In this document: positions 1 to 64,000 of the stretch, piece after piece
Numbering within the stretch: position 1 is the stretch's first letter
Layout of the letters: every line of letters begins with the position of its first letter
The notes under the pieces: model-generated
Database searches by the model: none
Seen by the model: the letters and a program-made list of their open reading frames with translations, nothing else
Told to the model about the DNA's origin: nothing
Program-made: the position numbers and the translations under genes
NCBI GenBank assembly: GCA_030610655.1
Contig: JAUWRG010000001.1
Span: 175-64,174 of the forward strand
DNA length: 64,000 nucleotides
Reading direction: 5' to 3'
DNA from: Dehalococcoidia bacterium
Lineage (GTDB): Bacteria; Chloroflexota; Dehalococcoidia; E44-bin15

Positions 1-1
1 T

Positions 2-3000
2 GACAATATCAACCGCATCCTGAGTTCAACGGAAGCGGCACGGTTTGCCGTTGGCTACTTCTTCCTCTCCGGTCTCACCAGCATTGCCGACAAGCTCAAA
101 GGCGTAAAGGAGCTGCGCCTGCTCATCGGCAACACTACCAACCGTGAAACGCTGGAGCAGCTAGCCGAAGGATACCGGCGACTGGAACTGGTCAAAGACG
201 CCGCCGAGGCACAGGCATACCCCAAGAGAGCCGAAACCCGCCAAATGGCTAATGAGACTGCTGAAAACATCCGCTCCAGTATGGAGCTGATGGACCAGAC
301 TGATGAGGGAGAAACCCTGGTCAAAGAGATGGTGCGGATGATTGAAGAGAAGCGGCTCAAAGTAAAGGTCTACACCAAAGGTCGCTTACACGCCAAAGCA
401 TATATTTTTGACTATGGAATGTTGTTTGATAGCGACGGCAAGCCTGTTGAGCGCCACGAGAAGGGTATCGCCATCGTCGGCTCCTCAAACCTGACTCTAT
501 CGGGGGTGACTCACAATACGGAACTCAACGTGGTCGTCCAGGGCAATGATAACCATGCCGAACTGGTGCGCTGGTTTGATGACCTCTGGAAGGAAGCTCA
601 GGACTTTGATGAGATCTTGATGCAGGAGATGCAACAGTCCTGGGCTGTTATTCCCGTTAGACCATACGATATTTATATGAAAACACTCTATAGCCTGGTA
701 AAGGACAGAATTGAAGGAGGAGACGACAAAGATATTCTCTGGGATGATGAAATCACCAGAGATTTGGCAGATTTTCAGAAAGTAGCCGTAAGGCAGGCAT
801 TTCAAATGATTCGTGATTACGGGGGTGTTTTTATATCCGATGTAGTCGGACTTGGGAAATCATACATCGGGGCAGCTGTTATCAAGCACCTGGAGCGGAC
901 TGACCGTGTTAAACCTTTGATTATCTGTCCGGCTTCACTGGTGGATATGTGGGAAAGATATAACGAATTATATGAGCTGAACGCACGTGTGCTCTCAATG
1001 GGCTACTTGCATGAGGATGATGATGGTACCTCTGACATTCTTCTAAGGGACGTCATCTACCGTGAAAGGGACCTTATACTGATTGACGAAAGCCATAACT
1101 TTCGCTACTCCGACACACAGCGTTATAAGGTAATGCAGCGATTCTTAAGTACTGGTAAACGCTGCTGCTTTCTCACGGCTACGCCACGCAACAAGAGCGC
1201 GTGGGACGTGTACCACCAGATTAAACTCTTCCATCAAGACGACAAGACCGACTTGCCTATCGACCCGCCAGACCTGAGACAGTATTTCCGCCTTATTGAG
1301 AAAGGGGAAAAGAAGTTACCGGACTTGCTTGCCAATATCCTTATCAGGCGTACTCGTAACCATATCTTACGATGGTATGGGTTTGATTCAGTAACACATC
1401 AGCCAGTTGATCCCTCTCGTTTCAGAGAATATCTGGATGGCCATCGAAGAGCATATGTACTCGTGGGCGGACGACATCAATTCTTCCCTAAAAGAGAACT
1501 TGAAACCATCGAGTACAGCATTGAGGAAACCTATCAAGGGCTCTACCATGAAATACGCGGTTACCTGGGTAAGTCCCAAAAGGGTCAGCCGATTAAACCC
1601 CCGGTAAACGAACTTACTTATGCTCGTTACGGTCTCTGGAATTACGTTGTGAAGAGTAAACAGAGGCAAGAGCCTTATACCAATCTTCAACACGCGGGCG
1701 CAAACCTTCGTGGCTTGATCCGAGTATTACTTTTTAAACGCTTTGAATCCAGCGTATATGCTTTCAGAGAGACAATACGGAGACTTCTAACTACACATGA
1801 ACGATTTCTAGAGGCATTGCTACAAGGTATAGTGCCTGCAGGTGATGCTGCACAGGATATTCTCTACGAGCCAAACCAGGCAGAGGAGCAGGATTTGGTT
1901 GACGCTCTACGGCAAGCCTCAGGACGATACAAGGCTGAGGACTTTGATATGGACAGACTTCAAGAGCATATAGAGCATGATGTTCAGTTGCTTAGAAAAA
2001 TTCTGCAATTGGTTGAACCTATTACGTCGGAATATGATGACAAGCTTCAAACGCTAAAAAGATGGCTGGGGAAAATGCCACTCAAGGATGGCAAGCGGTT
2101 AGTCTTTACTCAATACGCTGATACGGCACGTTATTTGTTTGATAACCTTAACCCGGGAGGCAAGAGCGACGATATTGAAGTCATCTGCAGTGGAGATAAA
2201 AGCAAAGCCAGGGTAGTAGGTAGATTTGCTCCGAAAGCTAACCCGGACTATCACTTTGCATCCGGGGAATCCGAAATCACAACCCTTTTTGCTACCGATG
2301 TCTTGGCAGAAGGTCTAAACCTTCAGGACTGTGACAAGATTGTTAATTATGACTTACACTGGAGCCCGGTGCGTCTTATCCAGCGGTTCGGGCGAATTGA
2401 CCGTATTGGCTCAGACTACGATGTAATTTATGGCTATAACTTCCTTCCTGAAACTGGCATTGAGCGCAATTTGGGATTAAAACAAAAGCTGCATAACCGT
2501 ATTCAGGAAATCCACGATACTATCGGGGAAGACTCCGCCATTCTAGACCATACGGAACAACTTAATGAAGAGGCCATGTATGCCATTTATGAGAAAAAGG
2601 GAGGTCAACTAAGCCTGTTTGAAGATGAGGAAGATGAATTTGTGGACCTCAACGAAGCCGAAGAAATATTGAGGCAACTCAAAGGAGAAAAACCCGAAGA
2701 GTACGAGCGAATTTCTAACCTGAGGGATGGCATCCGTACTGCCAAATCGTCTAAGAGCAAGGGGCTTTATGTCTTTTGTCAGGCAGGAAACTACCAACAA
2801 TTGTTTCATTTAGATGAGGCAGGCAATATCATAACTAGGGATATCCCACGTATCCTTGGTACTATTAAATGTGGGCCAGCTCTTGAGGGCCAAAAATTAC
2901 CAGAGGGCTATAACACCGCTGTTATGAGAGTGAAACGCCAGTTTTCAGAAGAGTTCAAGCATCGTCAGGCTGAACGTGAGCATACCCTTTCTCTAAGTCA

Positions 3001-3292
3001 GGGGCAACGTTATGTGCTTCGGGAATTACGTGTCATGTTCAGTACGACCGAAGATGAGAATCTGAAGGCCCAAATTAACATTTTGGAGAAAGCATTCCGA
3101 GGGCCAGTGACCATGGCGGTTAATAAAGAGCTGAACAGGAGCCGACGAAATGGAATCATGGGGCAGAACCTGTTTGAAGTATTAAGGGACATTTATTCCC
3201 AACACAACATGCGGGAATGGTTGGACCGAAGGAACTTGCATACTGAGGAGCAGCCCATATCAAGGATTATTTGCAGCGAGTCCTTTAGTTAA
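2..3292 (+). CDS. PLD-family (HKD) nuclease domain fused to an SNF2/SWI2-family helicase; the 5' end lies outside the window
   Basis: The frame is open from position 2. There is an HxKxxxxD motif (GRLHAKAYIFDY), a DEAH-type motif II (LILIDESHNF), a helicase C-terminal domain and a Q..GR..R motif VI (QRFGRIDRIG). The ORF track gives 1015 aa from an internal Met. Confidence 0.75.
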   Translation, partial: DNINRILSSTEAARFAVGYFFLSGLTSIADKLKGVKELRLLIGNTTNRETLEQLAEGYRRLELVKDAAEAQAYPKRAETRQMANETAENIRSSMELMDQTDEGETLVKEMVRMIEEKRLKVKVYTKGRLHAKAYIFDYGMLFDSDGKPVERHEKGIAIVGSSNLTLSGVTHNTELNVVVQGNDNHAELVRWFDDLWKEAQDFDEILMQEMQQSWAVIPVRPYDIYMKTLYSLVKDRIEGGDDKDILWDDEITRDLADFQKVAVRQAFQMIRDYGGVFISDVVGLGKSYIGAAVIKHLERTDRVKPLIICPASLVDMWERYNELYELNARVLSMGYLHEDDDGTSDILLRDVIYRERDLILIDESHNFRYSDTQRYKVMQRFLSTGKRCCFLTATPRNKSAWDVYHQIKLFHQDDKTDLPIDPPDLRQYFRLIEKGEKKLPDLLANILIRRTRNHILRWYGFDSVTHQPVDPSRFREYLDGHRRAYVLVGGRHQFFPKRELETIEYSIEETYQGLYHEIRGYLGKSQKGQPIKPPVNELTYARYGLWNYVVKSKQRQEPYTNLQHAGANLRGLIRVLLFKRFESSVYAFRETIRRLLTTHERFLEALLQGIVPAGDAAQDILYEPNQAEEQDLVDALRQASGRYKAEDFDMDRLQEHIEHDVQLLRKILQLVEPITSEYDDKLQTLKRWLGKMPLKDGKRLVFTQYADTARYLFDNLNPGGKSDDIEVICSGDKSKARVVGRFAPKANPDYHFASGESEITTLFATDVLAEGLNLQDCDKIVNYDLHWSPVRLIQRFGRIDRIGSDYDVIYGYNFLPETGIERNLGLKQKLHNRIQEIHDTIGEDSAILDHTEQLNEEAMYAIYEKKGGQLSLFEDEEDEFVDLNEAEEILRQLKGEKPEEYERISNLRDGIRTAKSSKSKGLYVFCQAGNYQQLFHLDEAGNIITRDIPRILGTIKCGPALEGQKLPEGYNTAVMRVKRQFSEEFKHRQAEREHTLSLSQGQRYVLRELRVMFSTTEDENLKAQINILEKAFRGPVTMAVNKELNRSRRNGIMGQNLFEVLRDIYSQHNMREWLDRRNLHTEEQPISRIICSESFS

Positions 3293-3469
3293 GTTCTCGC
3301 AAATCGCCAATTTTTCAGAACCTATTTGCTGGACTTTCTATAGCCTGTAGTCAGGCTCTCCGAAATCGAATTGATATCCAACAAAGTAGCGATTTGTGTC
3401 CTTCCTGCCGCGACGATACTTGGCAGACCGTCAGCATGATACCATCCCTGTCGCCCTCCCCTTTAATAT

Positions 3470-5083
3470 CTAGTCAAAAATCGTGCTGCACTCTAAAAGC
3501 TCCACCGGTATCCCCACCTCTCGCTCTATGTCAAGGTAAACCCTCCCTGTAAGGTCGCGACCCCATCCTCCCAAACTGAAAGGGGATGATGGGATGACGA
3601 TCAAATCGGGTTTCCCCCCATTCCCCTTCAAATATTCCCTGATGAAGTCGATGAAGTCCTGAACCACGAGGAGGTCGCCCATGAAGATATTCCCCCCAAA
3701 GAAGCTATTCTGAGGGACCCCAATATCTATTCTTAGATTACCGAAGAGGTGGCTTTCGGCGAGCAATTGCTCGAATGTAGGCTTCACCAAGGCAGACGAT
3801 AGGAAAAGAACGTGTTTCGCATTATAGGAATCGATAACTCCTCTCAAACTCTCCAGATAGCTCAGCCTGAGTCCCGTGCCCATGAAAATCACCCCCAGGT
3901 GATGGTCAATCTCCTTGGAGTAGGGATAGCAGAAATCCTCCAGATTAACGCTTAGCTCAATGGACCGGCCCTCTCTTTCAACGGTAAGAGAGACCTCTCC
4001 AATCTCACTGCGCTGAAGGACAGAAAGAAGGTCCCGTGCCTGGGGTCGAGATGAGACGACAATGCTACCGATTTTCAAAACCTGGTCCCCTTTCTTCAAA
4101 CCTGCCCTGGCAGCGGGGGAGTTTTTCACCAAGCCCACGATCCCAGGCAGGTTTTTACGCCCCTTGCAGAGATTCTCCTCATAAATGCTGGGCATAACCA
4201 CAATAGGGCAGATGGCACTATTCCTGAGAATTCTAACAATGGAGATGACCTTTACCCAAACTTCTTCGAGGTCAAAGAGCTTCTCCTGAGAGAAGTACGT
4301 GGAGTAGCCGGGAAGGTTGACCTCCACCAGATGAGCGTCGTTGTGGTCAGCGTAAGCCACGGTGTTTGACAGGTCGTCAAGCATTTCACAAAGGGAATCT
4401 ACAGGCCAGGGAACGATGACCAGAGCATAGGGAATCCCAGCCTCTCTAAGCAAGGGCAAGGAATCAATAGCGACCTGCGGGTTTTTGCCTTTCATCAACC
4501 TTGTGCGGCGCGACGGGCAGACACTATTAAGGGAGAGATAAAGATATACTGGCTTTAACCTCTCCAATTGAGAGATGATTTCAGAGGTCAGAGACTCCCC
4601 ATTTGTGGTTATGCGAAACACCTTCGAGCTCTTCTGCCGGAGTAACTGAAGCACCTCCAAGAAATGGGGATGCATCATTACCTCATAAATGTCACCCAAG
4701 CTTGGGAATAAGCAGGAGCCCTGCTTGGGAAAGAAATAGTCCAGTCTTGTCCTCATCTCCTCAAATTCTTCGGCTGGTGGCCTCCGCAAATTGCCCAAGG
4801 CTAATGAGGGAGGATTACCCTTGTTGCAGCAGAAGATGCAATCGCAGTTACACCTTGACCCTGCATAGCCAAAGATCTCGCTAGGGTCACAAGCAGAGGG
4901 GGAAAGCCAATCCTTCAGATTCTTCAGCCGGAAGCCATCCACCTCGACCACCTCCCCATTCTTCTCGAGGTCGACCACTGATAGGAAGCTCTCCAGTTGC
5001 TTTTTGATGAGCTCTATCCTTGGTTCGTATAAAGAGGCATTCCTGATATCTTGAAAGGAATTCATACCGCACCCCTCAGCCAC
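3470..5083 (-). CDS. radical SAM protein with PDZ domain (PDZ/DUF512-type architecture)
   Basis: CX3CX2C motif (CNCDCIFC); PDZ-like segment (GLKKGDQVLKIGSIVV). Confidence 0.7.
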   Translation of the reverse strand: MAEGCGMNSFQDIRNASLYEPRIELIKKQLESFLSVVDLEKNGEVVEVDGFRLKNLKDWLSPSACDPSEIFGYAGSRCNCDCIFCCNKGNPPSLALGNLRRPPAEEFEEMRTRLDYFFPKQGSCLFPSLGDIYEVMMHPHFLEVLQLLRQKSSKVFRITTNGESLTSEIISQLERLKPVYLYLSLNSVCPSRRTRLMKGKNPQVAIDSLPLLREAGIPYALVIVPWPVDSLCEMLDDLSNTVAYADHNDAHLVEVNLPGYSTYFSQEKLFDLEEVWVKVISIVRILRNSAICPIVVMPSIYEENLCKGRKNLPGIVGLVKNSPAARAGLKKGDQVLKIGSIVVSSRPQARDLLSVLQRSEIGEVSLTVEREGRSIELSVNLEDFCYPYSKEIDHHLGVIFMGTGLRLSYLESLRGVIDSYNAKHVLFLSSALVKPTFEQLLAESHLFGNLRIDIGVPQNSFFGGNIFMGDLLVVQDFIDFIREYLKGNGGKPDLIVIPSSPFSLGGWGRDLTGRVYLDIEREVGIPVELLECSTIFD

Positions 5084-5085
5084 TA

Positions 5086-5337
5086 TTAAAGCGGACGTTC
5101 TTCGAAGAAATCCGATGATTCCTGTTCTTGGGGAAAAATCTTGTGTGTAGTCCTGCGATCCCGGAGCAGCTTGAACCCATCAAGCTTCACCTCACGCTGC
5201 CCCTCCACAGGGATAACAACGGCCAAGATATTCTCCAGTTGCGCTCTTATCATCTCCAAGAGGGGATCCCTAAACACTGGAGTTTTGTTGCTATCGAGTT
5301 TGTAACGGAAAACATAGTCTGCCATCCACCAAATCAC
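5086..5337 (-). CDS. small protein paralogous to the N-terminal ~80 aa of the downstream radical SAM-PDZ protein
   Basis: LLEMIRAQLENILAVVIPVEGQREVKLDGFKLLRDR aligns with IELIKKQLESFLSVVDLEKNGEVVEVDGFRLKNLKDW of ORF 3470-5083. It overlaps its neighbours by 4 bp at each end. Confidence 0.45.
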   Translation of the reverse strand: MIWWMADYVFRYKLDSNKTPVFRDPLLEMIRAQLENILAVVIPVEGQREVKLDGFKLLRDRRTTHKIFPQEQESSDFFEERPL

Positions 5338-6122
5338 CTCCCCTTAAAATCGGGCTTGCGCTTCTCGATAAAAGCTATCATCCCCTCCTTCCGGTCCTCA
5401 CCACTCTCCACTTTGTTTATGAGAGCCATCATCTCAGCCTCATCCTCAGCGCTCATCCTCCGCTGCTTCAGGAGCTTGTTGAAGATAGCCTTGGTGGCGC
5501 TCACCGCAAGCGGCCCGTTCTCGGCGATCTCTTGAGCTAAGGCATAGGTTTTTGCGAGCAATTCCTCTGCTGGAACCACATGATTCACCAGGCCAATCTC
5601 CTTTGCCAACTGGGCATTGATGAACCTGCCAGTGAAGAATAGCTCCTTTGCCCAGGCCACGCCTACAATATTGACTAAGCACTGGGTACCAACAGGCCAG
5701 TAGACACTGCCCATCTTAACCGGGTTTATCCCCATCCTTGCCGTATCAGCAGCGACGCGAATGTCACAGGCCGCAGCCAAATCGCAACCAGCGCCCACGG
5801 CGGCGCCGTAGATCATGGCAATAACTGGTTTGGTACAGGTGATAATACTTCCCCTGGCGTAGTCAAGGGGATTGCCTTTTTGAGCCATCTCATCTTCGGA
5901 TATTGTTATTTCCCCTCTTAGATCCATCCCGGCACAGAAGGCTTTCTCCCCCACACCCCTGAGCACCACAACCCTCACATCCGCATCGTCCTTTAAGGCA
6001 CATAACACATCGCCCAGCCGATACATCAGCTCTACTGTAAGGGCATTGCGCCTCTCTGGGCGATTGATAGCGAGGGTGCAGATATACTCGCCTTTTTCCA
6101 CAAAGAGCATCTCTTCAGCCAT
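5334..6122 (-). CDS. enoyl-CoA hydratase/isomerase (crotonase family)
   Basis: Crotonase-fold signature (FCAGMDL, AMIYGAAVGAGCDLAAACDIRVA). Tandem paralog of ORF 6267-7055. Confidence 0.85.
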   Translation of the reverse strand: MAEEMLFVEKGEYICTLAINRPERRNALTVELMYRLGDVLCALKDDADVRVVVLRGVGEKAFCAGMDLRGEITISEDEMAQKGNPLDYARGSIITCTKPVIAMIYGAAVGAGCDLAAACDIRVAADTARMGINPVKMGSVYWPVGTQCLVNIVGVAWAKELFFTGRFINAQLAKEIGLVNHVVPAEELLAKTYALAQEIAENGPLAVSATKAIFNKLLKQRRMSAEDEAEMMALINKVESGEDRKEGMIAFIEKRKPDFKGR

Positions 6123-6266
6123 AAGCCCCTGTTTCCACCATCCTCAAAGGTTATGTTTAAAAGCTTGTCGTAATCCAGCCACGGCAGGCGATACAATGAG
6201 ACCAGCAACATCTGCCATCGCGGCATAGTCGACCAAAAAACTACGGCGATTCACCACCGACCTGAA

Positions 6267-7055
6267 TCACCTACCCTTAAAATCGGCCTTGCGCTTCTCA
6301 ATAAAAGCTATCATCCCTTCCCTTTGATCCTCGCTCTGTACCACAGTATCTCTGAGGGTCTCGATCTCAGCCTTGTCCTCAGCACTCATTTCCTGATACT
6401 TGAGGAGCTTGTTGAAGATGGCCTTAGTGGCACTCACCGCAAGCGGCCCGCTCTCAGCGATCTCCTGAGCCAGAGCATAGGTTGTGGCGGGCAATTCCCC
6501 CTCTGGAACCACATGGTTCACCAAGCCGATCTCCTTCGCCCTTTGGGCATCGATAAATCTGCCGGTGAAGAATAGCTCCTTTGCCCAGGCCACCCCTACC
6601 ACATTCATCACACCCTGGATACCCCCCGGGTGATAGATACTGCCAATCTTGACTGGGTTTATCCCCATCCTTGCCGTATCAGCAGCGACACGAATGTCAC
6701 AGGCAGCCGCGAGGTCGCAGCCAGCCCCCAGGGCATTTCCATAGATCATGGCAATAACCGGTTTGGTACAGGCTATAATACTCCCTCTGGCGTAGCCAAG
6801 GGGATCGCCTTTTTCCATCTTCTCACCTTCGCTAATCTGTATTCCCCCCCTCAGATCCAGCCCGGCACAGAAGGCTTTCTCCCCCGCACCCCTGAGCACC
6901 ACCACCCTCACGTCGCTATCATCCTTCAGGGCATTTAGCGCATCACCGATATTATACATTACATCTACGGTGAGGGCATTTCGCTTCTCCGGGCGATTGA
7001 TGGTGACAGTGCAGATGTAATCCTTCTTCTCTACGAGAACCACCTCTTCAGACAT
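6267..7055 (-). CDS. enoyl-CoA hydratase/isomerase (crotonase family), tandem paralog
   Basis: Aligns end-to-end with ORF 5334-6122 at about 75% aa identity by eye; both are 262 aa. Confidence 0.85.
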   Translation of the reverse strand: MSEEVVLVEKKDYICTVTINRPEKRNALTVDVMYNIGDALNALKDDSDVRVVVLRGAGEKAFCAGLDLRGGIQISEGEKMEKGDPLGYARGSIIACTKPVIAMIYGNALGAGCDLAAACDIRVAADTARMGINPVKIGSIYHPGGIQGVMNVVGVAWAKELFFTGRFIDAQRAKEIGLVNHVVPEGELPATTYALAQEIAESGPLAVSATKAIFNKLLKYQEMSAEDKAEIETLRDTVVQSEDQREGMIAFIEKRKADFKGR

Positions 7056-7072
7056 AACTCCTCCTTTCCACC

Positions 7073-8203
7073 TTACGTCAAGAAACTTATGAACAATCCA
7101 GCCACAGCAGCGGAGCCGATGACGCCAGCAACATTTGGCCCCATGGCGTGCTGCAACAGGAAATTCTCAGGGTTTGCTCGCTGTCCCTCCACGTGAACCA
7201 CACGGGCTGCCATCGGTAATGCAGAAACGCCAGCAGCACCGATAAGTGGGTTGACCTTCCCTCCGGTCAACCAGCACATCAGCTTCCCAATCAGAACACC
7301 GCCTGCCGTCCCGAAACCGAAGGCGAAGATGCCAAGAGCAAAGAGCTCCAGAACCTTTACGTTCAACACCGCCTCAGCGCCCATCATTGAGCCCACGCAG
7401 ACACAGAGGAAGATAGTGACGATGTTTATCAGCGCCCCACCTGCCGTCCTCGCCAGTCTCTCGACGACACCGGACTCGCGCAGCAGATTGCCAAACATCA
7501 GCATTCCGATAAGTGGCGCTGCCTTAGGCAGCAGTAGAACGACAAGTATAGTGACGACTATGGGGAAAAGGATAAGCTCCAGCCTGGATACACAGCGCGA
7601 CTCCTCCATAACGATGGCTCTCTCCCTTTTGCTGGTGAGAAGCCGCATTATAGGGGGCTGGATAATGGGCACCATGGCCATATAGGAATATGCAGCAACA
7701 GCCACCGGACCCAGTAGATGGGGGGCAAGCAGAGCTGCGGTATAGATCGCTGTAGGGCCATCGGCGCCACCAATGATGCCGATGCTTCCTGCCTCCGGTA
7801 GAGAAAAACCCAGGGCGAGGGCGCCGAAGACGGTGGCAAATATGCCTATCTGAGCTGCGGCGCCAAGGAAAAAGGTCTTGGGATTGACCAGCAGGGGAGT
7901 AAAGTCGGTTAAGGCTCCTATGCCGAGGAAGATTATTGGGGGAAATATTGCCAACTTTACCCCTAAGCCAAGGTAGTAAAGAAGACCACCGAGCTCTATT
8001 TCAGAACCTGTTACCAGCAGTCCAGTAATAGGGAGATTGGTCAATATGACTCCGAAACCTATTGGCAATAATAGAAGGGGTTCATAGTGTTTCCTGATGG
8101 CCAGGTAGATGAGCAGGCCGCCAACTAGAAGCATTACCGCGTTGCCCCAATACAGATGGGCAAAACCGGTAAAGCTAAAGAAGTCTAGAATCCGCTCTAG
8201 CAC
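7073..8203 (-). CDS. Na+-transporting biotin-dependent decarboxylase beta subunit (OadB/MmdB/GcdB family membrane pump)
   Basis: A 376-aa polytopic membrane protein sitting between a carboxyltransferase and biotin-carrier genes. Size and glycine-rich TM helices are typical of the family. Confidence 0.7.
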
Positions 8204-8206
8204 TTT

Positions 8207-8419
8207 CTATCCCTCGATATCGACCAGTGTTTCCCTTCTTTTAACGTACTGGCCCTCCGTGACAAGTACTTCACTTATCTTACCATCCTGGGGAGCCTTT
8301 ATCTCATTCTTAATCTTCATTGACTCCAGTATGAGCAAAACATCGCCGGCTTTCACCGAATCGCCAACCTTAACATTGACGGAGATGATAGTACCCGGCA
8401 TAGGAGATCTAACCACCAT
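8207..8419 (-). CDS. biotin carboxyl carrier domain protein
   Basis: Biotinyl-lysine motif LESMKIKNEIKAPQDGKI; 70 aa. Confidence 0.8.
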   Translation of the reverse strand: MVVRSPMPGTIISVNVKVGDSVKAGDVLLILESMKIKNEIKAPQDGKISEVLVTEGQYVKRRETLVDIEG

Positions 8420-8462
8420 TTCATTTATCCTTTCTAATCAAAATAAGAAATTCTCCTCTTCA

Positions 8463-8927
8463 TCAAACGATGGTAACCAGACGGTCCATCCTTCTAACAC
8501 ATGCGCCTTCGGTGATATGTATCTCCTTCACCTCTCCATCTTTCGGAGCTCTTATCTCATTCTGAATCTTCATCGACTCCAGTATAAGTAACACGTCACC
8601 AGCCCTCACCTGGTCACCTACTTTAACCTTGATGGAGACGATAGTACCCGGCATAGGGCAAATGACAACCTTTTCAGCGCCAACCGTCGGCAATGGCGGC
8701 TCCACTACCAGCGGAGTTTCCCGTCGTAGCACGCCCGCACCATCGGGGGGTGTTTCGACCGCCGAAGCCGGTTCTCCAGAATCGGCTACATCGATTTCCT
8801 TTTCGCCGACTCTCGCCACCCGCTCCAATAGGGTGGATAGACCCATAAAAACCAAGGAGATCAGAATAAGTGCTCCTAGCGCCATGCCGGTTAACTGGAG
8901 AGCAAAAGCCATATCACCCATTGTCAC
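8463..8927 (-). CDS. decarboxylase gamma-like membrane anchor fused to a biotin carboxyl carrier domain
   Basis: N-terminal TM helix, Pro/Ala-rich linker, C-terminal biotinyl motif ESMKIQNEIRAPKDGEV. Confidence 0.75.
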   Translation of the reverse strand: MTMGDMAFALQLTGMALGALILISLVFMGLSTLLERVARVGEKEIDVADSGEPASAVETPPDGAGVLRRETPLVVEPPLPTVGAEKVVICPMPGTIVSIKVKVGDQVRAGDVLLILESMKIQNEIRAPKDGEVKEIHITEGACVRRMDRLVTIV

Positions 8928-8930
8928 CTA

Positions 8931-10499
8931 TCACAAGGGGATATTGCCATGCTTCTTCGGCACTCTCGTCATCTTCTTTCCCTTTAGTATATTTAGCGCT
9001 CTAGCCAACACCTTTCTGGTTTCCTTTGGCTCAATAATATCCTCGTATATGCTCGCTCTAGAGCCGAACACCAGGGGATTGGCAAATGAATCCCGATACC
9101 ATTTTACCTTTTCCGTCAAGAATTGCTCGGGGTTCTCCGCTTTGAGAATCTCCGCCCCAAAGAAAAGTCGCACCGACTCCTTAGCACCCATTACCCCCCA
9201 CTCGGCGATGGGCCAGGCAAAGACGAAATCCGTAGCCATACCAGGGACAACGCCCAAACCTAGGTTCCCCCCTCCGTAAGACTTTCGCGTAATAACCGCG
9301 ATTCTAGGAACCGTCGCCTCACACAGGGCAAAAAGATTCTTGGCGCCGTGGCGAATTATCCCGGCATGCTCCTGGTCTGAGCCTGGGGCATAGGCCGAGG
9401 TATCTATCAGTACAATTATCGGGATGTTGAAGCAATCGCAGGTTCTGATAAACCTGGCTTGCTTACAGGAGCTATCAACAGTTAGCGCCCCCCCATAGAT
9501 ACTCGGTTGACTGGCTACGATACCAACGGTCTGACCCGCTAGACGGGCAAAGCCAACAACAATCTCCCCGGCAAACTCAGGCTTTATCTCGAAGAAATCC
9601 CCATTGTCTACGAGACGGGTGATCAACTCATGCACGTCATAGGGAATATCAGGATCATCGGGGACGATGTCCTCAAGCTCAGGGATCAATCGATACGGGT
9701 CATCACCAGTGTCTACTATCGGCGGGAGTTCATCACAGCTTGAGGGGAGATAACTCAGTAGCTTCCTTACCTTCTCAAAGCACCCATCCTCAGTCTCTGT
9801 CCTCAGGTCAGCGACTCCAGAAATCGCTGTGTGAACCTCCGCCCCCCCAAGATCCTCCATGGTGATATCCTCACCGATCACCGACTTAACAACACGAGGT
9901 CCAGTGATGAACATCTGGCTGGTCTTATCCACCATAAAGACGAAATCCATAAGCGCCGGAGAATAAACGGAGATGCCGGCACAAGCACCCGCGATGACCG
10001 CAATCTGGGGAATCACCCCTGATGCTTGGGTATTGATGTAAAAGACGGATCCTCCGCCCTTCTCTTCTACTACCATAGCCTCCGGCATTTCCGTCTCACC
10101 AGTCAGCCTTACCTGCCTAGCGCCAGGGGAATCATGAATGCCAATAACGGGGACCCTCATATCCATCGCCCTCTCCACCGTTCTATACATCTTATACCCG
10201 TGCAACATACCTATTGAGCCCCCCTGCACTGTAGCATCCTGAGAATAGATGCAAATCGGTCTCCCATCTATGGTGCCATAACCATATACCATGCCATCAC
10301 CAGGAGACCCCTGCATATACCCCACCAGCATGCCCAAGTCAGTGAAGCTTCCCGGATCGAGCAGGCGGTCGAGCCTCTCCCGGGCGGTTAGCTTACCCTT
10401 TTGGTGCACCTTGTCTATCTTTTCTGGCCCTCCACCCAAGGCTGCTTTTTGCTTAGCCTCCCTAAGCTTCTCAATCCTCTCCTTCATTAGCTCGCCCAT
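8931..10499 (-). CDS. acyl-CoA carboxyltransferase subunit (methylmalonyl-/glutaconyl-CoA decarboxylase alpha, PccB-like)
   Basis: 522 aa with the conserved N-terminus (KIDKVHQKGKLTARERLDRLLDPGSF) and carboxyltransferase-fold motifs. Confidence 0.85.
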   Translation of the reverse strand: MGELMKERIEKLREAKQKAALGGGPEKIDKVHQKGKLTARERLDRLLDPGSFTDLGMLVGYMQGSPGDGMVYGYGTIDGRPICIYSQDATVQGGSIGMLHGYKMYRTVERAMDMRVPVIGIHDSPGARQVRLTGETEMPEAMVVEEKGGGSVFYINTQASGVIPQIAVIAGACAGISVYSPALMDFVFMVDKTSQMFITGPRVVKSVIGEDITMEDLGGAEVHTAISGVADLRTETEDGCFEKVRKLLSYLPSSCDELPPIVDTGDDPYRLIPELEDIVPDDPDIPYDVHELITRLVDNGDFFEIKPEFAGEIVVGFARLAGQTVGIVASQPSIYGGALTVDSSCKQARFIRTCDCFNIPIIVLIDTSAYAPGSDQEHAGIIRHGAKNLFALCEATVPRIAVITRKSYGGGNLGLGVVPGMATDFVFAWPIAEWGVMGAKESVRLFFGAEILKAENPEQFLTEKVKWYRDSFANPLVFGSRASIYEDIIEPKETRKVLARALNILKGKKMTRVPKKHGNIPL

Positions 10500-10737
10500 T
10501 TTGAAAACCTCCCTCCTTCAAATATTGGCTCCTTTAGCCTTTTTTGTAATGATATACTCCGCTTGAGTCCTTGATATTATAGCATATCTCCTTTCAGCTT
10601 GCATAAGGCCGCTTAGTTCTCCGTAGAAATCCGACACTCATCCTCCTTCCTGAGTGGTGTGTTCATTCTTAATCCCATGTGGGGTCGGTGGTAATGATAA
10701 CGGCTCAGACCACGGATGAACCTCGCCATGATGCTTC

Positions 10738-12201
10738 CTACCCTTTAACCACACCGATAGGCCTTGCTTTAGCCACTCTACGCGATATCCCCGCTTCATG
10801 AGTTATTTCCACCACTTGGGCGACATCTTTGTAGGCCTCCGATGCTTCCTCAGCGAGCGAGGACATGCTACCCGTCTTGACCGTTATACCTTTTTCAGCG
10901 AGCCGCCTGGCAACGTCGATGCCCCTCAGGCTTCTCTTCGCTGCGGAGCGGCTCTGCACCCTTCCTGCGCCATGACACGTAGAGCCAAAGGTTTCCGCCA
11001 CCGCCTTTTCGGTGCCAACCAAAACATACGAATAGCGACCCATATCACCGGGAATGAGCACAGGCTGCCCGATCTCAGCATATGCGCGAGGCACATCGGG
11101 GTGCCCTGCGGGGAAAGCTCTCGTAGCCCCTTTGCGATGGATACAAAGAGAGGTCAGCTTCCCGCCTACCTCGTACTCTTCAATCTTGGCGATATTGTGG
11201 GTCACATCGTAGACCATCTCCAGGCCCAATTCTTCGCGGCTTGCACCAAACACATTGACAAAAGACTCCCTGGCCCAATGAGCGATGCACTGGCGGTTGG
11301 CCCAAGCATAGTTGGCGGCGCAGGCCATGGCAGCAAAATAAGCTTGCCCCTCAGGAGACTTCACCGGGGCACAGGCAAGCTGGCGGTCGGGAAGACTGAT
11401 CCCGTATTTCTGCACCGCTGTCCCCATAGTCACTAAATGATCAGTGCAAACCTGGTGACCCAACCCCCGTGACCCGGTGTGGATCAGCAGAAGCACCTGC
11501 CCCACCCTTTCTATGCCCATGACGGAAGCGATAGCAGGCTCATAGATCTCCTCTACCACCTCCACCTCTATAAAGTGGTTCCCAGCGCCCAGCGTTCCCA
11601 ATTGGGGAGCACCCCGCTGCTTCGCCTTGGCGCTTACCTGTTCGGGGTCAGCACCCTCCATGCTGCCATTCTCCTCAGTAACCTCCAGATCCCTCGTCTC
11701 CCCATACCCCTTCTCCACCGCCCATCTGGCACCTTTCAGAAGAACCTTATCCACTTCCTGCTGACTCAGCCTCAACTTACCTTTAGACCCTACCCCCGAG
11801 GGAACATTGCTATAAAGAGCATCGATCAGCTTCTCGATTCTAGGCCTGACTTCCTCTTCAGTGAGGTTGGTACGCAGCAACCTCACCCCGCAATTGATAT
11901 CGAAGCCAACACCCCCAGGGGAGATCACACCATCCTCAACCCTGGTGGCGGCAACGCCCCCGATAGGGAAACCATAGCCCCAGTGGATATCGGGCATTGC
12001 CATAGACCGTGAAACGATCCCGGGAAGGAAAGCCACATTAGCTACCTGCTCTAGTGCCTGCTCCTCTCGAATGTGGGACAGCATGCTTTCATCGGCGTAG
12101 ATAAGCCCAGGTACTCTCATGCCTGCTTTATAGCTCTTCGGGATCTCCCACCGATAATCGTCTATTTTATTTAACATTCCCTCCCTCCGCATTTTCGTCA
12201 C
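10738..12201 (-). CDS. rtcB: RNA-splicing ligase RtcB
   Basis: 487 aa with RtcB metal/GTP-site motifs (GAGNHF, HTGSRGLGHQ, STCHGAGR). Confidence 0.9.
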   Translation of the reverse strand: MTKMRREGMLNKIDDYRWEIPKSYKAGMRVPGLIYADESMLSHIREEQALEQVANVAFLPGIVSRSMAMPDIHWGYGFPIGGVAATRVEDGVISPGGVGFDINCGVRLLRTNLTEEEVRPRIEKLIDALYSNVPSGVGSKGKLRLSQQEVDKVLLKGARWAVEKGYGETRDLEVTEENGSMEGADPEQVSAKAKQRGAPQLGTLGAGNHFIEVEVVEEIYEPAIASVMGIERVGQVLLLIHTGSRGLGHQVCTDHLVTMGTAVQKYGISLPDRQLACAPVKSPEGQAYFAAMACAANYAWANRQCIAHWARESFVNVFGASREELGLEMVYDVTHNIAKIEEYEVGGKLTSLCIHRKGATRAFPAGHPDVPRAYAEIGQPVLIPGDMGRYSYVLVGTEKAVAETFGSTCHGAGRVQSRSAAKRSLRGIDVARRLAEKGITVKTGSMSSLAEEASEAYKDVAQVVEITHEAGISRRVAKARPIGVVKG

Positions 12202-12204
12202 CCC

Positions 12205-12621
12205 CTAAATATCAAAGAGTACCTGAACCCTGTAGCCATCCCTCTCCTCAACCTTGAGCATGTGATAGGTGGTTGCCTTGACCGCTATCTTTATCTTGTG
12301 GCGCTCTGGATCGATCCTTTCCCCAAAGCATCTTGCCCTGAGCCTTGTCTCACTGAGTTCATCGATTTCAAATCTGTTAAGAAGCACATTCTCCACCTCG
12401 AAGAGGTAAATCAACTCGTTGAGCCATGCCACCAGAAGGTCCTCCCGGTTCTCCGCAGTGACCTCGGCCTCACAGCACAGGACATCAGCCACATTCTCAA
12501 TATCGACCATCAGGCTGAAAAGGGCGTATGCAGCATTGGCAAAGGCCTCCCTAAGGTTTGCCCCGTAGGCAGCAATACCAATGTCAGCCGTATGGTCGAT
12601 AACCTCGAACCTCTTCTCCAT
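12205..12621 (-). CDS. archease (RtcB activator)
   Basis: 138 aa; N-terminal FEVIDHTADIGI archease signature; immediately downstream of rtcB. Confidence 0.85.
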   Translation of the reverse strand: MEKRFEVIDHTADIGIAAYGANLREAFANAAYALFSLMVDIENVADVLCCEAEVTAENREDLLVAWLNELIYLFEVENVLLNRFEIDELSETRLRARCFGERIDPERHKIKIAVKATTYHMLKVEERDGYRVQVLFDI

Positions 12622-12671
12622 ATGTAGCGAATATTATACTAGAATGCCAACCCAAACTAAAGAGAATTGCC

Positions 12672-12700
12672 TTGACAACCCAGTGCCTCTCTCCGATAAT
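12672..12700 (+). promoter_or_regulatory. candidate sigma70-type promoter for the PhoU-like/pit operon
   Basis: TTGACA (12672-12677), a 17-nt spacer, GATAAT (12695-12700); an AGGAGG RBS lies 6 nt before the GTG at 12728. Confidence 0.5.
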
Positions 12701-12727
12701 CTAGTTTGATATAGTAGGAGGTAGCAC

Positions 12728-13357
12728 GTGGCTAGATTCTCCCTTTTACCCAAGAATGAGAGGTTCTTTGACCTTTTCGAGGAAAGCGCCCGCAATTTCG
12801 TGAGGGCAGCCGACCTCCTGAAAGAGCTTATGGATAGATGCGAGGACGTGGAGGAAATGGTAAGGCAGATTACGGAATTGGAGCACCATGGGGACAACAT
12901 CACTCATCGTATAATGGCGGAATTACATGGCACCTTTGTCACTCCCATCGACCGTGAGGACATCGCCCAACTTGCCCAACGTATGGACGATGTGATGGAC
13001 TTCATCGACGCAGCCGCGAGGCGTATGATGCTCTATGATATTACCAAACCTACGGAGAGGGCAAAGGAGATGGCCGACATCTTGGTCAGGGTGACCTCTG
13101 AGACGAGCAAAGCAATACCCCGATTGCGCCGCCGCCGCGAGCTGAGCCACATGAGAGAGCACTGCATCGAGATAAACCGGCTGGAGAACGAGGCTGACGA
13201 TGTGAGGCGCTCCGCCCTGGCCGAGCTCTTCCGCGATCGGGTGGAACTTGCTGAGGTGATCAAGTGGCGGGAGATCTATGAACACATGGAGGACGCCGTC
13301 GACAGCTGCGAGGATATCGCCGATATCCTCGAAGGGGTAATGATCAAGCGTGCCTGA
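12728..13357 (+). CDS. PhoU-like DUF47 family protein (pit accessory protein)
   Basis: 209 aa helical protein; its end overlaps the pitA start (13350) by 8 bp, the classic DUF47-PiT pairing. Confidence 0.75.
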   Translation: MARFSLLPKNERFFDLFEESARNFVRAADLLKELMDRCEDVEEMVRQITELEHHGDNITHRIMAELHGTFVTPIDREDIAQLAQRMDDVMDFIDAAARRMMLYDITKPTERAKEMADILVRVTSETSKAIPRLRRRRELSHMREHCIEINRLENEADDVRRSALAELFRDRVELAEVIKWREIYEHMEDAVDSCEDIADILEGVMIKRA

Positions 13358-14336
13358 GCCTACCCTGTTTGTTCTGGTCATTGTTCTTGCCGTCGGCTTT
13401 GCCGTTATCAATGGCTTTAACGATGCCGCTAATGCTATTGCCACCGTAATCGGCACTCGCGTTCTCTCCCCCCTCCGTGCCGTAGTCATGGCCGCCATTC
13501 TAAACTTTGCCGGGGCCGCCACCGGCACTGCTGTAGCCATTTTCATTAGCAGGATCATTAACCATGAGGTTCTTATTCAGGACTATGGCATCTTGATCGC
13601 TGCCCTGGTTGCGGTGATTGTTTGGGGGCTGATTGCAACACGCCTCGGCCTCCCCGTAAGCATAAGCCATAGTTTTATTGCTGGTCTTGTAGGGGCTGGG
13701 GTCGCCGCTGCAGGAAGCAAGTGCATCTTTTGGAAAGGCTTTGGCACGGTGTTCTCGGCAGTGGCTGTTGCCCCAGCGCTCGGCTTTGCTGGAGGGCTGT
13801 TGGTGATGATCTCCTTGATGTGGATACTACGCCGCACCGCACCGCTGAAGGTAGAGGGTATCTTCAGCAGGTTGCAAATCCTCTCCGCCGCCTTCATGGC
13901 CTATGCCCACGGCAAGAACGATGGTCAGATGCCCATAGCTATAATGGCTATGGCGGTGATGATCCACACTGGTGTGTTTCATATCGAACCCTGGATGTGG
14001 GTCCTCTCAGCATCCGCCATCTCCTTGGGCACCATCTTTGGTGGCTGGCGCGTGATCAAGACGGTGGGCATGAGAATCACCGCCCTCCGTCCCGTTCATG
14101 GCTTTGCCGCCACAGGCTCGGCGGCCGCGGTGGTCGAGGTCGCCTCAGCCTTTGGCATTCCTGTAAGCACCACCCACTGCATAAGTTCGGCGATTATTGG
14201 AGTGGGCGCCACCAAACGCCTCTCCGCAGTGCGCTGGGGCATCGCTGGAAATATCGTCCTCGCCTGGCTCCTGACCTTCCCCATATGCGGCGCCATCGGC
14301 TGGCTGGTCGCCTCACTTTTCCATATCCTATCCTGA
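13350..14336 (+). CDS. pitA: inorganic phosphate transporter, PiT family
   Basis: 328-aa polytopic membrane protein with the PiT signature GFNDAANAIATVIGTR and an internal repeat. Confidence 0.85.
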   Translation: MPEPTLFVLVIVLAVGFAVINGFNDAANAIATVIGTRVLSPLRAVVMAAILNFAGAATGTAVAIFISRIINHEVLIQDYGILIAALVAVIVWGLIATRLGLPVSISHSFIAGLVGAGVAAAGSKCIFWKGFGTVFSAVAVAPALGFAGGLLVMISLMWILRRTAPLKVEGIFSRLQILSAAFMAYAHGKNDGQMPIAIMAMAVMIHTGVFHIEPWMWVLSASAISLGTIFGGWRVIKTVGMRITALRPVHGFAATGSAAAVVEVASAFGIPVSTTHCISSAIIGVGATKRLSAVRWGIAGNIVLAWLLTFPICGAIGWLVASLFHILS

Positions 14337-14431
14337 GAGCTTTTCAAATAGAGATGAGAATGCAAAAAGGGGAGGAAACTCTTTGCTTCGATAAAACTGA
14401 GGACAGCAGTGAGGAATGAACGCTCTGTTTA

Positions 14432-14821
14432 CTAGTTGTCCAAGACCTCTTTTATCAAAATGCTCTCTTTGATCCGATCGACGGCATATTGACAAGCTTC
14501 AAAGGCCTCCTGACGATGAGGAGCAGCGATGGCAACGACAGCTATGGTCTCCCCGACCTCAATCCTGCCTACCCTGTGACAAATGGACACATCCTCAAGC
14601 TGCCACTTGGTACGGATCTCCTCACCAACACCCCGAAGTTGCTGCTCCGCCATCACTTTGTCGCTGTTACATTCGGCATAAAGAACCCTGTTGCCCAGAG
14701 AAGAATGGCCCCTCAGCAACCCGATAAAGGTCACGGCGGCGCCGTTAGTATCTCGTTTCACTCGATTTATGACAAGCTCGGCAAGGATGGGGGTTTCAGT
14801 TACCTCAAACATGCTCTCCAT
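14432..14821 (-). CDS. moaE: molybdopterin synthase catalytic subunit MoaE
   Basis: Aligns with the E. coli MoaE motifs ([14 protein letters not shown]; [40 protein letters not shown]). Confidence 0.75.
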
Positions 14822-16691
14822 CTGGGGCAGCCTCTTCGACAGGCTTGTTAAAAAGCTCCTCTAGCTCCTCACCCTCGATAGTTTCATGGGCAATCAACGC
14901 CTCCGCTAACTGCACCAGCTTCGCCCTGTTCTGGGTGAGGATCTCCTTAGCTACGCTGTAGGCTCGCTGAATAAGTTTGTGAACCTCCTCATCGATCTCC
15001 TCGGCAGTCTTCTCACTGTAGTCCTTCTGTTCCGATACCTCGCGCCCCAGGAAGACCAATTCCTCCCTTCGCCCAAAGGTACGAGGGCCCAACTTCTCGC
15101 TCATCCCATATTCCATGACCATCCTGCGGGCGATCTTGGTTGCCTGTTCGATGTCACTCTCGCTTCCAGTGGTCATTTCTCCAAAGATCAGGTCCTCAGA
15201 GGCATGCCCAGCGAGCTGGGTAGCCAGCATGTCATTAAACTGAGACCGGGTCCACAGATAGCGATCCTCGGTGGGCAGCAGGCGAGTGTAGCCTCCCATC
15301 ATGCCTCGAGCGATTATCGAGACCTTATGTACTGGGTCGGCATTGGGCAGCATCCTTGCTACAAGGGCATGACCCGCCTCATGGTGAGCGGTAATCTCCT
15401 TCTCTTTCGGGCTGATGATCCTGCTTCTCTTCTCAGGGCCAGCGATCACCCGATCTATAGACTCCTCCAACTCCAGAAGGCCAATTGTCTTCTTACCACG
15501 TCTCGCTGCGAGGATGGCCGCCTCGTTTACCAAGTTAGCCAGATCAGCGCCAGAAAACCCCGGCGTCTGCTTAGCAACAGTCTCCAGACTAGCTGACTCA
15601 TCCAAAGGCTTGCCCTTGCTATGCACCTCCAGAATTGCCTTGCGCCCCTTAATATCGGGTCGGTCGATCACCACTTGGCGGTCAAAGCGACCGGGGCGCA
15701 GTAGCGCCGGGTCCAAGATGTCAGGGCGGTTAGTCGCCGAAAGAACAATGACATTGGTAGAGGAATCGAAACCATCCATCTCCACCAGGATCTGATTCAA
15801 GGTCTGCTCCCTTTCATCATGACCGCCACCAATCCCAGCTCCACGATGACGTCCCACAGCGTCTATCTCATCGATAAAAACAATACAAGGGCTATTGCGT
15901 TTGGCCTGCTCGAAGAGGTCCCTCACTCTGGAAGCACCCACTCCGACAAACATCTCCACAAACTCGCTACCACTTATGGAGAAGAAGGGGACACCAGCCT
16001 CACCGGCGACCGCACGACTCAACAGAGTCTTCCCTGTGCCTGGGGCGCCCACCAAGAGCACACCGCGAGGAATTCTAGCCCCTAGAGCGGAGAACTTCTC
16101 AGGTGTCTTGAGAAACTCGACCACCTCCTGGAGCTCCTGCTTCGGCTCATCTATTCCGGCAACATCATCGAATGTTACAGTAGGTTGTGTGCTGGGGGAA
16201 AGACGAGCTTTGCTCCGTCCAAAGTTGAGAGCCTGATTGCCAGCCCCTCGCGCTCGGCTGAAGATGAACCATATCAACCCGATAAAGAATAGCAATGGCA
16301 GAAGGGTGGTAAGCAAAATGCCCCAGTCAAATCCACTGGGATCCTGATAGTCCAGCTTTATCTTGCTCCAATCGACCCCACGCCCCTCTAAATACTGCTT
16401 CAGGTCAAGGGTGGTCCCAGAAAAACCCGCTTCCAACACTGAGGTATCGCCATCCATCGCTATTACGGTAGTCCCCTGTTGTACTATCCGGTCGATGTTG
16501 CCCTCAATTAGCGTATCGTCTGCTAGCTGCACAGAGCCCGTTGTCGTCAGCGTTACCAAGTCGTCAAGGGACCCAGTCGCCACCCCCGGAGAGCGCATGA
16601 ACAAAGCGAAGAAAATCGCTCCCATCGCCACAATAACCACTACCCAAATTATCCACTTGCTAGGAAACTTTGAACCCATTACTCGCCACAC
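14805..16691 (-). CDS. ftsH: ATP-dependent zinc metalloprotease FtsH
   Basis: Walker A GAPGTGKT, second region of homology, HEAGHAL zinc motif, N-terminal TM anchor. Confidence 0.95.
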
Positions 16692-16864
16692 CTCTCTCCA
16701 CTCATATATTATACCAGAAAGCGCTAAAAACTTAAATGTACTCGTTCATATTATTAGTGATGCTTCACTCCCTTCCAATCATGGTTGCTTCTCAGGCTCC
16801 CTGTCGTCTTGACCCAACTACTGGCCTGAGATGCATATCTGGGGGACACCTCCAACCCCCCGCC

Positions 16865-17065
16865 AAAGGGAGGCCCCCTCTGGACTCCCCTGTTTTGTTC
16901 CGTTCACCCCGAGCTTGTCGAAGGGCTCATCACGAACAGTTACTGAATCACTGCCTTTTATTGTTGGTCCGTTCGCCCCGAAAACTATGGCGTAGGTAGG
17001 GGCGTTCAGTTGAACGCCCCTACTGGGACAGGTAACTTTGTTGGAGACAAGCCTGGCAATGACGA
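16865..17065. repeat. composite intergenic repeat copy R1 (hairpin module + 27-bp palindrome module + flank)
   Basis: GGAGTCCAGAGGGGGCCTCCCT (reverse orientation) at 16869-16888; palindrome TAGGGGCGTTCAGTTGAACGCCCCTAC at 16997-17023; the flank CTGGGACAGGTAACTTTGTTGGAGACAAGCCTGGCAA matches the inverted flank at 22530-22565. Confidence 0.75.
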
Positions 17066-17326
17066 GAAGATGCCACCCACTTATCTGAATCGAAGCATAG
17101 GTGGCACTTTTCATTAGCATGGTCTTCGATGCCGTTGCTCCCCACCACCTCGCTACCAAGCATCATTCCCTTCTCGGCCTTGCCTTAGTGCACCATTACG
17201 AGACCACAACACATCATAGCCAGAATCGTCTGCGCAAGATGAAGCAGGATACGTCGTCCAGAGCACCAAGTACCAAGAAGAAGGGCTGAGGAATGAAGTC
17301 AGCCCCCAGCCCTTCTCTATCACTGG

Positions 17327-18463
17327 CTAAGGAGCTGGGTCATAGTATGTGATCACTAGCTTGGGACGGCTGTCAGGATCGATAGTGTAGTCTGAGGAAA
17401 CAAAGAGCTTTACCGCACCCCATGTCTCTTCATCGGCATCTATCAGCACCAGACCGTGATTGGCAATAGACCCGTCGACCCACCCTTCGATCAGGGCAGG
17501 CTCGAGTTCCCATTCTACGAAATCGTTTGTTTCGACGTCCGGCAACAAGGTGCTAGCGCATTCAGCAGGGCTATGTCCCGGCTGTTCACCCCACGTGATG
17601 GTGTTTTCCGCCCAAGCATCAGTCACCTGGTAGGCATTAACGCTTGTGGCAACCACGTTCGAACTGTCGCCGTACCACAGCAGCAGCTCAACCGAGGTCA
17701 CGACCGCCGTCGCTGGAATCCCGGACAGGCTGAAGCGTATATACGTTCTCACCTTGTCGCCACCATCGTTGCCGATAATTAGGAAGGGCAGACTTCCCTC
17801 GTTGGTTGTTGGATCTGTGCTCATGACCAGTGCATCCTTGCCCTCGATGTCATCCGGCTGGAAAGTGACCGTCTGCGGTGGGGCAGGGTCGAGTTCCCAG
17901 TTAATGTACGTGGTCTCGCCAGCATTTACCGTCACCGTTCCTTCTTTGTCTTTGTACTCGGTTAGCGCGAGCTTAATCGTATGGTCGCCCCCAGGTACAT
18001 CGGCGATGACGTAAGGGGTTATGCTTCCCGTATCTGTCCCATCGATGTAAACCATCGCCCCTGTAGGGCTCGACTTTACATCGATCGAGCCTGCTGTTGC
18101 CACAACAGCAACGGTGACAGAGCAACTTCCTTCGGCTGTTCCCCCTCTGCCATCATCAACGGTCACGGTCACTGTATATGTTCCCAACGCACCCGCCGCT
18201 GTCCAGTCAACCGTACTATTTGTCCCCAGGATTGTTGCCTCACAGGGACCGCTGTATCTCCAGCTATACGTAAGAGTGTCACCATCTGGATCGCTAGCGA
18301 CGCAGGTTAGAGTAGTGATCTCCCCTGGAGCCACGCTCGGAGGATCGGCATCAAGGCTGGTAATCTGCGGAGGATTGTTGCCAGGTCCGCAGGCGCCAGC
18401 GAAAAGCAACGCCACTCCGACGAGTACTAGAACCGCCCATTGAGTCCATCTAGGTAGTTTCAT
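17327..18463 (-). CDS. secreted/lipo-protein with PKD-like, PEGA and C-terminal DNRLRE-like domains
   Basis: Signal peptide ending in AGACG; PKD hallmark DPDGDTLTYSW; PEGA motif SSPTGAMVYIDG; C-terminal RTYIRFSLSGIP...WAENTITWGEQP pattern. Confidence 0.65.
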   Translation of the reverse strand: MKLPRWTQWAVLVLVGVALLFAGACGPGNNPPQITSLDADPPSVAPGEITTLTCVASDPDGDTLTYSWRYSGPCEATILGTNSTVDWTAAGALGTYTVTVTVDDGRGGTAEGSCSVTVAVVATAGSIDVKSSPTGAMVYIDGTDTGSITPYVIADVPGGDHTIKLALTEYKDKEGTVTVNAGETTYINWELDPAPPQTVTFQPDDIEGKDALVMSTDPTTNEGSLPFLIIGNDGGDKVRTYIRFSLSGIPATAVVTSVELLLWYGDSSNVVATSVNAYQVTDAWAENTITWGEQPGHSPAECASTLLPDVETNDFVEWELEPALIEGWVDGSIANHGLVLIDADEETWGAVKLFVSSDYTIDPDSRPKLVITYYDPAP

Positions 18464-18582
18464 GACCTTGTACCTCCTTCATGCAATAGACTTGCTAAAC
18501 CTTATCACAACTTAGCTAACCTGGCAACGCTCGCCGTTGACAGAGGAAACCAATGCCACAGGTGAACAGCCTGTCAAACAGC

Positions 18583-19707
18583 CTATGGAGCCAGATCAAA
18601 ATAGGTGATCACCAATTTGGGGGGGCGTTCGAAATAGAAGGTATGGTTTGATGAATAGAATCGCTTCCAAGCCTTCACTGTATTCTCATCGGTATCTTTC
18701 AATAATACCCCTTTATTGACGATGGAGCCATCGACCCAGCTCTGAACCAGATCATCAATATCCCAGTATATGAAATCTTTTGTTACATCAGCAGGCACAG
18801 TAGCAGTGCTTTCGGGAGTCGCTGTCCAAATAGGTTGATGTGCCCAGTCAACAGCGTCTTCGTCCCAACTGCTAATAACATTATAAACACCTATTACCAA
18901 GGGTTTCGCACCGCTAGTGCCGTCGTAGTATAGTCCAAGCTCAGCGTTGGTTATGATAGCAGTAGAGGGAATCGCACGGAGATCAAACTGAAGATATGAC
19001 CCATAGTATTCATACATGACCTCGGCGCCAACAAATAAGTACTCCTCTGAGCCATAGTTATCATCCTGCCTATCCTCATATACATAGGCATCGTTGCCAT
19101 CACCGGGACCAGGCTGCATTGTGTGCGTAGTTTCGACAGCATAATCAAGGGTCCAGTCGATGTAGGTAACCGGCTCGGCGCCAACCGTCGCCGTTCCCAC
19201 CTTGTCTTTATAGTGGTAGTAGGTTAGCTTAATAGTATAGCCGCCTTCAGTTAGACCAGTGATGCTGCAAGGGGTTACTTTCCCTGTATCCTCACCATCA
19301 AGGTAAACATTTGCCCCTTCTGGATTGGAGGTTATGTTGATCGAGCCAGTTGCCACTCCCACGGTGATATAGCAATACTGAGTAGCCATTCCCCCTCCAC
19401 CATCATCAACAATAACGGTAATAATATATGTATCCTCCACGTCTGGTGCCACCCACGTAGCCACATTCCTCGTCCATGTGATACTCCCGTCAGTCGCCGT
19501 CCAGTCGTAGGTGAGATCATCACCATCGGGGTCGTTGGCAACACAGTCTATAGTGGAACTCCCTCCCAGGCCTACGCCCAGTGGAGTGGCAGTAAGGCTG
19601 GAAATTTGCGGAGGATTATTGCCACCTCCGCCGCAGGCACCAGCAAGAAGCAAAGCTATCCCAAGAAAGACTACAAGCACCCATTGACCATATCTAGACA
19701 ATCTCAT
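18583..19707 (-). CDS. secreted/lipo-protein, tandem paralog of 17327-18463 (PKD-PEGA-DNRLRE-like)
   Basis: Same architecture and colinear motifs (DPDGDDLTYDW, SNPEGANVYLDG, C-terminal PPKLVITYFDLAP versus PKLVITYYDPAP). Confidence 0.65.
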   Translation of the reverse strand: MRLSRYGQWVLVVFLGIALLLAGACGGGGNNPPQISSLTATPLGVGLGGSSTIDCVANDPDGDDLTYDWTATDGSITWTRNVATWVAPDVEDTYIITVIVDDGGGGMATQYCYITVGVATGSINITSNPEGANVYLDGEDTGKVTPCSITGLTEGGYTIKLTYYHYKDKVGTATVGAEPVTYIDWTLDYAVETTHTMQPGPGDGNDAYVYEDRQDDNYGSEEYLFVGAEVMYEYYGSYLQFDLRAIPSTAIITNAELGLYYDGTSGAKPLVIGVYNVISSWDEDAVDWAHQPIWTATPESTATVPADVTKDFIYWDIDDLVQSWVDGSIVNKGVLLKDTDENTVKAWKRFYSSNHTFYFERPPKLVITYFDLAP

Positions 19708-19810
19708 CGCTTTATGCCTCCTTTTTGACTATTTTCAATTGTATCATGACCTAGCTGGCTAGGCAAGGAAATTGACGGGGAAACCCAAAACCCTTAGAAT
19801 AACAAGAGGA

Positions 19811-20605
19811 ATGGGAAAACAAGATTTGACCCTTGCTCAGACGGCAACCATCTTTCTCGCCAGCTTAACCCCACAAGACAGGGAGCTTGCTCAGCAGGAG
19901 GTGAACAAGTTTGTTCACTGGTACGGCACGGAGCGCCCCATAGATAGACTTGCCGCCCAGGAGGTAGCGAGCTACGCCGGGAGGATGGATGCTTCCTCAG
20001 CCAACGTCTCAAAAAGGCTGGAGCCGGTGAAAGCCTTCCTATCCTACGCAAAAAAGGAGGGGTTTACTCCAACCAACCTCGCCGTCCATCTTCGCGTAAA
20101 GAAAAGCTCACCTAAGCAGGGTGCTTCTAAGAAGGGGTATGTTGAGAAATTCAGTTTGACGCCACAGGGTCACCAAGAGTTGAAAGATGAGCTTTCGGCA
20201 CTTCAGAAAGAGCGTCTGAATATCGCTGAGGAGATTCACCGAGCAGCGGCCGACAAGGACTTCCGCGAAAACGCCCCTCTTGATGCAGCTAAAGATCACC
20301 AAGGAATGATTGAGGGCCGCATCAGACAATTGGAGACAATACTCAGGTCGGCGGTGGTCGCTAATACTCAAGTAGCTACCACAATAGTAGCCCTGCGTAC
20401 TACGGTCACCCTTCAAGCCCTACCCTCTGGCGAGGAACTGCGCTACACCCTGGTCAACTCCAGCGAGGCCAGTCCTGCAAAAGGAAAACTGTCTGTTACC
20501 TCCCCTACCGGTAAGGCGCTTCTTGGCCGAAGAATGGGAGATGTGGTCGAGGTAGCGGCACCTGCCGGCAGGCTGCGCTATCGCATAGAGATGATCGAGG
20601 GCTAA
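19811..20605 (+). CDS. GreA/GreB-family transcription elongation factor homolog with an N-terminal extension
   Basis: The C-terminal half matches the GreA coiled-coil and FKBP-like domains (DFRENAPLDAAKDHQGMIEGRIRQLETIL). An ATG at 19811 is preceded by an AAGAGGA RBS. The ORF track alternatively starts at a TTG at 19772. Confidence 0.65.
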   Translation: MGKQDLTLAQTATIFLASLTPQDRELAQQEVNKFVHWYGTERPIDRLAAQEVASYAGRMDASSANVSKRLEPVKAFLSYAKKEGFTPTNLAVHLRVKKSSPKQGASKKGYVEKFSLTPQGHQELKDELSALQKERLNIAEEIHRAAADKDFRENAPLDAAKDHQGMIEGRIRQLETILRSAVVANTQVATTIVALRTTVTLQALPSGEELRYTLVNSSEASPAKGKLSVTSPTGKALLGRRMGDVVEVAAPAGRLRYRIEMIEG

Positions 20606-20781
20606 GCACAAGATGATACGAAAGTTCCGCACCTCCAAAGTAGCGGGCTTTGTCATCCTGTCCACAACGAATTGAACCTGGCTAATCCTATCCCCACCAA
20701 AGGGCGAATTCGACTATCAGCCTTGGCAAAATGTTTGCAATTTTGCCTTCATGACGACTTTCGATGTATAATTTAAAGCTG

Positions 20782-20870
20782 GGAGAGGTGTCCGAGTGGT
20801 CTATGGTGCCGCTCTCGAAAAGCGGTGTCTCAAGTAATTGGGACCGTGGGTTCGAATCCCACCCTCTCCG
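20782..20870 (+). tRNA. tRNA-Ser (anticodon CGA)
   Basis: Acceptor GGAGAGG/CCTCTCC, anticodon loop CTCGAAA, long variable arm, T-loop GGTTCGAATCC. Folded manually. Confidence 0.8.
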
Positions 20871-20871
20871 C

Positions 20872-20957
20872 GGAGAGGTGCTGGAGTGGCCGATCAGGCG
20901 CGCCTGGAGAGCGCGTGTCGCCTTTGGCGACCGTGGGTTCGAATCCCACCCTCTCCG
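20872..20957 (+). tRNA. tRNA-Ser (anticodon GGA)
   Basis: Same acceptor and T-arm as the upstream tRNA; anticodon stem CGCGC/GCGCG with loop CTGGAGA; long variable arm. Confidence 0.75.
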
Positions 20958-21080
20958 CTTCTTTCGCCCGTTGAGCTCATCCTTAATGACTTCCCCTACT
21001 CTAGCAATGGTTTTTGCTTTCCATTGGCTATTATGCTATAATGAATTAAACCGCAAATAATTGAGAGGGAAACCTGAAGT

Positions 21081-22385
21081 ATGAAAATCTCAATCGTAGA
21101 GCCAAAAGCGCCTTTCTATAATTTCTACAGCGCTTTTATGAAGCACCTGCCTCTTATGGGGCCGATCTACCTCGGCACCATACTGAGCAACGACGGACAT
21201 GATGTCACCATCTATAATGAAAACATCAAACGGATCGATTACGCCAACTTGAAGGACTCCGATGTCTTAGCGGTCTCTACCATGACATCCACCGCCCCCC
21301 GTGGCTACGAGATAGCGAAGCGTTTCAGGGAACTTAACCCAAAAGGGAGAATCATCGCCGGTGGGGTGCATGCCACCTTCCTCCCCGAGGAGGCAGCTCT
21401 CTATGCCGATCATGTGGTAAGAGGAGAGGCAGAACTGGTGATCTCCGACCTGGTTAACAACGGTGGAGAAAAGATTATTCAAGGCACCCCCATGGAGAAC
21501 CTCGACGATTTGCCATTCCCCGATTTCTCCTTGATAGAGGGCCTCAAGAAACCCATGCCCATCACACCGATATCTACCTCACGGGGCTGCCCCTACGAGT
21601 GCACCTTCTGCTCTGTCAGCCCCATGTTTGGCAGAAAATATAGGTTTCGAAGTACCGAAAGCGTAATTGAAGAGCTATCAAGGTTTAAGCACAAATTGCT
21701 TTTTTTCTATGACGATAACTTCGCCGCCAATAGGGCAAGGACAAAGAAACTACTGACCCAAATGATCAAACAAAAGATAACCCCGAAATGGATGGCGCAG
21801 GTCAGGGCAGATATCGCTAAGGACGAGGAGATGGTGGAACTGATGGCAGAGGCAAACTGCAATCACTTGGCTATCGGCTTCGAGTCCTTGAACGCCGAAA
21901 CGCTGAAGCGCTATAACAAAAAGCTAACCCCTGAGGACAATAAAAACTGCATCAAGGTCCTTCACAAATACGGCATCAAAGTGCACGGCATGTTTATATC
22001 TGAGGGATATTCCGATATCTACAACAAACTAGGCCTCGATAGCCTTCAGCTCAGCATCTTGATTCCACTTATTGGCAGCAAGCTATACACTACGGTTAAG
22101 AATGCCAAGCAGTTCACCGTAAGGAAGTTCCCCTCAGACTGGGAGCTCTTTGATGGTGGCCACGTGGTCCATTTGCCTGATAATATGTCGCCATTTGAGA
22201 TGCAAAGACAAACCGTCCAGGCGCTGAAAAACTTCTACTCCCGCCATAATGCAACTAAACTGCTTCTCAGGGGGCGAATGAGAGATTTCGGCATCAGGCT
22301 AATGGGCTATAGGATAATAAAGCGGTGGGAAGCGCAGAACAGGGACTACATCGCCAAGCTAAAGCAAGCCCAAGCCTTTATTTAA
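21081..22385 (+). CDS. B12-binding domain radical SAM protein
   Basis: N-terminal cobalamin-binding-like domain followed by CX3CX2C (CPYECTFC). Confidence 0.75.
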   Translation: MKISIVEPKAPFYNFYSAFMKHLPLMGPIYLGTILSNDGHDVTIYNENIKRIDYANLKDSDVLAVSTMTSTAPRGYEIAKRFRELNPKGRIIAGGVHATFLPEEAALYADHVVRGEAELVISDLVNNGGEKIIQGTPMENLDDLPFPDFSLIEGLKKPMPITPISTSRGCPYECTFCSVSPMFGRKYRFRSTESVIEELSRFKHKLLFFYDDNFAANRARTKKLLTQMIKQKITPKWMAQVRADIAKDEEMVELMAEANCNHLAIGFESLNAETLKRYNKKLTPEDNKNCIKVLHKYGIKVHGMFISEGYSDIYNKLGLDSLQLSILIPLIGSKLYTTVKNAKQFTVRKFPSDWELFDGGHVVHLPDNMSPFEMQRQTVQALKNFYSRHNATKLLLRGRMRDFGIRLMGYRIIKRWEAQNRDYIAKLKQAQAFI

Positions 22386-22529
22386 GACCACTGCTCAGAC
22401 CTCGCCACCCTCCTCGTCCAGGCAATCTGCGTAATAGACTCAGCATTTCCCTTTCTGGGCGTGTCACCAAGTTACCGGACTACCAAAAGTATTGACCTCG
22501 TTCAGATACATAGGTGATATCTTGTCGGT

Positions 22530-22957
22530 CTTACCAAGCTTGCCCCAACGAAGTTACCTGTTCCAGTAGGGGCGTTCAATTGAACGCCCCTACTAAAGCC
22601 GGTTGTATAAACATGGTCTCTCGCATTACAGTGGGGAATCAACCCCATCAGAAAGCCGTTTTAAGCCCAGGAGTGGGACGTGATATCATCATGATAGCCA
22701 TTTTGGCAGCCTAGTGGGGAAACTTATTCGGACTTTTGCTTTGTGCAACAGGCTCTACTATGTCATAGGTTGAAGGGGAGTCCAGAGGTGACTCCCTCTG
22801 GCAGGTGTCTTGGAGTGCCCCAGAACTACAGTTGAGGGTGAGCAGTCCAAAACAGAATACTCCCTCCCCTGGCACCTCACCACTCACTCCCTCACCCTCC
22901 CCCTGAAGGGAGAAGGAATCAGATTCTTCGCCTTCGGCTCAAAATGACATTCCTGTT
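22530..22957. repeat. composite intergenic repeat copy R2
   Basis: Palindrome AGTAGGGGCGTTCAATTGAACGCCCCTACT at 22566-22595 (inverted relative to R1 including its flank); GGAGTCCAGAGGTGACTCCCTCTGG at 22775-22801; the 3' part ends in a GATTCTTCGCCTTCGGCTCAAAATGACATTCC terminal-inverted-repeat-element-like tail. Confidence 0.75.
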
Positions 22958-23225
22958 ATGGCATCATGTATCGTTGCCTCCCTGAAGCATTAAATCAAGT
23001 GTAGTTGCCCGATTGATCGGGCCAATTACGCTCCGACAAGTCGGAGCAACTATATAACTTGGGGGGTGCTAGGGGGCAGCAGAAAATGGGGGGCCAGAGG
23101 GATTTCCACTCTGGCGGGGTTTGGGGGTGTCCCCCAGTAATACACTTCGGGGCGGGTGGGTAGGTCAAAACAACAATTACGAGTGTTTGTCTTACCCTAA
23201 CCACTATGATAGAATGCACTGACCT

Positions 23226-24341
23226 ATGAGCGACACTAAATACTGGATAGGATTTACCTTGATACCGGGGATTGGGCGGGCCAAGTTCTCCATGATGGAG
23301 CAATACTTCGGCGGCATGGAGAAGGCTTGGCATGCCAGCGCCAAAGAGCTTCAGATGGCAGGGCTTGATAATCGGTCCGTTGATGCGATAATAGCGAAAC
23401 GCTCCAAGATCTCCCTCGACGACGAAATGGAGAAGCTGGAGCGATACAAGGTGAAAGCGCTCACATGGAAGGATGAGGAGTACCCATCAAGGTTGAAAGA
23501 GATCTATGACCTCCCTCCAGTGCTTTATGTCCGAGGTTCCATTTCCCCTGAGGATGATTGGTCTATCGCCGTAGTGGGCACTCGCCGCCCCACCTACTAT
23601 GGCAGGGAGGTCACCGAGCAAATTGCCGGCGACCTGGCACGAAACAAGATTACCATCGTCAGCGGTCTGGCTAGAGGAATCGATGCCACCGCTCATCGCG
23701 CCGCCCTGGATGCGGGGGGGAGGACCATCGCCATCTTCGGATGTGGGCTGGATGTTGTTTTCCCCAGTGATCATGTTAAACTGGCTCGCCAGATTATGGA
23801 GCGAGGTGCTCTGGTAAGCGAATTTCCCTTAGGCGCCCGTCCCAAAGCGGAAAACTTCCCCAGAAGAAACAGGATTTTGAGCGGCCTAAGCCTCGGCGTG
23901 CTCGTTGTTGAAGCAGGGGAGAGAAGTGGCGCTTTGATCACGGTGAGATGGGCCTTGGAGCAGAATCGAGAGGTCTTCGCCGTTCCCGGTAGCATATTGT
24001 CCCCGACGAGCCGCGGCACCAACCGACTGATTCAGGAGGGGGCAAAGCTAGTATCAGATTCCTATGACATCCTCGAGGAACTCAATCTCACCGTTGTGGC
24101 GCAGCAATTGGAGATGACGGAGCAAATTCCCGCTACTGACACTGAATCCCTCATTATGAAATACCTCTCCTCAGAGCCAACCCACATTGATGAGGTGGGA
24201 CGCCAGTGTGGACTCCCCATCGCTACGGTCTCTAGTGCCCTGGCGATGATGGAGCTTAAGGGAACGGTGAGGCAGGTCGGCGGCATGAACTATACCCTCA
24301 CCCGAGAGGCCAGAGAGGATTACCGCGTAAAGGTAGAATAA
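23226..24341 (+). CDS. dprA: DNA processing protein DprA (Smf)
   Basis: Rossmann-like DprA core with GLARGIDATAHRAAL and a C-terminal winged-helix extension. Confidence 0.85.
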   Translation: MSDTKYWIGFTLIPGIGRAKFSMMEQYFGGMEKAWHASAKELQMAGLDNRSVDAIIAKRSKISLDDEMEKLERYKVKALTWKDEEYPSRLKEIYDLPPVLYVRGSISPEDDWSIAVVGTRRPTYYGREVTEQIAGDLARNKITIVSGLARGIDATAHRAALDAGGRTIAIFGCGLDVVFPSDHVKLARQIMERGALVSEFPLGARPKAENFPRRNRILSGLSLGVLVVEAGERSGALITVRWALEQNREVFAVPGSILSPTSRGTNRLIQEGAKLVSDSYDILEELNLTVVAQQLEMTEQIPATDTESLIMKYLSSEPTHIDEVGRQCGLPIATVSSALAMMELKGTVRQVGGMNYTLTREAREDYRVKVE

Positions 24342-24343
24342 TA

Positions 24344-26449
24344 ATGGCAAGAAAACTGGTTATCGTGGAATCGCCTGCCAAGGCAAGAACGGTGAGCCGG
24401 ATGCTGGGAAAGAGCTATAGCGTCAAGGCCTCCATCGGCCATGTACGAGATCTGACGAAGTGGAGGTTAGGGGTGGATGTCAAAGAAGGCTTCAACCCCA
24501 GGTACGAGGTTCTCAAGGAGAAGAGAGCGGTGGTGCGGGAGATAACAGAGGCGGCAAAGAATGCTTCCTCGGTATACCTCGCTACCGACCCCGACCGTGA
24601 GGGCGAGGCGATCTCATGGCATCTGGTTCAGGCAGCCAAGTTGAATAGCGCAAAGCGTGTGGTTTTCCATGAGGTCACCAATGAGGCAGTGGCGGAGGCA
24701 TTCCGCCATCCCAGAGACATCGACATGGATCTGGTCTATTCTCAACAAGCGCGCCGTATCCTCGATAGACTGGTAGGTTATAAGCTCAGCCCCTTCCTGT
24801 GGCGCAAGGTAAGGCGTGGCCTCTCCGCAGGGAGAGTACAATCGGTAGCGTTGAGAATGATCGTTGACCGGGAGCGAGAGATAGAGAGCTTTATTCCACA
24901 GGAGTACTGGTCCATCGATGCCAAGCTGGAAAAGGCCGCTACGAAAGAAAGCTTTATAGCTTCTCTCGTCGGTCTCACCAGTGGCAAGAAAATCAAGATT
25001 GGCAGCGAACAAGATGCAAAAAAGCTTTGCGCCGAGCTTGAGAACGCAAGCTATGCCGTATCCCAGGTACAAAAGAAGGAGGCATTTCGTCAACCAGCGC
25101 CACCCTTCACCACCAGCACCCTACAGCAGGAGGGTTGGCGCAAGCTCCGCTTCACCGCCAAGCATACCATGGCCATCGCCCAGCAACTCTATGAAGGCTT
25201 ATCTATCGGCGAGGAAGGGTCAGTGGGGCTCATCACCTATATGCGCACCGATTCAGTGAGAGTGGCCCCATCAGCCTTGAATGAAACTCGCGCCTTTATC
25301 AAGGAAAAATACGGGGACAAATTCCTCCCCCCCAAACCTCGCATCTTCACCAAGAAGGCGAAAGGCGCTCAGGAGGCCCATGAGGCCATCCGTCCCACAT
25401 CGGTAAGGCGAGAGCCATCCTCAGTGAAGCACCATCTCAACAGGGACCAATTCAGGCTCTACGAGCTCATCTGGAAACGAATGGTTGCAAGCCAGATGTC
25501 GCCGACCATACTCGACACCATATCGGTAGACATAGAGGCAATAGATGGAAATTCCTATCTACTCAGGGCTAAGAGCTCGGTGGTAAAGTTCCCCGGCTTC
25601 GCAATCCTTTATAGCGAGGGCAAGGATGAGGCCGAGGATGAAAAGGCGGTGCCCCCCCTGCCTGAGTTGGTAAAGGGCGAATCCCTGAATCTTCTAGGGC
25701 TTTTCCCCGAGCAGCATTTCACCCAGCCTCCACCTCGCTACAGTGAGGCGACCCTGGTTAAGGCGCTGGAGGAAAGGGGGATCGGTCGCCCCAGCACCTA
25801 CGCCCCAACCCTTTCTACAATTCAGGACAGAAGCTACGTTGAGCGTATTGACGGTCGGTTTCACCCCCTTGAGATTGGCTTTGTGGTGACCGACATCCTT
25901 ATCGAACATTTCCCTGACATTGTTGACCTTGGCTTCACCGCTCAGATGGAGGAGGAATTAGACCAAATCGCCCAAGGTGAGAGGGGATGGGTTCCTTTTC
26001 TTCAAGATTTCTACGGCCCCTTTGAAAAGACCCTGAAGACCGCAGATGAGCGATTGGAGAGAGTCAAGGTGGAAGAGGAGACCACGGATGAAGTCTGTTC
26101 AATTTGCGGCAGACCTATGGTCATCAAGTGGGGGCGCTACGGCAAGTTTCTCTCCTGTTCAGGCTACCCAGAATGCAAGAATGCCAAGCCCTTTTTGGTC
26201 AAGACCGGCGTCAAGTGTCCCAAGTGCGGTGGTGAAGTGGTGCAGAAGCAAAGCAAGAAAAAGCGCTTCTTCTATGGCTGCGCCAACTACCCGGATTGTG
26301 ACTTCATTACCAGCAACAAGCCTATTCCTCAGCCCTGTCCTCAGTGCGGAGGGCTGCTTGTGATACAGGGCAAAAAGAGAGCGAAATGCCTCAAATGCGA
26401 AGCCAGCGTCAGCCTGGATGAGATAGAGAGGGAGGCAGTCAAGGTATGA
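24344..26449 (+). CDS. topA: DNA topoisomerase I
   Basis: N-terminal TOPRIM (LVIVESPAKARTV), catalytic Tyr region, C-terminal Cys4 zinc ribbons (CPKCGG, CPQCGG). Confidence 0.95.
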   Translation: MARKLVIVESPAKARTVSRMLGKSYSVKASIGHVRDLTKWRLGVDVKEGFNPRYEVLKEKRAVVREITEAAKNASSVYLATDPDREGEAISWHLVQAAKLNSAKRVVFHEVTNEAVAEAFRHPRDIDMDLVYSQQARRILDRLVGYKLSPFLWRKVRRGLSAGRVQSVALRMIVDREREIESFIPQEYWSIDAKLEKAATKESFIASLVGLTSGKKIKIGSEQDAKKLCAELENASYAVSQVQKKEAFRQPAPPFTTSTLQQEGWRKLRFTAKHTMAIAQQLYEGLSIGEEGSVGLITYMRTDSVRVAPSALNETRAFIKEKYGDKFLPPKPRIFTKKAKGAQEAHEAIRPTSVRREPSSVKHHLNRDQFRLYELIWKRMVASQMSPTILDTISVDIEAIDGNSYLLRAKSSVVKFPGFAILYSEGKDEAEDEKAVPPLPELVKGESLNLLGLFPEQHFTQPPPRYSEATLVKALEERGIGRPSTYAPTLSTIQDRSYVERIDGRFHPLEIGFVVTDILIEHFPDIVDLGFTAQMEEELDQIAQGERGWVPFLQDFYGPFEKTLKTADERLERVKVEEETTDEVCSICGRPMVIKWGRYGKFLSCSGYPECKNAKPFLVKTGVKCPKCGGEVVQKQSKKKRFFYGCANYPDCDFITSNKPIPQPCPQCGGLLVIQGKKRAKCLKCEASVSLDEIEREAVKV

Positions 26450-27390
26450 TCCCTCTTCTGTATAACACGGAAATCACGGATAGATTGCTTCAAAGTTACA
26501 TCCGCTATCTGGAGGTGGAGCGCAATGCCTCCCCCTATACTGTGCGCAACTACATCCATGACCTTCGCCACTTCATGGAGTTCCTCGGCACAGAGAAGGT
26601 GACAACGCTGGATGAGGTGGATCGCCACCTGCTGCGCCGCTATATCGCCTTCCTCTTGGAGAACGGATTCGAAAAGACAAGCGTAGCACGTAAAGTGAGC
26701 GCCTTGCGCTCTTTCTATCGATATTTAATAAGGGGGAACATCGTCTCCTCAAACCCACTCGCTACCATCTCCTCACCAAAGCTGGAACAGAGGCTCCCCT
26801 CGTTCCTCTCCGGCGAAGAGGTTATTCACCTGGTGGAAGCACCTGATATCTCGACCCCACTGGGGCAGCGGGATAGGGCGATACTAGAGCTTTTCTATGC
26901 CTCCGGGCTCAGGGTAAACGAGGTTGTTAGACTCGACGTAAGCAATGTCAATTTTGAAGAACGGGAGGTTCGCGTATGGGGCAAGGGCTCCAAGGAGCGC
27001 ATAGTGCTCATAGGCAAGCCTGCAGCATCAGCCCTCGTTGTCTATCTTCGTGAAGGTCGTATACGGCTTCTTGGCAAGTCAAGGACTGAAGCCCTTTTCC
27101 TCAATCGATACGGGAAGAGGCTCTCCGAGCGCGCCCTCCAAAAGTCGCTGGCAAGGTATGCCATCAAGGCAGGTCTTGATAAACGGGTTCACCCCCATTT
27201 GTTACGCCATAGTTTTGCCACTCATCTTCTCGACGGCGGTGCCGACCTTCGGGTGGTTCAGGAGCTTCTCGGTCACGCCAACCTCTCATCTACCCAGATC
27301 TACACCCACGTTACCCAGAGCCAGGCGCGTAAGGTGTATCTGGCTGCCCACCCCAGAGCGGAGAAAGACGAAGGAGATAAAGACCGATGA
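26446..27390 (+). CDS. xerC: tyrosine site-specific recombinase XerC/XerD family
   Basis: R..HxxR..Y catalytic motifs (LRHSFATHLL, LGHANLSSTQIYTHV); sits in the conserved dprA-topA-xer synteny. Confidence 0.85.
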   Translation: MIPLLYNTEITDRLLQSYIRYLEVERNASPYTVRNYIHDLRHFMEFLGTEKVTTLDEVDRHLLRRYIAFLLENGFEKTSVARKVSALRSFYRYLIRGNIVSSNPLATISSPKLEQRLPSFLSGEEVIHLVEAPDISTPLGQRDRAILELFYASGLRVNEVVRLDVSNVNFEEREVRVWGKGSKERIVLIGKPAASALVVYLREGRIRLLGKSRTEALFLNRYGKRLSERALQKSLARYAIKAGLDKRVHPHLLRHSFATHLLDGGADLRVVQELLGHANLSSTQIYTHVTQSQARKVYLAAHPRAEKDEGDKDR

Positions 27391-27815
27391 AAATCCTGCT
27401 GATCCACGGACCGAACCTGAACATGCTGGCCAAGAGAGATACGGCGCTGTACGGTGACAAGACCCTCACCGAGATCGATTCCCTAGTGAAAAAAAGGGCC
27501 CAGGAGCTGGGTGTCGAGGTCTTAGCCTTCCAGTCGAACAGCGAGGGGACACTAATAGACTTCATCCAAGCCGAATGCCCCAAAGCAGATGGAATCATCA
27601 TCAACCCCGGGGCACTGACCCATTATGGTTACTCGCTTCGGGAGGCCCTGGTTGATAGCGCCCTCCCGGTGATCGAGGTCCATCTATCAAACATCTACGC
27701 CCGTGAGGAGTGGCGTCACAAATCAGTAATCGCGCCCATCGCCAGGGGCCAGATCAGCGGGCTTGGCTGGCGGGGCTGTGTTGCCGCCTTGGAGATATTG
27801 GCCGCAGAAATATAA
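27387..27815 (+). CDS. aroQ: type II 3-dehydroquinate dehydratase
   Basis: MKILLIHGPNLNMLAKRDTALYG N-terminus and HLSNIYAREEWRHKS signature. Confidence 0.9.
   Translation: MKILLIHGPNLNMLAKRDTALYGDKTLTEIDSLVKKRAQELGVEVLAFQSNSEGTLIDFIQAECPKADGIIINPGALTHYGYSLREALVDSALPVIEVHLSNIYAREEWRHKSVIAPIARGQISGLGWRGCVAALEILAAEI
27753..27812. repeat. aroQ 3'-end segment duplicated downstream of the toxin-antitoxin cassette (left copy)
   Basis: ATCAGCGGGCTTGGCTGGCGGGGCTGTGTTGCCGCCTTGGAGATATTGGC versus ATAGCGGGCTTGGCTGGCGGGGATATGTTGCCGCCTTGGAGATAGTGGC at 28745-28800. Confidence 0.75.
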
Positions 27816-27825
27816 AAGTATAAGA

Positions 27826-27857
27826 AGACCGCTGAAAAACTGTGTTTTCAGCGGTCT
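27826..27857 (+). terminator. perfect 13-bp stem hairpin immediately downstream of aroQ (possible terminator; no U-tract)
   Basis: AGACCGCTGAAAA-ACTGTG-TTTTCAGCGGTCT. Confidence 0.4.
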
Positions 27858-28132
27858 CAAAAGGCTTTGTTTAGGCAGTGGAAAAACTGCCCATCTGAAG
27901 GGATGCTGATCAAAAGGAAGCCCTTTTCAGCGCCCCAAGGGAAATACGTCTGTCACATTGTCCAAAGTAGTGCACAAACATCATACAATTCTCCATTGCA
28001 GTAAGTGCTTATACGATGCCTCACGATGCTATGGATATATGGGCAAGGGGTTTCCCAACTTGAGCTAGCGTGGGTTGCTTCTGTTGATAATCATGTGTAA
28101 AATATTGTGGAGTATAGAGCGGGGGTTCTAAT

Positions 28133-28384
28133 ATGCCTAAGAAAGTGATACAGGTTCCTATCGAGCAAGAGTTGCTACACGCTCTTGATTTATTATCAAA
28201 GAAGCGCCGTCAATCTCGATCAGAACTTATTCGAGAAGCCTGCCAACGATATCTAAGACAAATAGAATCTGAGCAGCTAGATGAGGTCTATAAAGAGGGA
28301 TATAGAAGGCTACCCGAGGAGTCATCTCTGGGGCAGGGGCAGGTGAGTCTAGCGACTCAGATTCTTCCTCAGGAGTCTTGGTAA
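28133..28384 (+). CDS. ribbon-helix-helix family antitoxin (MazE/CopG-like)
   Basis: 83 aa; RHH-type N-terminus (KKVIQVPIEQELLHALDLLSKKRRQSRSELIREA); stop/start TAAATG junction with the downstream toxin gene. Confidence 0.65.
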   Translation: MPKKVIQVPIEQELLHALDLLSKKRRQSRSELIREACQRYLRQIESEQLDEVYKEGYRRLPEESSLGQGQVSLATQILPQESW

Positions 28385-28699
28385 ATGCATCGTGGTGAGG
28401 CATGGTGGGCAAATTTGCCTCCTCCTATTGATAGACGACCGGTGCTTTTGCTTTCCAGAGAAAGTGCTTACCAAGTGAGAACCTCCATTACTGTAGCTGT
28501 TATTACTCGCACCATTAGAGACATCCCCGTAGAGGTACCACTAGGGCTAGAGGATGGTATGCCTAATCAGTGTGTGGTGAATCTTGATGATATCTTAACT
28601 ATACCAAAAGCTTTGCTTAGTGAGCGAATCACCGTTTTATCTGACGCCAAGATGGCTCAAGTTATTAAGGCGATTGCCTTTGCTTTAGACCTAGGTTAG
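28385..28699 (+). CDS. MazF/PemK-family mRNA interferase toxin
   Basis: 104 aa; the RGEAWWANLPPPIDRRPVLLLSRES pattern is typical of the PemK/MazF fold. Confidence 0.65.
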   Translation: MHRGEAWWANLPPPIDRRPVLLLSRESAYQVRTSITVAVITRTIRDIPVEVPLGLEDGMPNQCVVNLDDILTIPKALLSERITVLSDAKMAQVIKAIAFALDLG

Positions 28700-28744
28700 G
28701 GAAAGAGGTTTCCAATCCTTCACAGAGTGAAGGAGAAGAGATCT

Positions 28745-28800
28745 ATAGCGGGCTTGGCTGGCGGGGATATGTTGCCGCCTTGGAGATAGTGGCAACAGAG
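28745..28800. repeat. degenerate duplicate of the aroQ 3' end (right copy), downstream of the MazEF-like cassette
   Basis: See 27753-27812. Confidence 0.75.
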
Positions 28801-28866
28801 AAGGCAAAACCTCATGAGCGCTTGCACACCATCAAATCATGAAAATTTGCTGGCTAGATACCGTTC

Positions 28867-28952
28867 GTGGTCCTTCTGCGGAAGGATGTCGAACCATGAA
28901 CGACCCTTCGACAGGCCTGTCCTGAGTTCATCGAAGGGATCAGGGCGAACGG
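28867..28952. repeat. intergenic repeat copy R3 (internal module only)
   Basis: TCCTTCTGCGGAAGGATGTCGAA...CAGGCCTGTCCTGAG...TCGAAGGGATCAGGGCGAACGG parallels the interior of the 51896-52008 element. Confidence 0.6.
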
Positions 28953-28981
28953 AATAAATCTATTGTAGGAACAAAATAGTA

Positions 28982-30040
28982 ATGAACGACCGCCTGGAAA
29001 AGCTGCGTCGCAAGATTGCCAGTGACGGACTGGATGCCATCCTCATCTCCCAGGGGGAGAACCGCCGCTATCTCAGCGGCTTCACCGGCTCGGCAGGCTT
29101 TCTCCTCATATCAGAGAAGAGCGCCATCTTGGCAACCGACTTTCGCTACACCGAGCAGGCGAAAAACCAGGCGTCCGATTTTGACATCGCCCGGATTGAG
29201 GGGGAGATGCAAAAGTGGTTCCCCAAACTCATTTCCTCGCTCGATGCGAAAAGAATAGGATTTGAAGCAAACGACCTTTCCTTTTCAACCTACCAGCAGC
29301 TCATGACGGCGGCGGGTGAGAAGGAACTCGTGCCCACTGAGGGATTTGTAGAGTCGTTGCGCGCCATAAAGGACGATAAGGAACTGGAGCTTATTACCAC
29401 GGCAGTGGAAATCTCCGATGCCGCATTCAACGAGGTCGCCTCGACTATCTGCCCAGGCATGACCGAAAAGCAGGTAGCATGGGAGCTGGAGAAAGCAATG
29501 CGCCAAAATGGCAGCGAACCCATGCCCTTCGAGATTATCGTAGCCTCGGGGCCAAATGCCGCCCTCGCCCACCACAAACCCACCGAGCGCACCATTCTTC
29601 AAGGTGAGCCGGTTATCATCGATATGGGGGCACGCATTGAGGGCTACTCCAGCGATCTGTCCAGAACCATTTGCCTTGGCAACCAGGACGAGGTTTTTGG
29701 TAAAATATATCATCTAGTTCTTCGCGCCCAGCTTGCCGCTATCGCCGCTGTCGAGGCGGGGATGAGTGGAGAGGAGGCAGATGGGCTCGCCAGGACGGTC
29801 ATCGAACAGGGAGGCTATGGGGATAATTTTGGACATGGACTGGGACACGGAGTTGGCCTTGCTCCCCATGAACAGCCTCGTCTGGGGAAAGGCTCTAAGG
29901 ATATTCTCACCGAAGGCATGGTATTCACCATCGAGCCGGGTATTTATATCAGCGGCTGGGGCGGGGTGAGGATCGAGGATACGGCGGTTCTGGAGAATGG
30001 CAAAACGAGGGTGCTCTCCAAAGCGAAGAAGACAGGTTGA
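28982..30040 (+). CDS. pepP: M24 family Xaa-Pro aminopeptidase
   Basis: Creatinase-like N-domain plus M24 pita-bread metal ligands (HGLGHGVG, IEPG). Confidence 0.85.
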   Translation: MNDRLEKLRRKIASDGLDAILISQGENRRYLSGFTGSAGFLLISEKSAILATDFRYTEQAKNQASDFDIARIEGEMQKWFPKLISSLDAKRIGFEANDLSFSTYQQLMTAAGEKELVPTEGFVESLRAIKDDKELELITTAVEISDAAFNEVASTICPGMTEKQVAWELEKAMRQNGSEPMPFEIIVASGPNAALAHHKPTERTILQGEPVIIDMGARIEGYSSDLSRTICLGNQDEVFGKIYHLVLRAQLAAIAAVEAGMSGEEADGLARTVIEQGGYGDNFGHGLGHGVGLAPHEQPRLGKGSKDILTEGMVFTIEPGIYISGWGGVRIEDTAVLENGKTRVLSKAKKTG

Positions 30041-30116
30041 CTTACCAAAGAGGCTTGCGACAGCCATAAAGCTTCACAATAAGAATCCAGGCCTAGTTCG
30101 AAAAGAGGGCGAAGAA

Positions 30117-30677
30117 ATGATCAGCACTGGTGAGCTAAAGAAGGGGATAACCATCGAGCTGGACGGTGAGCTTTACCAAATAATCGACTGGCAACATATC
30201 AAGGTAGGGCGAGGCAGCGCTCAGGTCAGGCTCAAGCTCCGCGATATTCGAGCAGGGCACACCATCGAGCGCACCTTCCAGGCAGGCGAGAAGTTTCCTC
30301 GAGCCAGATTGGACCGCAACACGGTGCAATTCCTTTACAACGATGGCGACCTATACTACTTCATGGACTCGGAAAGCTTCGAACAGTCCACGCTCAGTGG
30401 TAAGCAGGTCGGCGATGCCATCAACTACCTCAAGGAAGGTATGTCTCTAGACATACTTACCTACAAGGATGAACCGATAAACCTGGAGCTTCCCAACTCT
30501 GTGGAGCTTGAGGTTGTGGAAACCGACCCTGGCTTCAGAGGTAATACAGCAACTGCGGCGAACAAGCCAGCCAAGCTGGAAACAGGAATCACCATTCAGG
30601 TCCCTCTCTTCGTAGACAAGGGAGACATCGTCCGTGTTGATACTCGCACTGGCGCATACCTTGAAAGGGCAGGCTAG
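30117..30677 (+). CDS. efp: translation elongation factor P
   Basis: 186-aa EF-P with the KPGKGxA-loop equivalent (IKVGRGSAQVRLKLRD). An ATG at 30117 is preceded by a GAGGG RBS; the ORF track's 29997 start is an unlikely N-terminal extension. Confidence 0.9.
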   Translation: MISTGELKKGITIELDGELYQIIDWQHIKVGRGSAQVRLKLRDIRAGHTIERTFQAGEKFPRARLDRNTVQFLYNDGDLYYFMDSESFEQSTLSGKQVGDAINYLKEGMSLDILTYKDEPINLELPNSVELEVVETDPGFRGNTATAANKPAKLETGITIQVPLFVDKGDIVRVDTRTGAYLERAG

Positions 30678-30697
30678 ATGCAGGTATATTCTGTTAT
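30675..30697. repeat. left copy of a 22-bp direct repeat flanking the inserted island (efp stop + ancestral xseA start)
   Basis: TAGATGCAGGTATATTCTGTTA versus the right copy TAGATGCAGCTATATTCTGTTA at 36646-36667; one mismatch. Confidence 0.8.
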
Positions 30698-30736
30698 GAC
30701 GAAATGGCGGCCTCAAAAATTGGAGGCTAATTTACA

Positions 30737-33361
30737 ATGGCCTTGCATAGCATACTAAAATCAAAAGTTGCTGAATGGGAAAAATCTAATTATACCTCAG
30801 ATTATCCCGTTATTTCTGAGATTTTCAATTACAATCAAAATCCTGAAACTCAGAACTTGCCCTACTTACGAAAAGCCCAGTTTGAAGCCCTTGAAACTTA
30901 CTGGTATTTAAGACTTGTGGAGAAAACCCCTCACATTTTTGAACTCCATAATAGATTGTATCCTAATCCTTTAGATTTTCTGAAAGTCCTCGGAATACCC
31001 ACCGAGAATCAGGAAATTTTAGGACTGGCTTTAACAGGTGGCACAGACAGGATAATTGACCAGATAAGGACAAATGATGAGTTTGTAAAGAGGCATGGAC
31101 TTGAGACTGTAAGGGAAACTTTGACCCTTGAATATCCCAGTTATATCCTAGCTTTGGCAATGGGAGCAGGTAAGACCATCTTGATCGGCACAATTATCGC
31201 TACTGAATTTGCAATGGCTCTTGAATATCCAGAGAATAACTTCGTCAAAAATGCCCTAGTATTTGCGCCGGGTAAGACAATATTAGGAGCATTAAAGGAG
31301 TTATCGGATGTTCCCTATGAAAAAATATTGCCTGAAAGGCTTTATAAGCAGTTCATAACTACCACAAAATTTACCTATACCCGCGATGGCGAAAAAGACA
31401 TCCCGATAATCAAAGGCTCAAGTTTTAATATCGTAGTAACCAATACCGAAAAGATTAGAATACAAAAACACTCAATAACCAAATCCCTAATTAGAGATTT
31501 ATTTGTTGACCCATCCCGGGAAGATGAGGTAAAGGAGGCGATAGCCAATCAGAGATTGCAAACAATTGCCTCGCTTCCAAATCTTGCTATCTTTTCTGAT
31601 GAAGCACACCATACCTATGGACTGGCACTCGGTGAAGAACTGAAGAGAGTGAGACAAACAGTTAATTATCTGTCAGAAAAGACAAATGTTTTAGTTGTGA
31701 TAAACACCACGGGAACCCCATATTATAAAAGGCAGATCCTTAAAGATGTTATTTATTGGTATGGGCTATCACAAGGAATAAAAGATGGAATATTGAAAGA
31801 AGTCCGGGGCAATATTGTATCTTATCCAGAAGTAACCGACAAAGATTTCCTAAAAGATATTATCGCCGATTTCTTCAAGAATTATAAAGATGTAAAAATC
31901 TATGACGGCAGTCCTTCTAAACTGGCAATATATTTCCCCAAAATAGAGGATTTAAAGAATGCCAAACCAGTTGTTGAGAAAAACTTAATAGAACTCGGTT
32001 TAGACCCTTCTGTTATTTTAGAAGTCCATAATGAGTCAAAACAAGAGGTTAAGGATTTATTTGATAACCGAATAAATGACCCTCACCTACCTTATCGCAT
32101 ATTTCTTCTTGTTAATAAAGGGACTGAGGGATGGAACTGCTTATCCCTCTTTTCTACTGCCTTAGCACGCAAACTGACAGCAAGTAATAACTTTTGCCTT
32201 CAAGCCACCTCCCGCTGCCTCAGGCAAACTCCCGGCAATATACACAAGGCAAAAATATACCTTTCCAAAGATAATGTCGGAATTTTAGACGCCCAACTTA
32301 AAGAGACCTATGGTGAAACTCTTGAAGATTTAAATAGAACTTCACAAGATATGAGAGAGGATAGACTAATTTTGAGGAAAGTAGAAATACCACCTGTTTT
32401 ACTCAAAAAGAAGATTCGAAAAGTTCTGCCTAAAGAAGTGCTGTCAGATATTAGTCAAATGGAGTTTAAGAAGATTGAAGGAGAAAAAGAGAAGTTTAGA
32501 AAGACTATCCATAGCCTTGATGACATTCCTCAGAGGAAGGGAGTCTTAATTTTTGTAAGAGAAGAGGAGATAGAAATTATTGAAGATTTCGTGGATAGTT
32601 ATACCTTTGCTGTGGAACTATCAAGCCTTTATCGCCTACCCCTTATGTTAATATACGACAAATTGAAGGAGTTGTATCCCGAAGGCGAGATTCCTGAAAG
32701 CGATGCCATTGAACTTAAAAGGCAAATAGAAGAGCAAGTGCGAAACTACGAAATAAAAGAGGAAGAGGTAGAATTTGCCCTTGCTCTCATAAGACCCGAG
32801 GGCTTCAATAAGGAGGAAAAAGACGGCAAGAGTATATATGTAACCGAGATAGTCTATCATAAAGACAAGGAGAAATACCTATTAAAGTGGGATGAGTTTA
32901 AAGATAAATTTAAGAGAGACTTCGGCTTCCACTATAATCCCTATAAATTCGATTCTTCTCCTGAGAAGGAATTTTTTACCTGGCTTCTTGAAAACTTGAA
33001 CGAAGACCCGGCAGATGTTGAAGACATCTATTATACCGGTGGTATGGATGACCCCAATAAGACAGACTTTCTCTTTGAATATAAGGCTAAAGATGGCAGG
33101 TATCATAACTATGCACCTGATTTCCTGATAAGAAGAAAAAGTGGGAAAATAATAATTGTGGAGGTAAAAGCAGAGCGCTTCAAAGATGAAGAGAAGGAAA
33201 AGGAGATGAGAAGGATTGAAGGGCTAAACCCTGATAGATTAAAGTATGAAATTGTAGAGACCAAAGGTGAACAGCTAGCTTTTGAGGGTTTAAATAAAGT
33301 TAGAGAAGCAATCTATGAGTATGGCAGTAAAGGGGTAAATAAGAATGCTTACTCAGTCTGA
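30737..33361 (+). CDS. Type III restriction Res-like SF2 helicase with a C-terminal PD-(D/E)xK nuclease motif
   Basis: Motif I AMGAGKT, motif II FSDEAHH, motif III NTTGTP, motif VI QATSRCLRQ, and C-terminal PDFLIRRK...IIIVEVKAE. AT-rich codon usage unlike the flanking genes. Confidence 0.7.
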   Translation: MALHSILKSKVAEWEKSNYTSDYPVISEIFNYNQNPETQNLPYLRKAQFEALETYWYLRLVEKTPHIFELHNRLYPNPLDFLKVLGIPTENQEILGLALTGGTDRIIDQIRTNDEFVKRHGLETVRETLTLEYPSYILALAMGAGKTILIGTIIATEFAMALEYPENNFVKNALVFAPGKTILGALKELSDVPYEKILPERLYKQFITTTKFTYTRDGEKDIPIIKGSSFNIVVTNTEKIRIQKHSITKSLIRDLFVDPSREDEVKEAIANQRLQTIASLPNLAIFSDEAHHTYGLALGEELKRVRQTVNYLSEKTNVLVVINTTGTPYYKRQILKDVIYWYGLSQGIKDGILKEVRGNIVSYPEVTDKDFLKDIIADFFKNYKDVKIYDGSPSKLAIYFPKIEDLKNAKPVVEKNLIELGLDPSVILEVHNESKQEVKDLFDNRINDPHLPYRIFLLVNKGTEGWNCLSLFSTALARKLTASNNFCLQATSRCLRQTPGNIHKAKIYLSKDNVGILDAQLKETYGETLEDLNRTSQDMREDRLILRKVEIPPVLLKKKIRKVLPKEVLSDISQMEFKKIEGEKEKFRKTIHSLDDIPQRKGVLIFVREEEIEIIEDFVDSYTFAVELSSLYRLPLMLIYDKLKELYPEGEIPESDAIELKRQIEEQVRNYEIKEEEVEFALALIRPEGFNKEEKDGKSIYVTEIVYHKDKEKYLLKWDEFKDKFKRDFGFHYNPYKFDSSPEKEFFTWLLENLNEDPADVEDIYYTGGMDDPNKTDFLFEYKAKDGRYHNYAPDFLIRRKSGKIIIVEVKAERFKDEEKEKEMRRIEGLNPDRLKYEIVETKGEQLAFEGLNKVREAIYEYGSKGVNKNAYSV

Positions 33362-33818
33362 GGCAGATGCTTTAATCGATATGCGAAAGAAACTCGCCAA
33401 AAAAGAAGTGTATAATTTCCCTCCGGCTGGCGAAATATTAACTATTCCTATTATCTCTGTGGACGAAAGGGAATCTTTCTTGATAGATATAAACAGAGGA
33501 AGCATCAGGCTTACCAAATGCACTTATCAGGAACGCTACCAGAGGATAATTACCCTCGTGCGTCTTGATATCGATGGACCTCCACATCCTAATCCAGAGG
33601 TGGTGAATATTCCATTTCCTCACCTTGAACCCTATAACGGACAGACGATACCTTGTCCCCATTTACACCTCTATGTGGAAGGATTTATGGATAAATGGGC
33701 AATTCCATCTCCGTCTGAGAAATTTCCAAGAACAACCGACCTCGTTGCAATTCTAGCCGATTTCTTCCGCTACTGTAACGTTGTTGAACTACCGGCAATA
33801 CAAAGGGGGATGTCTTGA
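33345..33818 (+). CDS. hypothetical protein (157 aa), translationally coupled inside the res-mod-like operon
   Basis: Overlaps the upstream stop by 17 bp and the downstream start by 4 bp. I recognise no motif. Confidence 0.5.
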   Translation: MLTQSEADALIDMRKKLAKKEVYNFPPAGEILTIPIISVDERESFLIDINRGSIRLTKCTYQERYQRIITLVRLDIDGPPHPNPEVVNIPFPHLEPYNGQTIPCPHLHLYVEGFMDKWAIPSPSEKFPRTTDLVAILADFFRYCNVVELPAIQRGMS

Positions 33819-34582
33819 TTTTAAAAGACTGTCAAGATTTGGTTAATGCTTATATTGAATGGCTTCAACAGAGAATTAACGTAGAAGATATAAAAGGAGT
33901 TTGTGAGATTACCACCCCCTTTGTTGATAGACACAATGACCAGCTACAGATATATGTCAAGCCTTCTAATAATAGGCTCATTCTTACAGATGATGGCTAT
34001 ACCATTAAAGACTTAAAAATAAGTGGATTTGAAATTACAACTGAAAAAAGACGACAAATACTCTATTCTATATTAAATGGTTTTGCTGTCCAACTTCATG
34101 GAGATGAGCTTACTGTGGAAGCAACGCCGGATAACTTTGCCCAAAAAAAGCATAATCTTATTCAGACTATGCTTGCGGTAAATGACCTTTGGACTATGAC
34201 TGAACCAATGGTAGCAAGCCTTTTTAGAGAAGATGTAGAAAGATACTTGCGCGAGCATAAAATCCGATTTACTCCCTCAATCAAGTTTGCTGGAAAGAGC
34301 GGTTTAGACCATTCTTTTGATTTTGTAATTCCGGCTTCGCCTGTAAAACCAGAAAGAATACTCAATGCCATTAGCAATCCGACACGGCAAAATATCTCCT
34401 TGCTAATCTTTTCTTGGACTGAGATAACAGAAGTGAGAGCACCCGATTCTACTGCCTATGGAGTTTTAAATGATACAGAGAAACAGGTAAGTCCTGATCT
34501 TATTGATGCACTCCAGCGGTATTATATTAGACCTATACAATGGAGCCGTAGAGCTGAGTATGTTGAGGAACTCGCATCATAA
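33815..34582 (+). CDS. hypothetical protein (255 aa) resembling DUF1828/DUF1829-type proteins
   Basis: The motif EITTPFVDRHNDQLQIYV...LILTDDGYTIKDL matches my recollection of the DUF1828 N-terminal signature. Not verified. Confidence 0.45.
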   Translation: MILKDCQDLVNAYIEWLQQRINVEDIKGVCEITTPFVDRHNDQLQIYVKPSNNRLILTDDGYTIKDLKISGFEITTEKRRQILYSILNGFAVQLHGDELTVEATPDNFAQKKHNLIQTMLAVNDLWTMTEPMVASLFREDVERYLREHKIRFTPSIKFAGKSGLDHSFDFVIPASPVKPERILNAISNPTRQNISLLIFSWTEITEVRAPDSTAYGVLNDTEKQVSPDLIDALQRYYIRPIQWSRRAEYVEELAS

Positions 34583-34593
34583 GGGATAAGGCT

Positions 34594-36603
34594 ATGGCTG
34601 AGAATAAAATCAAGATTACCCCCGCTAAAGGGCGACCAATGCTTCACTGGGTGGGCAAAAAGCCTTCGGATTATGTAAAAGGCTTCCCTACTCAACTTGT
34701 TGAAGTTTTTGACCCGTTGAATAATGGGCAGAGAATTGAAACGCCGACTTACGATGAACTAAAAGACAACTGGCAAAACTTACTCTTTCACGGTGATAAC
34801 AAAGATGTTTTAGCCACACTTCTTGAATTAGGATTTAGGGGAAAGATTGATTTAATTTATATTGACCCGCCATTTAAAAGCGGCGCTGATTATGTAAGAA
34901 AGATTGAACTGCGGGGATTAAAGAATTTAGGGCGAATAGAAGAAGATGAGGCGTCACTACTTCAGCAGACAATGTATTTTGATATTTGGAACAATGACAG
35001 CTATTTGCAGTTTATGTATCATAGATTGATACTTTTGAAGGAGTTATTAAGTGATGCAGGAAGCATTTGTCTGCATTGCGATTATAGACAAAATAGTTAT
35101 TTGAGATTGATAATGGATGAAATTTTTGGTGCGGATAATTTCAGAAATGAAATTATTGTGCGAAGAGGGGTCAAAAGCCTTCAAGCCCAGTTTGATATGA
35201 TCGATTCCTTATCCTCTGGTAATGACACTATCTTGGCGTATGTAAAAGATCCCAATACAAAGTTTAAAAAGTTAGAAATTGAACTTACAGAATCGCGGCA
35301 AGGGACTTGGAATAACCATTGGAGAGGCACTGATCGCCCTACGATGCGATATGAATTATTTGGGATAACACCAACACACGGCCAATGGCGATGGAGTAAA
35401 GAACGCTCAATGAACGCTATTGAGAATCATAAGGCATTTCTCAAGGTGGCAGACAAGTATTCAAGCATTGACGAGTATTATTTGGAGAAGAAAGCAGCCG
35501 GAATTGAACTAGATTTCTTGCGTCTTAACAATAAAGGGAAACCAGAACATTATGTGCCGACTACAGACATTAGACTTTCAAGTACGCTATGGACTGACAT
35601 CTCTGCATATGATAGTGGCTCTTCCTTTCAGACACAAAAAAGTGAGGAATTACTTGAAAGAATCATTGATTGGTTAACCAACCCCGGCGAACTCGTCCTT
35701 GACTGTTTCATCGGCTCGGGCACAACTGCTGCTGTTGCTCAGAAACTTGGCCGGCGATGGATTGGCTGCGATATAAACAAAGGGGCAATTCAGACGACAA
35801 GCAAGAGGTTACAAAAGGTAATTCTTGAACAGATAAAATCCCCCTCTAATCCCCCTTTATTAAAGGGGGAAGTAGGGGGATTTGCTGTTTACAAGGTCAA
35901 TGACTACGATTTGCAACTTTTAAGAACCGAGGCGATTGAACTTGCCGTCCAGCATATCGGTATTCAGAAGATAAGAACCGATGCATTCTTTGACGGATAC
36001 CTGGGGAAAAACCTAGTTAAAGTTATTGACTTCAACCATCCATTAACTCTTTTGGATTTACAACTTCTTCAAGACGAACTCAAGAAAAGACCAGATGAAG
36101 ATAGGGATATTACCATCGTCTGCCTTGGCAAAGAATTAGCCGTCGACCCCGAAATTGAAAAATGGAATAAAAAACACCCAGTAAATAAGATTAAAGTAAT
36201 TGAATTAAAAACAGATAAAAAATATGGCAGTTTCTTAATCCATAAACCAGCGGAGGCAAAGATAGAGATTCTTCCCCTTCACTTCGTTCAGGGTCAGAAT
36301 GACAGATTGGCAATAATAGAGATTCAAGATTTTATCTCACCTACCATAATTGAGCGGCTTAATATTGATAATACTCTTTTCAAAGTAAAAATCCCCGACT
36401 TTAGAAGTATGATAGACACAGTTTTGATTGACACAAATTACGATGGTAAAACCTTCCATATAGTTCATTCAGATGTTCCAAAGAGGAAAGATGACTTAGT
36501 CAAAGGAAAATATGAAATCGAGCTTCCAAAATCAAAAACAAAAGTCGCAGTAAAAATAATTGATATGCTTGGAGAAGAGATTATAAATGTTTTCGAGGTA
36601 TAA
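34594..36603 (+). CDS. beta-class N6-adenine/N4-cytosine DNA methyltransferase, Type III Mod-like
   Basis: Motif IV IDLIYIDPPFKSG precedes motif I VLDCFIGSGTTAAVA (beta circular order); N-terminal LLFHGDNKDVLATL; 669 aa. Confidence 0.8.
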   Translation: MAENKIKITPAKGRPMLHWVGKKPSDYVKGFPTQLVEVFDPLNNGQRIETPTYDELKDNWQNLLFHGDNKDVLATLLELGFRGKIDLIYIDPPFKSGADYVRKIELRGLKNLGRIEEDEASLLQQTMYFDIWNNDSYLQFMYHRLILLKELLSDAGSICLHCDYRQNSYLRLIMDEIFGADNFRNEIIVRRGVKSLQAQFDMIDSLSSGNDTILAYVKDPNTKFKKLEIELTESRQGTWNNHWRGTDRPTMRYELFGITPTHGQWRWSKERSMNAIENHKAFLKVADKYSSIDEYYLEKKAAGIELDFLRLNNKGKPEHYVPTTDIRLSSTLWTDISAYDSGSSFQTQKSEELLERIIDWLTNPGELVLDCFIGSGTTAAVAQKLGRRWIGCDINKGAIQTTSKRLQKVILEQIKSPSNPPLLKGEVGGFAVYKVNDYDLQLLRTEAIELAVQHIGIQKIRTDAFFDGYLGKNLVKVIDFNHPLTLLDLQLLQDELKKRPDEDRDITIVCLGKELAVDPEIEKWNKKHPVNKIKVIELKTDKKYGSFLIHKPAEAKIEILPLHFVQGQNDRLAIIEIQDFISPTIIERLNIDNTLFKVKIPDFRSMIDTVLIDTNYDGKTFHIVHSDVPKRKDDLVKGKYEIELPKSKTKVAVKIIDMLGEEIINVFEV

Positions 36604-36645
36604 TAAAGATGAAACCGCCACTTCATGTGGCACGGTGTAAAAGTA

Positions 36646-36667
36646 TAGATGCAGCTATATTCTGTTA
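36646..36667. repeat. right copy of the 22-bp direct repeat; contains the functional xseA start codon
   Basis: See 30675-30697. Confidence 0.8.
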
Positions 36668-37812
36668 GCCATGTAATACGCTATCTCAGGGAGGTTCTCG
36701 AGGCTGACAGCCTTCTCACCGACATTTGGGTCAGCGGCGAGGTCTCCAACCTGAGGGAGTCGGCGGCGGGGCATCTATATTTCACCCTCAAGGATGAGAC
36801 AAGCCAGTTACGCTGTGTATTCTTCAGGCCAAAACTAGCCATCACCCTGGAAAACGGGGCAGCGGTGATAACACATGGCCACATCTCTATCTATGAAGTC
36901 TCCGGCGCCCTCCAGCTTTATGTTGACCTAGTGCAGCTTGAAGGGGTGGGCATACTCCACCTTGAGTTTGAGCGCCTCAAGGCAAAACTGGAGGAGGAGG
37001 GACTATTCGAACCTGTCCGCAAAAGATCGTTGCCCCTGTTCCCCAAGCGAATCGGCGTGGTTACTTCGCCCACAGGCGCTGTATTTTATGACATCGCCAG
37101 TATAATTGGCAGACGCTACCCTCTGGTCGAGCTGGTTCTCTCTCCAACGCTTGTGCAGGGCGACGGTGCCGTAGATGGCATCGTTCAAGCTTTGCAGGCT
37201 CTCAATGATATGGAGGACATCGATGTGGTGATTCTGGCTCGCGGTGGTGGCTCACTTGAAGACCTGTGGGCCTTCAATGATGAAAAGGTTGCCCGCGCCA
37301 TTTATGCCAGTAAAGCGCCAGTGATCAGCGGGGTGGGGCACGATACCGACTTCACCATCGCCGATTTCGTTGCCGACGTGCGTGCCCCCACACCATCAGC
37401 GGCGGCCGAGCTCGCTGTGCCCGACTATGCAGAACTGGAAGCGCACATTCAATCGCTTACAAAGACGCTATTGATAGACGTCACAAGGTACCTTGACCGC
37501 TATCGCCAGCGCACCGACGAACTCACCAGAGCAGCGTCAGTGTATCTCGGTAATGCCCTCGCCATAAGCAGGGAGAAACTGCGGGGTCGAGAGCTTGAAC
37601 TCGCCTCGCTGAGTCCATTGGCTACCTTGAGTCGTGGCTACGCCCTGGTGCAGCATTCGGCCACCGGCGAGGTCGTTTCTCATATAGACCAGGTTCAGCG
37701 CGGCGATGCCATCGATATCAAAGTAAGCGATGGCCAGTTTAAGGGCAGGGTCACCGGATCGAAGAAGGGGCTCCAGGGATGGATGAACGGCTTTCCTTCG
37801 AAGAAGCACTAA
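36649..37812 (+). CDS. xseA: exodeoxyribonuclease VII large subunit
   Basis: OB-fold N-terminus (VSGEVSNLRESAAGHLYFTLKD) and catalytic core. Confidence 0.9.
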   Translation: MQLYSVSHVIRYLREVLEADSLLTDIWVSGEVSNLRESAAGHLYFTLKDETSQLRCVFFRPKLAITLENGAAVITHGHISIYEVSGALQLYVDLVQLEGVGILHLEFERLKAKLEEEGLFEPVRKRSLPLFPKRIGVVTSPTGAVFYDIASIIGRRYPLVELVLSPTLVQGDGAVDGIVQALQALNDMEDIDVVILARGGGSLEDLWAFNDEKVARAIYASKAPVISGVGHDTDFTIADFVADVRAPTPSAAAELAVPDYAELEAHIQSLTKTLLIDVTRYLDRYRQRTDELTRAASVYLGNALAISREKLRGRELELASLSPLATLSRGYALVQHSATGEVVSHIDQVQRGDAIDIKVSDGQFKGRVTGSKKGLQGWMNGFPSKKH

Positions 37813-37997
37813 AAAGGCTGGAGAAAATAGTGCACGCTCTACAGGGGGGTGGACTTACCTTGGAACAGGCGATTGCCCTCTTTGAAGATGGGATGGGTCT
37901 TGCCAAGACATGCAACGAGCGACTGAATGCTGCCGAGCTTAAAATAACCCAGCTTCAGGCTGACTTTGAGCCAGAGCCAGAACACAAGGACGAATAA
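37779..37997 (+). CDS. xseB: exodeoxyribonuclease VII small subunit
   Basis: 72 aa; SFEEALKRLEKIVHALQGGGLTLEQAIALFEDGMGLAKTC; overlaps the xseA 3' end. Confidence 0.85.
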   Translation: MDERLSFEEALKRLEKIVHALQGGGLTLEQAIALFEDGMGLAKTCNERLNAAELKITQLQADFEPEPEHKDE

Positions 37998-37999
37998 CT

Positions 38000-38653
38000 T
38001 TGATAAAGGCTGACCTTCACATTCACACTGGTTACTCCCCAGATTGCAGCACACCGCTGGCAAAGATAATCGAACGCTGTCTCAAAATTGGCATCAACTG
38101 CGTCGCCATAACCGACCATAATACCATTGCTGGTGCCCTAGATATGAAGAGGCTGGCCCCTTTCAAAGTCATTGTTGGAGAGGAGATCGAGACGCTTACC
38201 GGAGAGGTCATCGGGTACTTTCTCAGCGAAGAGATCCCCAAAGGGCTTACCGCTGAGGAAACCGCCATCAGAATTAAGAAGCAAGGTGGTGCAGTGTGCA
38301 TCCCCCACCCTTTCGACAGATTTCGTATGTCCGCTCTTCAGCGCCAGAGCATGGAGAAACTTTTGCCTTACATTGACATCATTGAGGTGTTCAATTCGCG
38401 CCTTCTTCTGCTTCGCCACGCCGCCAAGGCCGAGCACTTCGCTCAGGCTCACCGGCTTCTTTCGAGCGCCGGCAGCGATGCCCACACCTCCTCTGAAGTG
38501 GGCAACGCCTACGTGGAGATGCCAGATTTCAACGATAAAGACCACTTCCTCGCCGCTCTAACACAGGGCAAAATAGTCGGCAGGAGATCCGGCCTTCTGG
38601 TGCGCCTGCATAGCAACTGGGCCAAACTGCGGAAGGTTCCAAAAGGCCAGTAA
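38000..38653 (+). CDS. PHP-domain phosphoesterase
   Basis: HIHTGYSPDC ... AITDHNT histidine motifs. Confidence 0.7.
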   Translation: MIKADLHIHTGYSPDCSTPLAKIIERCLKIGINCVAITDHNTIAGALDMKRLAPFKVIVGEEIETLTGEVIGYFLSEEIPKGLTAEETAIRIKKQGGAVCIPHPFDRFRMSALQRQSMEKLLPYIDIIEVFNSRLLLLRHAAKAEHFAQAHRLLSSAGSDAHTSSEVGNAYVEMPDFNDKDHFLAALTQGKIVGRRSGLLVRLHSNWAKLRKVPKGQ

Positions 38654-38727
38654 ACTGAGAAGCCTAAAGGCTGTTCCAATCCTAGCCGCCCAGTAGAGTC
38701 GAGGCGTAGGGTTCGAGAAAATGTAAA

Positions 38728-39561
38728 ATGGGCGAAGACAGTAAGTACAGGATCGGATGGTTTTCCACAGGACGGGATAAGGCAGCCCGTGCCCTTCTTC
38801 AAACTGCTTATACCAGCATAGAGCGGGGTGAGATAAAAGCCGAGATCTGCTTCGTTTTCAGCAACCGCGAAGAGGGCGAAAAAAAGGAAAGCGACCACTT
38901 CTTCCATCTGGTTCGCACCTATCAGATACCACTTATTACCCTCTCATCTCGTAAATTCAAGGAGAAGTTCGGAGAAGAATGGCGGCCCAGGTTCGAACAG
39001 GAAGCAATGAGAAGGCTTGAGGTTTACAAACTCGACCTTTGCGTGCTTGCCGGCTATATGCTCATCGTCGGTGAGGAGATGTGCCAGCGCTATCCCATGA
39101 TTAACCTTCACCCCGCCGCCCCCGGCGGTCCCTGTGGAACATGGCAAGAGGTTATCTGGAAGCTGATCGAGGATCACGCAACAGAGACCGGTGTGATGAT
39201 GCATGTGGTAACCCCAGAGCTGGACCAAGGCCCGCCGGTAACCTACTGCCGATTCCCCATAAAGGGTGAGCCATTCGATAGATACTGGGAAGAGATAAAG
39301 GGGCATGACATAGCCCAGGTTAAGGCCGAGCAGGGCGAGACAAATCCCCTCTTCCAGGAGATCAGAAAACACGGTTTGGCAAGGGAGTTCCCTCTGATAA
39401 TTGCCACCATCAAAGCCTTCAGCGAGGGCAGGGTGAAGATTGAGAGCGGAAGAGTTCTTGACAGCAGTGGAAAACCGATAAAGGAATATGATCTCACAGC
39501 GGAAATCCTTATCGGAGGCTGCCCACCAGCGAATCACGGCTGTGAAGCAGGTTGCAAATAG
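38728..39561 (+). CDS. formyltransferase-family protein (PurN/Fmt-like N domain with a C-terminal extension)
   Basis: LAGYMLIVGEE...INLHPA formyltransferase motif. Confidence 0.55.
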   Translation: MGEDSKYRIGWFSTGRDKAARALLQTAYTSIERGEIKAEICFVFSNREEGEKKESDHFFHLVRTYQIPLITLSSRKFKEKFGEEWRPRFEQEAMRRLEVYKLDLCVLAGYMLIVGEEMCQRYPMINLHPAAPGGPCGTWQEVIWKLIEDHATETGVMMHVVTPELDQGPPVTYCRFPIKGEPFDRYWEEIKGHDIAQVKAEQGETNPLFQEIRKHGLAREFPLIIATIKAFSEGRVKIESGRVLDSSGKPIKEYDLTAEILIGGCPPANHGCEAGCK

Positions 39562-39654
39562 CGGGTAGCCTGGAGCATCAGCTCCAGGCACGATTGGAGC
39601 CGATGCTCCAATCCACCCGAGACAAAATATGAGAATCTATTTTCGAACAATAGA

Positions 39655-40644
39655 ATGGAAAAAATGAACCTGATTTTCTTTGACATGGAGGGTCCGCTAT
39701 CGGTTCAGGACAATGCCTACGAGCTGATGAAGCTCTTCCCCGATGGAGGCAAAGTCTTTGAGGTCATCAGCCGCTACGACGACCTTCTCGCCCTCGAGGG
39801 CAGGGAAGGCTACGAGCCCGGAGATACCCTGGCCCTCATCGTCCCATTTCTGGTCTGCCACAGCCTTTCCCTGAGGGACATCGAGGGGCTTGCCGATAGG
39901 GCATTCATCGTTGATGGCGCCCGTGAGCTTATCAACAGCCTGAAGGATTGGCATGTCTTCTGCATCAGCACCAGCTATGAGCAATACGCCAGCCGCATCG
40001 TCAGGAGAGTGGGCATTGCACAAGAGAATGTCGCCTGCACAAGATTTGACGTCAAGCGCTACCAAAGCTTGGCAAAGGAAGGCGACCTCGCTATAGTTAG
40101 AGACATAGAGCGGGAAATCTTGACGATTAAACTTGGGGATGACGAAAGTATGAAAAAGCGCCTCGACCACTTCTTCTGGGTGGAGTTGCCCAGAACAAGC
40201 CTCGGCCTGGCACTAGAAGAGGTTAAGCCAATGGGTGGCCGAAGGAAGGCAGGGGCGCTTCAAAGATTTGTCCAGGCATATGGTGGATCCCTGGAGAGAA
40301 CGGTTGCTGTCGGCGACAGCATCACCGATGCCAGTATGCTCGAAGCAGTGAATAACGCCGGGGGCCTCGCCATCGCCTTCAATGCCAATGAATATTGCCT
40401 GCCATACGCCACCATAGGCCTCGCCTCCACAAACATCGGCGATTTGCGGACCGCCCTCGATGCCTGGGAACAAGGTGGGCGGGAAACTGTGGAAACGATC
40501 ATAAGGGAAAAAGAAAAGGGCGGCGGCAAAGGAGATAGGGAGAATTTTCACTGGCTTGAGGGACGCAGCGACCTAAAAGAGCCTCTGGAGATTCATAAAA
40601 GGACTCGCCGTATAGTTCGACAGGAAGCTGGCAAACTGGGCTAG
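39655..40644 (+). CDS. HAD-superfamily hydrolase-like protein
   Basis: C-terminal VAVGDSITDASML (HAD motif IV-like); atypical motif I FFDMEGPL. Confidence 0.45.
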   Translation: MEKMNLIFFDMEGPLSVQDNAYELMKLFPDGGKVFEVISRYDDLLALEGREGYEPGDTLALIVPFLVCHSLSLRDIEGLADRAFIVDGARELINSLKDWHVFCISTSYEQYASRIVRRVGIAQENVACTRFDVKRYQSLAKEGDLAIVRDIEREILTIKLGDDESMKKRLDHFFWVELPRTSLGLALEEVKPMGGRRKAGALQRFVQAYGGSLERTVAVGDSITDASMLEAVNNAGGLAIAFNANEYCLPYATIGLASTNIGDLRTALDAWEQGGRETVETIIREKEKGGGKGDRENFHWLEGRSDLKEPLEIHKRTRRIVRQEAGKLG

Positions 40645-40724
40645 GAGAATACAACGTAGCGCGAGGCTTCAGCCTCGCAAAGAAGCCCCGATTTATCGGG
40701 GCGCTACAAAGAGGGCGAAACAAT

Positions 40725-41687
40725 ATGAATGCCATTGAGGTGATAGGCTTTGGGGCGCTCAATATGGACCATATCTACAAGGTCGAGCGCATTCTGATCG
40801 ATGGCGAGGCTCCCGTAGCAGACTACCATGTAGCGCTAGGAGGCTCAGCAGCAAATACCATCTATGGCTTAGCCAAGCTGGGAGTGAGGACAGGCTTCCT
40901 TGGCGTTGTGGGAGACGATGAGCAAGGCGACATGCTGTTGAGAGACCTCGAGAATGTAGGGGTCGATACGGGGCAAATCAGGTTGAAAGAAATGAAAACG
41001 GGCGCCACCTTTTGTCTCACCGACAAAAGGGGAAAGAGAGCCCTCTATATATTGCCCGGTGCCAATAGCTCGCTTTCAAGCGAAGACATAGACCCACTCT
41101 ATGTAAAACAAGCGAAATTGCTCCACCTGTCCTCCTTCGTCGATGAGAGGCAAATGGATGTTCAGAAACAGCTAATAGAGACGATACCACCCTCAGTTAA
41201 GGTGAGCTTCGCCCCAGGGACAATATATGCTGCCAAGGGACTAGAAGCTATCGCCCAGATAATTAAGAGAACCCACATCCTTTTCATCAATCGAAGGGAA
41301 GTTGAGGAGCTAACTGGTGAGAGCTTTCAAAGCGGAGCCCAGACGCTCCTCAACCAAGGGTGTCAAATTGTTGCCATCACCCTCGGGGGAGGGATAACCA
41401 AGGGGAAGACTACGGCAACTTGCTACATTGTAAGTAGTGAAGGTGAGTTTACCATCGAGGCCCGGGAAGCCAAGAAACCCAGAGGGGATACTGTTGGCGC
41501 TGGGGATGCCTTCGCCGCCGGCTTTCTCTTCGGCTTTTTGAGCGGCAAAGAGCTTAAGGAATGTGGATATATGGGCCACTTTGTTGCCGCCTTCTCCACC
41601 ACCAAGATCGGAGCCCGCGCCGGGCTCCCCGTTCTCGACGAGCTTAGCCAATATTACATGGAAAAGCGTGAAAACCCTCTCTCATAA
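40725..41687 (+). CDS. PfkB-family carbohydrate kinase
   Basis: GAGDAFAAGFLFG signature and ribokinase-like N-terminal GG motif. Confidence 0.8.
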   Translation: MNAIEVIGFGALNMDHIYKVERILIDGEAPVADYHVALGGSAANTIYGLAKLGVRTGFLGVVGDDEQGDMLLRDLENVGVDTGQIRLKEMKTGATFCLTDKRGKRALYILPGANSSLSSEDIDPLYVKQAKLLHLSSFVDERQMDVQKQLIETIPPSVKVSFAPGTIYAAKGLEAIAQIIKRTHILFINRREVEELTGESFQSGAQTLLNQGCQIVAITLGGGITKGKTTATCYIVSSEGEFTIEAREAKKPRGDTVGAGDAFAAGFLFGFLSGKELKECGYMGHFVAAFSTTKIGARAGLPVLDELSQYYMEKRENPLS

Positions 41688-41801
41688 TGTGGGGTTTAGA
41701 TCGCTTCATACTTTAAGTCTCTGCCCACCATGGGCTCTCGTTCACTTCTGAATCCAAGGTGCGAACAACACCACAAAAAGCTGCCTTCCGATCTTATCTT
41801 A

Positions 41802-42644
41802 TCACCCCTTGCTTGATACACTCCTGCGGCGCCATCGGGAAAGTCCAAGGGAAGCCAAAAACATGATGCCGCTGAAGAGGATGATGGTCGCCCCGGAAGC
41901 TATATCAAGCACATAGGAAAGCCACAGACCTGAAACAACAAACACAATGCTGAGGAGTGTTGAAAGAAGCATCATCTTCTTCAGGCTGCTGACAAACTGT
42001 CTGCTGATAGCTGCCGGAATGGTAAGCAGCGCTATGAGCAGTATGATGCCCACGGCCCGTATCAATACCACCACCGATAGCGCAATCAGGACTATAAGAA
42101 TGAGGTATAGCCATCCCGTTGGCACTCCTGATACCTTGGCAAACTCCTCATCGAAGGAGAGACTGAGAAACTCTTTAAAGAGTAGGGAAACCACCACAAG
42201 CATGAGCGCAGTCAGAGCCACCATGATAATCAGGTCGGAAAAAGACACGGACAGGATGTTGCCAAACAGATAGCCAAACAGGTCTGGAGCAAAGCCAGGA
42301 CTCAGGCCAATGAAGATAATCCCCAATGCCATACCTACAGCCCACAGGATGCCGATAGCCGTGTCTTCAGGTAGCCGGGTCCGCCTGCTAATGGCCCCGA
42401 CGCCCAGGGCGGCGCCAATGGCGAAAAGCATGGCACCTAATACGGGGTCAATACCCACCAGATAGCCTAGGCCGATGCCACCAAAGGCGGAGTGGGAGAT
42501 GCCACCGCTGATGAAGACCATGCGCCTTACCACCACGTATGTCCCGATAACCCCGCAGGTGATGCTGATCAGTATTCCCGCCATCAAGGCGCGTTGCATG
42601 AATCCATACTGAAGTATTTCCATTGTCGGCTTAGCCGTGCTCAC
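41802..42644 (-). CDS. znuB: metal (Zn/Mn) ABC transporter permease
   Basis: 280-aa polytopic ZnuB/TroCD-like permease in an operon with an ATPase and a substrate-binding protein. Confidence 0.8.
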   Translation of the reverse strand: MSTAKPTMEILQYGFMQRALMAGILISITCGVIGTYVVVRRMVFISGGISHSAFGGIGLGYLVGIDPVLGAMLFAIGAALGVGAISRRTRLPEDTAIGILWAVGMALGIIFIGLSPGFAPDLFGYLFGNILSVSFSDLIIMVALTALMLVVVSLLFKEFLSLSFDEEFAKVSGVPTGWLYLILIVLIALSVVVLIRAVGIILLIALLTIPAAISRQFVSSLKKMMLLSTLLSIVFVVSGLWLSYVLDIASGATIILFSGIMFLASLGLSRWRRRSVSSKG

Positions 42645-43410
42645 TTAGAACTCGATGAGGAACACCATGAGCTATTAGCTCAATAGGACATTGGTATACT
42701 GCCTCCAGATCCTCGGCCGATATTTCCTTGGAGTGGTGGTAGAAAAGCTTACGGTTGAGGCACCCCACCGTATCTACATAGATGGAAACAGCGCTCAAAT
42801 CGTGGGTTACCAGGACTATCGCCATTCTCTGCTTTAGCCTATTCAAAAGCTCATAGAATTCCTCCATCATCGGCGCATCAACGCTTGCCGTCGGCTCATC
42901 GAGAAGCAATAACTTCGGCTCAGATACCAGCGCCCTGGCGATAAAAACCCTTTGCTGCTGTCCCCCCGAAAGCCTCCCTATCTGCCGCCCTTTGAAGTCG
43001 AGCATCTCTACCATCTCCAAAACATTGAGGGCTGCTTTCTTATCCTCCTCACTGTACCGCCTGAAGCGTCCTACCTGCCCCAGGCGCCCCATCAGCACCA
43101 CATCCCACACGCTCGCCGGGAAGTCCCGATCAAAAAGGCTGTATTGAGGAACATAGCCCACGAATCTCCGCCCTCTCTCAGGCGTACTCCCTAAAACGGT
43201 AACTTTCCCCTGGCTTGGTCTTATCAGGCCGAGGACAACTTTGAGCAGCGTAGTCTTCCCACCGCCATTTGGACCTATCAATCCCAGAAAATCGTTCTGG
43301 TACACTGACAGGTCTATCCCCTCGAGAATAGCCACGCCATCGAAGCGCACCCACACATCCTCAAGCCTCACTACCTCTTCAGTAGCCACGTTTACCACAC
43401 CGTTAGACAT
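42631..43410 (-). CDS. znuC: metal ABC transporter ATP-binding protein
   Basis: Walker A GPNGGGKTT, signature LSGGQQQRV, Walker B LLLDEP. Confidence 0.85.
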   Translation of the reverse strand: MSNGVVNVATEEVVRLEDVWVRFDGVAILEGIDLSVYQNDFLGLIGPNGGGKTTLLKVVLGLIRPSQGKVTVLGSTPERGRRFVGYVPQYSLFDRDFPASVWDVVLMGRLGQVGRFRRYSEEDKKAALNVLEMVEMLDFKGRQIGRLSGGQQQRVFIARALVSEPKLLLLDEPTASVDAPMMEEFYELLNRLKQRMAIVLVTHDLSAVSIYVDTVGCLNRKLFYHHSKEISAEDLEAVYQCPIELIAHGVPHRVLSEHG

Positions 43411-43428
43411 TGCATGTCATCCTCAAGC

Positions 43429-44334
43429 TCAATCTTCAAACTCCAAAACAAGGGCATCTGCTATACGCCCCATATTGGCGATGTAGTTCTCTGCCAGCGG
43501 GTCCATTGGAGCTGTTTGCCCACCGATCTCATCGGCAATGGTTTCACAATCATCGGTTACAAACTGCAGCGCAACAAACATGTAGTCCAGGTCGTATAAC
43601 CTCGCCTTGTCTATGCAATCTTGGATAACCTGTGGTGTGGGCTCCTTACCGCCACGCTCGACTGCAAGCTGCGTCAGGCCATATTCTCTGGCAAAATATC
43701 CGAAAGAAGGATGATATATCATGAAGCTTCGGTTGGTGAACCCATCAAGCTTATAGTGGATATATCCATCTAGAATGTCTAACTCTTTCAGGTAATCGTC
43801 CCGATTCTTAGCATAGAAGTTGGCATTAACTGGATCAACTTTGGCAAGCCCACTACAGATATTCTCTACCATAATCTTGGCGTTGACCGGTGAATTCCAG
43901 ATATGAGGGTCCGCTCCAATCAATTCGACACCCACAGAGCTGTCGACAACCAGCATATCACAGTTTGCCTCTATGACCTCATCCATCCACTCTAGCTCAA
44001 ACTCCACCCCCGAGCCTACCTTGACATACATATCAGCCTCGCTCACCGCCACCATCTGGCTGGGGATAGGCTCATAGGTATGAGGGCTTGCCCCCGGCGG
44101 CACCATAACCGTAACATCTACCTTGTCCCCTCCAACATTCTCCACAAAATCCCCCAGCGGAACCAAGGTGACAACCACCCCTATCTTGCCAGTGTCTCCC
44201 TTTTCTGGCCCACATGAAATGGCAGACGCCGTTAGCGCTATGGCAAGCACCAGAGCTAAAACTAGCCAAGCCAATCTAGCAAACCTGTATTTCTGCGTCA
44301 CCCTTCCCCCTCCAAAGTTCCACGTCGTCATCAT
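43429..44334 (-). CDS. znuA: metal ABC transporter substrate-binding protein (ZnuA/TroA family), likely lipoprotein
   Basis: Signal peptide with Cys; cluster-9 SBP fold motifs. Confidence 0.75.
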   Translation of the reverse strand: MMTTWNFGGGRVTQKYRFARLAWLVLALVLAIALTASAISCGPEKGDTGKIGVVVTLVPLGDFVENVGGDKVDVTVMVPPGASPHTYEPIPSQMVAVSEADMYVKVGSGVEFELEWMDEVIEANCDMLVVDSSVGVELIGADPHIWNSPVNAKIMVENICSGLAKVDPVNANFYAKNRDDYLKELDILDGYIHYKLDGFTNRSFMIYHPSFGYFAREYGLTQLAVERGGKEPTPQVIQDCIDKARLYDLDYMFVALQFVTDDCETIADEIGGQTAPMDPLAENYIANMGRIADALVLEFED

Positions 44335-45215
44335 TATCGGAATTTGGGCTCCGAACCGTTCGATATACTGGCTCCCGCTGAGAAGCCACCAGTAGCATTA
44401 TTCAAGTCCTGAGATTCCCCATTCGGCTCTACCTGCTTGCTGATCCAACGCGTTTTCCAGATGAGAAACGGGACGGTGATAGCCAGCACACAGAGCGCTA
44501 TGATTTGCCCCTCGTGGATCCCATCGAAAATCGGGTGTGTGTCCCCGCGAAGAAACCTGATGCCAAAGGCACCAATGGAATACAGCGCCAGATACATTGC
44601 AAACAGCGATCCCTTCGGCCTCAAATGGCCTCGAAAGACCCAGAAAAGAAGGGCAAAGACAACCAAGTCCCATAGCAACTCATACGCCTGGGTAGGGTGA
44701 ACTGCGACGCCCAGAGGAGCAGCGGTATTTGGGTTCATGTAGACATAGGCCCATGGCAGCAAAGTCGGTTGTCCATAGCAGCAGCCATTTATGTTGCAGC
44801 CGATTCTCCCTATCGCCTGTGCCAAGATGACACCAGGCGCAGCCACGTCAACCAGCGGAGCAAAAGGCACCCGTCTCACCCTGCAATATATCCACACCCC
44901 CAGCATCCCACCCAGTATTGCCCCATATATGGTCATCCCCTCAAAGCCGATAATCGCCCGCGGGTCTGACATGTATATGTCCAGTCTATCGACAACATGT
45001 ATCAACCTAGATACCACTATTGCCGAAACGATGGCCCACGGGGCTGCGTTGAGGATGAAGTTACCCGTTATTCCTGCTCTCTTGCCCGCTTGCCAAATCC
45101 ACAGGCAAATGAACAGAACGGCGAGCACCACTAATATCCCATACCACCTTACGGAGACAGAGCCGATGGTGAATGCTACAGGGTCAATTCCTATCACAAT
45201 AGACATTAACGCCAT
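44334..45215 (-). CDS. lgt: prolipoprotein diacylglyceryl transferase
   Basis: DPVAFTIGSVSVRWYGILVVLAV aligns with the E. coli Lgt N-terminus; 7-TM protein. Confidence 0.8.
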   Translation of the reverse strand: MALMSIVIGIDPVAFTIGSVSVRWYGILVVLAVLFICLWIWQAGKRAGITGNFILNAAPWAIVSAIVVSRLIHVVDRLDIYMSDPRAIIGFEGMTIYGAILGGMLGVWIYCRVRRVPFAPLVDVAAPGVILAQAIGRIGCNINGCCYGQPTLLPWAYVYMNPNTAAPLGVAVHPTQAYELLWDLVVFALLFWVFRGHLRPKGSLFAMYLALYSIGAFGIRFLRGDTHPIFDGIHEGQIIALCVLAITVPFLIWKTRWISKQVEPNGESQDLNNATGGFSAGASISNGSEPKFR

Positions 45216-45291
45216 TTTTCAGCACTAGTTGAATATTACTTTCAATAAAAAGATCAAAATAACGCTGCTCTTGGAGCAGTGTCAAATAGAA

Positions 45292-45723
45292 CTATGTGGA
45301 GGCTGCCTTCTGGCAGCTCGGGCAGCAACCTATAAATTCAAGGAGGTGACTCTCAACCTCAAAGCCAGTCTCTCTGGACAGCCTCTTCTCCAGTTCACCT
45401 AGACGGCATCCGGTAAAGTCAACAACCTTGCCACAATCGGAGCAGATCAGATGATGGTGATGCTCCGATGGTCTAGTTAGCAAATAGCTGCGGCGGCCAT
45501 CTTCAGCGTGCACTTCACAGATAAGGCCAAGCTTATCGAGTATGTCAAGGGTGCGATACACAGTGACCAGCCCAATGCCGGTATACTCTTTATGTGCCCT
45601 CTCGTATATGTCTGCAGGGGTAAGATGCTCCTGGCTATCCACAATAACCCGCAATATTGCCCGCCGCTGCGGAGTTACCTTATAACCCCGCCGCCTTAGT
45701 AGAGTAATTACCCTTCTCACCAC
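45292..45723 (-). CDS. zur: Fur-family metalloregulator, probably Zur
   Basis: HHHHLICSDCGKVVDF ... CCPSC metal sites; located upstream of lgt-znuACB. Confidence 0.75.
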   Translation of the reverse strand: MVRRVITLLRRRGYKVTPQRRAILRVIVDSQEHLTPADIYERAHKEYTGIGLVTVYRTLDILDKLGLICEVHAEDGRRSYLLTRPSEHHHHLICSDCGKVVDFTGCRLGELEKRLSRETGFEVESHLLEFIGCCPSCQKAAST

Positions 45724-45740
45724 ATCTAACTTCCAATTCT

Positions 45741-45761
45741 AAATGAAAATCATTTTCATTT
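45741..45761. promoter_or_regulatory. candidate Zur/Fur box (perfect 21-bp palindrome) upstream of zur
   Basis: AAATGAAAATCATTTTCATTT begins 18 bp upstream of the zur start codon. Confidence 0.55.
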
Positions 45762-46046
45762 ACTACAATAACAAAATTACTCAACATGGTCAATATGTCA
45801 CGGAGCATTCTTTCAGAGGCAGACTATATCCTTATAAGAATCCCTAAAAATGTAGCGCGTCCTTCTTCGAAGGATAGCCTCGCTTAAAACAACCCTGAGG
45901 GGTCGCACTACGAAAATTCCTTGGGGGGCTGAAACACCTACAAACTGCCTAAATTCAAAGAGGCATCAGAATTAAACAGCCTTAAATGAAGATACCTATC
46001 CCTCTCTATGTTCGAGCTTCCTCGGTTAGACCTGAGGTGCCATTTT

Positions 46047-46649
46047 CTAAGCCTCTGGCCTCGTCAGGATCTCGTCCACCAGCCCGTATTCCACCGCTTG
46101 CTCTGCACTAAGATAAAAGTCGCGGTCGGTATCCCTGGCAATCTTGTCATATTCCTGACCAGTGTGCTTCACAATAATGCCACGCAGCATCTCCTGCATC
46201 CTTATGATCTCCTTAGCGGCGATGGCTATGTCTGCCGCCTGCCCCTGAGCACCACCCATAGGCTGGTGCAAGTGAATGGTTGAATGGGGCAGAGCGTAGC
46301 GCTTGCCTTTGGCACCAGCGCACAGAAGAACCGTCCCCATGCTGGCAGCTATTCCAACGCAGATGGTGGAGACATCGCATTTGACGAGCTGCATGGTATC
46401 GTAGATGGCAAGACCGGCGCTGATGATTCCACCAGGGCAGTGAACGTACATGCTGATATCATTCTCAGGGTCCTCCCGCTCCAGATATAGAAGCTCAGCG
46501 ATGATAAGGTTGGCTATTTGGTCATTGATCGGATTGCCCAAGAAGACTATCCGCTCCCTTACAAGCAGAGAGAATATATCAAGGGTTCTTTCCCCACGAG
46601 CACTCGTCTCTGTTACAAAAGGTATCACGCCCTTCGGCAAACTATCCAT
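46047..46649 (-). CDS. clpP: ATP-dependent Clp protease proteolytic subunit
   Basis: ClpP Ser-His-Asp region (GIAASMG, HQPMGG). Confidence 0.9.
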   Translation of the reverse strand: MDSLPKGVIPFVTETSARGERTLDIFSLLVRERIVFLGNPINDQIANLIIAELLYLEREDPENDISMYVHCPGGIISAGLAIYDTMQLVKCDVSTICVGIAASMGTVLLCAGAKGKRYALPHSTIHLHQPMGGAQGQAADIAIAAKEIIRMQEMLRGIIVKHTGQEYDKIARDTDRDFYLSAEQAVEYGLVDEILTRPEA

Positions 46650-48039
46650 CTTCCTCTCCTTCTTTCTCTAAGGATTCTGTACAACCAGCTTCATCCGCTT
46701 TCTCCAGGGATTCTGTAGAATCAGTCTCACTCCCTTCCTCCGATGATTCTGTAGAATCAGCTTCACCAGAGGCTATATCTACCAATCGCTTGACCGTATT
46801 TCTGGCAAGCAACATCTGCTGCAACGACCGGCGACCTATCGGGGACTTGAAGAACTCCCTCAGCTCGTCTCCCTTCTCACCCGCTGCTTGAGCCATCGTC
46901 TCGATCTCCCCATCGATCTCCTCATCACCCACCTCGATGTTCTCCTCCTCCGAAACCTTGCCCAGAACCAGAGAACGAGCAACCCGCTTCGTAGCTATTG
47001 GTCGGAGCTCCTCCCTCAGTTGCTCCCCACTCATCTTCATTCTCGTGAGGTAATCCTCCAAGCTCATCTTGTTTGCCCTCAGCTCCCTTTCCTGTTCACC
47101 GATGAGCCCATCAATATCGCGCTCCACCAAGACGGGAGGAAAATCCACCTGGGCCTGTTCCACCACTGCATCGATCGCCTTCTCCCCATAGTTTCTCCTC
47201 GCCTGCTCCTCAGCCATGCTTCGAAGGTTTGAGGCTATCCGCTCACGTAGCGCATCGAAGGTCTCAAATTCTTCACTGACACTTTTAGCAAATTCATCAT
47301 TGAGCTCGGGGAGTTTCTTCTCCTTGATCTCGCTTACCAGCACCTTGAACCAACACTCCTGTCCCGCAAGCTCACTCCTCTCATGGTCAGCGGGGAATGA
47401 GATAGTGAACTCCGCTTCCTTCCCTTTCTCTAATCCCACCAATTTTTCCGAAAACCCGGGCACCGGGAAGGCAAAATCCCGAAGCACCTGATATTGAATA
47501 TCTTCTCGCTTATCTAGAGATTCTTCTCCGACCTTACCTTCTACATCCATGGTCACCAGATCATCAGGTTGGACCGGTCGCTCCGCAGGAGCCCAGGGGG
47601 CATACTGCTGGCGAAGCTGCTCGATAACCTTATTAGCTTCCTCCTCTGCGACCTCAACCGGCTCTGGGTCGATCCTGATCTCTTTGTAGCTCCGCAGTTC
47701 CACAGTAGGGCTAACCGGCACTGTGGCTTTGAACGTCACCGGCTCAGTCTGGGTGATCTCTACCTCAGGCTGGGCGATTGGATTGAGCTCTTGCTCCTCG
47801 ATGGCCTGATTCAACAGCCTGGGTACAAGACGCTCGATAGCTTCTTGGAGAAGGGCCTCCCTGCCGATGTAGCGTTCGAACATCGCCCGTGGGGCCTTGC
47901 CCTTGCGAAAGCCCGGGATGTCGGCCCTCTTCACTAAACGGCGATAGGCCTCTTCAAGAGAGCGCTCTTCCTCCTCAGGCTCGACCTCAACCTCAAGAAC
48001 TACCTGGCTATTTTCAATTCTCTCTGCTTTTACCTTCAA
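46642..48039 (-). CDS. tig: trigger factor with an acidic C-terminal repeat tail
   Basis: N-terminal MKVKAERIENSQVVLEVEV, PPIase domain, C-terminal TESLEK repeats. Confidence 0.85.
   Translation of the reverse strand: MKVKAERIENSQVVLEVEVEPEEEERSLEEAYRRLVKRADIPGFRKGKAPRAMFERYIGREALLQEAIERLVPRLLNQAIEEQELNPIAQPEVEITQTEPVTFKATVPVSPTVELRSYKEIRIDPEPVEVAEEEANKVIEQLRQQYAPWAPAERPVQPDDLVTMDVEGKVGEESLDKREDIQYQVLRDFAFPVPGFSEKLVGLEKGKEAEFTISFPADHERSELAGQECWFKVLVSEIKEKKLPELNDEFAKSVSEEFETFDALRERIASNLRSMAEEQARRNYGEKAIDAVVEQAQVDFPPVLVERDIDGLIGEQERELRANKMSLEDYLTRMKMSGEQLREELRPIATKRVARSLVLGKVSEEENIEVGDEEIDGEIETMAQAAGEKGDELREFFKSPIGRRSLQQMLLARNTVKRLVDIASGEADSTESSEEGSETDSTESLEKADEAGCTESLEKEGEEDG
46672..46770. 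repeat. three imperfect ~33-bp tandem repeats inside the tig 3' end, encoding the acidic TESLEK-type tail
   Basis: GGATTCTGTACAACCAGCTTCATCC / GGATTCTGTAGAATCAGTCTCACTCC / GATTCTGTAGAATCAGCTTCACC. Confidence 0.6.
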
Positions 48040-48078
48040 CTTCCCCCCAGGAGATTATATCATGATAATCCTCATTTT

Positions 48079-48140
48079 GTCATTCTGAGCGAAGCGAAGG
48101 ATCTCGATACCCTTCGCTGCACCCAGGGTGACAATGAAGT
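48079..48140. repeat. intergenic repeat copy R4 (GTCATTCTGAGCGAAGCGAAGGATC-type)
   Basis: GTCATTCTGAGCGAAGCGAAGGATCTCGATACCCTTCGCTGC with internal GCGAAGG/CCTTCGC hairpin. Confidence 0.6.
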
Positions 48141-49702
48141 CACTTCTCAACCCATACGTCCTTAAGGGTGGGAATAATCATAGGGGCAGGGGAAAAACCC
48201 TCGACATAGGGCTTGACCAGGTAATAGCTCCTGCCAAACCAAAGAGGGAGCAAAGGGGCGTCCTGGACAATGGCCTGCTCTACCTCTTGGTACACCGCCA
48301 GCCTGCTATCGAAATCGCTTTCCACTCTTGCCTCCTCCAGCAACTGGTCTACATAGGGACTGCTATAGGCGGTATGATTCTCCACACTCTCGCTGTGAAA
48401 CAAGAGGTCGAGGAAATTCTCAGCATCGGGATAATCTGCAAGCCAGCCAATCTGAAAAGCTTGAAATCTCCCTTCCCACAGGTCATCCAGAAAGGTTTCC
48501 CATTCCACCACTTCGACCTCCACCTCCACCCCAAGATTCTCCTGCCACATCCAGGCTATCGCCTCAGTTGATGCAGCCGCCCCGACACAGCTTCCTGGCA
48601 CAGAAAGGACGATAGCTGGCAAGCTATCCTGGTAGCTTGACTCGGCAATGAGCTGTTGTGCTCTCACCACGTCGTAGTTCAGGCCCTCCATTCCCTCACT
48701 ATATCCAGGTATGCCAGGAGGAAGAATGCCATAAGCAACTGAAACCGTATCTTTTAGCAATATGTCGATGATCTCCTCCTTGTCCACAGCGTGACACATG
48801 GCCTGACGCACCTTCTCATCATCAAAGGGTGGCATGGCAGTGTTGAAGCCAATATAACCTAAGGAAAGCTCAGGAACTATGACCATCTCCTCATTCAGTG
48901 GATTCGTGGGGTCAAGCACCCTTTCAATGTTGGTAGTACCTACTTGAGTTATGTCAAGCTGCCCCTTTTCGTACATCATCATTGAGCCTCCGGTGAAGAG
49001 GAAGGTCACCATGTCTAACTTAGCGATGTCTCCATAAAAGTTGTCGTTCCGCTCAAGGACTAGCCTCTGCCCGCTCCACCATTCACGAAACTTGAAGGGG
49101 CCGGTTCCGCTGGGGAACCGCCACCAGTCAGCAGTGGGCTCAACATTCTCTTCGTCTACAACGAAGGCAGCAGGGTGAGTGAGCTTAGCCAGGAAGTAGG
49201 CTTTGGCCGCATCGATGGTGAGTTGCAGGGTCTTGTCATCGATCACCACCACCCCAGCAACCTCTTCAGCATCACCCCTCAGTTTCTCCTTAACGCCGAC
49301 AATGTCGCCGAGATAGGCCTCAGCCACCGGAGAGCCAGTATCAGGGTCAGCAGCTCGCTCTATAGAATATTTAAAATCATCCGCCGTCAACTCCTTGCCA
49401 TGATGGAATCTCACGCCATCGCGAAGGTGAAAGGTATAGGTAGTGCCATCGCCACTGATATCCCAACTCTGAGCAATGTCGGGGATCACCTCAAGGTCAC
49501 TGTTGAGGGTCACCAGGCCGCTAAATATTTCCACAATGTACCTTCCTGAGGTCGCATCAGCACAAAGGGCAGGATCCAAGGTTGAAGGCTCGGAGCCATA
49601 AAGGGCTAAACCCCCAGGTGGCACACCACAACTGAGCGCAGATAAAGATAAAACAAAGACCATTGCCACAAGGGCAATGGCAATCATCCTTCTAAGTACC
49701 AC
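48140..49702 (-). CDS. ABC transporter substrate-binding protein, family 5 (peptide/nickel, OppA/DppA-like)
   Basis: 520 aa with signal peptide and a family-5 SBP fold. Confidence 0.7.
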   Translation of the reverse strand: MVLRRMIAIALVAMVFVLSLSALSCGVPPGGLALYGSEPSTLDPALCADATSGRYIVEIFSGLVTLNSDLEVIPDIAQSWDISGDGTTYTFHLRDGVRFHHGKELTADDFKYSIERAADPDTGSPVAEAYLGDIVGVKEKLRGDAEEVAGVVVIDDKTLQLTIDAAKAYFLAKLTHPAAFVVDEENVEPTADWWRFPSGTGPFKFREWWSGQRLVLERNDNFYGDIAKLDMVTFLFTGGSMMMYEKGQLDITQVGTTNIERVLDPTNPLNEEMVIVPELSLGYIGFNTAMPPFDDEKVRQAMCHAVDKEEIIDILLKDTVSVAYGILPPGIPGYSEGMEGLNYDVVRAQQLIAESSYQDSLPAIVLSVPGSCVGAAASTEAIAWMWQENLGVEVEVEVVEWETFLDDLWEGRFQAFQIGWLADYPDAENFLDLLFHSESVENHTAYSSPYVDQLLEEARVESDFDSRLAVYQEVEQAIVQDAPLLPLWFGRSYYLVKPYVEGFSPAPMIIPTLKDVWVEK

Positions 49703-50269
49703 TTATTCACTCATTTTCATAGATAGATACGATTAGATTGGCTCTTCCTCTAAGCACAGTCAATTTTAGCCTAGGTAGCGATGGTTTAGCAAGCCACTGC
49801 TTCTCGTTGGTCTTGCTAAAATAGATGAGCGGCATCTTCGCCGTATTGAAAGGCACTCTTCTATAGGAGGGAACCTTGATGTAAAGCAAAAAGTGGACTC
49901 TAGGAAGTAACTTCTTTGACGGCATCCACTACTTGCTTCAATACATCTTTGAAGAGCCTGCCAGCTAGGTCTCCGGTCGTCTCTGGCTCTACTATTGAGC
50001 CTAGCCTTGGCACAATAAGCCAGGGTAATCTCCTTCGCCACAGTCAAAGCATCGTCTGCCATAATTTTTACCTCCCTTTGGCCATTATACGTATTATGAG
50101 GACAATAAGCTGGTAGACAGGCTGTCTAAAAACCTCATTCCGCGTAGCGTCGTGACTCCTGTCACGACGAAGAATTCGTCCTTCAGCAGAAGGACGCTAC
50201 CCTTTTGGGACGGCCTGTAGATATGATATTTGCTTGATTTAGGACTGAAATTGTGTAGTGACCACCAGC

Positions 50270-50503
50270 TTAAGCATAGACTTTTATATTGTGCTGCTCA
50301 AGAAGTTTAGCTATTTCTGACTCGTATGGCAAACCGGTTATGTCTACGCCGCTACCTACGTAAAGTAGTTCAACGCCTATAACAGTTCCATCTTCTGCAT
50401 AGTCAATAAATCTTGTTTCATCAAGCTCCTTAGAATATGAGTAAGGTAACTTATTAATGAGGATGTAAGCACAGTCAGCATCGCGGTCATACTGGAATTC
50501 CAT
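50270..50503 (-). CDS. DUF2283-family small protein (putative antitoxin-like partner)
   Basis: 77 aa; pairs with the upstream DUF4258-like gene. Confidence 0.5.
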   Translation of the reverse strand: MEFQYDRDADCAYILINKLPYSYSKELDETRFIDYAEDGTVIGVELLYVGSGVDITGLPYESEIAKLLEQHNIKVYA

Positions 50504-50518
50504 AGAGCCTCCTTTAGT

Positions 50519-50767
50519 TTAGTCGAGAACGATAGCCGTTATGATTCTTAATGGGCTGGTATTCTTACGAACGACTACTCTAAGTCTCTTTCCGTTTTTC
50601 AAGTAGCCGACAAAACAATCATTACCTTCTTTATCCTTGTACGCTATATCATAGGAATCAAGAACGTTTTCGACTTCTGCCCTTGTTATCGCACGTTGCT
50701 TCATTCGATTCCGAGCATGATGTTGAAATTTGTAAGCTTCCCCGCCCGGTGTCTCATACACTTTCAT
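50519..50767 (-). CDS. DUF4258-family small protein (putative toxin-like)
   Basis: 82 aa; basic N-terminus (HHARNRMKQRAITRAEVENVL). Confidence 0.5.
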   Translation of the reverse strand: MKVYETPGGEAYKFQHHARNRMKQRAITRAEVENVLDSYDIAYKDKEGNDCFVGYLKNGKRLRVVVRKNTSPLRIITAIVLD

Positions 50768-50932
50768 TTTCTACCCTCCCAGTAAGTTTTGTCAATTCCG
50801 CCAACTAACTGTTACCAGCTGGTTTTTGGTTCCTTTTAGTACGTTATGCTACATCTAACTAGAAGTCAAGCTCTTAACTGCTTGACAAAGCTGCCGCTGT
50901 TATGGTAATATATAGCATGGAGGAGGTGAACT

Positions 50933-51691
50933 ATGCTAAACCAGTCCGAAAAAAACAAGAAACGGGAGGTGTCGCGGTATTCCTATCCATATTATGATTT
51001 AGAAAGTGCCATTCAAGTTACTAAGATACTCTATGACCAGGCAGGTGGTAAAACCTCATTCGCACAATTAGCTTCCTACCTTGGGCATAAGGATGAATCC
51101 AGCGGAACGTTCATTGCTAAGATTTGGGCAGCTAAGTTATTGGGGCTTGTCCAAGTTCAGACTCAAACTGTATCCACCACAGAATTAGGCGAACGATTGA
51201 CAACACTTCAGCCCGGTTTACAGAGGGATAGGCGGCTTGCGGATGCCTTTCTGAATGTACCGCTGTTTCGCGAGGTCTATAAGAGATTTGAAAATTCAAC
51301 ACTCCCTTCAACACGAGAAGGACTTTTGAACGTTCTACAAAGTACTTTTGGTGTTCCTTCCAAACGTGCGCCAGTGGCTTTGAAGGTGTTGTTGGCTTCA
51401 GCGGAGCAAGCTAATTTTAAGCGCGCTGACCCCAATCGGCTGATTCACCCTGTGCCCGCGGGGTTGATGGAAAGAGAAGCTTTAGCGAAAGCTGAAGCTG
51501 AGCAAGAAGAACCAGTATCTAATGCTCCTCAGTTGGAAACACCACTGAGGAAGGTGCATCCAGCTATAAGTGGCTTTCTCCAAGAGCTCCCATCTAAGGG
51601 AGAGCGATGGACTACAAGCGACCAGCAGAGATGGCTCGATGCTTTTACCGCCATGATTAAGGCTCTTTACCCAAGTGAAGACAGCGATTAG
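50933..51691 (+). CDS. hypothetical protein
   Basis: 252-aa ORF preceded by a GGAGGAGG RBS; no recognised motif. Confidence 0.4.
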   Translation: MLNQSEKNKKREVSRYSYPYYDLESAIQVTKILYDQAGGKTSFAQLASYLGHKDESSGTFIAKIWAAKLLGLVQVQTQTVSTTELGERLTTLQPGLQRDRRLADAFLNVPLFREVYKRFENSTLPSTREGLLNVLQSTFGVPSKRAPVALKVLLASAEQANFKRADPNRLIHPVPAGLMEREALAKAEAEQEEPVSNAPQLETPLRKVHPAISGFLQELPSKGERWTTSDQQRWLDAFTAMIKALYPSEDSD

Positions 51692-51895
51692 ACAACGAAG
51701 ACTATGGATAAAGACGAAATTCTCGAAAGGGGGCTCTCCCTGAAGAGGGGCTGGGGACGCCCCCACGCCACCTATCATTGCGAGGATTGTCACGAGCGTA
51801 AGCGAGAGAACTCGCCCAAGCAATTAGAGACTTCCATTTGCCATTCCGACGAGGATTAGCGATCAAGTAAACTCGGATGGAAAGGGGAACCATGT

Positions 51896-52008
51896 GTCAT
51901 TCTGAAGGAGCAAAGCAAGGGAGGAATTTGGTTTAGATTCTTCCCCTTCACGGAGCCTGTCCTGTCCTTCTGCGGAAGGATATCGAAGGGTTCGGGGTCA
52001 GAATGACG
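51896..52008. repeat. terminal-inverted-repeat element R6 with perfect 10-bp inverted ends
   Basis: GTCATTCTGA...TCAGAATGAC with internal CCTTCTGCGGAAGG hairpin; 113 bp. Confidence 0.8.
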
Positions 52009-52127
52009 CTGCGAAGCAGGTATAATGGGGAGGAAGTGATGCATCATCAATCACATGAACGAGTACAGGGGAGCACACGATAATATAAGAGAGGCATACC
52101 TCGGAATTTGATGATTGCGCTAGCGGC

Positions 52128-52955
52128 TCATCCCCAATTTAGCGCCCTGATCGCTCCCGTACCAGAATCTATGGTGGTCTTCTTGCGCCACACGACCTCG
52201 TGTGGCAGATATTCCTCAAATGCCTTCCTCAGGATCCATTTCCCCCATACCTTACCCATTTCCCGTCTCACCTTATACTCAACAGGTACTTCCCAAGCGA
52301 ATTCGCTCACCTCCGAGGTGAGGTAAGGGGCGCTCAACTCCATACCCAATGCACCGGCCAACATGTAGGGGTATCTGAAATCATAAGCCTGAAACACCCT
52401 TGACGATAACTCCCGTTCCAGATCTCTGGCGAAGAGTTCTTCGCCACTAGAGGTGATAAGGTCGAAAAAACCGCTGATGGAGTCATAGCCGACAAATAGC
52501 TCATCAGCGCCGTCGCCGGTATATAGAGAACTCACAAATCTCCTAGCAAACATCATTGCAATATAGACTGGCGCAAGAGTAGTGGGGCCTGCCACCTCAC
52601 TATAGCCTTCGACTATGCTTTCCTTAATATGCATAGGGACGCCAGCCTCATATTCACTGTTGTTCAAGATGCTTGTCGCCTCCAGGGCCGCATCCACAAG
52701 CTCCTGTTCGGTGAAAAAGCGAACTGTGTGGTCCAATTCAAGGAATTGAGCCACCATCCTGGCATATTTGAGGTCTTCATCAACGCCTTCCATGGTTACG
52801 GTGAAGGCCTTCAGGCCGGGCACATGCTTTTTGGCAATCAAGGCGATAATGCTGGTATCCAGCCCCCCTGAGAGCAATACCCCTTCAGCTCTTTCATTGC
52901 TTATAGCTTCATCCAGTAGAACCCTCAGCCAGTAACTTGCCTCACCTATATCCAT
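52128..52955 (-). CDS. asparagine-synthetase-like PP-loop ATP pyrophosphatase domain protein (no glutaminase domain)
   Basis: SGGLDTS PP-loop and AsnB C-domain-like sequence; 275 aa. Confidence 0.6.
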   Translation of the reverse strand: MDIGEASYWLRVLLDEAISNERAEGVLLSGGLDTSIIALIAKKHVPGLKAFTVTMEGVDEDLKYARMVAQFLELDHTVRFFTEQELVDAALEATSILNNSEYEAGVPMHIKESIVEGYSEVAGPTTLAPVYIAMMFARRFVSSLYTGDGADELFVGYDSISGFFDLITSSGEELFARDLERELSSRVFQAYDFRYPYMLAGALGMELSAPYLTSEVSEFAWEVPVEYKVRREMGKVWGKWILRKAFEEYLPHEVVWRKKTTIDSGTGAIRALNWG

Positions 52956-53140
52956 AATAAATCACCAGTTAGCTACTTTGCCCAGGGCTTCTCTGTCTGT
53001 AGGACGGATATCTAGATTTTGCGCTATAAGTGCCGCGCCAGTATTACCTAGGGCGACGAAAACTTTCTCAACTTTGGGGCTTTGGGCCATCTTCTATACC
53101 AAGGTGTGTTCCCTGCCCCGTCCACCAATAACTAGTATCT

Positions 53141-54346
53141 TCACAGTTCACCTCTGTAATCCTTATTACTTAGGTTGTTTTTCTTCCGAAGCATTTCCCT
53201 TAACAAGTCCCGTGCCACCCTGTCTTCCATTTTTGTCTTGCTTAGAAGATCTTCTGACTCATGCTTTGGCAGCATCTCTGCTATAAATCTCATTAGTTCC
53301 ACTGAAGGGTAGAAATATTGCATTCCGTAGTGCACACAGCCCATATTAAGCTTAAGGAGCTTGAATATCTGCGCTACGAGTTTTCTTCGTTCGTTATCCG
53401 TTAGTATAGTTGTGTTGAGCCAAAACTCGCCGTTGTTGGTTACAACTTGAACGGAAAGCGGGTCAGGGAACCATAGGTGGAGATTCAAGTATAAGCGAAA
53501 AGGGAAATCATTAACCGCTTGGCACAATTCCCTCAATTCCTTAAGGAGATCATCGCTTTCCCCAGTACTCATATCGGGGAAATAAGGCGGGCGCATATGC
53601 CTCCCTTCATCTCTTCGTTTTTTAATTATCTCCTCGATTGTCTCCTTGGGGCACCCATCCAACTCCATTTGCTGCTTCGCCTCTTCCTCATCTTTAGCGA
53701 TATAAGTCTCAAGCTGGGTAATATCCCGCTCGAGGTTTTCATCGTATTTGTGAATTGCATTCACCTCTAATTGCCTTTCCGTTGCCTCCCCAACGTGTTT
53801 CTCAAGTATCCCGGCGTGTCCCCTTTTCACTCGTTCTTCTTCCTTTAGTCGCCTTTCCATTTCCACCTTTTGCAAGCCAAGTGTATGATCGTAAATCTTC
53901 TCAATCATCCTATCAGCAACCTCTACTGCCGATTCCCAATTTCCCGGTTTATATTTTTTGATTATCCTCCTCGTTTTTCCTGTCGACGAATCATAAATCC
54001 TAATAAAGGACAGTTTTGTTGTAAAGAATCCGCCTGTTTTTAAATTATATGTAGTTTTTCCACCTGTCATATCCTCTATCGTTTGGATGTGTATCCCCAA
54101 CTTATAAAAAGATATACCTCTAAAGGTATCCCCACTAACTGGTGAGACGATTTCTCGAATGCTAAAACTTTTACTAATCACTTTCCCGATCATACTTGCC
54201 GTTTCGTCTATGTTCACAACTTTGCCTAGCAACTCTCCTTTCAACCGCCTCTTGCCTAGACTCATATGCTTCCTCCTTTGAGCAAAAGTTTTAACCTCAA
54301 AATCACTTACATTTGCGAGTTCATTTCCTGTTTGGCCTTTAAGCAC
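53141..54346 (-). CDS. hypothetical protein (401 aa)
   Basis: Long ORF overlapping the upstream gene by 40 bp; charged coiled-coil middle region; no recognised motif. Confidence 0.4.
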   Translation of the reverse strand: MLKGQTGNELANVSDFEVKTFAQRRKHMSLGKRRLKGELLGKVVNIDETASMIGKVISKSFSIREIVSPVSGDTFRGISFYKLGIHIQTIEDMTGGKTTYNLKTGGFFTTKLSFIRIYDSSTGKTRRIIKKYKPGNWESAVEVADRMIEKIYDHTLGLQKVEMERRLKEEERVKRGHAGILEKHVGEATERQLEVNAIHKYDENLERDITQLETYIAKDEEEAKQQMELDGCPKETIEEIIKKRRDEGRHMRPPYFPDMSTGESDDLLKELRELCQAVNDFPFRLYLNLHLWFPDPLSVQVVTNNGEFWLNTTILTDNERRKLVAQIFKLLKLNMGCVHYGMQYFYPSVELMRFIAEMLPKHESEDLLSKTKMEDRVARDLLREMLRKKNNLSNKDYRGEL

Positions 54347-54867
54347 TCCCAGACACCTACGCTTATCCCATCAAGCCAGTAACTGATTCTTTCCACTAGC
54401 TCCTGGAGACTCTTAAAGTTGATATTGCGCAGCTCTGAAGCTGAAATCGAGGGTTTACCATTCTTGTCAACAGGATACCGAAAAGCGTATGAGTTAGGGT
54501 CCCATTCTGAAAATTTATTGATGTCCTCCTGCACAGCATCAAGGTCGGTTTCACGTTTATTACGTCCATCTTTCGACAGCCTTGCTAGCTCATCTTTGTC
54601 TATTTCTTCCAAGAGGCCTTTACAATCCCCCCACAGTTCACCTATTTTATGATGTTGCTGATATCGCAATAAACCTGGAGCTTTACCCAAAACCTGATTG
54701 CCATCTTGGATTATCTCTTTGATCCTTAATTCGATATACTGCCGATACAGAAATATTACTGGAAAGACGAGGGTATTTTGATCACCATGAGTAACGCAAT
54801 GTTCGACTAGTATGTCGCCAGCCAACTTATAACCTACTGCATATCGACCCCAGCTTAGATATCCCAA
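54307..54867 (-). CDS. hypothetical protein (186 aa), possible HEPN-like
   Basis: Contains an Rx4HH motif (LRYQQHHKIGELW); first gene of the overlapping pair. Weak evidence. Confidence 0.35.
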   Translation of the reverse strand: MGYLSWGRYAVGYKLAGDILVEHCVTHGDQNTLVFPVIFLYRQYIELRIKEIIQDGNQVLGKAPGLLRYQQHHKIGELWGDCKGLLEEIDKDELARLSKDGRNKRETDLDAVQEDINKFSEWDPNSYAFRYPVDKNGKPSISASELRNINFKSLQELVERISYWLDGISVGVWECLKAKQEMNSQM

Positions 54868-54876
54868 GGCTACTCC

Positions 54877-56637
54877 TCAATCAAGCCTCAACCTGAGATG
54901 AAGTTCCTTAAGCTGCTCGTCAGACACCTCGGCAGGGGCATCGAACATCTGGTCCACCGCGCTCTGGTTCTTAGGGAAGGGGATAACCTCCCTGATGGTC
55001 TCCGCCCCAGCGAGGATCATCACCAGCCTATCGATCCCAGGGGCGATGCCGCCATGGGGCGGAGCACCGTATTCGAAAGCCTCAAGAAGGTGTCCGAAAC
55101 GCTGCTCGATCTCCTCCTCTCCATATCCCAACAACCTGAGGATTTTCTCCTGAAGCTCCCTTGTATGGATCCTTATACTTCCGCTGGAAAGCTCGCAGCC
55201 ATTGCAGACAATATCATAGTGCCTGGCATGCACCCTTTCCGGCGCGCTATCCAGCAGGGGCACATCCTCATCCTTGGGCGCAGTAAATGGATGATGCATC
55301 GACTCCCATCCGCCACCTTCTCCCCTCTCGAATAGGGGATAATCGAGAACCCAGCAGAAGGCAAGGAGGCTGGGGTCTGCAAGGTCCAAGCGCCGCGCAA
55401 TCTCCCCACGCAACGCGCAAAGCGCCTCGGCAACAATGTTTGGTTCGCCAGCAACGATGAGCAGGAGGTCCCCCTCCTTTGCCTCGAACCGTTTTGCTAT
55501 CTCGTCAATCTGCCCCGTAGTCAGAAACTTGGCAGCCACGGACTTCCCCTGTTCTTCACCCAGTGGTAAGCTGACCAGCCCCTTTGCCCCACGAGCCTGG
55601 ACAAACTCAGCCAGCTCATTTATCTGGCGACGCGAGTAATTGCCGCAGCCCGGGGCACATATCCCCCTCACCCTACCCCCCGCATCTATAGCGGAGCGAA
55701 ACACAGCGAAATCGCACTCAGCCGCAATGTCCGCCAAATCCTTGATCTCAAGGCCGTAGCGCAGGTCGGGTTTGTCCGTGCCATAGCGCTCCATAGCCTC
55801 AGCGAATGATAGACGGGGGAAGGGCTTCAACACTCGCATGTTTGGCGTGACATTCTCCACCAGTGAGGTGAAAAGCTCCTCCATGAGTGTCAGGATATCT
55901 TCTTCTTCGACAAAGCTCATCTCCAGGTCGAGTTGAGTGAACTCAGGCTGCCGGTCGGCCCGCTGGTCCTCGTCGCGGAAGCACCTGGCAATCTGGTAAT
56001 ACCTGTCGAAGCCAGCCACCATTAATAGCTGCTTGAGCTGCTGTGGGGACTGCGGTAGGGCGTAGAACTTCCCAGGATGGACTCGGCTAGGCACCAGGTA
56101 GTCCCGCGCCCCCTCAGGGGTGCTCTTGATAAGGATCGGAGTCTCGATCTCGATAAAGCCTCTAGCCTCCAGGAAATCGCGCATGAACTTGATCACGCGA
56201 TGGCGCAGGATAATATTATCCCTCAGCTTCTCACGGCGCAGGTCAAGATAGCGATATTTGAAGCGAACGCTCTCTTCCACCTCAACGTCCTCATTCACAT
56301 TAAACGGCGGCGTCTTTGAGGCATTGAGTATCTCCACGCCCCGTGCAATCACCTCAACCTCCCCGGTGGCGAGCTTTGGATTCTCCGTTCCTGGGGGGCG
56401 CTTCCCCACATCACCGGAAACCTTCACCACGTACTCATTGCGCAACTTAGTTGCCACCTCATGCACCTGCGCCGATATCTCGGGATTGAAGACCACCTGC
56501 ACTAGGCCATCCCGGTCCCGCAGGTCGATGAAAACGAGCCCACCATGATCCCTCCGCCGATGCACCCAGCCAGCAAGGATCACCTGTTCACCGACGTTCT
56601 TGCTGGTTAACTGACCGCAATAATGAGTCCTAAACAT
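54877..56637 (-). CDS. aspS: aspartate--tRNA ligase
   Basis: Class II aaRS motifs and the N-terminal OB anticodon-binding domain ([36 protein letters not shown]). Confidence 0.95.
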
Positions 56638-56762
56638 TTATACAATCCTTACTGGATTATAGTTCATAGTAGGAGTGGAAAGCCAGAGGGCTGTTCCCTC
56701 AGGCGTTGGTCTGTCAGTGTCCTCCAGATATATACCCCAGGGCGGGCGGGTGGGACCAATGT

Positions 56763-56939
56763 GTCATTCCGAGTGAGCGCATCGACGAAGAATCTCCACC
56801 AGCGCGACCGACGCCTCAACCCCACCGAGATTCTTCGCGGAGCCTGCCCTGAGCGAAGTCGAAGGGGCTCAGAATGCCAAGGAGTGTCGCCTCCCTCGCA
56901 ATGATACCTAGAGAGGAGTCCAGAGGGGCCTCCCTCTGG
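56763..56939. repeat. composite repeat copy R7 (inverted-repeat-ended element + hairpin module)
   Basis: GTCATTCCGAGTGAGCGC...GATTCTTCGCGGAGCCTGCCCTGAGCGAAGTCGAAGGGGCTCAGAATGCC, then GAGGAGTCCAGAGGGGCCTCCCTCTGG at 56913-56939. Confidence 0.75.
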
Positions 56940-57122
56940 TGTGGGTTTGTTTACAACTTGGCCGCACGGCTCGGCCCCTAAAAAGTTGGCTTGGCCCTCC
57001 CGCTGTGATATACTAGCACGAACGCAGGCTAGCTAATATCTGCTGTCGAAACAAGTTTAAGGCCTAGCTGTAGACGATACTCCAGGCAGTCAGCAGTATG
57101 TAGATTGGCCTAGTATGAGGAG

Positions 57123-58109
57123 GTGTCACTTATGTTCAAGACCAGAATCACTGAAATGCTTGGCATCGAGTACCCCATTATTCAAGGGGGCATGATGTGG
57201 GTTTCCTGCCCAGAGCTAGTAGCCGCTGTTTCTAATGCCGGGGGCTTGGGCATCCTCGTTTCGGCAGCCTATGCTACAAAAGAAGACCTCCGAGACGACA
57301 TCAAAAAGACGAAGAGCCTCACCGACAAACCATTCGGCGTCAATCTAAGCCTGTTCCCCTCTATGATGGCATTGCCAAACGAGGAATATATCGAGGTCAT
57401 AGTTGACGAAGGAATCCCCATGGTGGAGACCTCCGGTATTAGGTCACCCGAGGAATATCTACCCCGCCTCAGAGAGGGGAATGTGAAGGTTATTCATAAA
57501 TGCGCTGCGTCGAGACATGCTAAGAAAGCAGAAGAGGTGGGTGTAGATGCGGTGACTGTGGTCGGGATGGAGAATGGTGGCGCCACCGGGATGCTGGATG
57601 TCGGCACCTTCGTGCTCATTCAGGCAGCGGCAAAGGCCATATCCCTACCACTCATCGCTGGAGGAGGCATCGTCGACGCCCGCGGCTTTGTCGCTGCTTT
57701 GGCCTTGGGGGCAGAGGGAGTAGTGATCGGCACGAAGTTCATGGCGACACACGAAGCTCCACTGCACCAGAACTTCAAGGAGTGGCTACTGAGGTCCAAA
57801 GAGACCGACACCGTGCTCGTGATGCGCTCCATTGGCAACACTCATCGCGCCATCAAAAGCCCGATCGCCAGCAAACTGCTTGACATGGAAGCAAGGAATG
57901 CCCCTCTTGAGGAACTCCAGACCATAATCGGCGGCTCACACTCGGAAGAGGTGCTTAAAGAGGGTAAGCTGGACGCCGGTGTGGGAATGGCTGGACAGGC
58001 TGTGGGCCTGATCGACAAAGTGGTAAGTGTTAAGGAAGTCATCGACAAAATCATCGAGGGTGCCAGAGAGATAGTCCCACGCCTGGAGAAAATCATAACG
58101 CCGACGTAA
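57123..58109 (+). CDS. nitronate monooxygenase / FabK-like FMN enzyme (NMO family)
   Basis: MLGIEYPIIQGGMMWVS and the TIM-barrel FMN-binding pattern. Confidence 0.8.
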   Translation: MSLMFKTRITEMLGIEYPIIQGGMMWVSCPELVAAVSNAGGLGILVSAAYATKEDLRDDIKKTKSLTDKPFGVNLSLFPSMMALPNEEYIEVIVDEGIPMVETSGIRSPEEYLPRLREGNVKVIHKCAASRHAKKAEEVGVDAVTVVGMENGGATGMLDVGTFVLIQAAAKAISLPLIAGGGIVDARGFVAALALGAEGVVIGTKFMATHEAPLHQNFKEWLLRSKETDTVLVMRSIGNTHRAIKSPIASKLLDMEARNAPLEELQTIIGGSHSEEVLKEGKLDAGVGMAGQAVGLIDKVVSVKEVIDKIIEGAREIVPRLEKIITPT

Positions 58110-58343
58110 CGTTACGCTGGCTCAGTATCGCCCAATGACATGCTGCATGTCTGCTGGCGGGCTTTATGCAAAGTCGCCTACGCGTTTGCCGAGAACTTTA
58201 CCTACCACCCTGGGCGACACCTGTGGGTATCTCTATAACCCCGTTCGTCGCCCCTAATGTATTTCTCTAGATGAAATCTCCCAAGATTAGGCTTGATGGC
58301 CGTTGCGGTATATCGCTGCCACCAGTATATGTTGCGCCTCAAC

Positions 58344-58802
58344 TCAGCCCACTTCCTCCAGCACAACTTGTATAATGCGAGGTATCCTGGCTTCCACCTC
58401 GGCAGATAGCTCCAGGCCCCACTCCATCTCCGCCGGCTCCACTCCGATGATGACCACCTCTGCACCTTCTGTCCAGTAGCTAGTCAATTTCAGACTATCC
58501 ATAAGCTCCCATTCATGCAGCGACATCGGATTCCTCTCCGCCCAGTCTATATCATCGGGAGAAAGCCTGTAAATAGTGCCCGCCTCACCCCCTCCCCTCA
58601 CCGCGTCAATAATAATCAGCTTGTCAACCTCCCCCACAAATGCCAGGGCATCGGGAGAGGTCCCACCATCTATCACCAGTATGTTCGAGGGCAGAGACCG
58701 CCGCCGTAGCTCCTGCACCACATGGACACCTACCCCCTCATCCATAAGCAGCAGGTTCCCCACTCCTACTATCGCTATCTTTCTCTCCTTCGACCCATTC
58801 AC
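58344..58802 (-). CDS. hydrogenase maturation protease (HycI/HybD family)
   Basis: KIAIVGVGNLLLMDEGVGVHVV N-terminus; 152 aa. Confidence 0.75.
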   Translation of the reverse strand: MNGSKERKIAIVGVGNLLLMDEGVGVHVVQELRRRSLPSNILVIDGGTSPDALAFVGEVDKLIIIDAVRGGGEAGTIYRLSPDDIDWAERNPMSLHEWELMDSLKLTSYWTEGAEVVIIGVEPAEMEWGLELSAEVEARIPRIIQVVLEEVG

Positions 58803-59002
58803 CCGTATAAAAGTCCCTTCGCAGTCCCAAGCTCAGAAATTATATCCCTCAACCTTGCTTCCTGTCCACAAAGGTTAGAATAAGATCAGATATCATCTGT
58901 GTAATCAAGATGGCTTGACAAAAATGGGTTGGCTGCCCAAAGTAGTCTTTACTTAATTACCTTGATATCAGTTACCCCTAATGTCCGGCAAAGGAGACTC
59001 AT

Positions 59003-59287
59003 ATGAAAAGTGCGAAGCGTGTAGTCAGCATTGCTATGATTATTTTCGGCTTAGCTACGGCTCTAACAGGTATATGGAATTTCTTCCCCCCTTTTAACGC
59101 CATGTTTTATATCCCTCACGCCACCAACTCTTGCATTTTCGGTCTCCTTATTGTCATACATATATGCCTCAATATAAAGCCGCTGCTCCGGTATTTCAAA
59201 AGGCTGAGGTGGTGGTGGGTTCTGGTTGGCTTGGGGGTTGTTTCAGTTATTTGGGTGGGTGCCATAATGCCAATATTGTTTTTCTAA
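59003..59287 (+). CDS. small integral membrane protein
   Basis: 94 aa, three predicted TM helices, RBS GGAGA. Confidence 0.4.
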   Translation: MKSAKRVVSIAMIIFGLATALTGIWNFFPPFNAMFYIPHATNSCIFGLLIVIHICLNIKPLLRYFKRLRWWWVLVGLGVVSVIWVGAIMPILFF

Positions 59288-59310
59288 CTACAGAGGGAGG
59301 ATATGTAAGG

Positions 59311-59757
59311 GTGCCCTGGGTTATTGTGGTAATTGCTGTATCTTTCTTTGCCAATAGGTACGGCCTGCCGTCATTGCCGATACCAGATTGGGTAGGTTAT
59401 CTGGTATGTGCTTTCCTCGCCATGACGGGCATGTCGCTTGCTGCTCTGGGAGTAAAAGCCGCCTCATTAAGGGTCTTACTTGGAAGTGATAGATCTATTC
59501 TGGTTACAGGAGGTATTTATTCTTACATCAGGAATCCGATTTGTCTGTCCTGTATCCTTTTATCACTTAGTGTGGCCACGGGCTTTAAGTCAATTATTGG
59601 TATGATAGCAGCCATTTTGGTGGTGGCGATAGTTTGCCTGCGGATAGCTCTATGGGAAGAAAGAGAGCTCAAGCGTCGATTCGGGCAGGAATATTGCGAC
59701 TATAAGAGCAAGGTCGGGATGTTTATTCCAAGATTGCCACGGACTGCTAACAAATAA
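59311..59757 (+). CDS. isoprenylcysteine carboxyl methyltransferase (ICMT)/phospholipid MTase family membrane protein
   Basis: LVTGGIYSYIRNP...EE..L...FG..Y..Y motif; GTG start at 59311 after a GGGAGG RBS. The ORF track's longer 59131 start is probably an extension. Confidence 0.6.
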   Translation: MPWVIVVIAVSFFANRYGLPSLPIPDWVGYLVCAFLAMTGMSLAALGVKAASLRVLLGSDRSILVTGGIYSYIRNPICLSCILLSLSVATGFKSIIGMIAAILVVAIVCLRIALWEERELKRRFGQEYCDYKSKVGMFIPRLPRTANK

Positions 59758-59819
59758 CAGGAAAGTATGGCATCCCACAACTACCCTCATCAAAGGTCTC
59801 CTCTTGATGCCCGGCTGGT

Positions 59820-60104
59820 TTATTCCAATTCCAGTGTCAGCGAGCCCGCTACTAGAGTGACCTCAATCTCCAGTTCCGGTCCTCCATGCCCGGTCCAACT
59901 CAGGGTAATGTAATCACCATCGAGCTGTTCGAACCCATCATCTGCCTCAATACTCGCCGCTCCTCCGCCGATATTTATCCGCGCTGGAGTCTCCTCAGGT
60001 ACAATAAGTATTATTGAGCAGGCGCCAGCATTTATGTCAACCACCCCATCGCGCATCAGTTCCCCATCGAAGCCAATTGTCAGACTGCTGTGAGTATCGG
60101 CCAT
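59820..60104 (-). CDS. hypothetical protein (94 aa)
   Basis: ORF only. Confidence 0.3.
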   Translation of the reverse strand: MADTHSSLTIGFDGELMRDGVVDINAGACSIILIVPEETPARINIGGGAASIEADDGFEQLDGDYITLSWTGHGGPELEIEVTLVAGSLTLELE

Positions 60105-60129
60105 ATTAGCCGAGATGTCCCACTAACTA

Positions 60130-61020
60130 CTATGGCTGTTTTGAACAATTATCCCTAGTCGCTTTGGGCCACATGCAGCGAAACATATAATACTGATCGG
60201 GATACTGCTTGATGTATGGCTCGAGCGAGTTCATGACCGTCTGCGTCAACTCCCGAATGTCCTTGCTCAGCGTGCCGCTGGGCTCGAAACTGATGCATTC
60301 GCCGAAGGAAGTGAGAAAGGTATTGTCGGGACGACGCACCGAGGCCATGGGCACGATCTTGGCACCGGTCTTTAGCGCCAAAGTCGCCGCGCCCCGAGGC
60401 ATTCTGGTGACGGCGTCACCAAACCTCACCTCTACGCCCTTCCCAGCATTAGGACTGTCAATGAGCAGTACCAAGTGTTCGTTACGACGAAGCGCTTCCA
60501 CCATCCCACCTATCCCCTTCTCTATGGCGACAACGTTCATCCCCAGACGCCGACGCCGACTTTGCACAAATTCGTCGAGCTTCGCCGAGTCGAAGCTCTC
60601 GACAATGACATTCAGCGGGTATTTATTCAGGACGACTGCGGCGACAGTCAGTTCCCAATTTCCCTGGTGCAAGCCGACGAGGATGCATCCCTTTCCCTCC
60701 TCGAGTGCCTTTCCCAGGTTCTCCCACCCTTGAAAAGCAACTCTTTTCATTATCTCCTCTGGCTTCGTAGCAGGCAGGCAGACGAAATCCAAAAGGTACT
60801 TGCAGTAGTTGCGCAGCGCCCCCTTCGCCAGTCTATCGATCTCTTTCTTGCTGGCATTATTGCCCACGACATGCCTCAGGTTCTCCCTGATGCATTTTCG
60901 TCCCCGGGGCCACACAAGATAACCAATATAGCTGATAACATAAGCTAGAGCGTATCCAAACCTTATAGAAACTACTCGGAAAACAAGTCTAATAATGCTG
61001 CCCAGCACGTACAAGATCAC
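60130..61020 (-). CDS. lysophospholipid/lipid A-type acyltransferase (LpxL/HtrB/PatA-like family)
   Basis: HQGNWE acyltransferase motif; 296 aa. Confidence 0.65.
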   Translation of the reverse strand: MILYVLGSIIRLVFRVVSIRFGYALAYVISYIGYLVWPRGRKCIRENLRHVVGNNASKKEIDRLAKGALRNYCKYLLDFVCLPATKPEEIMKRVAFQGWENLGKALEEGKGCILVGLHQGNWELTVAAVVLNKYPLNVIVESFDSAKLDEFVQSRRRRLGMNVVAIEKGIGGMVEALRRNEHLVLLIDSPNAGKGVEVRFGDAVTRMPRGAATLALKTGAKIVPMASVRRPDNTFLTSFGECISFEPSGTLSKDIRELTQTVMNSLEPYIKQYPDQYYMFRCMWPKATRDNCSKQP

Positions 61021-61389
61021 TGTTTACTCCCAGTGACAAGCTCCTCAACCATCCTACAGGCTTCCTAGTCGGTATATTCAGCGGGATATCTTATTTCAAC
61101 TCACGATAAGGCAACGCTTATCCCTCATCGCCCTTCTAATCAATGATACTTCTACAGCACCTAGACGTCAAGCCTGTTCACAACCCCGTAGCTAGCACGA
61201 CGCGGTTTCCGACCCGCACGCTATAGCGCCTGAATTCACCGTCCCGCTGCTTCAGCGGAAGCTATAACATCGGCAACAACTACTGGTGCAGAAGGCTGTC
61301 CCAATCACAATAAATATCCTGTATGTGATAGCAAGAACCTGAGCCCTCTTATCCCGTTCAGACAGATGAGTGACATCTTCCCCCATTGC

Positions 61390-61628
61390 GAGGCTTGCCC
61401 CCAACGAAGCTGTCCATTCTGGTAAGAGCGTTCAATTAAACAGCCCTACTACGCCGAAGGCATCAGAGAGAGTCCAGAGGGATTTGCCCATTAACGGGGA
61501 TCTGGGGAATCGGCCAGAGGTACATTTCAGGGGGGATGGGCACATGTCATTCTGATGGACTCTGAGTGAAACGAAGGGTCTCGAAAAATCTCTCCACTCC
61601 CAGATTCTTCGCTGCGCTCAGAATGACA
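61390..61628. repeat. composite repeat copy R8 (degenerate palindrome module + hairpin module + inverted-repeat-ended element)
   Basis: GCTTGCCCCCAACGAAG...GAGCGTTCAATTAAACAGCCCTACTA (degenerate palindrome module with flank), GAGTCCAGAGGG at 61471-61482, GTCATTCTGA (61546) ... GATTCTTCGCTGCGCTCAGAATGAC (61628). Confidence 0.7.
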
Positions 61629-61812
61629 GGAAGGGCACGTGGGCGGGTCAAAACAATAGGGACGCTGCAACGCAGGTATCATGGAGGAATCTATCATGAC
61701 CAGTTCACTTTTCAACTGGAAATGGTTCACTTTTCAGGTTTAAACAGCTCACTTTTGAAGTTTAAATAACAATAAACCAGCACACTCTTGACAAAACAGC
61801 AAACATGATATA

Positions 61813-62289
61813 GTGTCAGTAATAGTTATCGATACGAAAACCAAAGAGGCTGGAGTTAGTTTGAGCGCTGTGCACAGGAAAACGAAACAGAAAGAGGCTA
61901 TCCTTGGGGTTCTAAAGGGTACAACCTCTCACCCCACTGCCGATTGGATCTACGAGCAGGTGAGATGTGAAATACCCAATATCAGCCTGGGGACGGTTTA
62001 CCGCAACCTCAGGTTGCTGCAACGGGAAGGGGTGATAATGGAGCTAGACCTTGCCGGTACTCTAAGCAGGTTCGATGCCAATATCCACAACCATTATCAC
62101 TTCAGATGTGAGCAATGCGGTCGTGTTTTTGATCTCGACGAGCCGGTGGACAAAGCGATGGATGATAATGTGGCCCAAAAAACAGGCTTCAAGGTTACGC
62201 ACCATCGCTTGGAATTTCGCGGGCTATGTATCGATTGCCAGCGCTCAGATTCACCTGAGTCGCTGAAGAAATACCTTGGTCTTACCTAG
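61813..62289 (+). CDS. Fur-family transcriptional regulator (second paralog; Fur/PerR-like)
   Basis: Winged-helix TVYRNL and HHFRCEQCG...CIDCQ metal site. Confidence 0.75.
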   Translation: MSVIVIDTKTKEAGVSLSAVHRKTKQKEAILGVLKGTTSHPTADWIYEQVRCEIPNISLGTVYRNLRLLQREGVIMELDLAGTLSRFDANIHNHYHFRCEQCGRVFDLDEPVDKAMDDNVAQKTGFKVTHHRLEFRGLCIDCQRSDSPESLKKYLGLT

Positions 62290-62627
62290 CTGCAAAAAGG
62301 CTGGCATTACGTCTGTCTTTCTGGTTGAGCTCGCCTTATCTACCTTCAGCGCTGTAGTTTTCAACAGCATCCTTGCCGCAGTTACCATCAATTAACTTAT
62401 CTCCCCACCATTCATTAGTAGAATACACCATCTTCAAGGCTGGAGAACAAAAGGCAGATTAGCAAACCGCCTTCTCCTTGAGTGAGAACTGCTACCGCTT
62501 ACTCTAAAACGGTGTATACCCTCCCGAGGATAAGGGCTGGCTCCATTCTTGCTGACATCAAACACTGGTTTTCCTCGGTCAACTCTGCTATGCTCATTGG
62601 GACAAAACGAGCCTAAGGAGTTTCAAC

Positions 62628-62969
62628 ATGAAGGTACATAACTATCTAGAGACAGAGGCCATTCAAGATGCCCCAGGTGTGTTACGCCGTGTGGTCATCG
62701 GTGCTGACGACGGCGCTCCCCGATTCGCTATGCGCGTATTTGAGGTTACGCCAGGGAGATCTACCCCGTTCCATTCCCATTGGTGGGAACATGAGGTCTT
62801 TGTTCTGTCAGGTGAGGGCATATTCAAATGTAACGGAGGCGAAAGCTCGATCAGAGAGGGAACTGTAGTGTTCGTTGCACCCAACGAGGAACATTGTTTT
62901 GCCAACACCGGCAACGACGTTCTTCGCTTCATATGTGTGATTCCGTTGCCCAATACGGCTGTACCGTAG
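62628..62969 (+). CDS. cupin-domain protein
   Basis: 113 aa; HSHWWEHEVFVLSGEG cupin motif. Confidence 0.6.
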   Translation: MKVHNYLETEAIQDAPGVLRRVVIGADDGAPRFAMRVFEVTPGRSTPFHSHWWEHEVFVLSGEGIFKCNGGESSIREGTVVFVAPNEEHCFANTGNDVLRFICVIPLPNTAVP

Positions 62970-62990
62970 TAGCTGTAGGATTGCCGGCTG

Positions 62991-63419
62991 CTAGCGAAAC
63001 ACAAAATCCACACTACATCTCCCTGTCATCTCCTCAATATCTACGGTGCCGATATAAACCGAAGCACCCTTGATCCGCTCGTCGGCAAGGTCAACCCCCA
63101 TGAGCAATTTGAAGCCCCTCTTCTTTGCCTCAAAATCATCCCGCAGCGTAACTTTGCCGTAGCAAATAACGCTCGCCCAACCTTTCTGCCATTCGTCGAC
63201 CTCAAAACAAACCCTATTGTTCTTCTCCATAAAATCTATCTTCTTCCCCCTTTTCGCCGCGTGGAAATAGATTGCCCCCTCGCTATATATGTATGACACC
63301 GGGACAACATAAGGTTCACCTTCAACGCAGAGCCCTAGCCTGCCATGCAGTTGTTTCTTCAGAAAAAAATCGATTTCATCACGTGTCAACTCTCTCGATT
63401 CGTGCACAGGCCTTTCCAT
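62991..63419 (-). CDS. pyridoxamine 5'-phosphate oxidase-family flavin-binding protein
   Basis: 142 aa with the PNPOx split-barrel N-terminus (TRDEIDFFLKKQLHGRLGL...PYVVPVSY). Confidence 0.65.
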   Translation of the reverse strand: MERPVHESRELTRDEIDFFLKKQLHGRLGLCVEGEPYVVPVSYIYSEGAIYFHAAKRGKKIDFMEKNNRVCFEVDEWQKGWASVICYGKVTLRDDFEAKKRGFKLLMGVDLADERIKGASVYIGTVDIEEMTGRCSVDFVFR

Positions 63420-64000
63420 TTTATTGCCCCATCTCCTTCTTTTTTTATATTATATCCTAAACATCTGCATCTGGACATCTGCACTTCTGAGCCATGCGGC
63501 AGTTGGCCACGCAGAAGATCTGAAACATGACCAACGTCGTGAGAACTGTCACTTGAGCGTACTCCAACTGCTAGACCAACACTCATTACTACGGGCAAAG
63601 TCATGGGGATGGCAAAAACTGAAACCGCCACTGCAATAACTAACGTCTCCACCAGGTCCTTGCTTATTGCCAAGCCATCGCTGCAGGCGAGAACACTGGC
63701 TCTGACAATACCTCTTCGGCTGAAAGAGAATACTAGGATGTGCTAACATGCTCATCCACAACGCCATTCTAGGTCTAGCATAAGGGGAAAGCAAGCTGAG
63801 CCGCTCAGGGGATCCAGATCGTGGATTCTACTTCGAGGGATTATCATAACGAATGGCAAGGACAATGATTAAACACCTACATAAACTGAATTAAAACTAG
63901 TATTGTCCAACTATTGACTAAATGCCTTAGATATGGTTAAATATAACTATTATTTACATATGGGAATACATGAAAGGAGGGGGAGGACCATGCCGAGGCG

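What the first reader, a model, noticed from the sequence alone, without database searches (positions are those of the whole stretch)
1..3292. PLD (HKD) nuclease fused to an SNF2-family helicase, truncated at the window edge
The reading frame is open from base 2. It has an HxKxxxxD motif (GRLHAKAYIFDY) N-terminal to DEAH-box and helicase-C motifs. PLD-nuclease plus SWI2/SNF2 ATPase fusions are characteristic of restriction or defence-type DNA translocases. The partner genes would lie upstream of the window. The 3' neighbour is convergent, so this is the last gene of its cluster.
Basis: partly seen in the sequence, partly recalled or inferred. Interest (0 to 1): 0.55.

Follow-up and report, generated by a model that had tools for sequence, protein, structure and literature searches.

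The report
PLD-nuclease/SNF2 restriction motor, methylase-partnered
The window opens 15 codons into a gene for a DNA-cutting (PLD) domain fused to a SNF2 DNA motor; this is the conserved last gene of a widespread but untested restriction-like defence module, whose partner, a large adenine methyltransferase, lies upstream off the window with other defence genes often inserted between the two.

Summary
Window 2..3292 (+) is one open frame of 1096 codons. It carries a single HxKxxxxD/GSSN PLD nuclease domain, a complete Swi2/Snf2 ATPase core (GLGKS, DESH, TATP, QRFGRIDRIG) and an unassigned C-terminal domain of about 250 aa. Only 15 codons are missing: the full protein is 1111 aa.

A 99.94%-identical metagenome contig adds 88 bp upstream. 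It shows the gene abutting the stop codon of a HEPN gene.

In 51 non-redundant related loci, a 1000-1300 aa Eco57I/MmeI/PglX-type N6-adenine methyltransferase lies upstream on the same strand. In 41 of them, 1-8 variable genes sit between the two: OLD/Gabija-like and HEC-01 ABC ATPases, MNT-HEPN, AbiE, PDC-S01, Schlafen, and PIN/HipA/ParE toxins. Sequence downstream of the helicase and upstream of the methylase is unrelated from locus to locus.

There is no DUF1998/DrmAB, so this is not DISARM. There is no DUF499 or DUF3780, so it is not Hma or a Type-2 BREX-related system.

The best reading is the ATP-dependent translocase-nuclease of a two-gene, methylation-based restriction-like module that also hosts embedded defence genes. 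This is a new variant of a known kind, of moderate interest.

The parts
2..3292 (+). PLD(HKD)-Swi2/Snf2 protein, codons 16-1111 plus the stop codon. The first 15 codons lie off the window.
   Evidence: Open frame. The 1111-aa homologue P0001 differs at 3 residues. PADLOC C3a139 'HKD+Snf2' scores 9e-80.
17..589 (+). N-terminal PLD-family nuclease domain with a helical insertion. It has the Nuc/NucT-like fold.
389..412 (+). The only HxKxxxxD catalytic motif (HAKAYIFD, residues 145-152).
   Evidence: Regex scan. H145, K147 and their neighbours are >=98% conserved among 65 clade members. H or K is lost in 10 of 68 distant representatives.
479..490 (+). GSSN motif of the PLD active site (residues 175-178).
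818..1363 (+). SNF2 ATPase lobe 1. It holds Walker A GLGKS (848-862), DESH (1085-1096) and TATP (1175-1186).
   Evidence: Pfam SNF2-rel_dom, 31.2 bits. G300, K301, D377, E378, H380 and A408-P410 are invariant in all 68 representatives down to 28% identity; the other positions of these motifs are near-invariant.
2042..2410 (+). SNF2 ATPase lobe 2 (Helicase_C), with motif VI QRFGRIDRIG at 2381-2410.
   Evidence: Pfam Helicase_C, 50 bits. Q809, R810, G812, R813 and R816 are invariant. Profile against PDB: RapA 3.7e-27, SsoRad54 2e-25.
2534..3289 (+). C-terminal region (residues 860-1111): a disordered acidic linker, then a small beta-sheet plus a helical bundle. No family assigned. It is the least conserved part of the protein.
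3293..3469 (.). Intergenic gap to the convergent radical-SAM/PDZ gene, marking the 3' boundary of the module.
   Evidence: No terminator-like or promoter-like site was found.

Best explanation
The gene encodes the ATP-dependent translocase-nuclease of a two-gene restriction-like defence module. I call this protein HEL below. It is the restriction half of the module.

Its obligate partner is a 1000-1300 aa gamma-class N6-adenine methyltransferase of the Eco57I/MmeI/PglX type. That enzyme carries its own target-recognition region and lacks the endonuclease domain of Type IIG enzymes. In this organism it lies upstream, outside the window.

Proposed mechanism:
1. The methyltransferase marks host sites. 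(Inferred.)
2. The methyltransferase, not the helicase, supplies sequence specificity. (Inferred: the helicase is far too conserved to match each methylase's specificity.)
3. At unmethylated sites the methyltransferase loads or licenses the SNF2 motor.
4. The motor translocates along double-stranded DNA using ATP.
5. Two single-HKD PLD domains then pair to form one active site and cut the DNA, as in Nuc/BfiI and the PLD-helicase enzyme SauUSI.

What is shown: the domain architecture, the intact catalytic motifs, the fold, the conserved gene pairing, and the embedded cargo. What is inferred: protection by methylation, complex formation, translocation and cleavage.

The gap between the two core genes is a co-oriented insertion site for other defence and toxin-antitoxin genes. 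In this organism the gene directly upstream is a HEPN gene; in relatives this HEPN gene is paired with an MNT nucleotidyltransferase gene.
For: Architecture and motifs:
- Pfam PLDc_2 + SNF2-rel_dom + Helicase_C, all above cut-off.
- One HKD motif plus GSSN, GLGKS, DESH, TATP and motif VI, all conserved in 65 clade members.
- The core ATPase residues are invariant in 68 representatives down to 28% identity.

Fold:
- AlphaFold model with pLDDT 83 and pTM 0.75.
- PDB profile search: RapA 3.7e-27.

Partner:
- Of 86 fetched loci, 54 have a cluster-1 protein (median 1073 aa).
- In the window's clade it is always upstream on the same strand.
- It is present in about 32 of 35 loci that have at least 9 kb of upstream sequence.
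- Pfam Eco57I, MmeI_Mtase, M_Eco57I_C. Best PADLOC hits are Type IIG RE-MTases, but the matches start after the nuclease part of those profiles.
- NPPY is present in 32 of 32 full-length copies.
- The pairing persists at 27-38% identity in archaea and bacteria, including Synechocystis pSYSX, Pelobacter pPRO1, and Rhodococcus, Thermococcus and Halorussus plasmids.

Specificity argument:
- In the same 29 loci, HEL pairwise identity has a median of 68% and the methyltransferase 35%.

Module boundaries:
- Genes upstream of the methyltransferase are unrelated housekeeping genes.
- Genes downstream of HEL are unrelated between loci.

Embedded cargo:
- 41 of 51 loci hold 1-8 ORFs between the core genes, and 106 of 128 are co-oriented.
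- They include OLD/GajA, HEC-01A, PDC-S01, AbiE, MNT/HEPN, Schlafen, HipA, PIN and ParE.

This organism:
- Contig L001 is 99.94% identical to the window over 13,292 bp.
- It shows '...WIRNNHSELAREI*' ending 1 bp before the ATG. This is homologous to the HEPN gene of L002-L005, where the order is MTase, OLD, MNT, HEPN, HEL.

Literature precedents:
- SauUSI dimerises through its PLD domains and translocates (PMC7913695).
- HKD-Swi2/Snf2 has been predicted as the restriction effector of Type-2 BR systems (PMC12839542).
Against: - No member of this family has been tested. Methylation, restriction, protein-protein contact and cleavage are all inferred.
- The methyltransferase of this particular organism was not seen. 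Both the window and the only near-identical contig stop within 90 bp of the gene's start.
- About three loci with at least 9 kb of upstream sequence show no methyltransferase, and one (L043) holds only a truncated copy.
- 10 of 68 distant representatives have lost the HKD His or Lys while keeping the ATPase. Cleavage by the fused PLD is therefore not universal in the superfamily.
- The C-terminal domain is unassigned and could itself read DNA or modification.
- ORFs in the related loci were called with a simple longest-ORF procedure, so counts of embedded genes are approximate.
Confidence: 0.7

Rival explanations
1. It is the helicase of a Type-2 BREX-related (Hma-like, DUF499-centred) system. 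Those systems combine a DUF499 ATPase, an N6-MTase, an HKD-Swi2/Snf2 helicase and DUF3780.
For: It has the same helicase architecture (N-terminal HKD, Swi2/Snf2 core) and an N6-adenine methyltransferase partner. The embedded cargo is of the same kinds: OLD-ABC, HEPN, Schlafen (PMC12839542). The HEC-01A genes found here were first defined as Hma-embedded (10.1101/2024.01.29.577857).
Against: No third conserved gene exists. After HEL (86 loci) and the MTase (54 loci), the next-largest neighbour cluster is found in only 9 loci. Neither DUF499 nor DUF3780 is among the most frequent families in 106 embedded ORFs or 71 ORFs upstream of the methylase. In 10 loci the two genes are directly adjacent and flanked by unrelated genes. 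The PADLOC HmaA model matches only 164 residues of lobe 2, at 3.5e-22.
Confidence: 0.07
2. It is a remnant or variant of class 1 DISARM, with DrmC (PLD) fused to DrmD (SNF2) beside DrmMI.
For: PADLOC and NCBIfam DrmD models give the next-best hits (1.7e-36; 146 bits). DrmC gives a weak hit to the PLD domain. The methylase weakly matches DrmMI at 2e-18.
Against: The NCBIfam DrmD score of 146 is far below the cut-off of 610. DrmA and DrmB/DUF1998, which define DISARM, are not among the conserved neighbour clusters or the most frequent Pfam families. The methylase matches Type IIG profiles much better than DrmMI.
Confidence: 0.05
3. It is a stand-alone, modification-dependent (Type IV) ATP-dependent endonuclease like SauUSI, and the nearby methylase is unrelated.
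Against: The methylase is syntenic and co-oriented across bacteria and archaea down to 27% identity. Start and stop codons often overlap. No DUF3427-type recognition domain was detected. The motor is SNF2-type rather than SauUSI-type.
Confidence: 0.07
4. It has a non-defence role: a RapA-like transcription or repair remodeller, or an epigenetic regulator pair.
For: RapA is the closest solved relative by sequence profile and aligns over most of its length in Foldseek.
Against: - It carries a fused PLD nuclease with an intact active site.
- Identity is 56-80% (tblastn) across many phyla, which implies horizontal transfer.
- It sits in different chromosomal contexts in every locus.
- It occurs on plasmids.
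- Defence and toxin-antitoxin cargo sits between the two genes.
- GC content is 0.47-0.48 against about 0.52-0.54 for the neighbours.
Confidence: 0.04
5. It is a type III CRISPR-Cas accessory protein, which is the origin of the best-matching PADLOC model, C3a139.
For: The best PADLOC hit, PDLC01075 'C3a139 HKD+Snf2', scores 9e-80. The model derives from 4 genes found next to type III cas cassettes (PMC6546367).
Against: No Cas family appears among the most frequent Pfam or PADLOC families of the embedded and upstream ORFs. No Cas domain appears among the genes listed for the annotated loci. The original association rested on 4 loci and is what defence-island clustering would produce.
Confidence: 0.02

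Closest known systems
Type-2 BREX-related (BR) systems / Hma-like systems (Rakesh & Krishnan 2026, PMC12839542; Payne et al. 2024 preprint, 10.1101/2024.01.29.577857; Liu et al. 2024, PMC11232893)
   Same: The restriction effector has an N-terminal HKD endoDNase fused to a Swi2/Snf2 helicase. The partner is an N6-adenine methyltransferase. The operon is co-oriented and acts as an insertion hotspot for OLD/ABC ATPases, HEPN, Schlafen and similar genes.
   Different: There is no DUF499 AAA+ ATPase and no DUF3780 gene, so the core has two genes. The HmaA profile matches only lobe 2 of the ATPase.
Class 1 DISARM (DrmD SNF2 helicase, DrmMI adenine methylase, DrmA, DrmB, DrmC PLD)
   Same: The same three activities are present: SNF2 motor, PLD nuclease, and a large Eco57I-type N6A methylase. 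Targeting of unmethylated DNA is presumed.
   Different: PLD and SNF2 are fused into one protein. DrmA and DrmB (DUF1998) are absent. The DrmD family score is far below its cut-off.
SauUSI (Type IV ATP-dependent PLD-helicase endonuclease, PDB 7CLG; PMC7913695)
   Different: SauUSI works alone and cuts modified DNA through its own recognition domain. The protein here has a SNF2-type motor, no detectable SauUSI-type recognition domain, and a constant methylase partner.
BREX PglX / Type IIG (MmeI, Eco57I) methyltransferases (for the partner gene)
   Same: Gamma-class N6A methylase with Eco57I, MmeI_Mtase and M_Eco57I_C domains and an NPPY motif.
   Different: Matches to Type IIG profiles begin after their N-terminal endonuclease region. 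The nuclease function sits in the separate PLD-SNF2 protein, and no PglZ or BrxC is present.
RapA (bacterial Swi2/Snf2 RNA-polymerase recycling factor)
   Same: It is the closest solved relative of the motor by sequence profile, at 3.7e-27.
   Different: RapA has no nuclease, no methylase partner, and a conserved housekeeping role.

Membership tests
PLD (HKD) superfamily nuclease | HxKxxxxD motif with a downstream GSxN motif; Pfam PLDc_2 above the gathering score. | tested here: met
   HAKAYIFD at 145-152 and GSSN at 175-178. PLDc_2 scores 47.8 bits against a cut-off of 27. The motif is conserved in 65 clade members.
PLD (HKD) superfamily nuclease | Nuc-type fold. | tested here: met
PLD (HKD) superfamily nuclease | Two HKD motifs forming one active site, either two in one chain or through homodimerisation. 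| not testable with these tools
   There is only one HKD motif per chain. Dimerisation is inferred from Nuc, BfiI and SauUSI (PMC7913695).
Swi2/Snf2 family ATPase | SNF2-rel_dom plus Helicase_C domains, with motifs I, II (DExH), III (TATP-like) and VI (QxxGRxxRxG). | tested here: met
Class 1 DISARM | DrmD equivalog score. | tested here: not met
   NF038317 scores 146.3 bits against a cut-off of 610. NF038318 scores 88 against 950.
Class 1 DISARM | DrmA helicase and DrmB (DUF1998) in the operon. | tested here: not met
   No conserved third neighbour cluster exists in 86 loci. DUF1998 is not among the most frequent families in 106 embedded or 71 upstream ORFs. This organism's own upstream region was not seen.
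Type-2 BR / Hma system | Helicase with an N-terminal HKD endoDNase and a Swi2/Snf2 core, plus an N6-MTase. | tested here: met
   The definition is taken from PMC12839542.
Type-2 BR / Hma system | A DUF499 AAA+ ATPase as the central component. | tested here: not met
   No conserved large ATPase neighbour was found, and DUF499 is absent from the frequent-family lists. In 10 loci the MTase and HEL are adjacent and flanked by unrelated genes.
Type-2 BR / Hma system | A stand-alone DUF3780 gene, present in 98% of Type-2 BR loci. | tested here: not met
   It is not among the families matched by 2 or more embedded ORFs, nor among the 25 listed for upstream ORFs.
NCBIfam NF042964, phospholipase D-like domain-containing anti-phage protein | Equivalog score of at least 1100 bits. 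| tested here: not met
   145.8 bits.
PADLOC PDLC01075 'C3a139 HKD+Snf2' (type III CRISPR accessory candidate, PMC6546367) | Full-length match to the profile. | tested here: met
   E-value 9e-80. Residues 3-921 match profile positions 15-828 of 948. This model has no curated cut-off.
PADLOC PDLC01075 'C3a139 HKD+Snf2' (type III CRISPR accessory candidate, PMC6546367) | Location next to type III cas cassettes. | tested here: not met
   No Cas family appears among the most frequent families of the embedded and upstream ORFs or among the genes listed for the annotated loci.
SauUSI-type Type IV enzyme | Acts alone, with its own modified-DNA recognition domain (DUF3427) and no cognate methylase. 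| tested here: not met
   No such domain was detected. A methylase partner is constant.

The most novel reading that the evidence does not exclude
The methylase and PLD-SNF2 genes form a conserved two-gene 'frame' whose interior is a dedicated docking site for defence cargo. On this reading, the unusually slow-evolving helicase gene (median 68% identity across phyla, against 35% for the methylase and 30-65% for the cargo) serves two roles. It is the shared effector, and it is the homologous anchor through which cargo cassettes are swapped between lineages. The embedded OLD/HEPN/Abi genes would be co-transcribed and would act as functionally coupled back-up effectors rather than passengers.
Probability: 0.25. 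Interest if true: 0.6.

Novelty: new variant of a known kind. Interest (0 to 1): 0.38.

Why it matters
This family is very large. There were about 7,700 hits in the 90%-clustered collection, and 1,716 clusters at 50% identity with E <= 1e-30. It spans bacteria and archaea, and a member sits on plasmid pSYSX of the model cyanobacterium Synechocystis PCC 6803. Public annotation nevertheless says only 'helicase-related protein' and 'DNA methyltransferase'. No defence-system catalogue I could query names the two-gene module.

The module would be the minimal form of the methylase + SNF2 + PLD logic seen in class 1 DISARM and in Hma/BREX-related systems. That makes it a simpler system for working out how a PglX-type methylase licenses a translocase-nuclease.

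Its interior is also a rich, co-oriented insertion site, so it is a further hunting ground for new defence genes found by being embedded in known systems.

For this window specifically, the finding is an ordinary defence gene cut by the window edge.

Tried and rejected
- First AlphaFold run, using 78 homologues at 75-94% identity, gave pLDDT 56.7. I discarded it and re-ran with 68 sequences down to 28% identity, which gave pLDDT 83.
- I tried to reach this organism's upstream genes through the identical-protein look-up. The only contig ends 44 bp before the ATG. The genome-contig scan returned no closer relative than 80% identity.
- Promoter and terminator scan of 3100-3700 found nothing.
- The phage collection gave only 3 weak partial matches, so the gene is not phage-borne.
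- The sequence search of the PDB with the single protein gave only weak SNF2 hits. The profile search was more informative.
- The full-length fold searches were dominated by the SNF2 core. No match could be assigned to the C-terminal domain.
- Considered and rejected on missing defining partners: DISARM, Hma/Type-2 BR and CRISPR accessory. PbeA matches only the N-terminal third, at 1e-12, and ZorD, DpdE and BrxH match only the motor domain.
- A first attempt to add hand-picked ORFs to the upstream set failed on wrong coordinates.
Full report
1. THE OBSERVATION

Translation of window 2..3292 (+) gives 1096 codons without a stop and ends at TAA/TGA 3290-3292. The ORF lister reports only 245..3292, because it needs a start codon.

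Pfam places three domains, all above curated cut-offs:
- a PLD-like domain at aa 6-196 (47.8 bits; cut-off 27);
- an SNF2-related domain at 273-454 (31.2; cut-off 24.9);
- Helicase_C at 681-803 (50; cut-off 23.5).

A 1111-aa protein from public metagenomes (P0001) covers the whole translation. It differs at three residues, 356, 366 and 370. The window therefore lacks only codons 1-15.

A regex scan finds one HxKxxxxD motif (HAKAYIFD, residues 145-152 in full-length numbering). It also finds the accompanying GSSN (175-178), Walker A GLGKS (298-302), DESH (377-380) and motif VI QRFGRIDRIG (809-818). There is one HKD motif, not two, and the box is DExH rather than DEAH.

The 3' neighbour is a radical-SAM/PDZ protein on the minus strand at 3470..5083, so it is convergent. 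It is followed by ordinary metabolic genes: two enoyl-CoA hydratases, a Na+-decarboxylase beta subunit, a biotin carrier, a carboxyltransferase and RtcB. The gene's GC content (0.47-0.48) is somewhat below that of its neighbours (0.51-0.54).

2. WHAT LIES UPSTREAM IN THIS ORGANISM

The exact-protein look-up returned contig ERZ4219663 NODE_707 (L001). It carries the same downstream genes and is 99.94% identical to the window over 13,292 bp, with 8 mismatches and no gaps. It extends 88 bp beyond window base 1 and then ends.

Its first 44 bp encode '...WIRNNHSELAREI*', and the stop codon is directly followed by the ATG of the helicase gene. This is the C-terminus of a HEPN-domain protein. It is homologous to the gene at the same position in the 93%-identical relatives L002-L005 ('...EEWIRNNHPELAGEM*'; Pfam HEPN).

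In those relatives the operon reads:
- Eco57I/MmeI-type methyltransferase (1197 aa);
- OLD-family ATPase-TOPRIM (568 aa);
- MNT nucleotidyltransferase;
- HEPN;
- PLD-SNF2.

The gene in the window is therefore not the first gene of its unit. Its immediate upstream neighbour is a HEPN gene; in relatives this HEPN gene follows an MNT gene as part of the embedded cargo. The methyltransferase of this organism was not seen.

3. THE CONSERVED PARTNER

I fetched 80 loci from species-representative genomes, at 56-80% identity (tblastn best segment). They come from Chloroflexota, Verrucomicrobiota, Planctomycetota, Acidobacteriota, Desulfobacterota, Nitrospirota, Poribacteria, Cyanobacteria and others. 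I called ORFs and clustered them with the six metagenome loci.

- Besides the helicase (86 loci), only one neighbour cluster is common. It is a protein of median 1073 aa, found in 54 loci.
- The next-largest cluster occurs in 9 loci.
- The common protein always lies upstream on the same strand.
- It is present in about 32 of 35 loci that offer at least 9 kb of upstream sequence, counting a truncated copy in L043.
- It has Pfam Eco57I, MmeI_Mtase, N6_Mtase and M_Eco57I_C domains.
- All 32 full-length copies carry NPPY.
- Its best PADLOC matches are Type IIG restriction-methylase profiles, but the matches start at profile positions of about 100-200. It therefore lacks the N-terminal endonuclease part of those profiles. 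DrmMI, PglX and mad2 match only weakly.

Genes upstream of the methylase are unrelated housekeeping genes such as GatB, Lon and lipid A acyltransferase. Two of the 71 are integrases. Genes downstream of the helicase differ from locus to locus. The unit is thus bounded by the methylase and the helicase.

The pairing survives to much lower identity:
- An archaeal-context relative at 38% identity has helicase then methylase, with overlapping stop and start codons.
- Plasmid-borne relatives at 27-33% identity all sit beside a large 'DNA methyltransferase', in either order. These are in Halorussus, Thermococcus, Pelobacter pPRO1, Rhodococcus pR8C1 and Synechocystis PCC 6803 pSYSX.

4. GENES EMBEDDED BETWEEN THE TWO CORE GENES

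Of 51 non-redundant loci holding both genes:
- 10 have them adjacent (gap of 160 bp or less);
- 41 have 1-8 ORFs between them, with gaps of up to 8.5 kb;
- 106 of the 128 intervening ORFs are on the same strand as the core genes.

Scanning the 106 co-oriented ORFs shows the following:
- ABC/OLD-type ATPases (AAA_15, AAA_21, OLD TOPRIM; PADLOC Old, GajA, AriA and HEC-01A, up to 1e-160), together with DUF4276;
- AAA_14+DUF4143 (PDC-S01);
- SPL-like radical-SAM proteins;
- Schlafen/AlbA_2 proteins;
- MNT and HEPN;
- AbiEi/AbiEii;
- HipA, PIN, ParE, Fic and HTH proteins.

The Thermococcus plasmid has AbiEii embedded, and pSYSX has a VapC pair. This is the same 'embedding' phenomenon described for Hma, BREX, DISARM and Type I R-M systems (10.1101/2024.01.29.577857; PMC11232893; PMC12839542).

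5. THE PROTEIN ITSELF

Within the clade (65 sequences), every catalytic motif of both enzymes is at least 98% conserved.

Across 68 representatives down to 28% identity, the core ATPase residues are invariant: G300, K301, D377, E378, H380, A408-P410, Q809, R810, G812, R813 and R816. The HKD His or Lys is replaced in 10 of the 68. The motor therefore appears indispensable, while the fused nuclease has been inactivated in some distant lineages.

The helicase is far more conserved than its partners in the same loci:
- helicase median pairwise identity 68%, against 35% for the methylase;
- helicase 69-84%, against 30-65% for the MNT/HEPN pair.

An AlphaFold model built on a diverse alignment is confident, with pLDDT 83 and pTM 0.75. 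A first model from a shallow alignment was poor and was discarded.

Structure and profile comparisons:
- Foldseek gives the same picture, with RapA aligning over most of its length.
- A profile search of PDB sequences puts RapA (3.7e-27) and SsoRad54 (2e-25) on top.

Residues 860-1111 have no family assignment. They comprise an acidic disordered linker, a small beta-sheet and a helical bundle, and they are the least conserved part of the protein.

6. MECHANISM

Shown:
- a single-HKD PLD nuclease fused to an intact SNF2 double-strand DNA translocase;
- constant genetic linkage to an active-looking, specificity-bearing N6-adenine methylase that lacks a nuclease of its own;
- horizontal spread, with locations on plasmids and in defence islands.

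Inferred:
- The methylase protects host DNA.
- Because the helicase is too conserved to co-vary with each methylase's specificity, recognition of unmethylated sites must come from the methylase, which recruits or licenses the motor.
- ATP-driven translocation brings two PLD domains together to form a complete active site and cleave. The experimental precedent is SauUSI, which is a dimer held together by its PLD domains and translocates after target recognition (PMC7913695).

I put 0.7 on the identification as the restriction half of a methylase-linked two-gene module. I put roughly 0.45 on the detailed order of events.

7. COMPARISON WITH KNOWN SYSTEMS

PADLOC's best model, 'C3a139 HKD+Snf2' (9e-80), comes from a survey of genes next to type III CRISPR loci. 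It rests on four occurrences (PMC6546367). No Cas family appears among the frequent families or listed genes of the loci examined here.

DISARM class 1 shares the three activities, but its defining components DrmA and DrmB (DUF1998) are not among the conserved neighbours, and the DrmD family score is 146 against a cut-off of 610.

The closest described architecture is the helicase of 'Type-2 BREX-related' systems: an HKD-Swi2/Snf2 helicase with an N6-MTase, a DUF499 ATPase and DUF3780 (PMC12839542). Here neither DUF499 nor DUF3780 is a conserved neighbour, and the HmaA profile matches only lobe 2 of the ATPase.

NCBIfam's 'phospholipase D-like anti-phage protein' is also not met, at 146 bits against 1100. 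RefSeq calls the plasmid copies 'helicase-related protein'.

I therefore file this as a two-gene variant of the methylase + SNF2 + PLD class. It works like these systems but is not a member of DISARM, Hma/BR or the SauUSI type.

8. VERDICT

For the window itself this is an ordinary defence gene clipped by the window edge.

At family level it is a very large group: about 7,700 hits, and 1,716 clusters at 50% identity with E <= 1e-30. It is untested and unnamed, and it is a minimal module that also serves as an insertion site for other defence genes. Interest is moderate, at 0.38.

Noticed in passing
window 30737-36603 (+): A low-GC island (GC 0.39-0.42, against about 0.52 around it) sits between efp (29997-30677) and xseA (36649-37812). 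It holds a ResIII-type helicase (874 aa), DUF6978, a DUF1828/DUF1829 protein and an N6_N4 DNA methylase (669 aa). This is probably a second, unrelated type III-like R-M module with two small genes embedded between the helicase and the methylase.
   Followed up: partly
window 1067-1111 (codons 356-370 of the helicase): Of the 8 mismatches between the window and the 99.94%-identical contig L001 over 13.3 kb, 3 are non-synonymous and fall within 15 codons (D356A, V366I, E370D). They lie in the least conserved loop of ATPase lobe 1.
   Followed up: no
L001 1-44 / window base 1: The near-identical metagenome contig ends 44 bp upstream of the helicase start codon, and the window starts 88 bp further in. 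The assembly therefore breaks just where the variable cargo region begins, possibly because of strain heterogeneity or repeated MNT-HEPN genes.
   Followed up: no
alignment A4 (representatives P0124, P0129, P0136, P0141, P0146, P0158, P0159, P0168, P0170, P0171): Ten of 68 distant family representatives have lost the catalytic His or Lys of the HKD motif while keeping the core ATPase residues. These lineages have a dead PLD domain. I did not check whether they carry an embedded nuclease instead.
   Followed up: partly
L091 (Synechocystis sp. PCC 6803 plasmid pSYSX, record 43696-51129): A model cyanobacterium carries a family member (SGL_RS01585, 'helicase-related protein'), followed by a small hypothetical gene plus a VapC toxin gene and then a 1100-aa 'DNA methyltransferase' (SGL_RS01600). 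This is a tractable place to test the module.
   Followed up: no
L043 6702-8099: One of the few loci that seemed to lack the methylase holds only its first 466 codons (77% identical to the L039 methylase). This is a truncated or disrupted methylase upstream of an intact helicase.
   Followed up: no
window 5334-6122 and 6267-7055 (-): Two tandem enoyl-CoA hydratase paralogues, about 80% identical at the DNA level, lie next to genes for a Na+-translocating decarboxylase set (OAD_beta, biotin carrier, carboxyltransferase). RtcB follows; in L001 an archease gene follows RtcB.
   Followed up: no
L006 4476-11469: In the 89%-identical Chloroflexota relative, the helicase is followed by a dense defence island: GmrSD/Schlafen, DUF6998, DUF2779, SRA-HNH, NT5C and an HSDR_N protein.
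   Followed up: no

What the first reader, a model, noticed from the sequence alone, without database searches (positions are those of the whole stretch)
16865..61628. A modular family of interspersed intergenic repeats with at least eight copies in 64 kb
Three recurring modules combine differently at 16865-17065, 22530-22957, 28867-28952, 48079-48140, 51896-52008, 56763-56939 and 61390-61628. Module one is a 26-30 bp perfect palindrome, TAGGGGCGTTCAATTGAACGCCCCTA, carrying about 40 bp of conserved flank that appears in opposite orientations at 17 kb and 22.5 kb. Module two is a hairpin, GGAGTCCAGAGGGnnCCCTCTGG. Module three is an 80-115 bp element with GTCATTCTGA...TCAGAATGAC terminal inverted repeats and an internal CCTTCTGCGGAAGG hairpin. 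All copies are intergenic. They generate spurious ORFs that share peptides such as RGVQLNAPT. The family looks like MITE or REP elements and marks recombination-prone intergenic sites, including both sides of the B12-rSAM gene and the aspS-NMO gap.
Basis: seen in the sequence. Interest (0 to 1): 0.5.

Follow-up and report, generated by a model that had tools for sequence, protein, structure and literature searches.

The report
REP and Ssn-type hairpin repeats
The intergenic repeats are real, but they are three separate families of small hairpin-forming DNA repeats: a classic REP tied to RayT transposases, a variant of the repeats that flank Ssn single-strand nuclease genes, and an orphan Chloroflexota element. 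This is a rich example of a largely known kind of bacterial repeat DNA.

Summary
The repeats are at the stated places, far above chance, and all are intergenic. They are not one modular family. They are at least three independent hairpin-repeat families that pile up in the same long intergenic regions of a Dehalococcoidia genome.

- **Module 1.** The core GTAG-GGGCGTTCAATTGAACGCCC-CTAC is a "double-foot" GTAG REP. The same 22-28 bp sequence occurs in at least 119 loci from about 15 phyla, with unrelated flanks. It also lies in-frame inside, or just upstream of, RayT (TnpA_REP subclass 2.4) genes.
- **Module 3.** This is an inverted pair of arms, tGTCATTCTGAGCGAAGCGAAGAATC. Such arms flank single-domain GIY-YIG genes in Dehalococcoidia, Anaerolineae, Caldilineales, Nitrospinota and a cyanobacterium. 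Those genes are homologous to gonococcal ssnA, which sits among canonical NTS repeats. Module 3 is therefore an Ssn-related (CGTC-type) repeat variant that the published SRM motif misses.
- **Module 2.** This is a 55-75 nt double hairpin found only in Chloroflexota loci, with a covarying stem and no identified partner gene.

One module-3 copy is absent from three relatives, which is an empty site. The window encodes neither RayT nor Ssn. Verdict: a good observation with the right class; known kinds plus one new sequence variant and one orphan.

The parts
16996..17089 (-). Module 1 copy A: GTAG REP palindrome (16996-17023, 1 mismatch in the loop) plus a ~65-nt lineage-specific flank
   Evidence: hairpin -14.3 kcal/mol, z -7.8
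22501..22594 (+). Module 1 copy B: flank plus a perfect 30-bp palindrome AGTAGGGGCGTTCAATTGAACGCCCCTACT (22565-22594)
   Evidence: z -9.3. The same-strain contig L266 ends exactly at 22594.
61355..61451 (+). Module 1 copy C: decayed copy whose palindrome no longer folds
   Evidence: (D5)
16837..16894 (-). Module 2 copy: GGGGAGTCCAGAGGG-loop-CCCTTTGG, then GG..GTCCCCCAG second hairpin
   Evidence: (E 5e-15)
22772..22826 (+). Module 2 copy
   Evidence: E 6e-12
23083..23160 (+). Module 2 copy with a G-rich tail GGGGCGGGTGGG, 66 nt upstream of dprA.
   Evidence: D7; z -3.1; E 4e-13
56673..56755 (+). Module 2 copy with a G4-like tail GGGCGGGCGGGTGGG, next to the aspS start. Conserved in relative L258, absent in L260.
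   Evidence: (E 5e-11)
56913..56949 (+). Module 2 copy, first hairpin only. Conserved in L258, absent in L260.
   Evidence: (z -2.7)
61470..61507 (+). Module 2 copy, decayed
   Evidence: D7; E 0.008
48078..48134 (.). Module 3 copy a: short inverted pair of SRM-like arms. Absent from three relatives. Its ATGACA end sits at the -35 position of the conserved tig promoter.
   Evidence: (z -3.0)
51895..52008 (.). Module 3 copy b: perfect 10-nt ends with a nested GTCCTTCTGCGGAAGGAT mini-hairpin. Lies at the edge of a 2.4-kb low-GC insertion.
   Evidence: (z -3.0)
56762..56879 (.). Module 3 copy c: imperfect ends (GTCATTCCGA...TCAGAATGCC). Its right arm carries a nested CCTGCCCTGAGCGAAGTCGAAGG unit, as in the right arm of the L078 ssn locus.
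61545..61628 (.). Module 3 copy d: perfect ends. Its right arm is identical to the arm next to a Dehalococcoidia ssn gene (L270).
   Evidence: I7; z -2.4
28861..28952 (.). Module-3 relative with CCGTTCG...CGAACGG ends. Contains the mini-hairpin TCCTTCTGCGGAAGGA and a CTGAG..CGAAGG unit.
   Evidence: z -3.1
16898..16945 (-). Decayed module-3-like fragment (encodes ...EPFDKLGVNG in the spurious ORF)
   Evidence: (no significant fold)

Best explanation
The long intergenic regions of this Dehalococcoidia genome hold a mosaic of three unrelated families of small repeats. Each repeat folds into a hairpin when the DNA is single-stranded.

**(1) Module 1 is a GTAG-tagged 'double-foot' REP.** Its 28-bp palindrome is the substrate type of RayT/TnpA_REP, an HUH-tyrosine enzyme of subclass 2.4. 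These enzymes bind the hairpin and its GTAG foot on single-stranded DNA and cut and rejoin next to it. This activity is thought to spread REPs. In this lineage the REP travels with about 65 nt of extra sequence.

**(2) Module 3 is an inverted pair of arms, tGTCATTCTGAGCGAAGCGAAGAATC.** The arms are a sequence variant of the Ssn-related motifs (the CGTC-tagged REPs, such as the Neisseria NTS). They share the GTC tag, a stem that starts with AT, a GAA loop, and a C after the stem. Such motifs are bound, and cut a few bases upstream, by the roughly 95-aa GIY-YIG single-strand nuclease Ssn. The ssn gene typically sits between copies of the motif. How these motifs multiply is not known.

**(3) Module 2 is an orphan.** It is a two-hairpin element of 55-75 nt restricted to Chloroflexota, and its stem is kept by compensatory changes.

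**Shown here:** the sequences, their folding, their distribution, their linkage to RayT and Ssn genes in other genomes, and insertion/absence differences between relatives.

**Inferred:** that the enzymes act on these copies, and that this genome encodes them outside the window.
For: **Module 1**
- Exact or near-exact palindromes occur against 0 expected by chance, and the ssDNA hairpins are strong.
- The 22-mer GGGGCGTTCARTTGAACGCCCC is found in at least 119 genome loci.
- These loci come from Chloroflexota, Bacteroidota, Ignavibacteria, Sumerlaeota, WOR-3, Latescibacterota, Nitrospinota, Calditrichota, Verrucomicrobia, Cloacimonadota, Firestonebacteria, Moduliflexus, Methylomirabilota, Tectomicrobia and FCPU426.
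- It is nearly always framed by GTA...TAC, and the flanks are unrelated.
- Twelve loci come from a single Anaerolineales MAG.
- 66 of the 120 best RayT homologs have the loop peptide GVQLNAP. The query carried this peptide, so the count is biased upward.
- Quentin et al. 2018 (PMC6006769) describe exactly this for subclass 2.4: double-foot GT[AG]G...C[TC]AC REPs and in-frame REP insertions between HuH and Y.

**Module 3**
Most are 60-110 nt arm-loop-arm hairpins.
- In all 8 GIY-YIG loci inspected the gene has such arms within about 200 nt, and on both sides wherever both flanks were visible. These are L078, L131, L154, L162, L241, L248/249, L270 and L272.
- About 18 of 120 homologs end in arm-encoded tails such as DSSLRSE*.
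- The L078 protein is 43.5% identical (E 1e-13) to a N. gonorrhoeae gene embedded in 8 canonical NTS copies. It is 46% identical to an Azospirillum gene flanked by inverted pairs of motif-positive SRMs.
- This matches the NTS-ssnA-NTS architecture of Chenal et al. 2025 (PMC11893778).

**Mobility**
- Copy 48078-48134 is absent at the orthologous site in three relatives.
- Copy 56762-56879 is replaced in L258 by a different GTAG REP and is absent in L260.
- Same-strain contigs from other assemblies end inside the repeats.

**Module 2**
- Six copies in the window. It occurs otherwise only in Chloroflexota loci.
- The first stem pair is C-G in 8 sequences, G-C in 2 and T-A in 1.
Against: - No RayT and no GIY-YIG gene lies in the 64-kb window, and the rest of the genome could not be searched.
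- The genome-wide copy number is unknown.
- The published degenerate SRM motif has 0 matches in the window and in all module-3-type ssn loci.
- A single module-3 arm is a weak hairpin by nearest-neighbour energies (-1.9 kcal/mol, no better than shuffles). Recognition as an NTS-like hairpin is therefore inferred from architecture only.
- The 65-nt flank of module 1 has no counterpart in other genomes and no clear structure.
- Module 2 has no identified partner gene.
- No within-strain presence/absence polymorphism was seen.
Confidence: 0.78

Rival explanations
1. One composite, modular MITE family. The three modules would be parts of a single non-autonomous transposon, shuffled by internal deletions and moved by one transposase.
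For: The modules co-occur in the same intergenic regions, in varying order and orientation. Small module-3-like units are nested inside module 2 in other genomes (L027, L042).
Against: Each module occurs alone elsewhere, with a different taxonomic range. The modules share no termini. No target-site duplications flank the module-3 copies (sequence). The only genes found between module-3 arms are ssn genes, and the only genes carrying module 1 are RayT genes.
Confidence: 0.05
2. The elements, especially module 2, act mainly as RNA: 5'/3'-UTR stabilisers, attenuators or small RNAs. On this view they are conserved for that role and are not mobile DNA.
For: The module 2 stem tolerates G-T(U) pairs on one strand and shows compensatory changes. 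Two module-2 copies are conserved at orthologous sites in a relative whose AspS protein is 93% identical. REPs in E. coli are known 3'-UTR elements (abstracts listed).
Against: No Rfam family matches, even at E<=1. No T-tracts, so the elements are not intrinsic terminators. Copies lie in divergent promoter regions as well as downstream of genes. Module 1 occurs in-frame inside RayT genes. No expression data are available.
Confidence: 0.12
3. The 28-bp palindrome is the operator of a conserved transcription factor.
For: It is a perfect dyad of a length typical of dimeric repressor sites.
Against: It has no constant position relative to genes, and its neighbours are unrelated in 119 loci. It occurs in tandem arrays and half-site arrays (L031, L064, L065). 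It also lies within coding sequence of RayT.
Confidence: 0.02

Closest known systems
'Double-foot' GTAG REPs of TnpA_REP/RAYT subclass 2.4 (Quentin et al. 2018, PMC6006769; GTAG REPs of Di Nocera et al. 2013, PMC3733652)
   Same: A 5' GTAG and 3' CTAC frame a fully paired GC-rich stem with a 4-nt loop. The element is extragenic. [quoted passage not shown]
   Different: Here the REP is embedded in a ~95-nt unit with a lineage-specific flank. Only three copies are visible and no RayT is in the window. I did not find the exact identity of the 28-bp REP across about 15 phyla described in the papers I read.
Ssn-related motifs / Neisseria NTS (dRS3) and the SsnA GIY-YIG ssDNA nuclease (Chenal et al. 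2025, PMC11893778). These are probably the same as the CGTC-tagged REPs of Di Nocera et al. 2013.
   Same: A GTC tag, a stem beginning with AT, a GAA-type loop and a C after the stem. Copies occur as inverted pairs with the tags outward. They flank ~95-aa single-domain GIY-YIG genes homologous to gonococcal ssnA. They form clusters interleaved with other repeat families.
   Different: The stem is TTCTGAGC/GCGAAGAA with two G.A mismatches, so the published degenerate motif does not match. The stable fold is arm-to-arm (60-118 nt elements) rather than a 28-nt hairpin. Small related units are nested in the loops. The hosts are Chloroflexota, Nitrospinota and cyanobacteria rather than Proteobacteria.
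BIMEs / REPINs and Neisseria mosaic intergenic regions
   Same: Several short palindromic units in alternating orientation are packed into the same intergenic regions. Inverted doublets form a larger hairpin.
   Different: The mosaic here mixes units that belong to different enzyme systems (RayT-type, Ssn-type, orphan). It is not made of variants of one REP.
MITEs derived from DDE insertion sequences
   Same: Small size, terminal inverted repeats, intergenic location and insertion polymorphism between relatives.
   Different: No target-site duplication and no parent IS. The associated genes are an HUH-Y1 enzyme and a GIY-YIG nuclease.

Membership tests
GTAG REP (RAYT/TnpA_REP subclass 2.4, double-foot type) | GT[AG]G at the 5' foot of the hairpin and C[TC]AC at the 3' end | tested here: met
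   GTAGGGGCGTTCAATTGAACGCCCCTAC at 22566-22593 and 16996-17023. Most of the 125 occurrences in other genomes are framed by gta...tac.
GTAG REP (RAYT/TnpA_REP subclass 2.4, double-foot type) | Fully paired GC-rich basal stem of 7-20 nt with a loop of 2-5 nt | tested here: met
   Stems of 12-13 bp with a 4-nt loop, -14.3 and -15.1 kcal/mol as ssDNA, z -7.8 and -9.3. The third copy (61421-61452) has decayed and no longer folds.
GTAG REP (RAYT/TnpA_REP subclass 2.4, double-foot type) | The same REP flanks, or is inserted in-frame in, a RayT gene (REPtron) | tested here: met
   Met in other genomes: L064, L041, L023, L050, L104 and L090 (in the loop) and L114 and L030 (upstream). 66 of 120 RayT homologs carry GVQLNAP. 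The L064 protein matches NCBIfam REP_Tyr_transpos only below its cut-off (50 vs 80 bits). JGI names its homologs RayT.
GTAG REP (RAYT/TnpA_REP subclass 2.4, double-foot type) | High copy number, and a RayT gene in the same genome | not testable with these tools
   Only 64 kb is available, holding 3 copies and no RayT. Indirect support: same-strain contigs break at the REP.
Ssn-related motif (SRM / NTS / CGTC-tagged REP) | Matches the published degenerate search motif HGTCWYN(0-2)YYVSBRHN(0-5)WNVSBRGN(0-2)RNCYNB | tested here: not met
   0 matches in the window (shuffles give a mean of 0.37). 0 matches in L078, L154, L241, L248, L270 and L272. The same script finds 8 in the gonococcal locus and 4 in the Azospirillum locus. 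The motif is a search aid built from 29 genomes of 4 phyla, not a definition.
Ssn-related motif (SRM / NTS / CGTC-tagged REP) | Oriented hairpin with an upstream GTC tag, a stem starting with AT and a C directly after the stem | tested here: met
   tGTC-ATTCTGAGC-GAA-GCGAAGAAT-C compared with the NTS cGTC-ATTCCCGCG-MAV-GCGGGAAT-C. Di Nocera et al. note AT at stem positions 1-2.
Ssn-related motif (SRM / NTS / CGTC-tagged REP) | A 20-50 nt inverted repeat that forms a hairpin by itself | tested here: inconclusive
   A single arm folds with the expected topology but only at -1.9 kcal/mol (z 0.2). The NTS gives -9.0 (z -5.5). The energy model does not credit tandem G.A pairs. Arm-to-arm hairpins are significant (z -2.4 to -3.0).
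Ssn-related motif (SRM / NTS / CGTC-tagged REP) | Copies flank genes for single-domain ~95-aa GIY-YIG proteins of the Ssn family | tested here: met
   Met in other genomes at all 8 loci inspected. The proteins are 92-98 aa with PF01541 only. They are homologous to the NTS-embedded gonococcal gene (43.5% identity, E 1e-13). Assignment to CDD cd10448 could not be run.
Ssn-related motif (SRM / NTS / CGTC-tagged REP) | Cut by the cognate Ssn as single-stranded DNA only | not testable with these tools
   This needs a biochemical assay.
MITE of a DDE insertion sequence | Target-site duplication flanking the terminal inverted repeats | tested here: not met
   The flanks of the four module-3 copies show no direct repeat (sequences). 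The orthologous empty sites show a plain ~52-nt gap.
MITE of a DDE insertion sequence | A parent IS with the same ends that encodes a transposase | tested here: not met
   In 120 metagenome loci the only recurrent gene next to the arms is the GIY-YIG gene.
Intrinsic terminators / curated RNA families | GC hairpin followed by a T-run, or a match to an Rfam model | tested here: not met
   No module is called terminator-like. Rfam gives only two tRNA-Ser at gathering score and nothing credible at E<=1.

The most novel reading that the evidence does not exclude
Two readings go beyond the known picture and are not excluded.

(a) Module 2 may be a new hairpin-repeat family with its own, still unidentified, single-strand DNA enzyme. 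It is restricted to Chloroflexota, has a covarying stem, and is often followed by a G-quadruplex-like GGGCGGGCGGGTGGG. On this reading, small hairpin units of different systems insert preferentially into each other's loops, as seen in L027, L042 and window 56762-56879. That would point to a shared hairpin-loop targeting step.

(b) The exact identity of one 28-bp REP in about 15 phyla may exist because RayT genes carry a copy of their own REP in their coding loop. A transferred gene would then bring the seed of its repeat family with it.
Probability: 0.2. Interest if true: 0.6.

Novelty: new variant of a known kind. Interest (0 to 1): 0.35.

Why it matters
- **Annotation.** These repeats explain long 'empty' intergenic regions, assembly breaks and a whole class of spurious hypothetical proteins in Chloroflexota and many other MAGs. 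Typical peptides are RGVQLNAPT, VILSEAKDL / RFFASLRMT / DSSLRSE, FDKLR..G and PLWRGVGGVPQ.
- **Biology.** The module-3 arms extend the recently described Ssn/SRM system to Chloroflexota, Nitrospinota and cyanobacteria. They do so with a stem variant that the published search motif misses, so the reported abundance of SRMs is likely an underestimate. These variants also offer new specificities for a ssDNA-nuclease toolbox.
- **Co-occurrence.** RayT-type and Ssn-type repeats sit in the same intergenic hotspots, sometimes replacing each other at one orthologous site. This makes the lineage a useful place to ask how such repeats choose their targets.

Tried and rejected
- **Rfam**, at gathering score and at E<=1: only the two tRNAs and noise.
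- **Published SRM motif**: no match in the window.
- **Viral contig scans** for module 1 and module 2: no match, so there is no sign of phage carriage.
- **PDB sequence search and NCBIfam** for the GIY-YIG protein: nothing useful. The supplements of the Ssn paper are not held.
- **Partner gene for module 2.** ORFs between module-2 copies in L042 and L021 are housekeeping genes. No module-2-encoded peptides appear in the RayT or GIY-YIG sets. The literature search found nothing specific.
- **Structure in the 65-nt module-1 flank.** Three sequences gave no convincing fold. The flank is absent from all fetched loci.
- **Within-population polymorphism.** Contigs encoding identical Fur and rSAM proteins from other samples are 99.8-100% identical to the window and carry the same repeats.
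- **The second helix of module 2** was mis-registered in my structure string, so only helix 1 is used.
- **A 59-nt repeat** (16737-16795 / 52009-52067) was first taken for a promoter or leader. It is non-coding and was left unexplained.

Full report
**Setting.** The window is a gene-dense stretch of an uncultured Dehalococcoidia genome. Its AspS is 93-94% identical to proteins of Dehalococcoidia MAGs. Recognisable genes include ftsH, two PKD/PEGA surface proteins, greA, two tRNA-Ser, a B12-radical-SAM gene, dprA, topA, xerC, aroQ, tig, clpP, aspS, an NMO gene, hycI and fur. About 16.9% of the window is intergenic. A few intergenic regions are unusually long (485-840 nt), and these hold the repeats.

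**Checking the observation.**
- *Module 1.* The 26-mer palindrome occurs at 22567-22592 (exact) and 16997-17022 (one mismatch), with none expected by chance. Self-alignment shows that the repeated unit is about 95 nt: a ~65-nt flank plus the palindrome. It is 83% identical between 16996-17089 and 22593-22501 in opposite orientation. A third, decayed copy lies at 61355-61451.
- *Module 2.* The consensus as written does not match anywhere, even with three mismatches, because the loop length varies.
- *Module 3.* The terminal decamer occurs six times against 0.2 expected. Five occurrences are intergenic. There are four full elements of 57-118 nt, a relative with different ends at 28861-28952, and a decayed fragment.
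- *Location and ORFs.* All well-defined copies are intergenic. The spurious ORF 16818-17159(-) strings together one peptide from each module.

**Module 1 is a GTAG REP of the RayT world.**
- About half are Chloroflexota. The rest come from Bacteroidota, Ignavibacteria, Sumerlaeota, WOR-3, Latescibacterota, Nitrospinota, Calditrichota, Verrucomicrobia, Cloacimonadota, Firestonebacteria, Moduliflexus, Methylomirabilota, Tectomicrobia and FCPU426.
- In nearly all of them the core is framed by GTA...TAC, and the sequence beyond that is unrelated. The conserved unit is therefore the 28-bp palindrome GTAG-GGGCGTTCAATTGAACGCCC-CTAC.
- Some genomes have many copies: 12 loci from one Anaerolineales MAG in a truncated scan. 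Tandem or half-site arrays also occur.
- In eight loci the palindrome lies inside or just upstream of a gene with the N-terminus MKYNPxKHHR and an MPNH.HGI motif. JGI names its homologs 'REP element-mobilizing transposase RayT'.
- In these genes the palindrome is read in frame as GRGVQLNAPT, between the HUH motif and the C-terminal tyrosine region. 66 of the 120 best homologs carry it. Others carry different palindrome-encoded loops, such as VGAKNFSPL and VGARHAVPL.
- This is what Quentin et al. (2018) describe for TnpA_REP subclass 2.4: 'double-foot' REPs with 5' GT[AG]G and 3' C[TC]AC, and REP insertions within the gene between HuH and Y that keep the frame.
- The ~65-nt flank seen in the window is absent from all fetched loci. 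It has no convincing structure and remains a lineage-specific passenger.

**Module 3 is an Ssn-type repeat variant.**
Most are arm-loop-arm hairpins of 60-110 nt, and some are in tandem arrays.
- In a Nitrospinota locus a 92-aa GIY-YIG gene sits exactly between a left arm and a right arm. That right arm has the same nested insert as window 56830-56879.
- Three of the 120 metagenome loci have a homologous gene next to the match, with the stop codon supplied by the ...CAGAATGAC end.
- About 18 of 120 homologs in the protein collection end in arm-encoded tails.
- Two homologs chosen because they lacked such tails are nevertheless flanked by the arms. Four tandem elements lie upstream of the Anaerolineaceae gene.
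- A Dehalococcoidia homolog is flanked by GTCATTCTGAGCGCAGCGAAGAATC, identical to the right arm of window 61545-61628. A Planktothrix homolog (68% identical) is flanked likewise.
- The literature supplies the explanation. Chenal et al. (2025) showed that ~94-aa single-domain GIY-YIG proteins (Ssn) are site-specific single-strand DNA nucleases. Their genes are flanked by hairpin repeats: the NTS CGTCATTCCCGCGMAVGCGGGAATCYRG in Neisseria, and 'SRM' in general.
- The L078 protein is 43.5% identical (E 1e-13) to a gonococcal gene that I found embedded in eight canonical NTS copies. It is 46% identical to an Azospirillum gene flanked by inverted pairs of motif-positive SRMs with the tags outward, the same arrangement as module 3.
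- The module-3 arm shares the GTC tag, the AT-start stem, the GAA loop and the C after the stem. These are the positions that Chenal et al. found critical.
- Its stem, however, contains two G.A mismatches. The published degenerate motif therefore finds nothing in the window or in any module-3-type ssn locus, and the single arm is a weak hairpin by standard energies. The stable fold is arm against arm.
- I therefore file module 3 as a new sequence variant of the SRM / CGTC-tagged REP class. Di Nocera et al. (2013) had described that class as lacking a dedicated enzyme and as occurring in mosaics with other repeats.
- The small hairpins GTCCTTCTGCGGAAGGAT (28871, 51965) and CGTCCTTCTGCTGAAGGACG (50177-50196), and the CCTG.CCTGAGC....CGAAGG units, look like further members nested in or next to the larger elements.

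**Module 2 is an orphan.**
- Its consensus is GGGGAGTCCAGAGGGGC-loop-GCCCCTCTGGCGGGGGTTTGGGGGTGTCCCCCAG.
- It has six copies in the window. Elsewhere it occurs only in Chloroflexota loci, including two orthologous copies in the closest relative. There are none in the 619 kb of metagenome loci selected by module 3.
- The first stem is 83% paired across 14 copies. Its outer pair appears as C-G, G-C and T-A, and G-T pairs are tolerated on one strand.
- Three copies are followed by a G-quadruplex-like run.
- I found no gene regularly flanked by it and no relation to RayT or Ssn loops.

**Evidence for insertion and turnover.**
- Orthologous regions from relatives with 93%, 82% and 80% identical AspS were fetched.
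- The tig-SBP spacer is 48-50 nt in all three and 100 nt in the window. The difference is the module-3 element 48078-48134.
- That insertion sits where the -35 box of the conserved tig promoter would be, and its ATGACA end gives an 11/12 promoter match. This functional reading is inference.
- In the aspS-NMO spacer the 93% relative keeps both module-2 copies. Where the window has module 3, it has a different GTAG REP (GTAGGGGCGGGTTTTAAAGCCGCCCCTAC). The 82% relative has none of these.
- The window's single NMO gene is a chimera of the first and third of three tandem paralogs in the relatives. That rearrangement therefore came from paralog recombination, not from the repeats.
- Contigs of the same strain from other assemblies stop inside the repeats, as expected for multi-copy sequence. 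No presence/absence differences were seen within the strain.

**Mechanism, and what is inferred.**
- Shown: sequence, folding, distribution, gene linkage in other genomes, and differences between relatives.
- From established knowledge: RayT/TnpA_REP enzymes bind REP hairpins with their GTAG foot on single-stranded DNA and cut and rejoin them (papers). Ssn binds its hairpin on ssDNA and cuts a few nucleotides upstream. In Neisseria this lowers transformation by DNA that carries the motif.
- Inferred: that enzymes of both kinds are encoded elsewhere in this genome and act on these copies, and that the three families accumulate in the same spacers because those spacers tolerate insertions or expose single strands. 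The way SRMs multiply is unknown even for Neisseria.

**Verdict.** This is a real and well-described observation. The general class (REP/MITE-like) was right, and the 'one modular family' reading was not. Two of the three families belong to known systems, one of them as an undescribed sequence variant. The third is an orphan worth a genome-wide search.

Noticed in passing
window 27756-27808 and 28747-28799: A 53-nt direct repeat (91% identical). The first copy is the 3' end of aroQ. Together they bracket a ~990-bp cassette with an RHH-type antitoxin ORF (28133-28384) and a PemK/MazF toxin (28385-28699). This looks like a site-specific insertion that duplicated the end of aroQ.
   Followed up: partly
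window 49703-52127 (and on to 54876): A low-GC stretch (0.41-0.47 against 0.50-0.58). It is absent between Asn-synthase and the SBP gene in relatives L261/L262. It carries a DUF4258/DUF2283 pair (50270-50767) and a 252-aa ORF, with a module-3 copy at its edge. The two hypothetical genes 53141-54867 have no Pfam match.
   Followed up: partly
window 57106-57253 / 57123-58109: The single NMO gene aligns at its 5' end to the first, and over the rest to the third, of three tandem NMO paralogs in relatives L258/L260. This suggests a deletion by recombination between paralogs.
   Followed up: partly
window 35836-35883, inside gene 34594-36603: A 48-nt near-palindrome (AAATCCCCCTCTAATCCCCCTTTATTAAAGGGGGAAGTAGGGGGATTT) lies in frame (KSPSNPPLLKGEVGGF), just after the N6_N4 methylase domain of a type III-like methyltransferase. 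It may be an intragenic hairpin-repeat insertion.
   Followed up: partly
window 16737-16795 and 52009-52067: A 59-nt inverted pair (78% identical), non-coding, each copy directly next to a repeat cluster. One lies upstream of the ftsH promoter and the other abuts module 3 copy b. It may be a fourth repeat family.
   Followed up: partly
window 56741-56755, 23149-23160; L022: G-quadruplex-like runs (GGGCGGGCGGGTGGG) follow module 2 in several copies.
   Followed up: no
window 48054-48083 (- strand): The end of the inserted module-3 element provides ATGACA, 18 nt upstream of the TATAAT that is conserved before tig in all relatives.
   Followed up: partly
window 45740-45762: An AT-rich palindrome AAATGAAAATCATTTTCATTT lies upstream of the fur-family gene 45292-45723 and the lgt/znuA-type operon. 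It looks like a Fur/Zur-type box.
   Followed up: no
window 5332-6214 vs 6265-7137; 17928-18479 vs 19184-19723; 20782-20958: Tandem paralogs: two 262-aa genes (5334-6122 and 6267-7055; 78% DNA identity), two PKD/PEGA/CBM96 surface proteins (65%), and two adjacent tRNA-Ser genes (CGA, GGA) that share their 3' halves. Same-strain contigs also break at the tRNA pair.
   Followed up: no
L258 5722-5884: In the closest relative, the site occupied by module 3 in the window holds a different double-foot REP, GTAGGGGCGGGTTTTAAAGCCGCCCCTAC. One orthologous spacer has therefore been hit by repeats of different systems.
   Followed up: partly
L273 (Azospirillum lipoferum plasmid AZO_p3): An ssn-type GIY-YIG gene with inverted SRM pairs on both sides is inserted between sufB and sufC.
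   Followed up: no

Follow-up and report, generated by a model that had tools for sequence, protein, structure and literature searches.

How did a toxin-antitoxin (TA) pair come to lie between aroQ and pepP in a Dehalococcoidia bacterium, with a copy of the aroQ 3′ end on either side of it? The pair is part of a stretch of 64,000 nucleotides (the window) from contig JAUWRG010000001.1. The window's locus is called W below, and homologous loci carry numbers prefixed by L. The first-pass annotation, made from the window alone, had read the arrangement as the footprint of an element that integrated into the 3′ end of aroQ, left attL/attR-like repeats and supplied the gene with a replacement tail.

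The aroQ 3′ end is present twice

The repeat search recovered the aroQ 3′ end as a direct repeat of 53 nt, identical at 48 positions rather than the 46 of 52 counted earlier, with a start-to-start spacing of 991 nt (Table 1). Its length is far above chance within 1.8 kb, and the region is without any comparable repeat. The duplication noted in the first-pass annotation is thus real, but its start had been placed 3 nt earlier, at ATC, where copy 2 has TAT. Alternatively, copy 1 may start at 27751 (AGATC) instead of 27756. The insert between the copies measures 938 bp (27809–28746), and its GC content is 0.43–0.48 vs. 0.54–0.56 outside the repeats. Comparison of the tails of P0121, P0123, P0125 and P0126 gave the native AroQ end as ...AAEKA(E/Q), which in W is replaced by ...AAEI. 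The novelty in aroQ is limited to the final codon and stop (27810–27815, ATA TAA).

To the right of copy 1, the left copy AGTATAA-GAA-GACCG-CTGAAAAA could be aligned locally to the native AGAATAATGAACGACCGCCTGGAAAA, which comprises the aroQ stop and pepP codons 1–7. In this alignment 22 of 26 columns match, 17–21 of 5000 shuffles score as well, and the ATG is lost in the remnant. A second repeat pair extending the duplication was also picked up by the repeat search in L088. These results are suggestive, short of proof, of a duplication that probably extends about 30 nt further right than first described, into pepP codons 1–7. The perfect 13-bp-stem hairpin reported just inside copy 1 was confirmed by the repeat search. 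Its left arm overlaps the pepP-derived remnant and seems to have come from the duplicated 5′ end of pepP rather than from the end of an element. On the minus strand the hairpin resembles a terminator, on the plus strand only faintly, and its loop is flipped between lineages (ACTGTG in W vs. CACAGT in L088 and L096).

Positions 27809–27990 fold with a z-score of −4.9, and an Rfam scan of 27300–29300 at E ≤ 1 gave no match, so this strongly folded part corresponds to no known RNA. A 45-aa ORF in the left part is broken by a 1-bp indel in L088. The right end is identical in L088 and L086 and has a 14-bp deletion in L096 and L097. A blastn search with the non-coding parts against the window and all loci returned orthologous copies only. 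Positions 27858–27975 were considered as a diverged copy of a REP-containing intergenic region and gave no significant alignment. The 10-mer AGTAATGAAC, common to the left insert part and the pepP start, was taken as microhomology, since 9% of shuffles do as well.

Table 1. Features of the aroQ–pepP locus in the window.
Feature	Position	Strand	Basis or remark
aroQ (type II 3-dehydroquinate dehydratase), 142 aa	27387–27815	+	PF01220, 173.6 bits; TIGR01088, 175.3 vs. cutoff 169.85
Repeat copy 1: working aroQ 3′ end, codons for SGLGWRGCVAALEILAAE	27756–27808	+	91% identity with copy 2 over 53 nt
Degenerate extension of the duplication (probable): native aroQ stop/pepP start and pepP codons 1–7 remnant	27817–27839	+	local alignment, collinear
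Perfect hairpin, 13-bp stem, 6-nt loop	27826–27857 (arms 27826–27838 and 27845–27857)	.	repeat search, folding
Non-coding left part of insert	27858–28086	+	strongly structured fold, no conserved ORF
Upstream region of TA operon, presumed promoter/operator, travels with the gene pair	28087–28132	+	start point of DNA similarity
Ribbon-helix-helix (RHH, CopG-type) antitoxin, 83 aa	28133–28384	+	RHH_1, PF01402, 36.8 bits vs. cutoff 20.5, residues 6–43
MazF/PemK-family toxin, 104 aa, presumed sequence-specific endoribonuclease	28385–28699	+	PemK_toxin, PF02452, 54.1 bits vs. cutoff 23.1
Non-coding right end of insert, junction ...GAGATCTAT/AGCGGG	28700–28746	+	locus alignment
Repeat copy 2 and native continuation: displaced, non-functional original aroQ 3′ end (...SGLGWRGYVAALEIVATEKAKPHERLHTIKS and stop)	28747–28842	+	collinear with aroQ tail of empty-site L001
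REP/MITE-like dispersed element between relic aroQ tail and pepP	28810–28978	.	absent in L088 and L100; present in L001 and L096
pepP (Xaa-Pro aminopeptidase, M24)	28982–30040	+	PF00557/PF01321

The insert carries a type II TA operon

Both proteins of the pair score above the cutoffs of their Pfam profiles, as expected from their earlier assignment as RHH antitoxin and MazF/PemK toxin, and the toxin match covers profile positions 2–107 of 109. The antitoxin gene lies upstream of the toxin gene in the same orientation, and the TAAATG junction between them is present at 28382–28387 (TAA/ATG). The RHH and PemK pairing is also found at the homologous loci. Among solved structures the toxin is closest to M. 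tuberculosis MazF3 (PDB 5uct, E = 3.6e-10; also 5cca), and the PDB matches also include MazF6, EndoA (B. subtilis, PDB 4mdx and 4me7) and PemK. In the HMMER alignment the RPVL and ITxT motifs line up between the toxin and MazF3. Homologues of the toxin (n = 1256) come mainly from Dehalococcoidia/Chloroflexi metagenomes. A pairwise BLASTP comparison with B. subtilis EndoA, aimed at the catalytic residues (Arg/Thr of the MazF active site), gave no usable alignment; PADLOC had no defence-system model matching either TA protein, and NCBIfam had no model naming the toxin.

The TA family also occurs in unrelated contexts of other Dehalococcoidia, where DNA similarity is limited to 28087–28689. In TA loci that are 80–83% identical at the protein level and lie in other genomic contexts, the similarity begins at 28087–28089, and a search of these loci for flanking repeats found none. 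The region directly upstream of the antitoxin gene presumably acts as promoter/operator. The islet carries a self-contained type II operon of RHH antitoxin, MazF/PemK toxin and its own upstream region. It resembles the type II MazEF/PemIK systems with an RHH antitoxin, which are two-gene operons with the antitoxin first and its stop abutting the next start. In such systems the RHH dimer represses the TA operon and neutralises MazF, and free MazF cleaves RNA and arrests growth. EndoAI, the partner antitoxin of EndoA, is of the RHH type, whereas the canonical E. coli MazE has the AbrB/SpoVT fold and differs from the antitoxin of the islet. Judged by its family membership, the pair would act as an addictive, selfish module.

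Empty sites in relatives set the polarity of the insertion

Since the arrangement of W recurs in six independent contigs of its own lineage from different samples and in two further lineages, an assembly artefact was ruled out. aroQ adjoins pepP in 63 Dehalococcoidia/Chloroflexota genomes, and none of the 63 has the TA pair. The gap between the two genes is at most 65 nt in 56 of them. The close relatives L001, L100 and L101 are empty sites that are collinear with copy 2 and pepP. Ancestrally, the aroQ stop overlapped or abutted the pepP start; a TAATG overlap is present in copy 2 of L088 and in L100 and L101. The empty sites, together with the adjacency of aroQ and pepP without the TA pair in relatives, settle the polarity. 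On this comparison the TA pair is an insertion, as first proposed, and it pushed the original aroQ 3′ end downstream, where the second repeat copy is its decaying relic. The decay is visible in three W-specific substitutions in W and a 2-bp insertion in L088. Both genes, which are essential, survived the insertion: the left copy serves as the working end of aroQ, and the relic on the right lies ahead of an intact pepP.

The large aroQ–pepP gaps in L030, L068, L073 and L040 are filled by unrelated genes, with no duplication of the aroQ tail. A metagenome scan with a 21-nt exact pattern from the RHH–MazF junction returned only the known JGI contig and one chance match, L102. The REP/MITE-like element in front of pepP is tandemly expanded in L097 and has partial copies elsewhere. 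We regard it as a separate insertion outside the TA islet.

The islet is less diverged than its flanks

The junctions GCAGA/AATATAA and GATCTAT/AGCGGG are the same in W, L088–90 and L096–99, three filled lineages that are about 5% diverged in their backbone sequence. In their backbone (topA and xerC), W, L088, L096 and the empty L101 are 94.3–95.5% identical to one another, and L101 matches W as closely as the filled lineages do. Synonymous divergence of the TA pair, estimated from only about 133 synonymous sites, is 0–0.036 for the RHH gene and 0.027–0.054 for mazF. The corresponding values are 0.125–0.189 for topA/xerC, 0.41–0.53 for aroQ and 0.31–0.42 for the 5′ part of pepP. The islet therefore lies 3–10 times below topA/xerC and aroQ/pepP (Fisher p-values of 4e-6 to 2e-3 for the TA pair vs. 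topA and xerC). The non-coding parts of the insert are only about 3–4% diverged between W and L096. One reservation is that the backbone is itself mosaic. As the same junctions occur in lineages about 5% diverged, and the islet has so much lower a divergence than its flanks, it evidently was passed or homogenised between lineages after their split.

Low divergence is not uniform along the locus. In L088 the genes differ by 1–2%, but the insert edges by more (about 7% for 27809–27975 and about 15% for copy 2). Between W and L096 the low-divergence tract spans 27779–28770, about one unit long. The W-specific variants occupy the 5′ half of the repeat in copy 1 and its 3′ half in copy 2, a partition that is not significant (roughly p = 0.1–0.5). 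Such a split and a one-unit tract are expected from a reciprocal crossover inside the repeat, be it site-specific or Campbell-type, and in this respect they speak against the explanation that we prefer below. The differences between copy 1 and copy 2 are lineage-specific, and their inferred ancestors are identical or one position apart. Thus, the copies were fully identical or one position apart when formed, and the target's own sequence was duplicated. The replacement tail proposed in the first-pass annotation is not borne out, with only the last codon and stop of aroQ being new.

A variant of the islet was found in L086, which is represented by one 1.6-kb contig at 2.8x coverage. It has a different left junction, at the pepP ATGAAC, with imperfect microhomology, and a duplication of 240 bp vs. 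53–58 nt (perhaps about 90) in W. L086 is identical to W over 930 nt (27983–28912), yet the two aroQ genes are about 90% identical.

The insert lacks mobility genes

Gene calls between aroQ and pepP gave RHH and PemK genes only, and no recombinase gene, in W, L088–90 and L096–99. In W, the TA pair accounts for all non-spurious ORFs of the insert. The repeat search found no terminal inverted repeats pairing the insert ends, and a duplication of 53 nt or longer is unlike that of an IS, MITE or transposon. No attC site is present in the 938 bp, whose sole hairpin forms a perfect palindrome and has none of the features of attC. With recombinase, terminal inverted repeats and attC missing from this segment in every lineage, the reading of the repeats as attL and attR of an integrating element gained no support. 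A blastn search of the insert against plasmid and phage collections gave no DNA match, and the 21-nt junction pattern gave nothing in viral contigs. Two kb downstream of the TA islet, a second island with restriction-modification/defence genes (30697–36645) occupies the efp–xseA junction. It is flanked by an analogous but unrelated 22-nt junction duplication.

Alternative explanations

The islet might be the remnant of a site-specific integrative element whose attP resembled the aroQ 3′ end and whose integrase and other genes were later deleted, or a 991-bp unit mobilised in trans. The classic footprint of such elements is a direct repeat at the 3′ end of a gene that stays intact, as here, and the recurrence of the same junctions in three lineages, the variant split and the one-unit tract are in line with it. 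We nevertheless consider this origin unlikely, given an insert free of recombinase genes in all lineages, ancestral copies whose identity leaves no foreign tail, a partition of variants short of significance, and the lack of matches in plasmid, phage and viral sequences. Moreover, the variable length of the duplication (53–58 or about 90 nt vs. 240 nt in L086) and the unrelated repeat at the second island argue against a single site-specific core. Far less probable is capture by the host's Xer system, in which the adjacent XerC would have integrated the unit at a dif-like core in the aroQ tail (IMEX-like). A gene for an XerC-type tyrosine recombinase does overlap the start of aroQ, and by eye the repeat holds a short imperfect dyad (GGCGG...CCGCC) and a TATGTT motif. 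However, many relatives that lack the insert have kept the topA–xerC–aroQ order, and on this gene order the xerC neighbourhood is ancestral synteny. The xerC product scores above the housekeeping XerC/XerD cutoffs, including that of the XerC equivalog, and below that of the integron integrase model (TIGR02249, 148.8 vs. 265). Inspection of the repeat by eye recognised no convincing 11-6-11 dif-like dyad, and the repeat of the second island is again unrelated.

A single ancient insertion followed by vertical inheritance would attribute the low divergence of the TA pair to strong constraint and the empty sites to secondary precise deletions through the repeat. Recombination between the copies would restore an intact aroQ, the three filled lineages share their junctions, and the edges of the L088 insert are indeed more diverged than its genes. 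On the other hand, the deficit of divergence relative to backbone synonymous sites extends to synonymous and non-coding sites of the insert, L086 shares 930 identical nt with W in a different lineage background, and the empty L101 is no further from W than the filled lineages are. We therefore hold vertical inheritance to be somewhat less likely than an integrative-element remnant, though not as improbable as Xer-mediated capture.

Discussion

The explanation that we favour, with a probability of roughly 0.68, is a minimal chromosomal TA islet whose acquisition and spread involved both homologous and illegitimate recombination. It landed in an ancestrally very tight aroQ–pepP junction, accompanied by a direct duplication of at least 53–58 nt of the aroQ end and probably of about 30 nt more. 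Its spread between lineages would most likely have gone through homologous recombination, either in the core genes on both sides or in the repeat. The first integration and the L086 variant each probably combined a homologous anchor with an illegitimate join at microhomology. An illegitimate join falling inside the anchor would leave the target sequence duplicated.

Both parts of this explanation have precedents. For TA islets without mobile-element genes, a spread through homologous recombination in the core genes on either side has been proposed (Belot et al., 2026; PMC13617665). Like them, the aroQ–pepP islet is a TA-only island between core genes, polymorphic in its presence among close lineages, younger than its flanks and without integrase or transposase. 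Unlike them, it keeps a footprint, namely a junction duplication of at least 53 nt and a displaced relic gene end, and it resides in an uncultured Dehalococcoidia lineage. Homology-facilitated illegitimate recombination (PMC3240628, PMC5361080) likewise combines a homology anchor on one side with a microhomology join on the other, as the L086 junction suggests. For the islet the process is a proposal from sequence; in experiments it usually deletes target DNA instead of duplicating it, a point against our explanation. The same papers and references therein cover "C-terminal displacement" arrays at Rhs and T6SS effector-immunity loci, which also leave an orphaned 3′ gene end downstream of the incoming module. 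In the islet, by contrast, what was displaced is no divergent toxin tip but a short second copy of the aroQ end.

Integrase-mediated islands at the 3′ ends of genes (tRNA/tmRNA) share the direct repeat of the target 3′ end and the intact target gene, and the ssrA islands of Dehalococcoides belong to this type. The aroQ–pepP islet differs from them in having no integrase, a variable repeat length, copies identical at origin and an insert below 1 kb. It looks like an ordinary selfish TA islet passing between related strains by recombination, and not like a new kind of system.

A more doubtful extension is that the TA islet and the defence island downstream share a recombinase-free, junction-duplicating mode of integration. 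One possible form would be a small circular or linear islet that recombines through short homology (Campbell-type, or homology plus microhomology). If this were true, selfish and defence modules could colonise overlapping gene junctions in compact Dehalococcoidia genomes with neither gene broken, and they could excise precisely through the repeat.

The islet offers a clean natural example of a TA module without mobility genes that entered and spread in a lineage of uncultured bacteria with compact genomes. All of its traces are visible together: sites with and without the insert, a target duplication that is still preserved, a relic gene end in decay and a 3–10-fold divergence deficit. It supports the view that chromosomal TA pairs act as selfish, autonomous islets and rely on recombination by the host to move, and it hints at the reason why, where genes overlap, insertions persist only if they duplicate the junction.

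Layout and cargo of the islet

The arrangement described by the first-pass annotation was found by repeat search and Pfam, namely a direct repeat of 53 nt (48/53 identical, spacing 991 nt), a perfect hairpin with a 13-bp stem and genes for an RHH and a PemK/MazF protein. GC content falls from ~0.55 outside to 0.43–0.48 between the repeat copies. An assembly artefact was rejected, since the same arrangement recurs in six contigs of the window lineage from other samples. Profile scores above the cutoffs and the operon architecture agree with MazF/PemK + RHH type II membership, and the predicted cargo is classed as a member of this family. The closest solved structure of the toxin is MazF3. From family knowledge, the RHH protein would repress the operon and neutralise MazF, which would act as an endoribonuclease. 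The 3′ half of the antitoxin gene contains an inverted repeat of 18 nt, its arms 66 nt apart and 89% complementary, which may be an mRNA structure.

Features of the islet and its surroundings in the window
Feature	Position	Source
XerC-like recombinase	26446-27390	Pfam
aroQ	27387-27815	Pfam (PF01220)
Repeat copy 1	27756-27808	repeat search
Hairpin	27826-27857	repeat search
RHH_1 protein	28133-28384	Pfam
Inverted repeat	28264-28281 / 28348-28365	
PemK/MazF toxin	28385-28699	Pfam
Repeat copy 2	28747-28799	repeat search
REP/MITE-like element	28810-28978	
Relic stop of displaced aroQ end	28840-28842	
pepP	28982-30040	Pfam
22-nt repeat of efp–xseA island	30675-30696 / 36646-36667	
Type III restriction Res gene (island)	30737-33361	
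PDC-M24A/DUF6978 + PDC-M24B/DUF1828-1829 pair (island)		
Type III Mod methylase (island)	34594-36603	
DUF4258 + DUF2283 pair	50270-50767 (minus)	
REP/MITE-like copy (partial)	51964-51987	

ORF inspection revealed no recombinase or transposase in the insert, which also has no terminal inverted repeats, attC-like site or match to an Rfam family. Plasmid and phage collections gave no DNA match to it. Searched for exactly, a 21-nt stretch of the RHH-MazF junction had 0 matches in viral contigs, and in metagenome contigs it returned only one known contig and one chance match. Toxin homologues of 74–83% identity are abundant in Dehalococcoidia/Chloroflexi metagenomes, in unrelated contexts: some adjoin a nuclease-helicase, others have gatB on one side and a flavodoxin-like gene on the other. 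In the gatB/flavodoxin group (L091-L095) DNA similarity does not reach beyond 28087-28689, the operon plus ~45 nt upstream, and the three loci checked (L091-L093) have no flanking repeats. Several contigs of the other context (L104-L107), in which a 78%-identical MazF adjoins a 1134-aa nuclease-helicase (RE_NgoFVII/PLDc/SNF2), start no more than ~150 nt ahead of the toxin gene, which points to assemblies broken at an antitoxin region that varies or is repeated. A low-GC stretch of the window holds a second small TA-like pair, made up of DUF4258 (82 aa) and DUF2283 (77 aa), and a search for direct repeats beside this pair gave none.

Insertion into the aroQ-pepP junction

A scan of species-representative genomes yielded 80 Dehalococcoidia/Chloroflexota loci. 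Both aroQ and pepP were on one locus in 63, with a gap of ≤65 nt in 56 of these, and none of the 63 had an RHH or MazF match. Close relatives with aroQ proteins 91–93% identical have empty sites (L001, L100, L101). At L100 and L101 the native junction is GCAGAGAAGGCAcAATAATGA, the aroQ stop overlapping the pepP start; the L001 spacer additionally holds a REP-like element of ~170 bp. From copy 2 onward (28747-28990), the window lines up in order with the tail, spacer and pepP start of L001, which identifies copy 2 as the original aroQ end, now displaced (…GYVAALEIVATEKAKPHERLHTIKS, then stop). Copy 1 forms the working aroQ end, in which only the last codon and stop are new (…AAEI-stop vs native …AAEKA[E/Q]-stop). 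Thus the cassette was inserted at the aroQ end, as first proposed, into a tight aroQ-pepP junction whose sequence was duplicated and whose relic is decaying; the second repeat is not an unrelated sequence.

AroQ residue 131 (27777-27779) is Cys in the window and a nearly invariant Tyr among close homologues; the change is TAT to TGT within copy 1, and relic copy 2 still has TAT. The REP/MITE-like dispersed element (~168 bp) between the relic tail and pepP is present in L001 and L096 and absent from L088 and L100. Its positions outside the window include L096 564-627, L101 19-87 and L097 about 5580-5640, with tandem expansion of a 21-nt unit, CACCGTTCGTGGTGAGCCCTT, in L097. In L001 and the variant contig L086 it lengthens the aroQ reading frame to 154 aa.

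Origin and extent of the repeat

The same insert, sharing the junctions GCAGA/AATATAA and GATCTAT/AGCGGG, occurs in two more lineages, L088-90 (GCA_049643545.1 and two Logan runs) and L096-99. Private variants are C21 and G23 in copy 1 of the window and G43, A48 and A49 in its copy 2; the L088 and L096 copies carry other private changes, including a 2-bp insertion in L088 copy 2. As the inter-copy differences are lineage-specific, the ancestors of the two copies would have been identical or one position apart. On this reconstruction the repeat is the target's own sequence, duplicated and then drifted, and not a foreign, attP-borne tail, which speaks against the replacement tail that an integrating element had been proposed to bring.

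Similarity probably continues past the 53-nt repeat. In L088 the repeat search links TGGAGATATTGGCCGCAGAAATATAAGAATATAAGAAGACCGC with TGGAGATATTGGCCGCAGAGAAGGCAGAATAATGAACGACCGC, and the 60 nt that follow copy 1, when aligned locally with the native junction, gave a collinear match, AGTATAA-GAA-GACCG-CTGAAAAA over AGAATAATGAACGACCGCCTGGAAAA, its score being matched by 17–21 of 5000 shuffles. If this extension is real, the duplicated unit began ~60 nt ahead of the aroQ stop and ended at pepP codon 7; the left hairpin arm would then come from pepP, and the right arm would be the left one copied in inverted orientation. The 6-nt hairpin loop is ACTGTG in the window and its reverse complement, CACAGT, in L088 (4859-4890), L096 (5390-5421) and L097; the palindrome is flipped between lineages with the arms still perfect.

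Divergence of islet and backbone

Identity over topA and xerC is 94.3–95.5% among the window, L088, L096 and the empty-site L101, so that presence or absence of the islet is polymorphic in a star-like group about 5% diverged. dS (Nei-Gojobori) is 0–0.036 for RHH and 0.027–0.054 for MazF vs 0.125–0.189 for topA and xerC (Fisher tests, p = 4e-6 to 2e-3). Between the window and L096 the non-coding insert sequence is ~3–4% diverged, and a low-divergence tract from ~27779 to 28770 covers about one repeat-plus-insert unit. The islet is thus younger than its backbone; it has moved from lineage to lineage or become homogenised among them. Divergence in L088 is higher at the edges of the insert than in its core, in keeping with an insertion of greater age whose interior was converted later, so that the two processes may both have taken place.

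On both sides of the islet, the adjoining genes make up a mosaic patch prone to recombination. Between sister lineages dS is 0.41–0.53 for aroQ and 0.31–0.42 for the 5′ part of pepP (27387-27750, 28982-29300) vs 0.13–0.19 for topA/xerC (24344-27390).

Possible routes of integration

Integrase-borne islands also target gene 3′ ends, but their defining feature, a recombinase, is missing here. The neighbouring recombinase scores above the XerC equivalog cutoff (349 vs 335) and below the integron-integrase cutoff, and the order topA-xerC-aroQ-pepP-efp is widely conserved among relatives, which makes it ancestral synteny. The attL/attR reading of the repeats was accordingly not upheld. Reciprocal crossover inside the repeat, whether brought about by a recombinase acting in trans or by a 991-bp circle integrating in Campbell fashion, fits the partition of window-specific variants between the copies and the unit-length tract shared with L096, though these numbers are too small for significance.

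More probably, the primary event combined homologous and illegitimate joining, and the islet then spread by homologous recombination, using either its flanks or the repeat. Such a combination is known as homology-facilitated illegitimate recombination (PMC3240628, PMC5361080), which the junction of L086, a single 1.6-kb contig at 2.8x coverage, resembles. Its aroQ is L001-like (~90% identical to the window) and is followed by its own host tail, the REP spacer, pepP ATGAAC and then the cassette, joined at window position 27966. Over 27983-28912 it is 100% identical to the window, private copy-2 variants included. The duplication is 240 bp, and pepP and the cassette meet at an imperfect microhomology, AGTA(A/G)TG(A/C)AC, as expected from one homologous anchor and one illegitimate join.

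A 5.95-kb island (GC 0.37–0.41) separates efp and xseA in the window; in L088 the two genes directly adjoin each other. A direct repeat of 22 nt, TAGATGCAG[G/C]TATATTCTGTTA, consisting of the efp stop and the first 19 nt of xseA, borders the island on either side. Like the TA islet, it has a duplicated junction and intact flanking genes, and no recombinase was found within it (30675-36667). The repeat sequences are unrelated, which favours integration by homology or by illegitimate joining, or survivorship among events that kept the junction intact, over a single site-specific system. We consider it rather unlikely that the two share a way of integrating that needs no recombinase, duplicates the junction and serves small selfish or defence islets of these genomes in general. 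TA-only islets without mobile-element genes, proposed to spread by recombination at core-gene flanks, have recently been described (PMC13617665). The present islet matches them in its core-gene flanks and lack of mobile-element genes, and offers an unusually legible insertion footprint for a known kind of islet.
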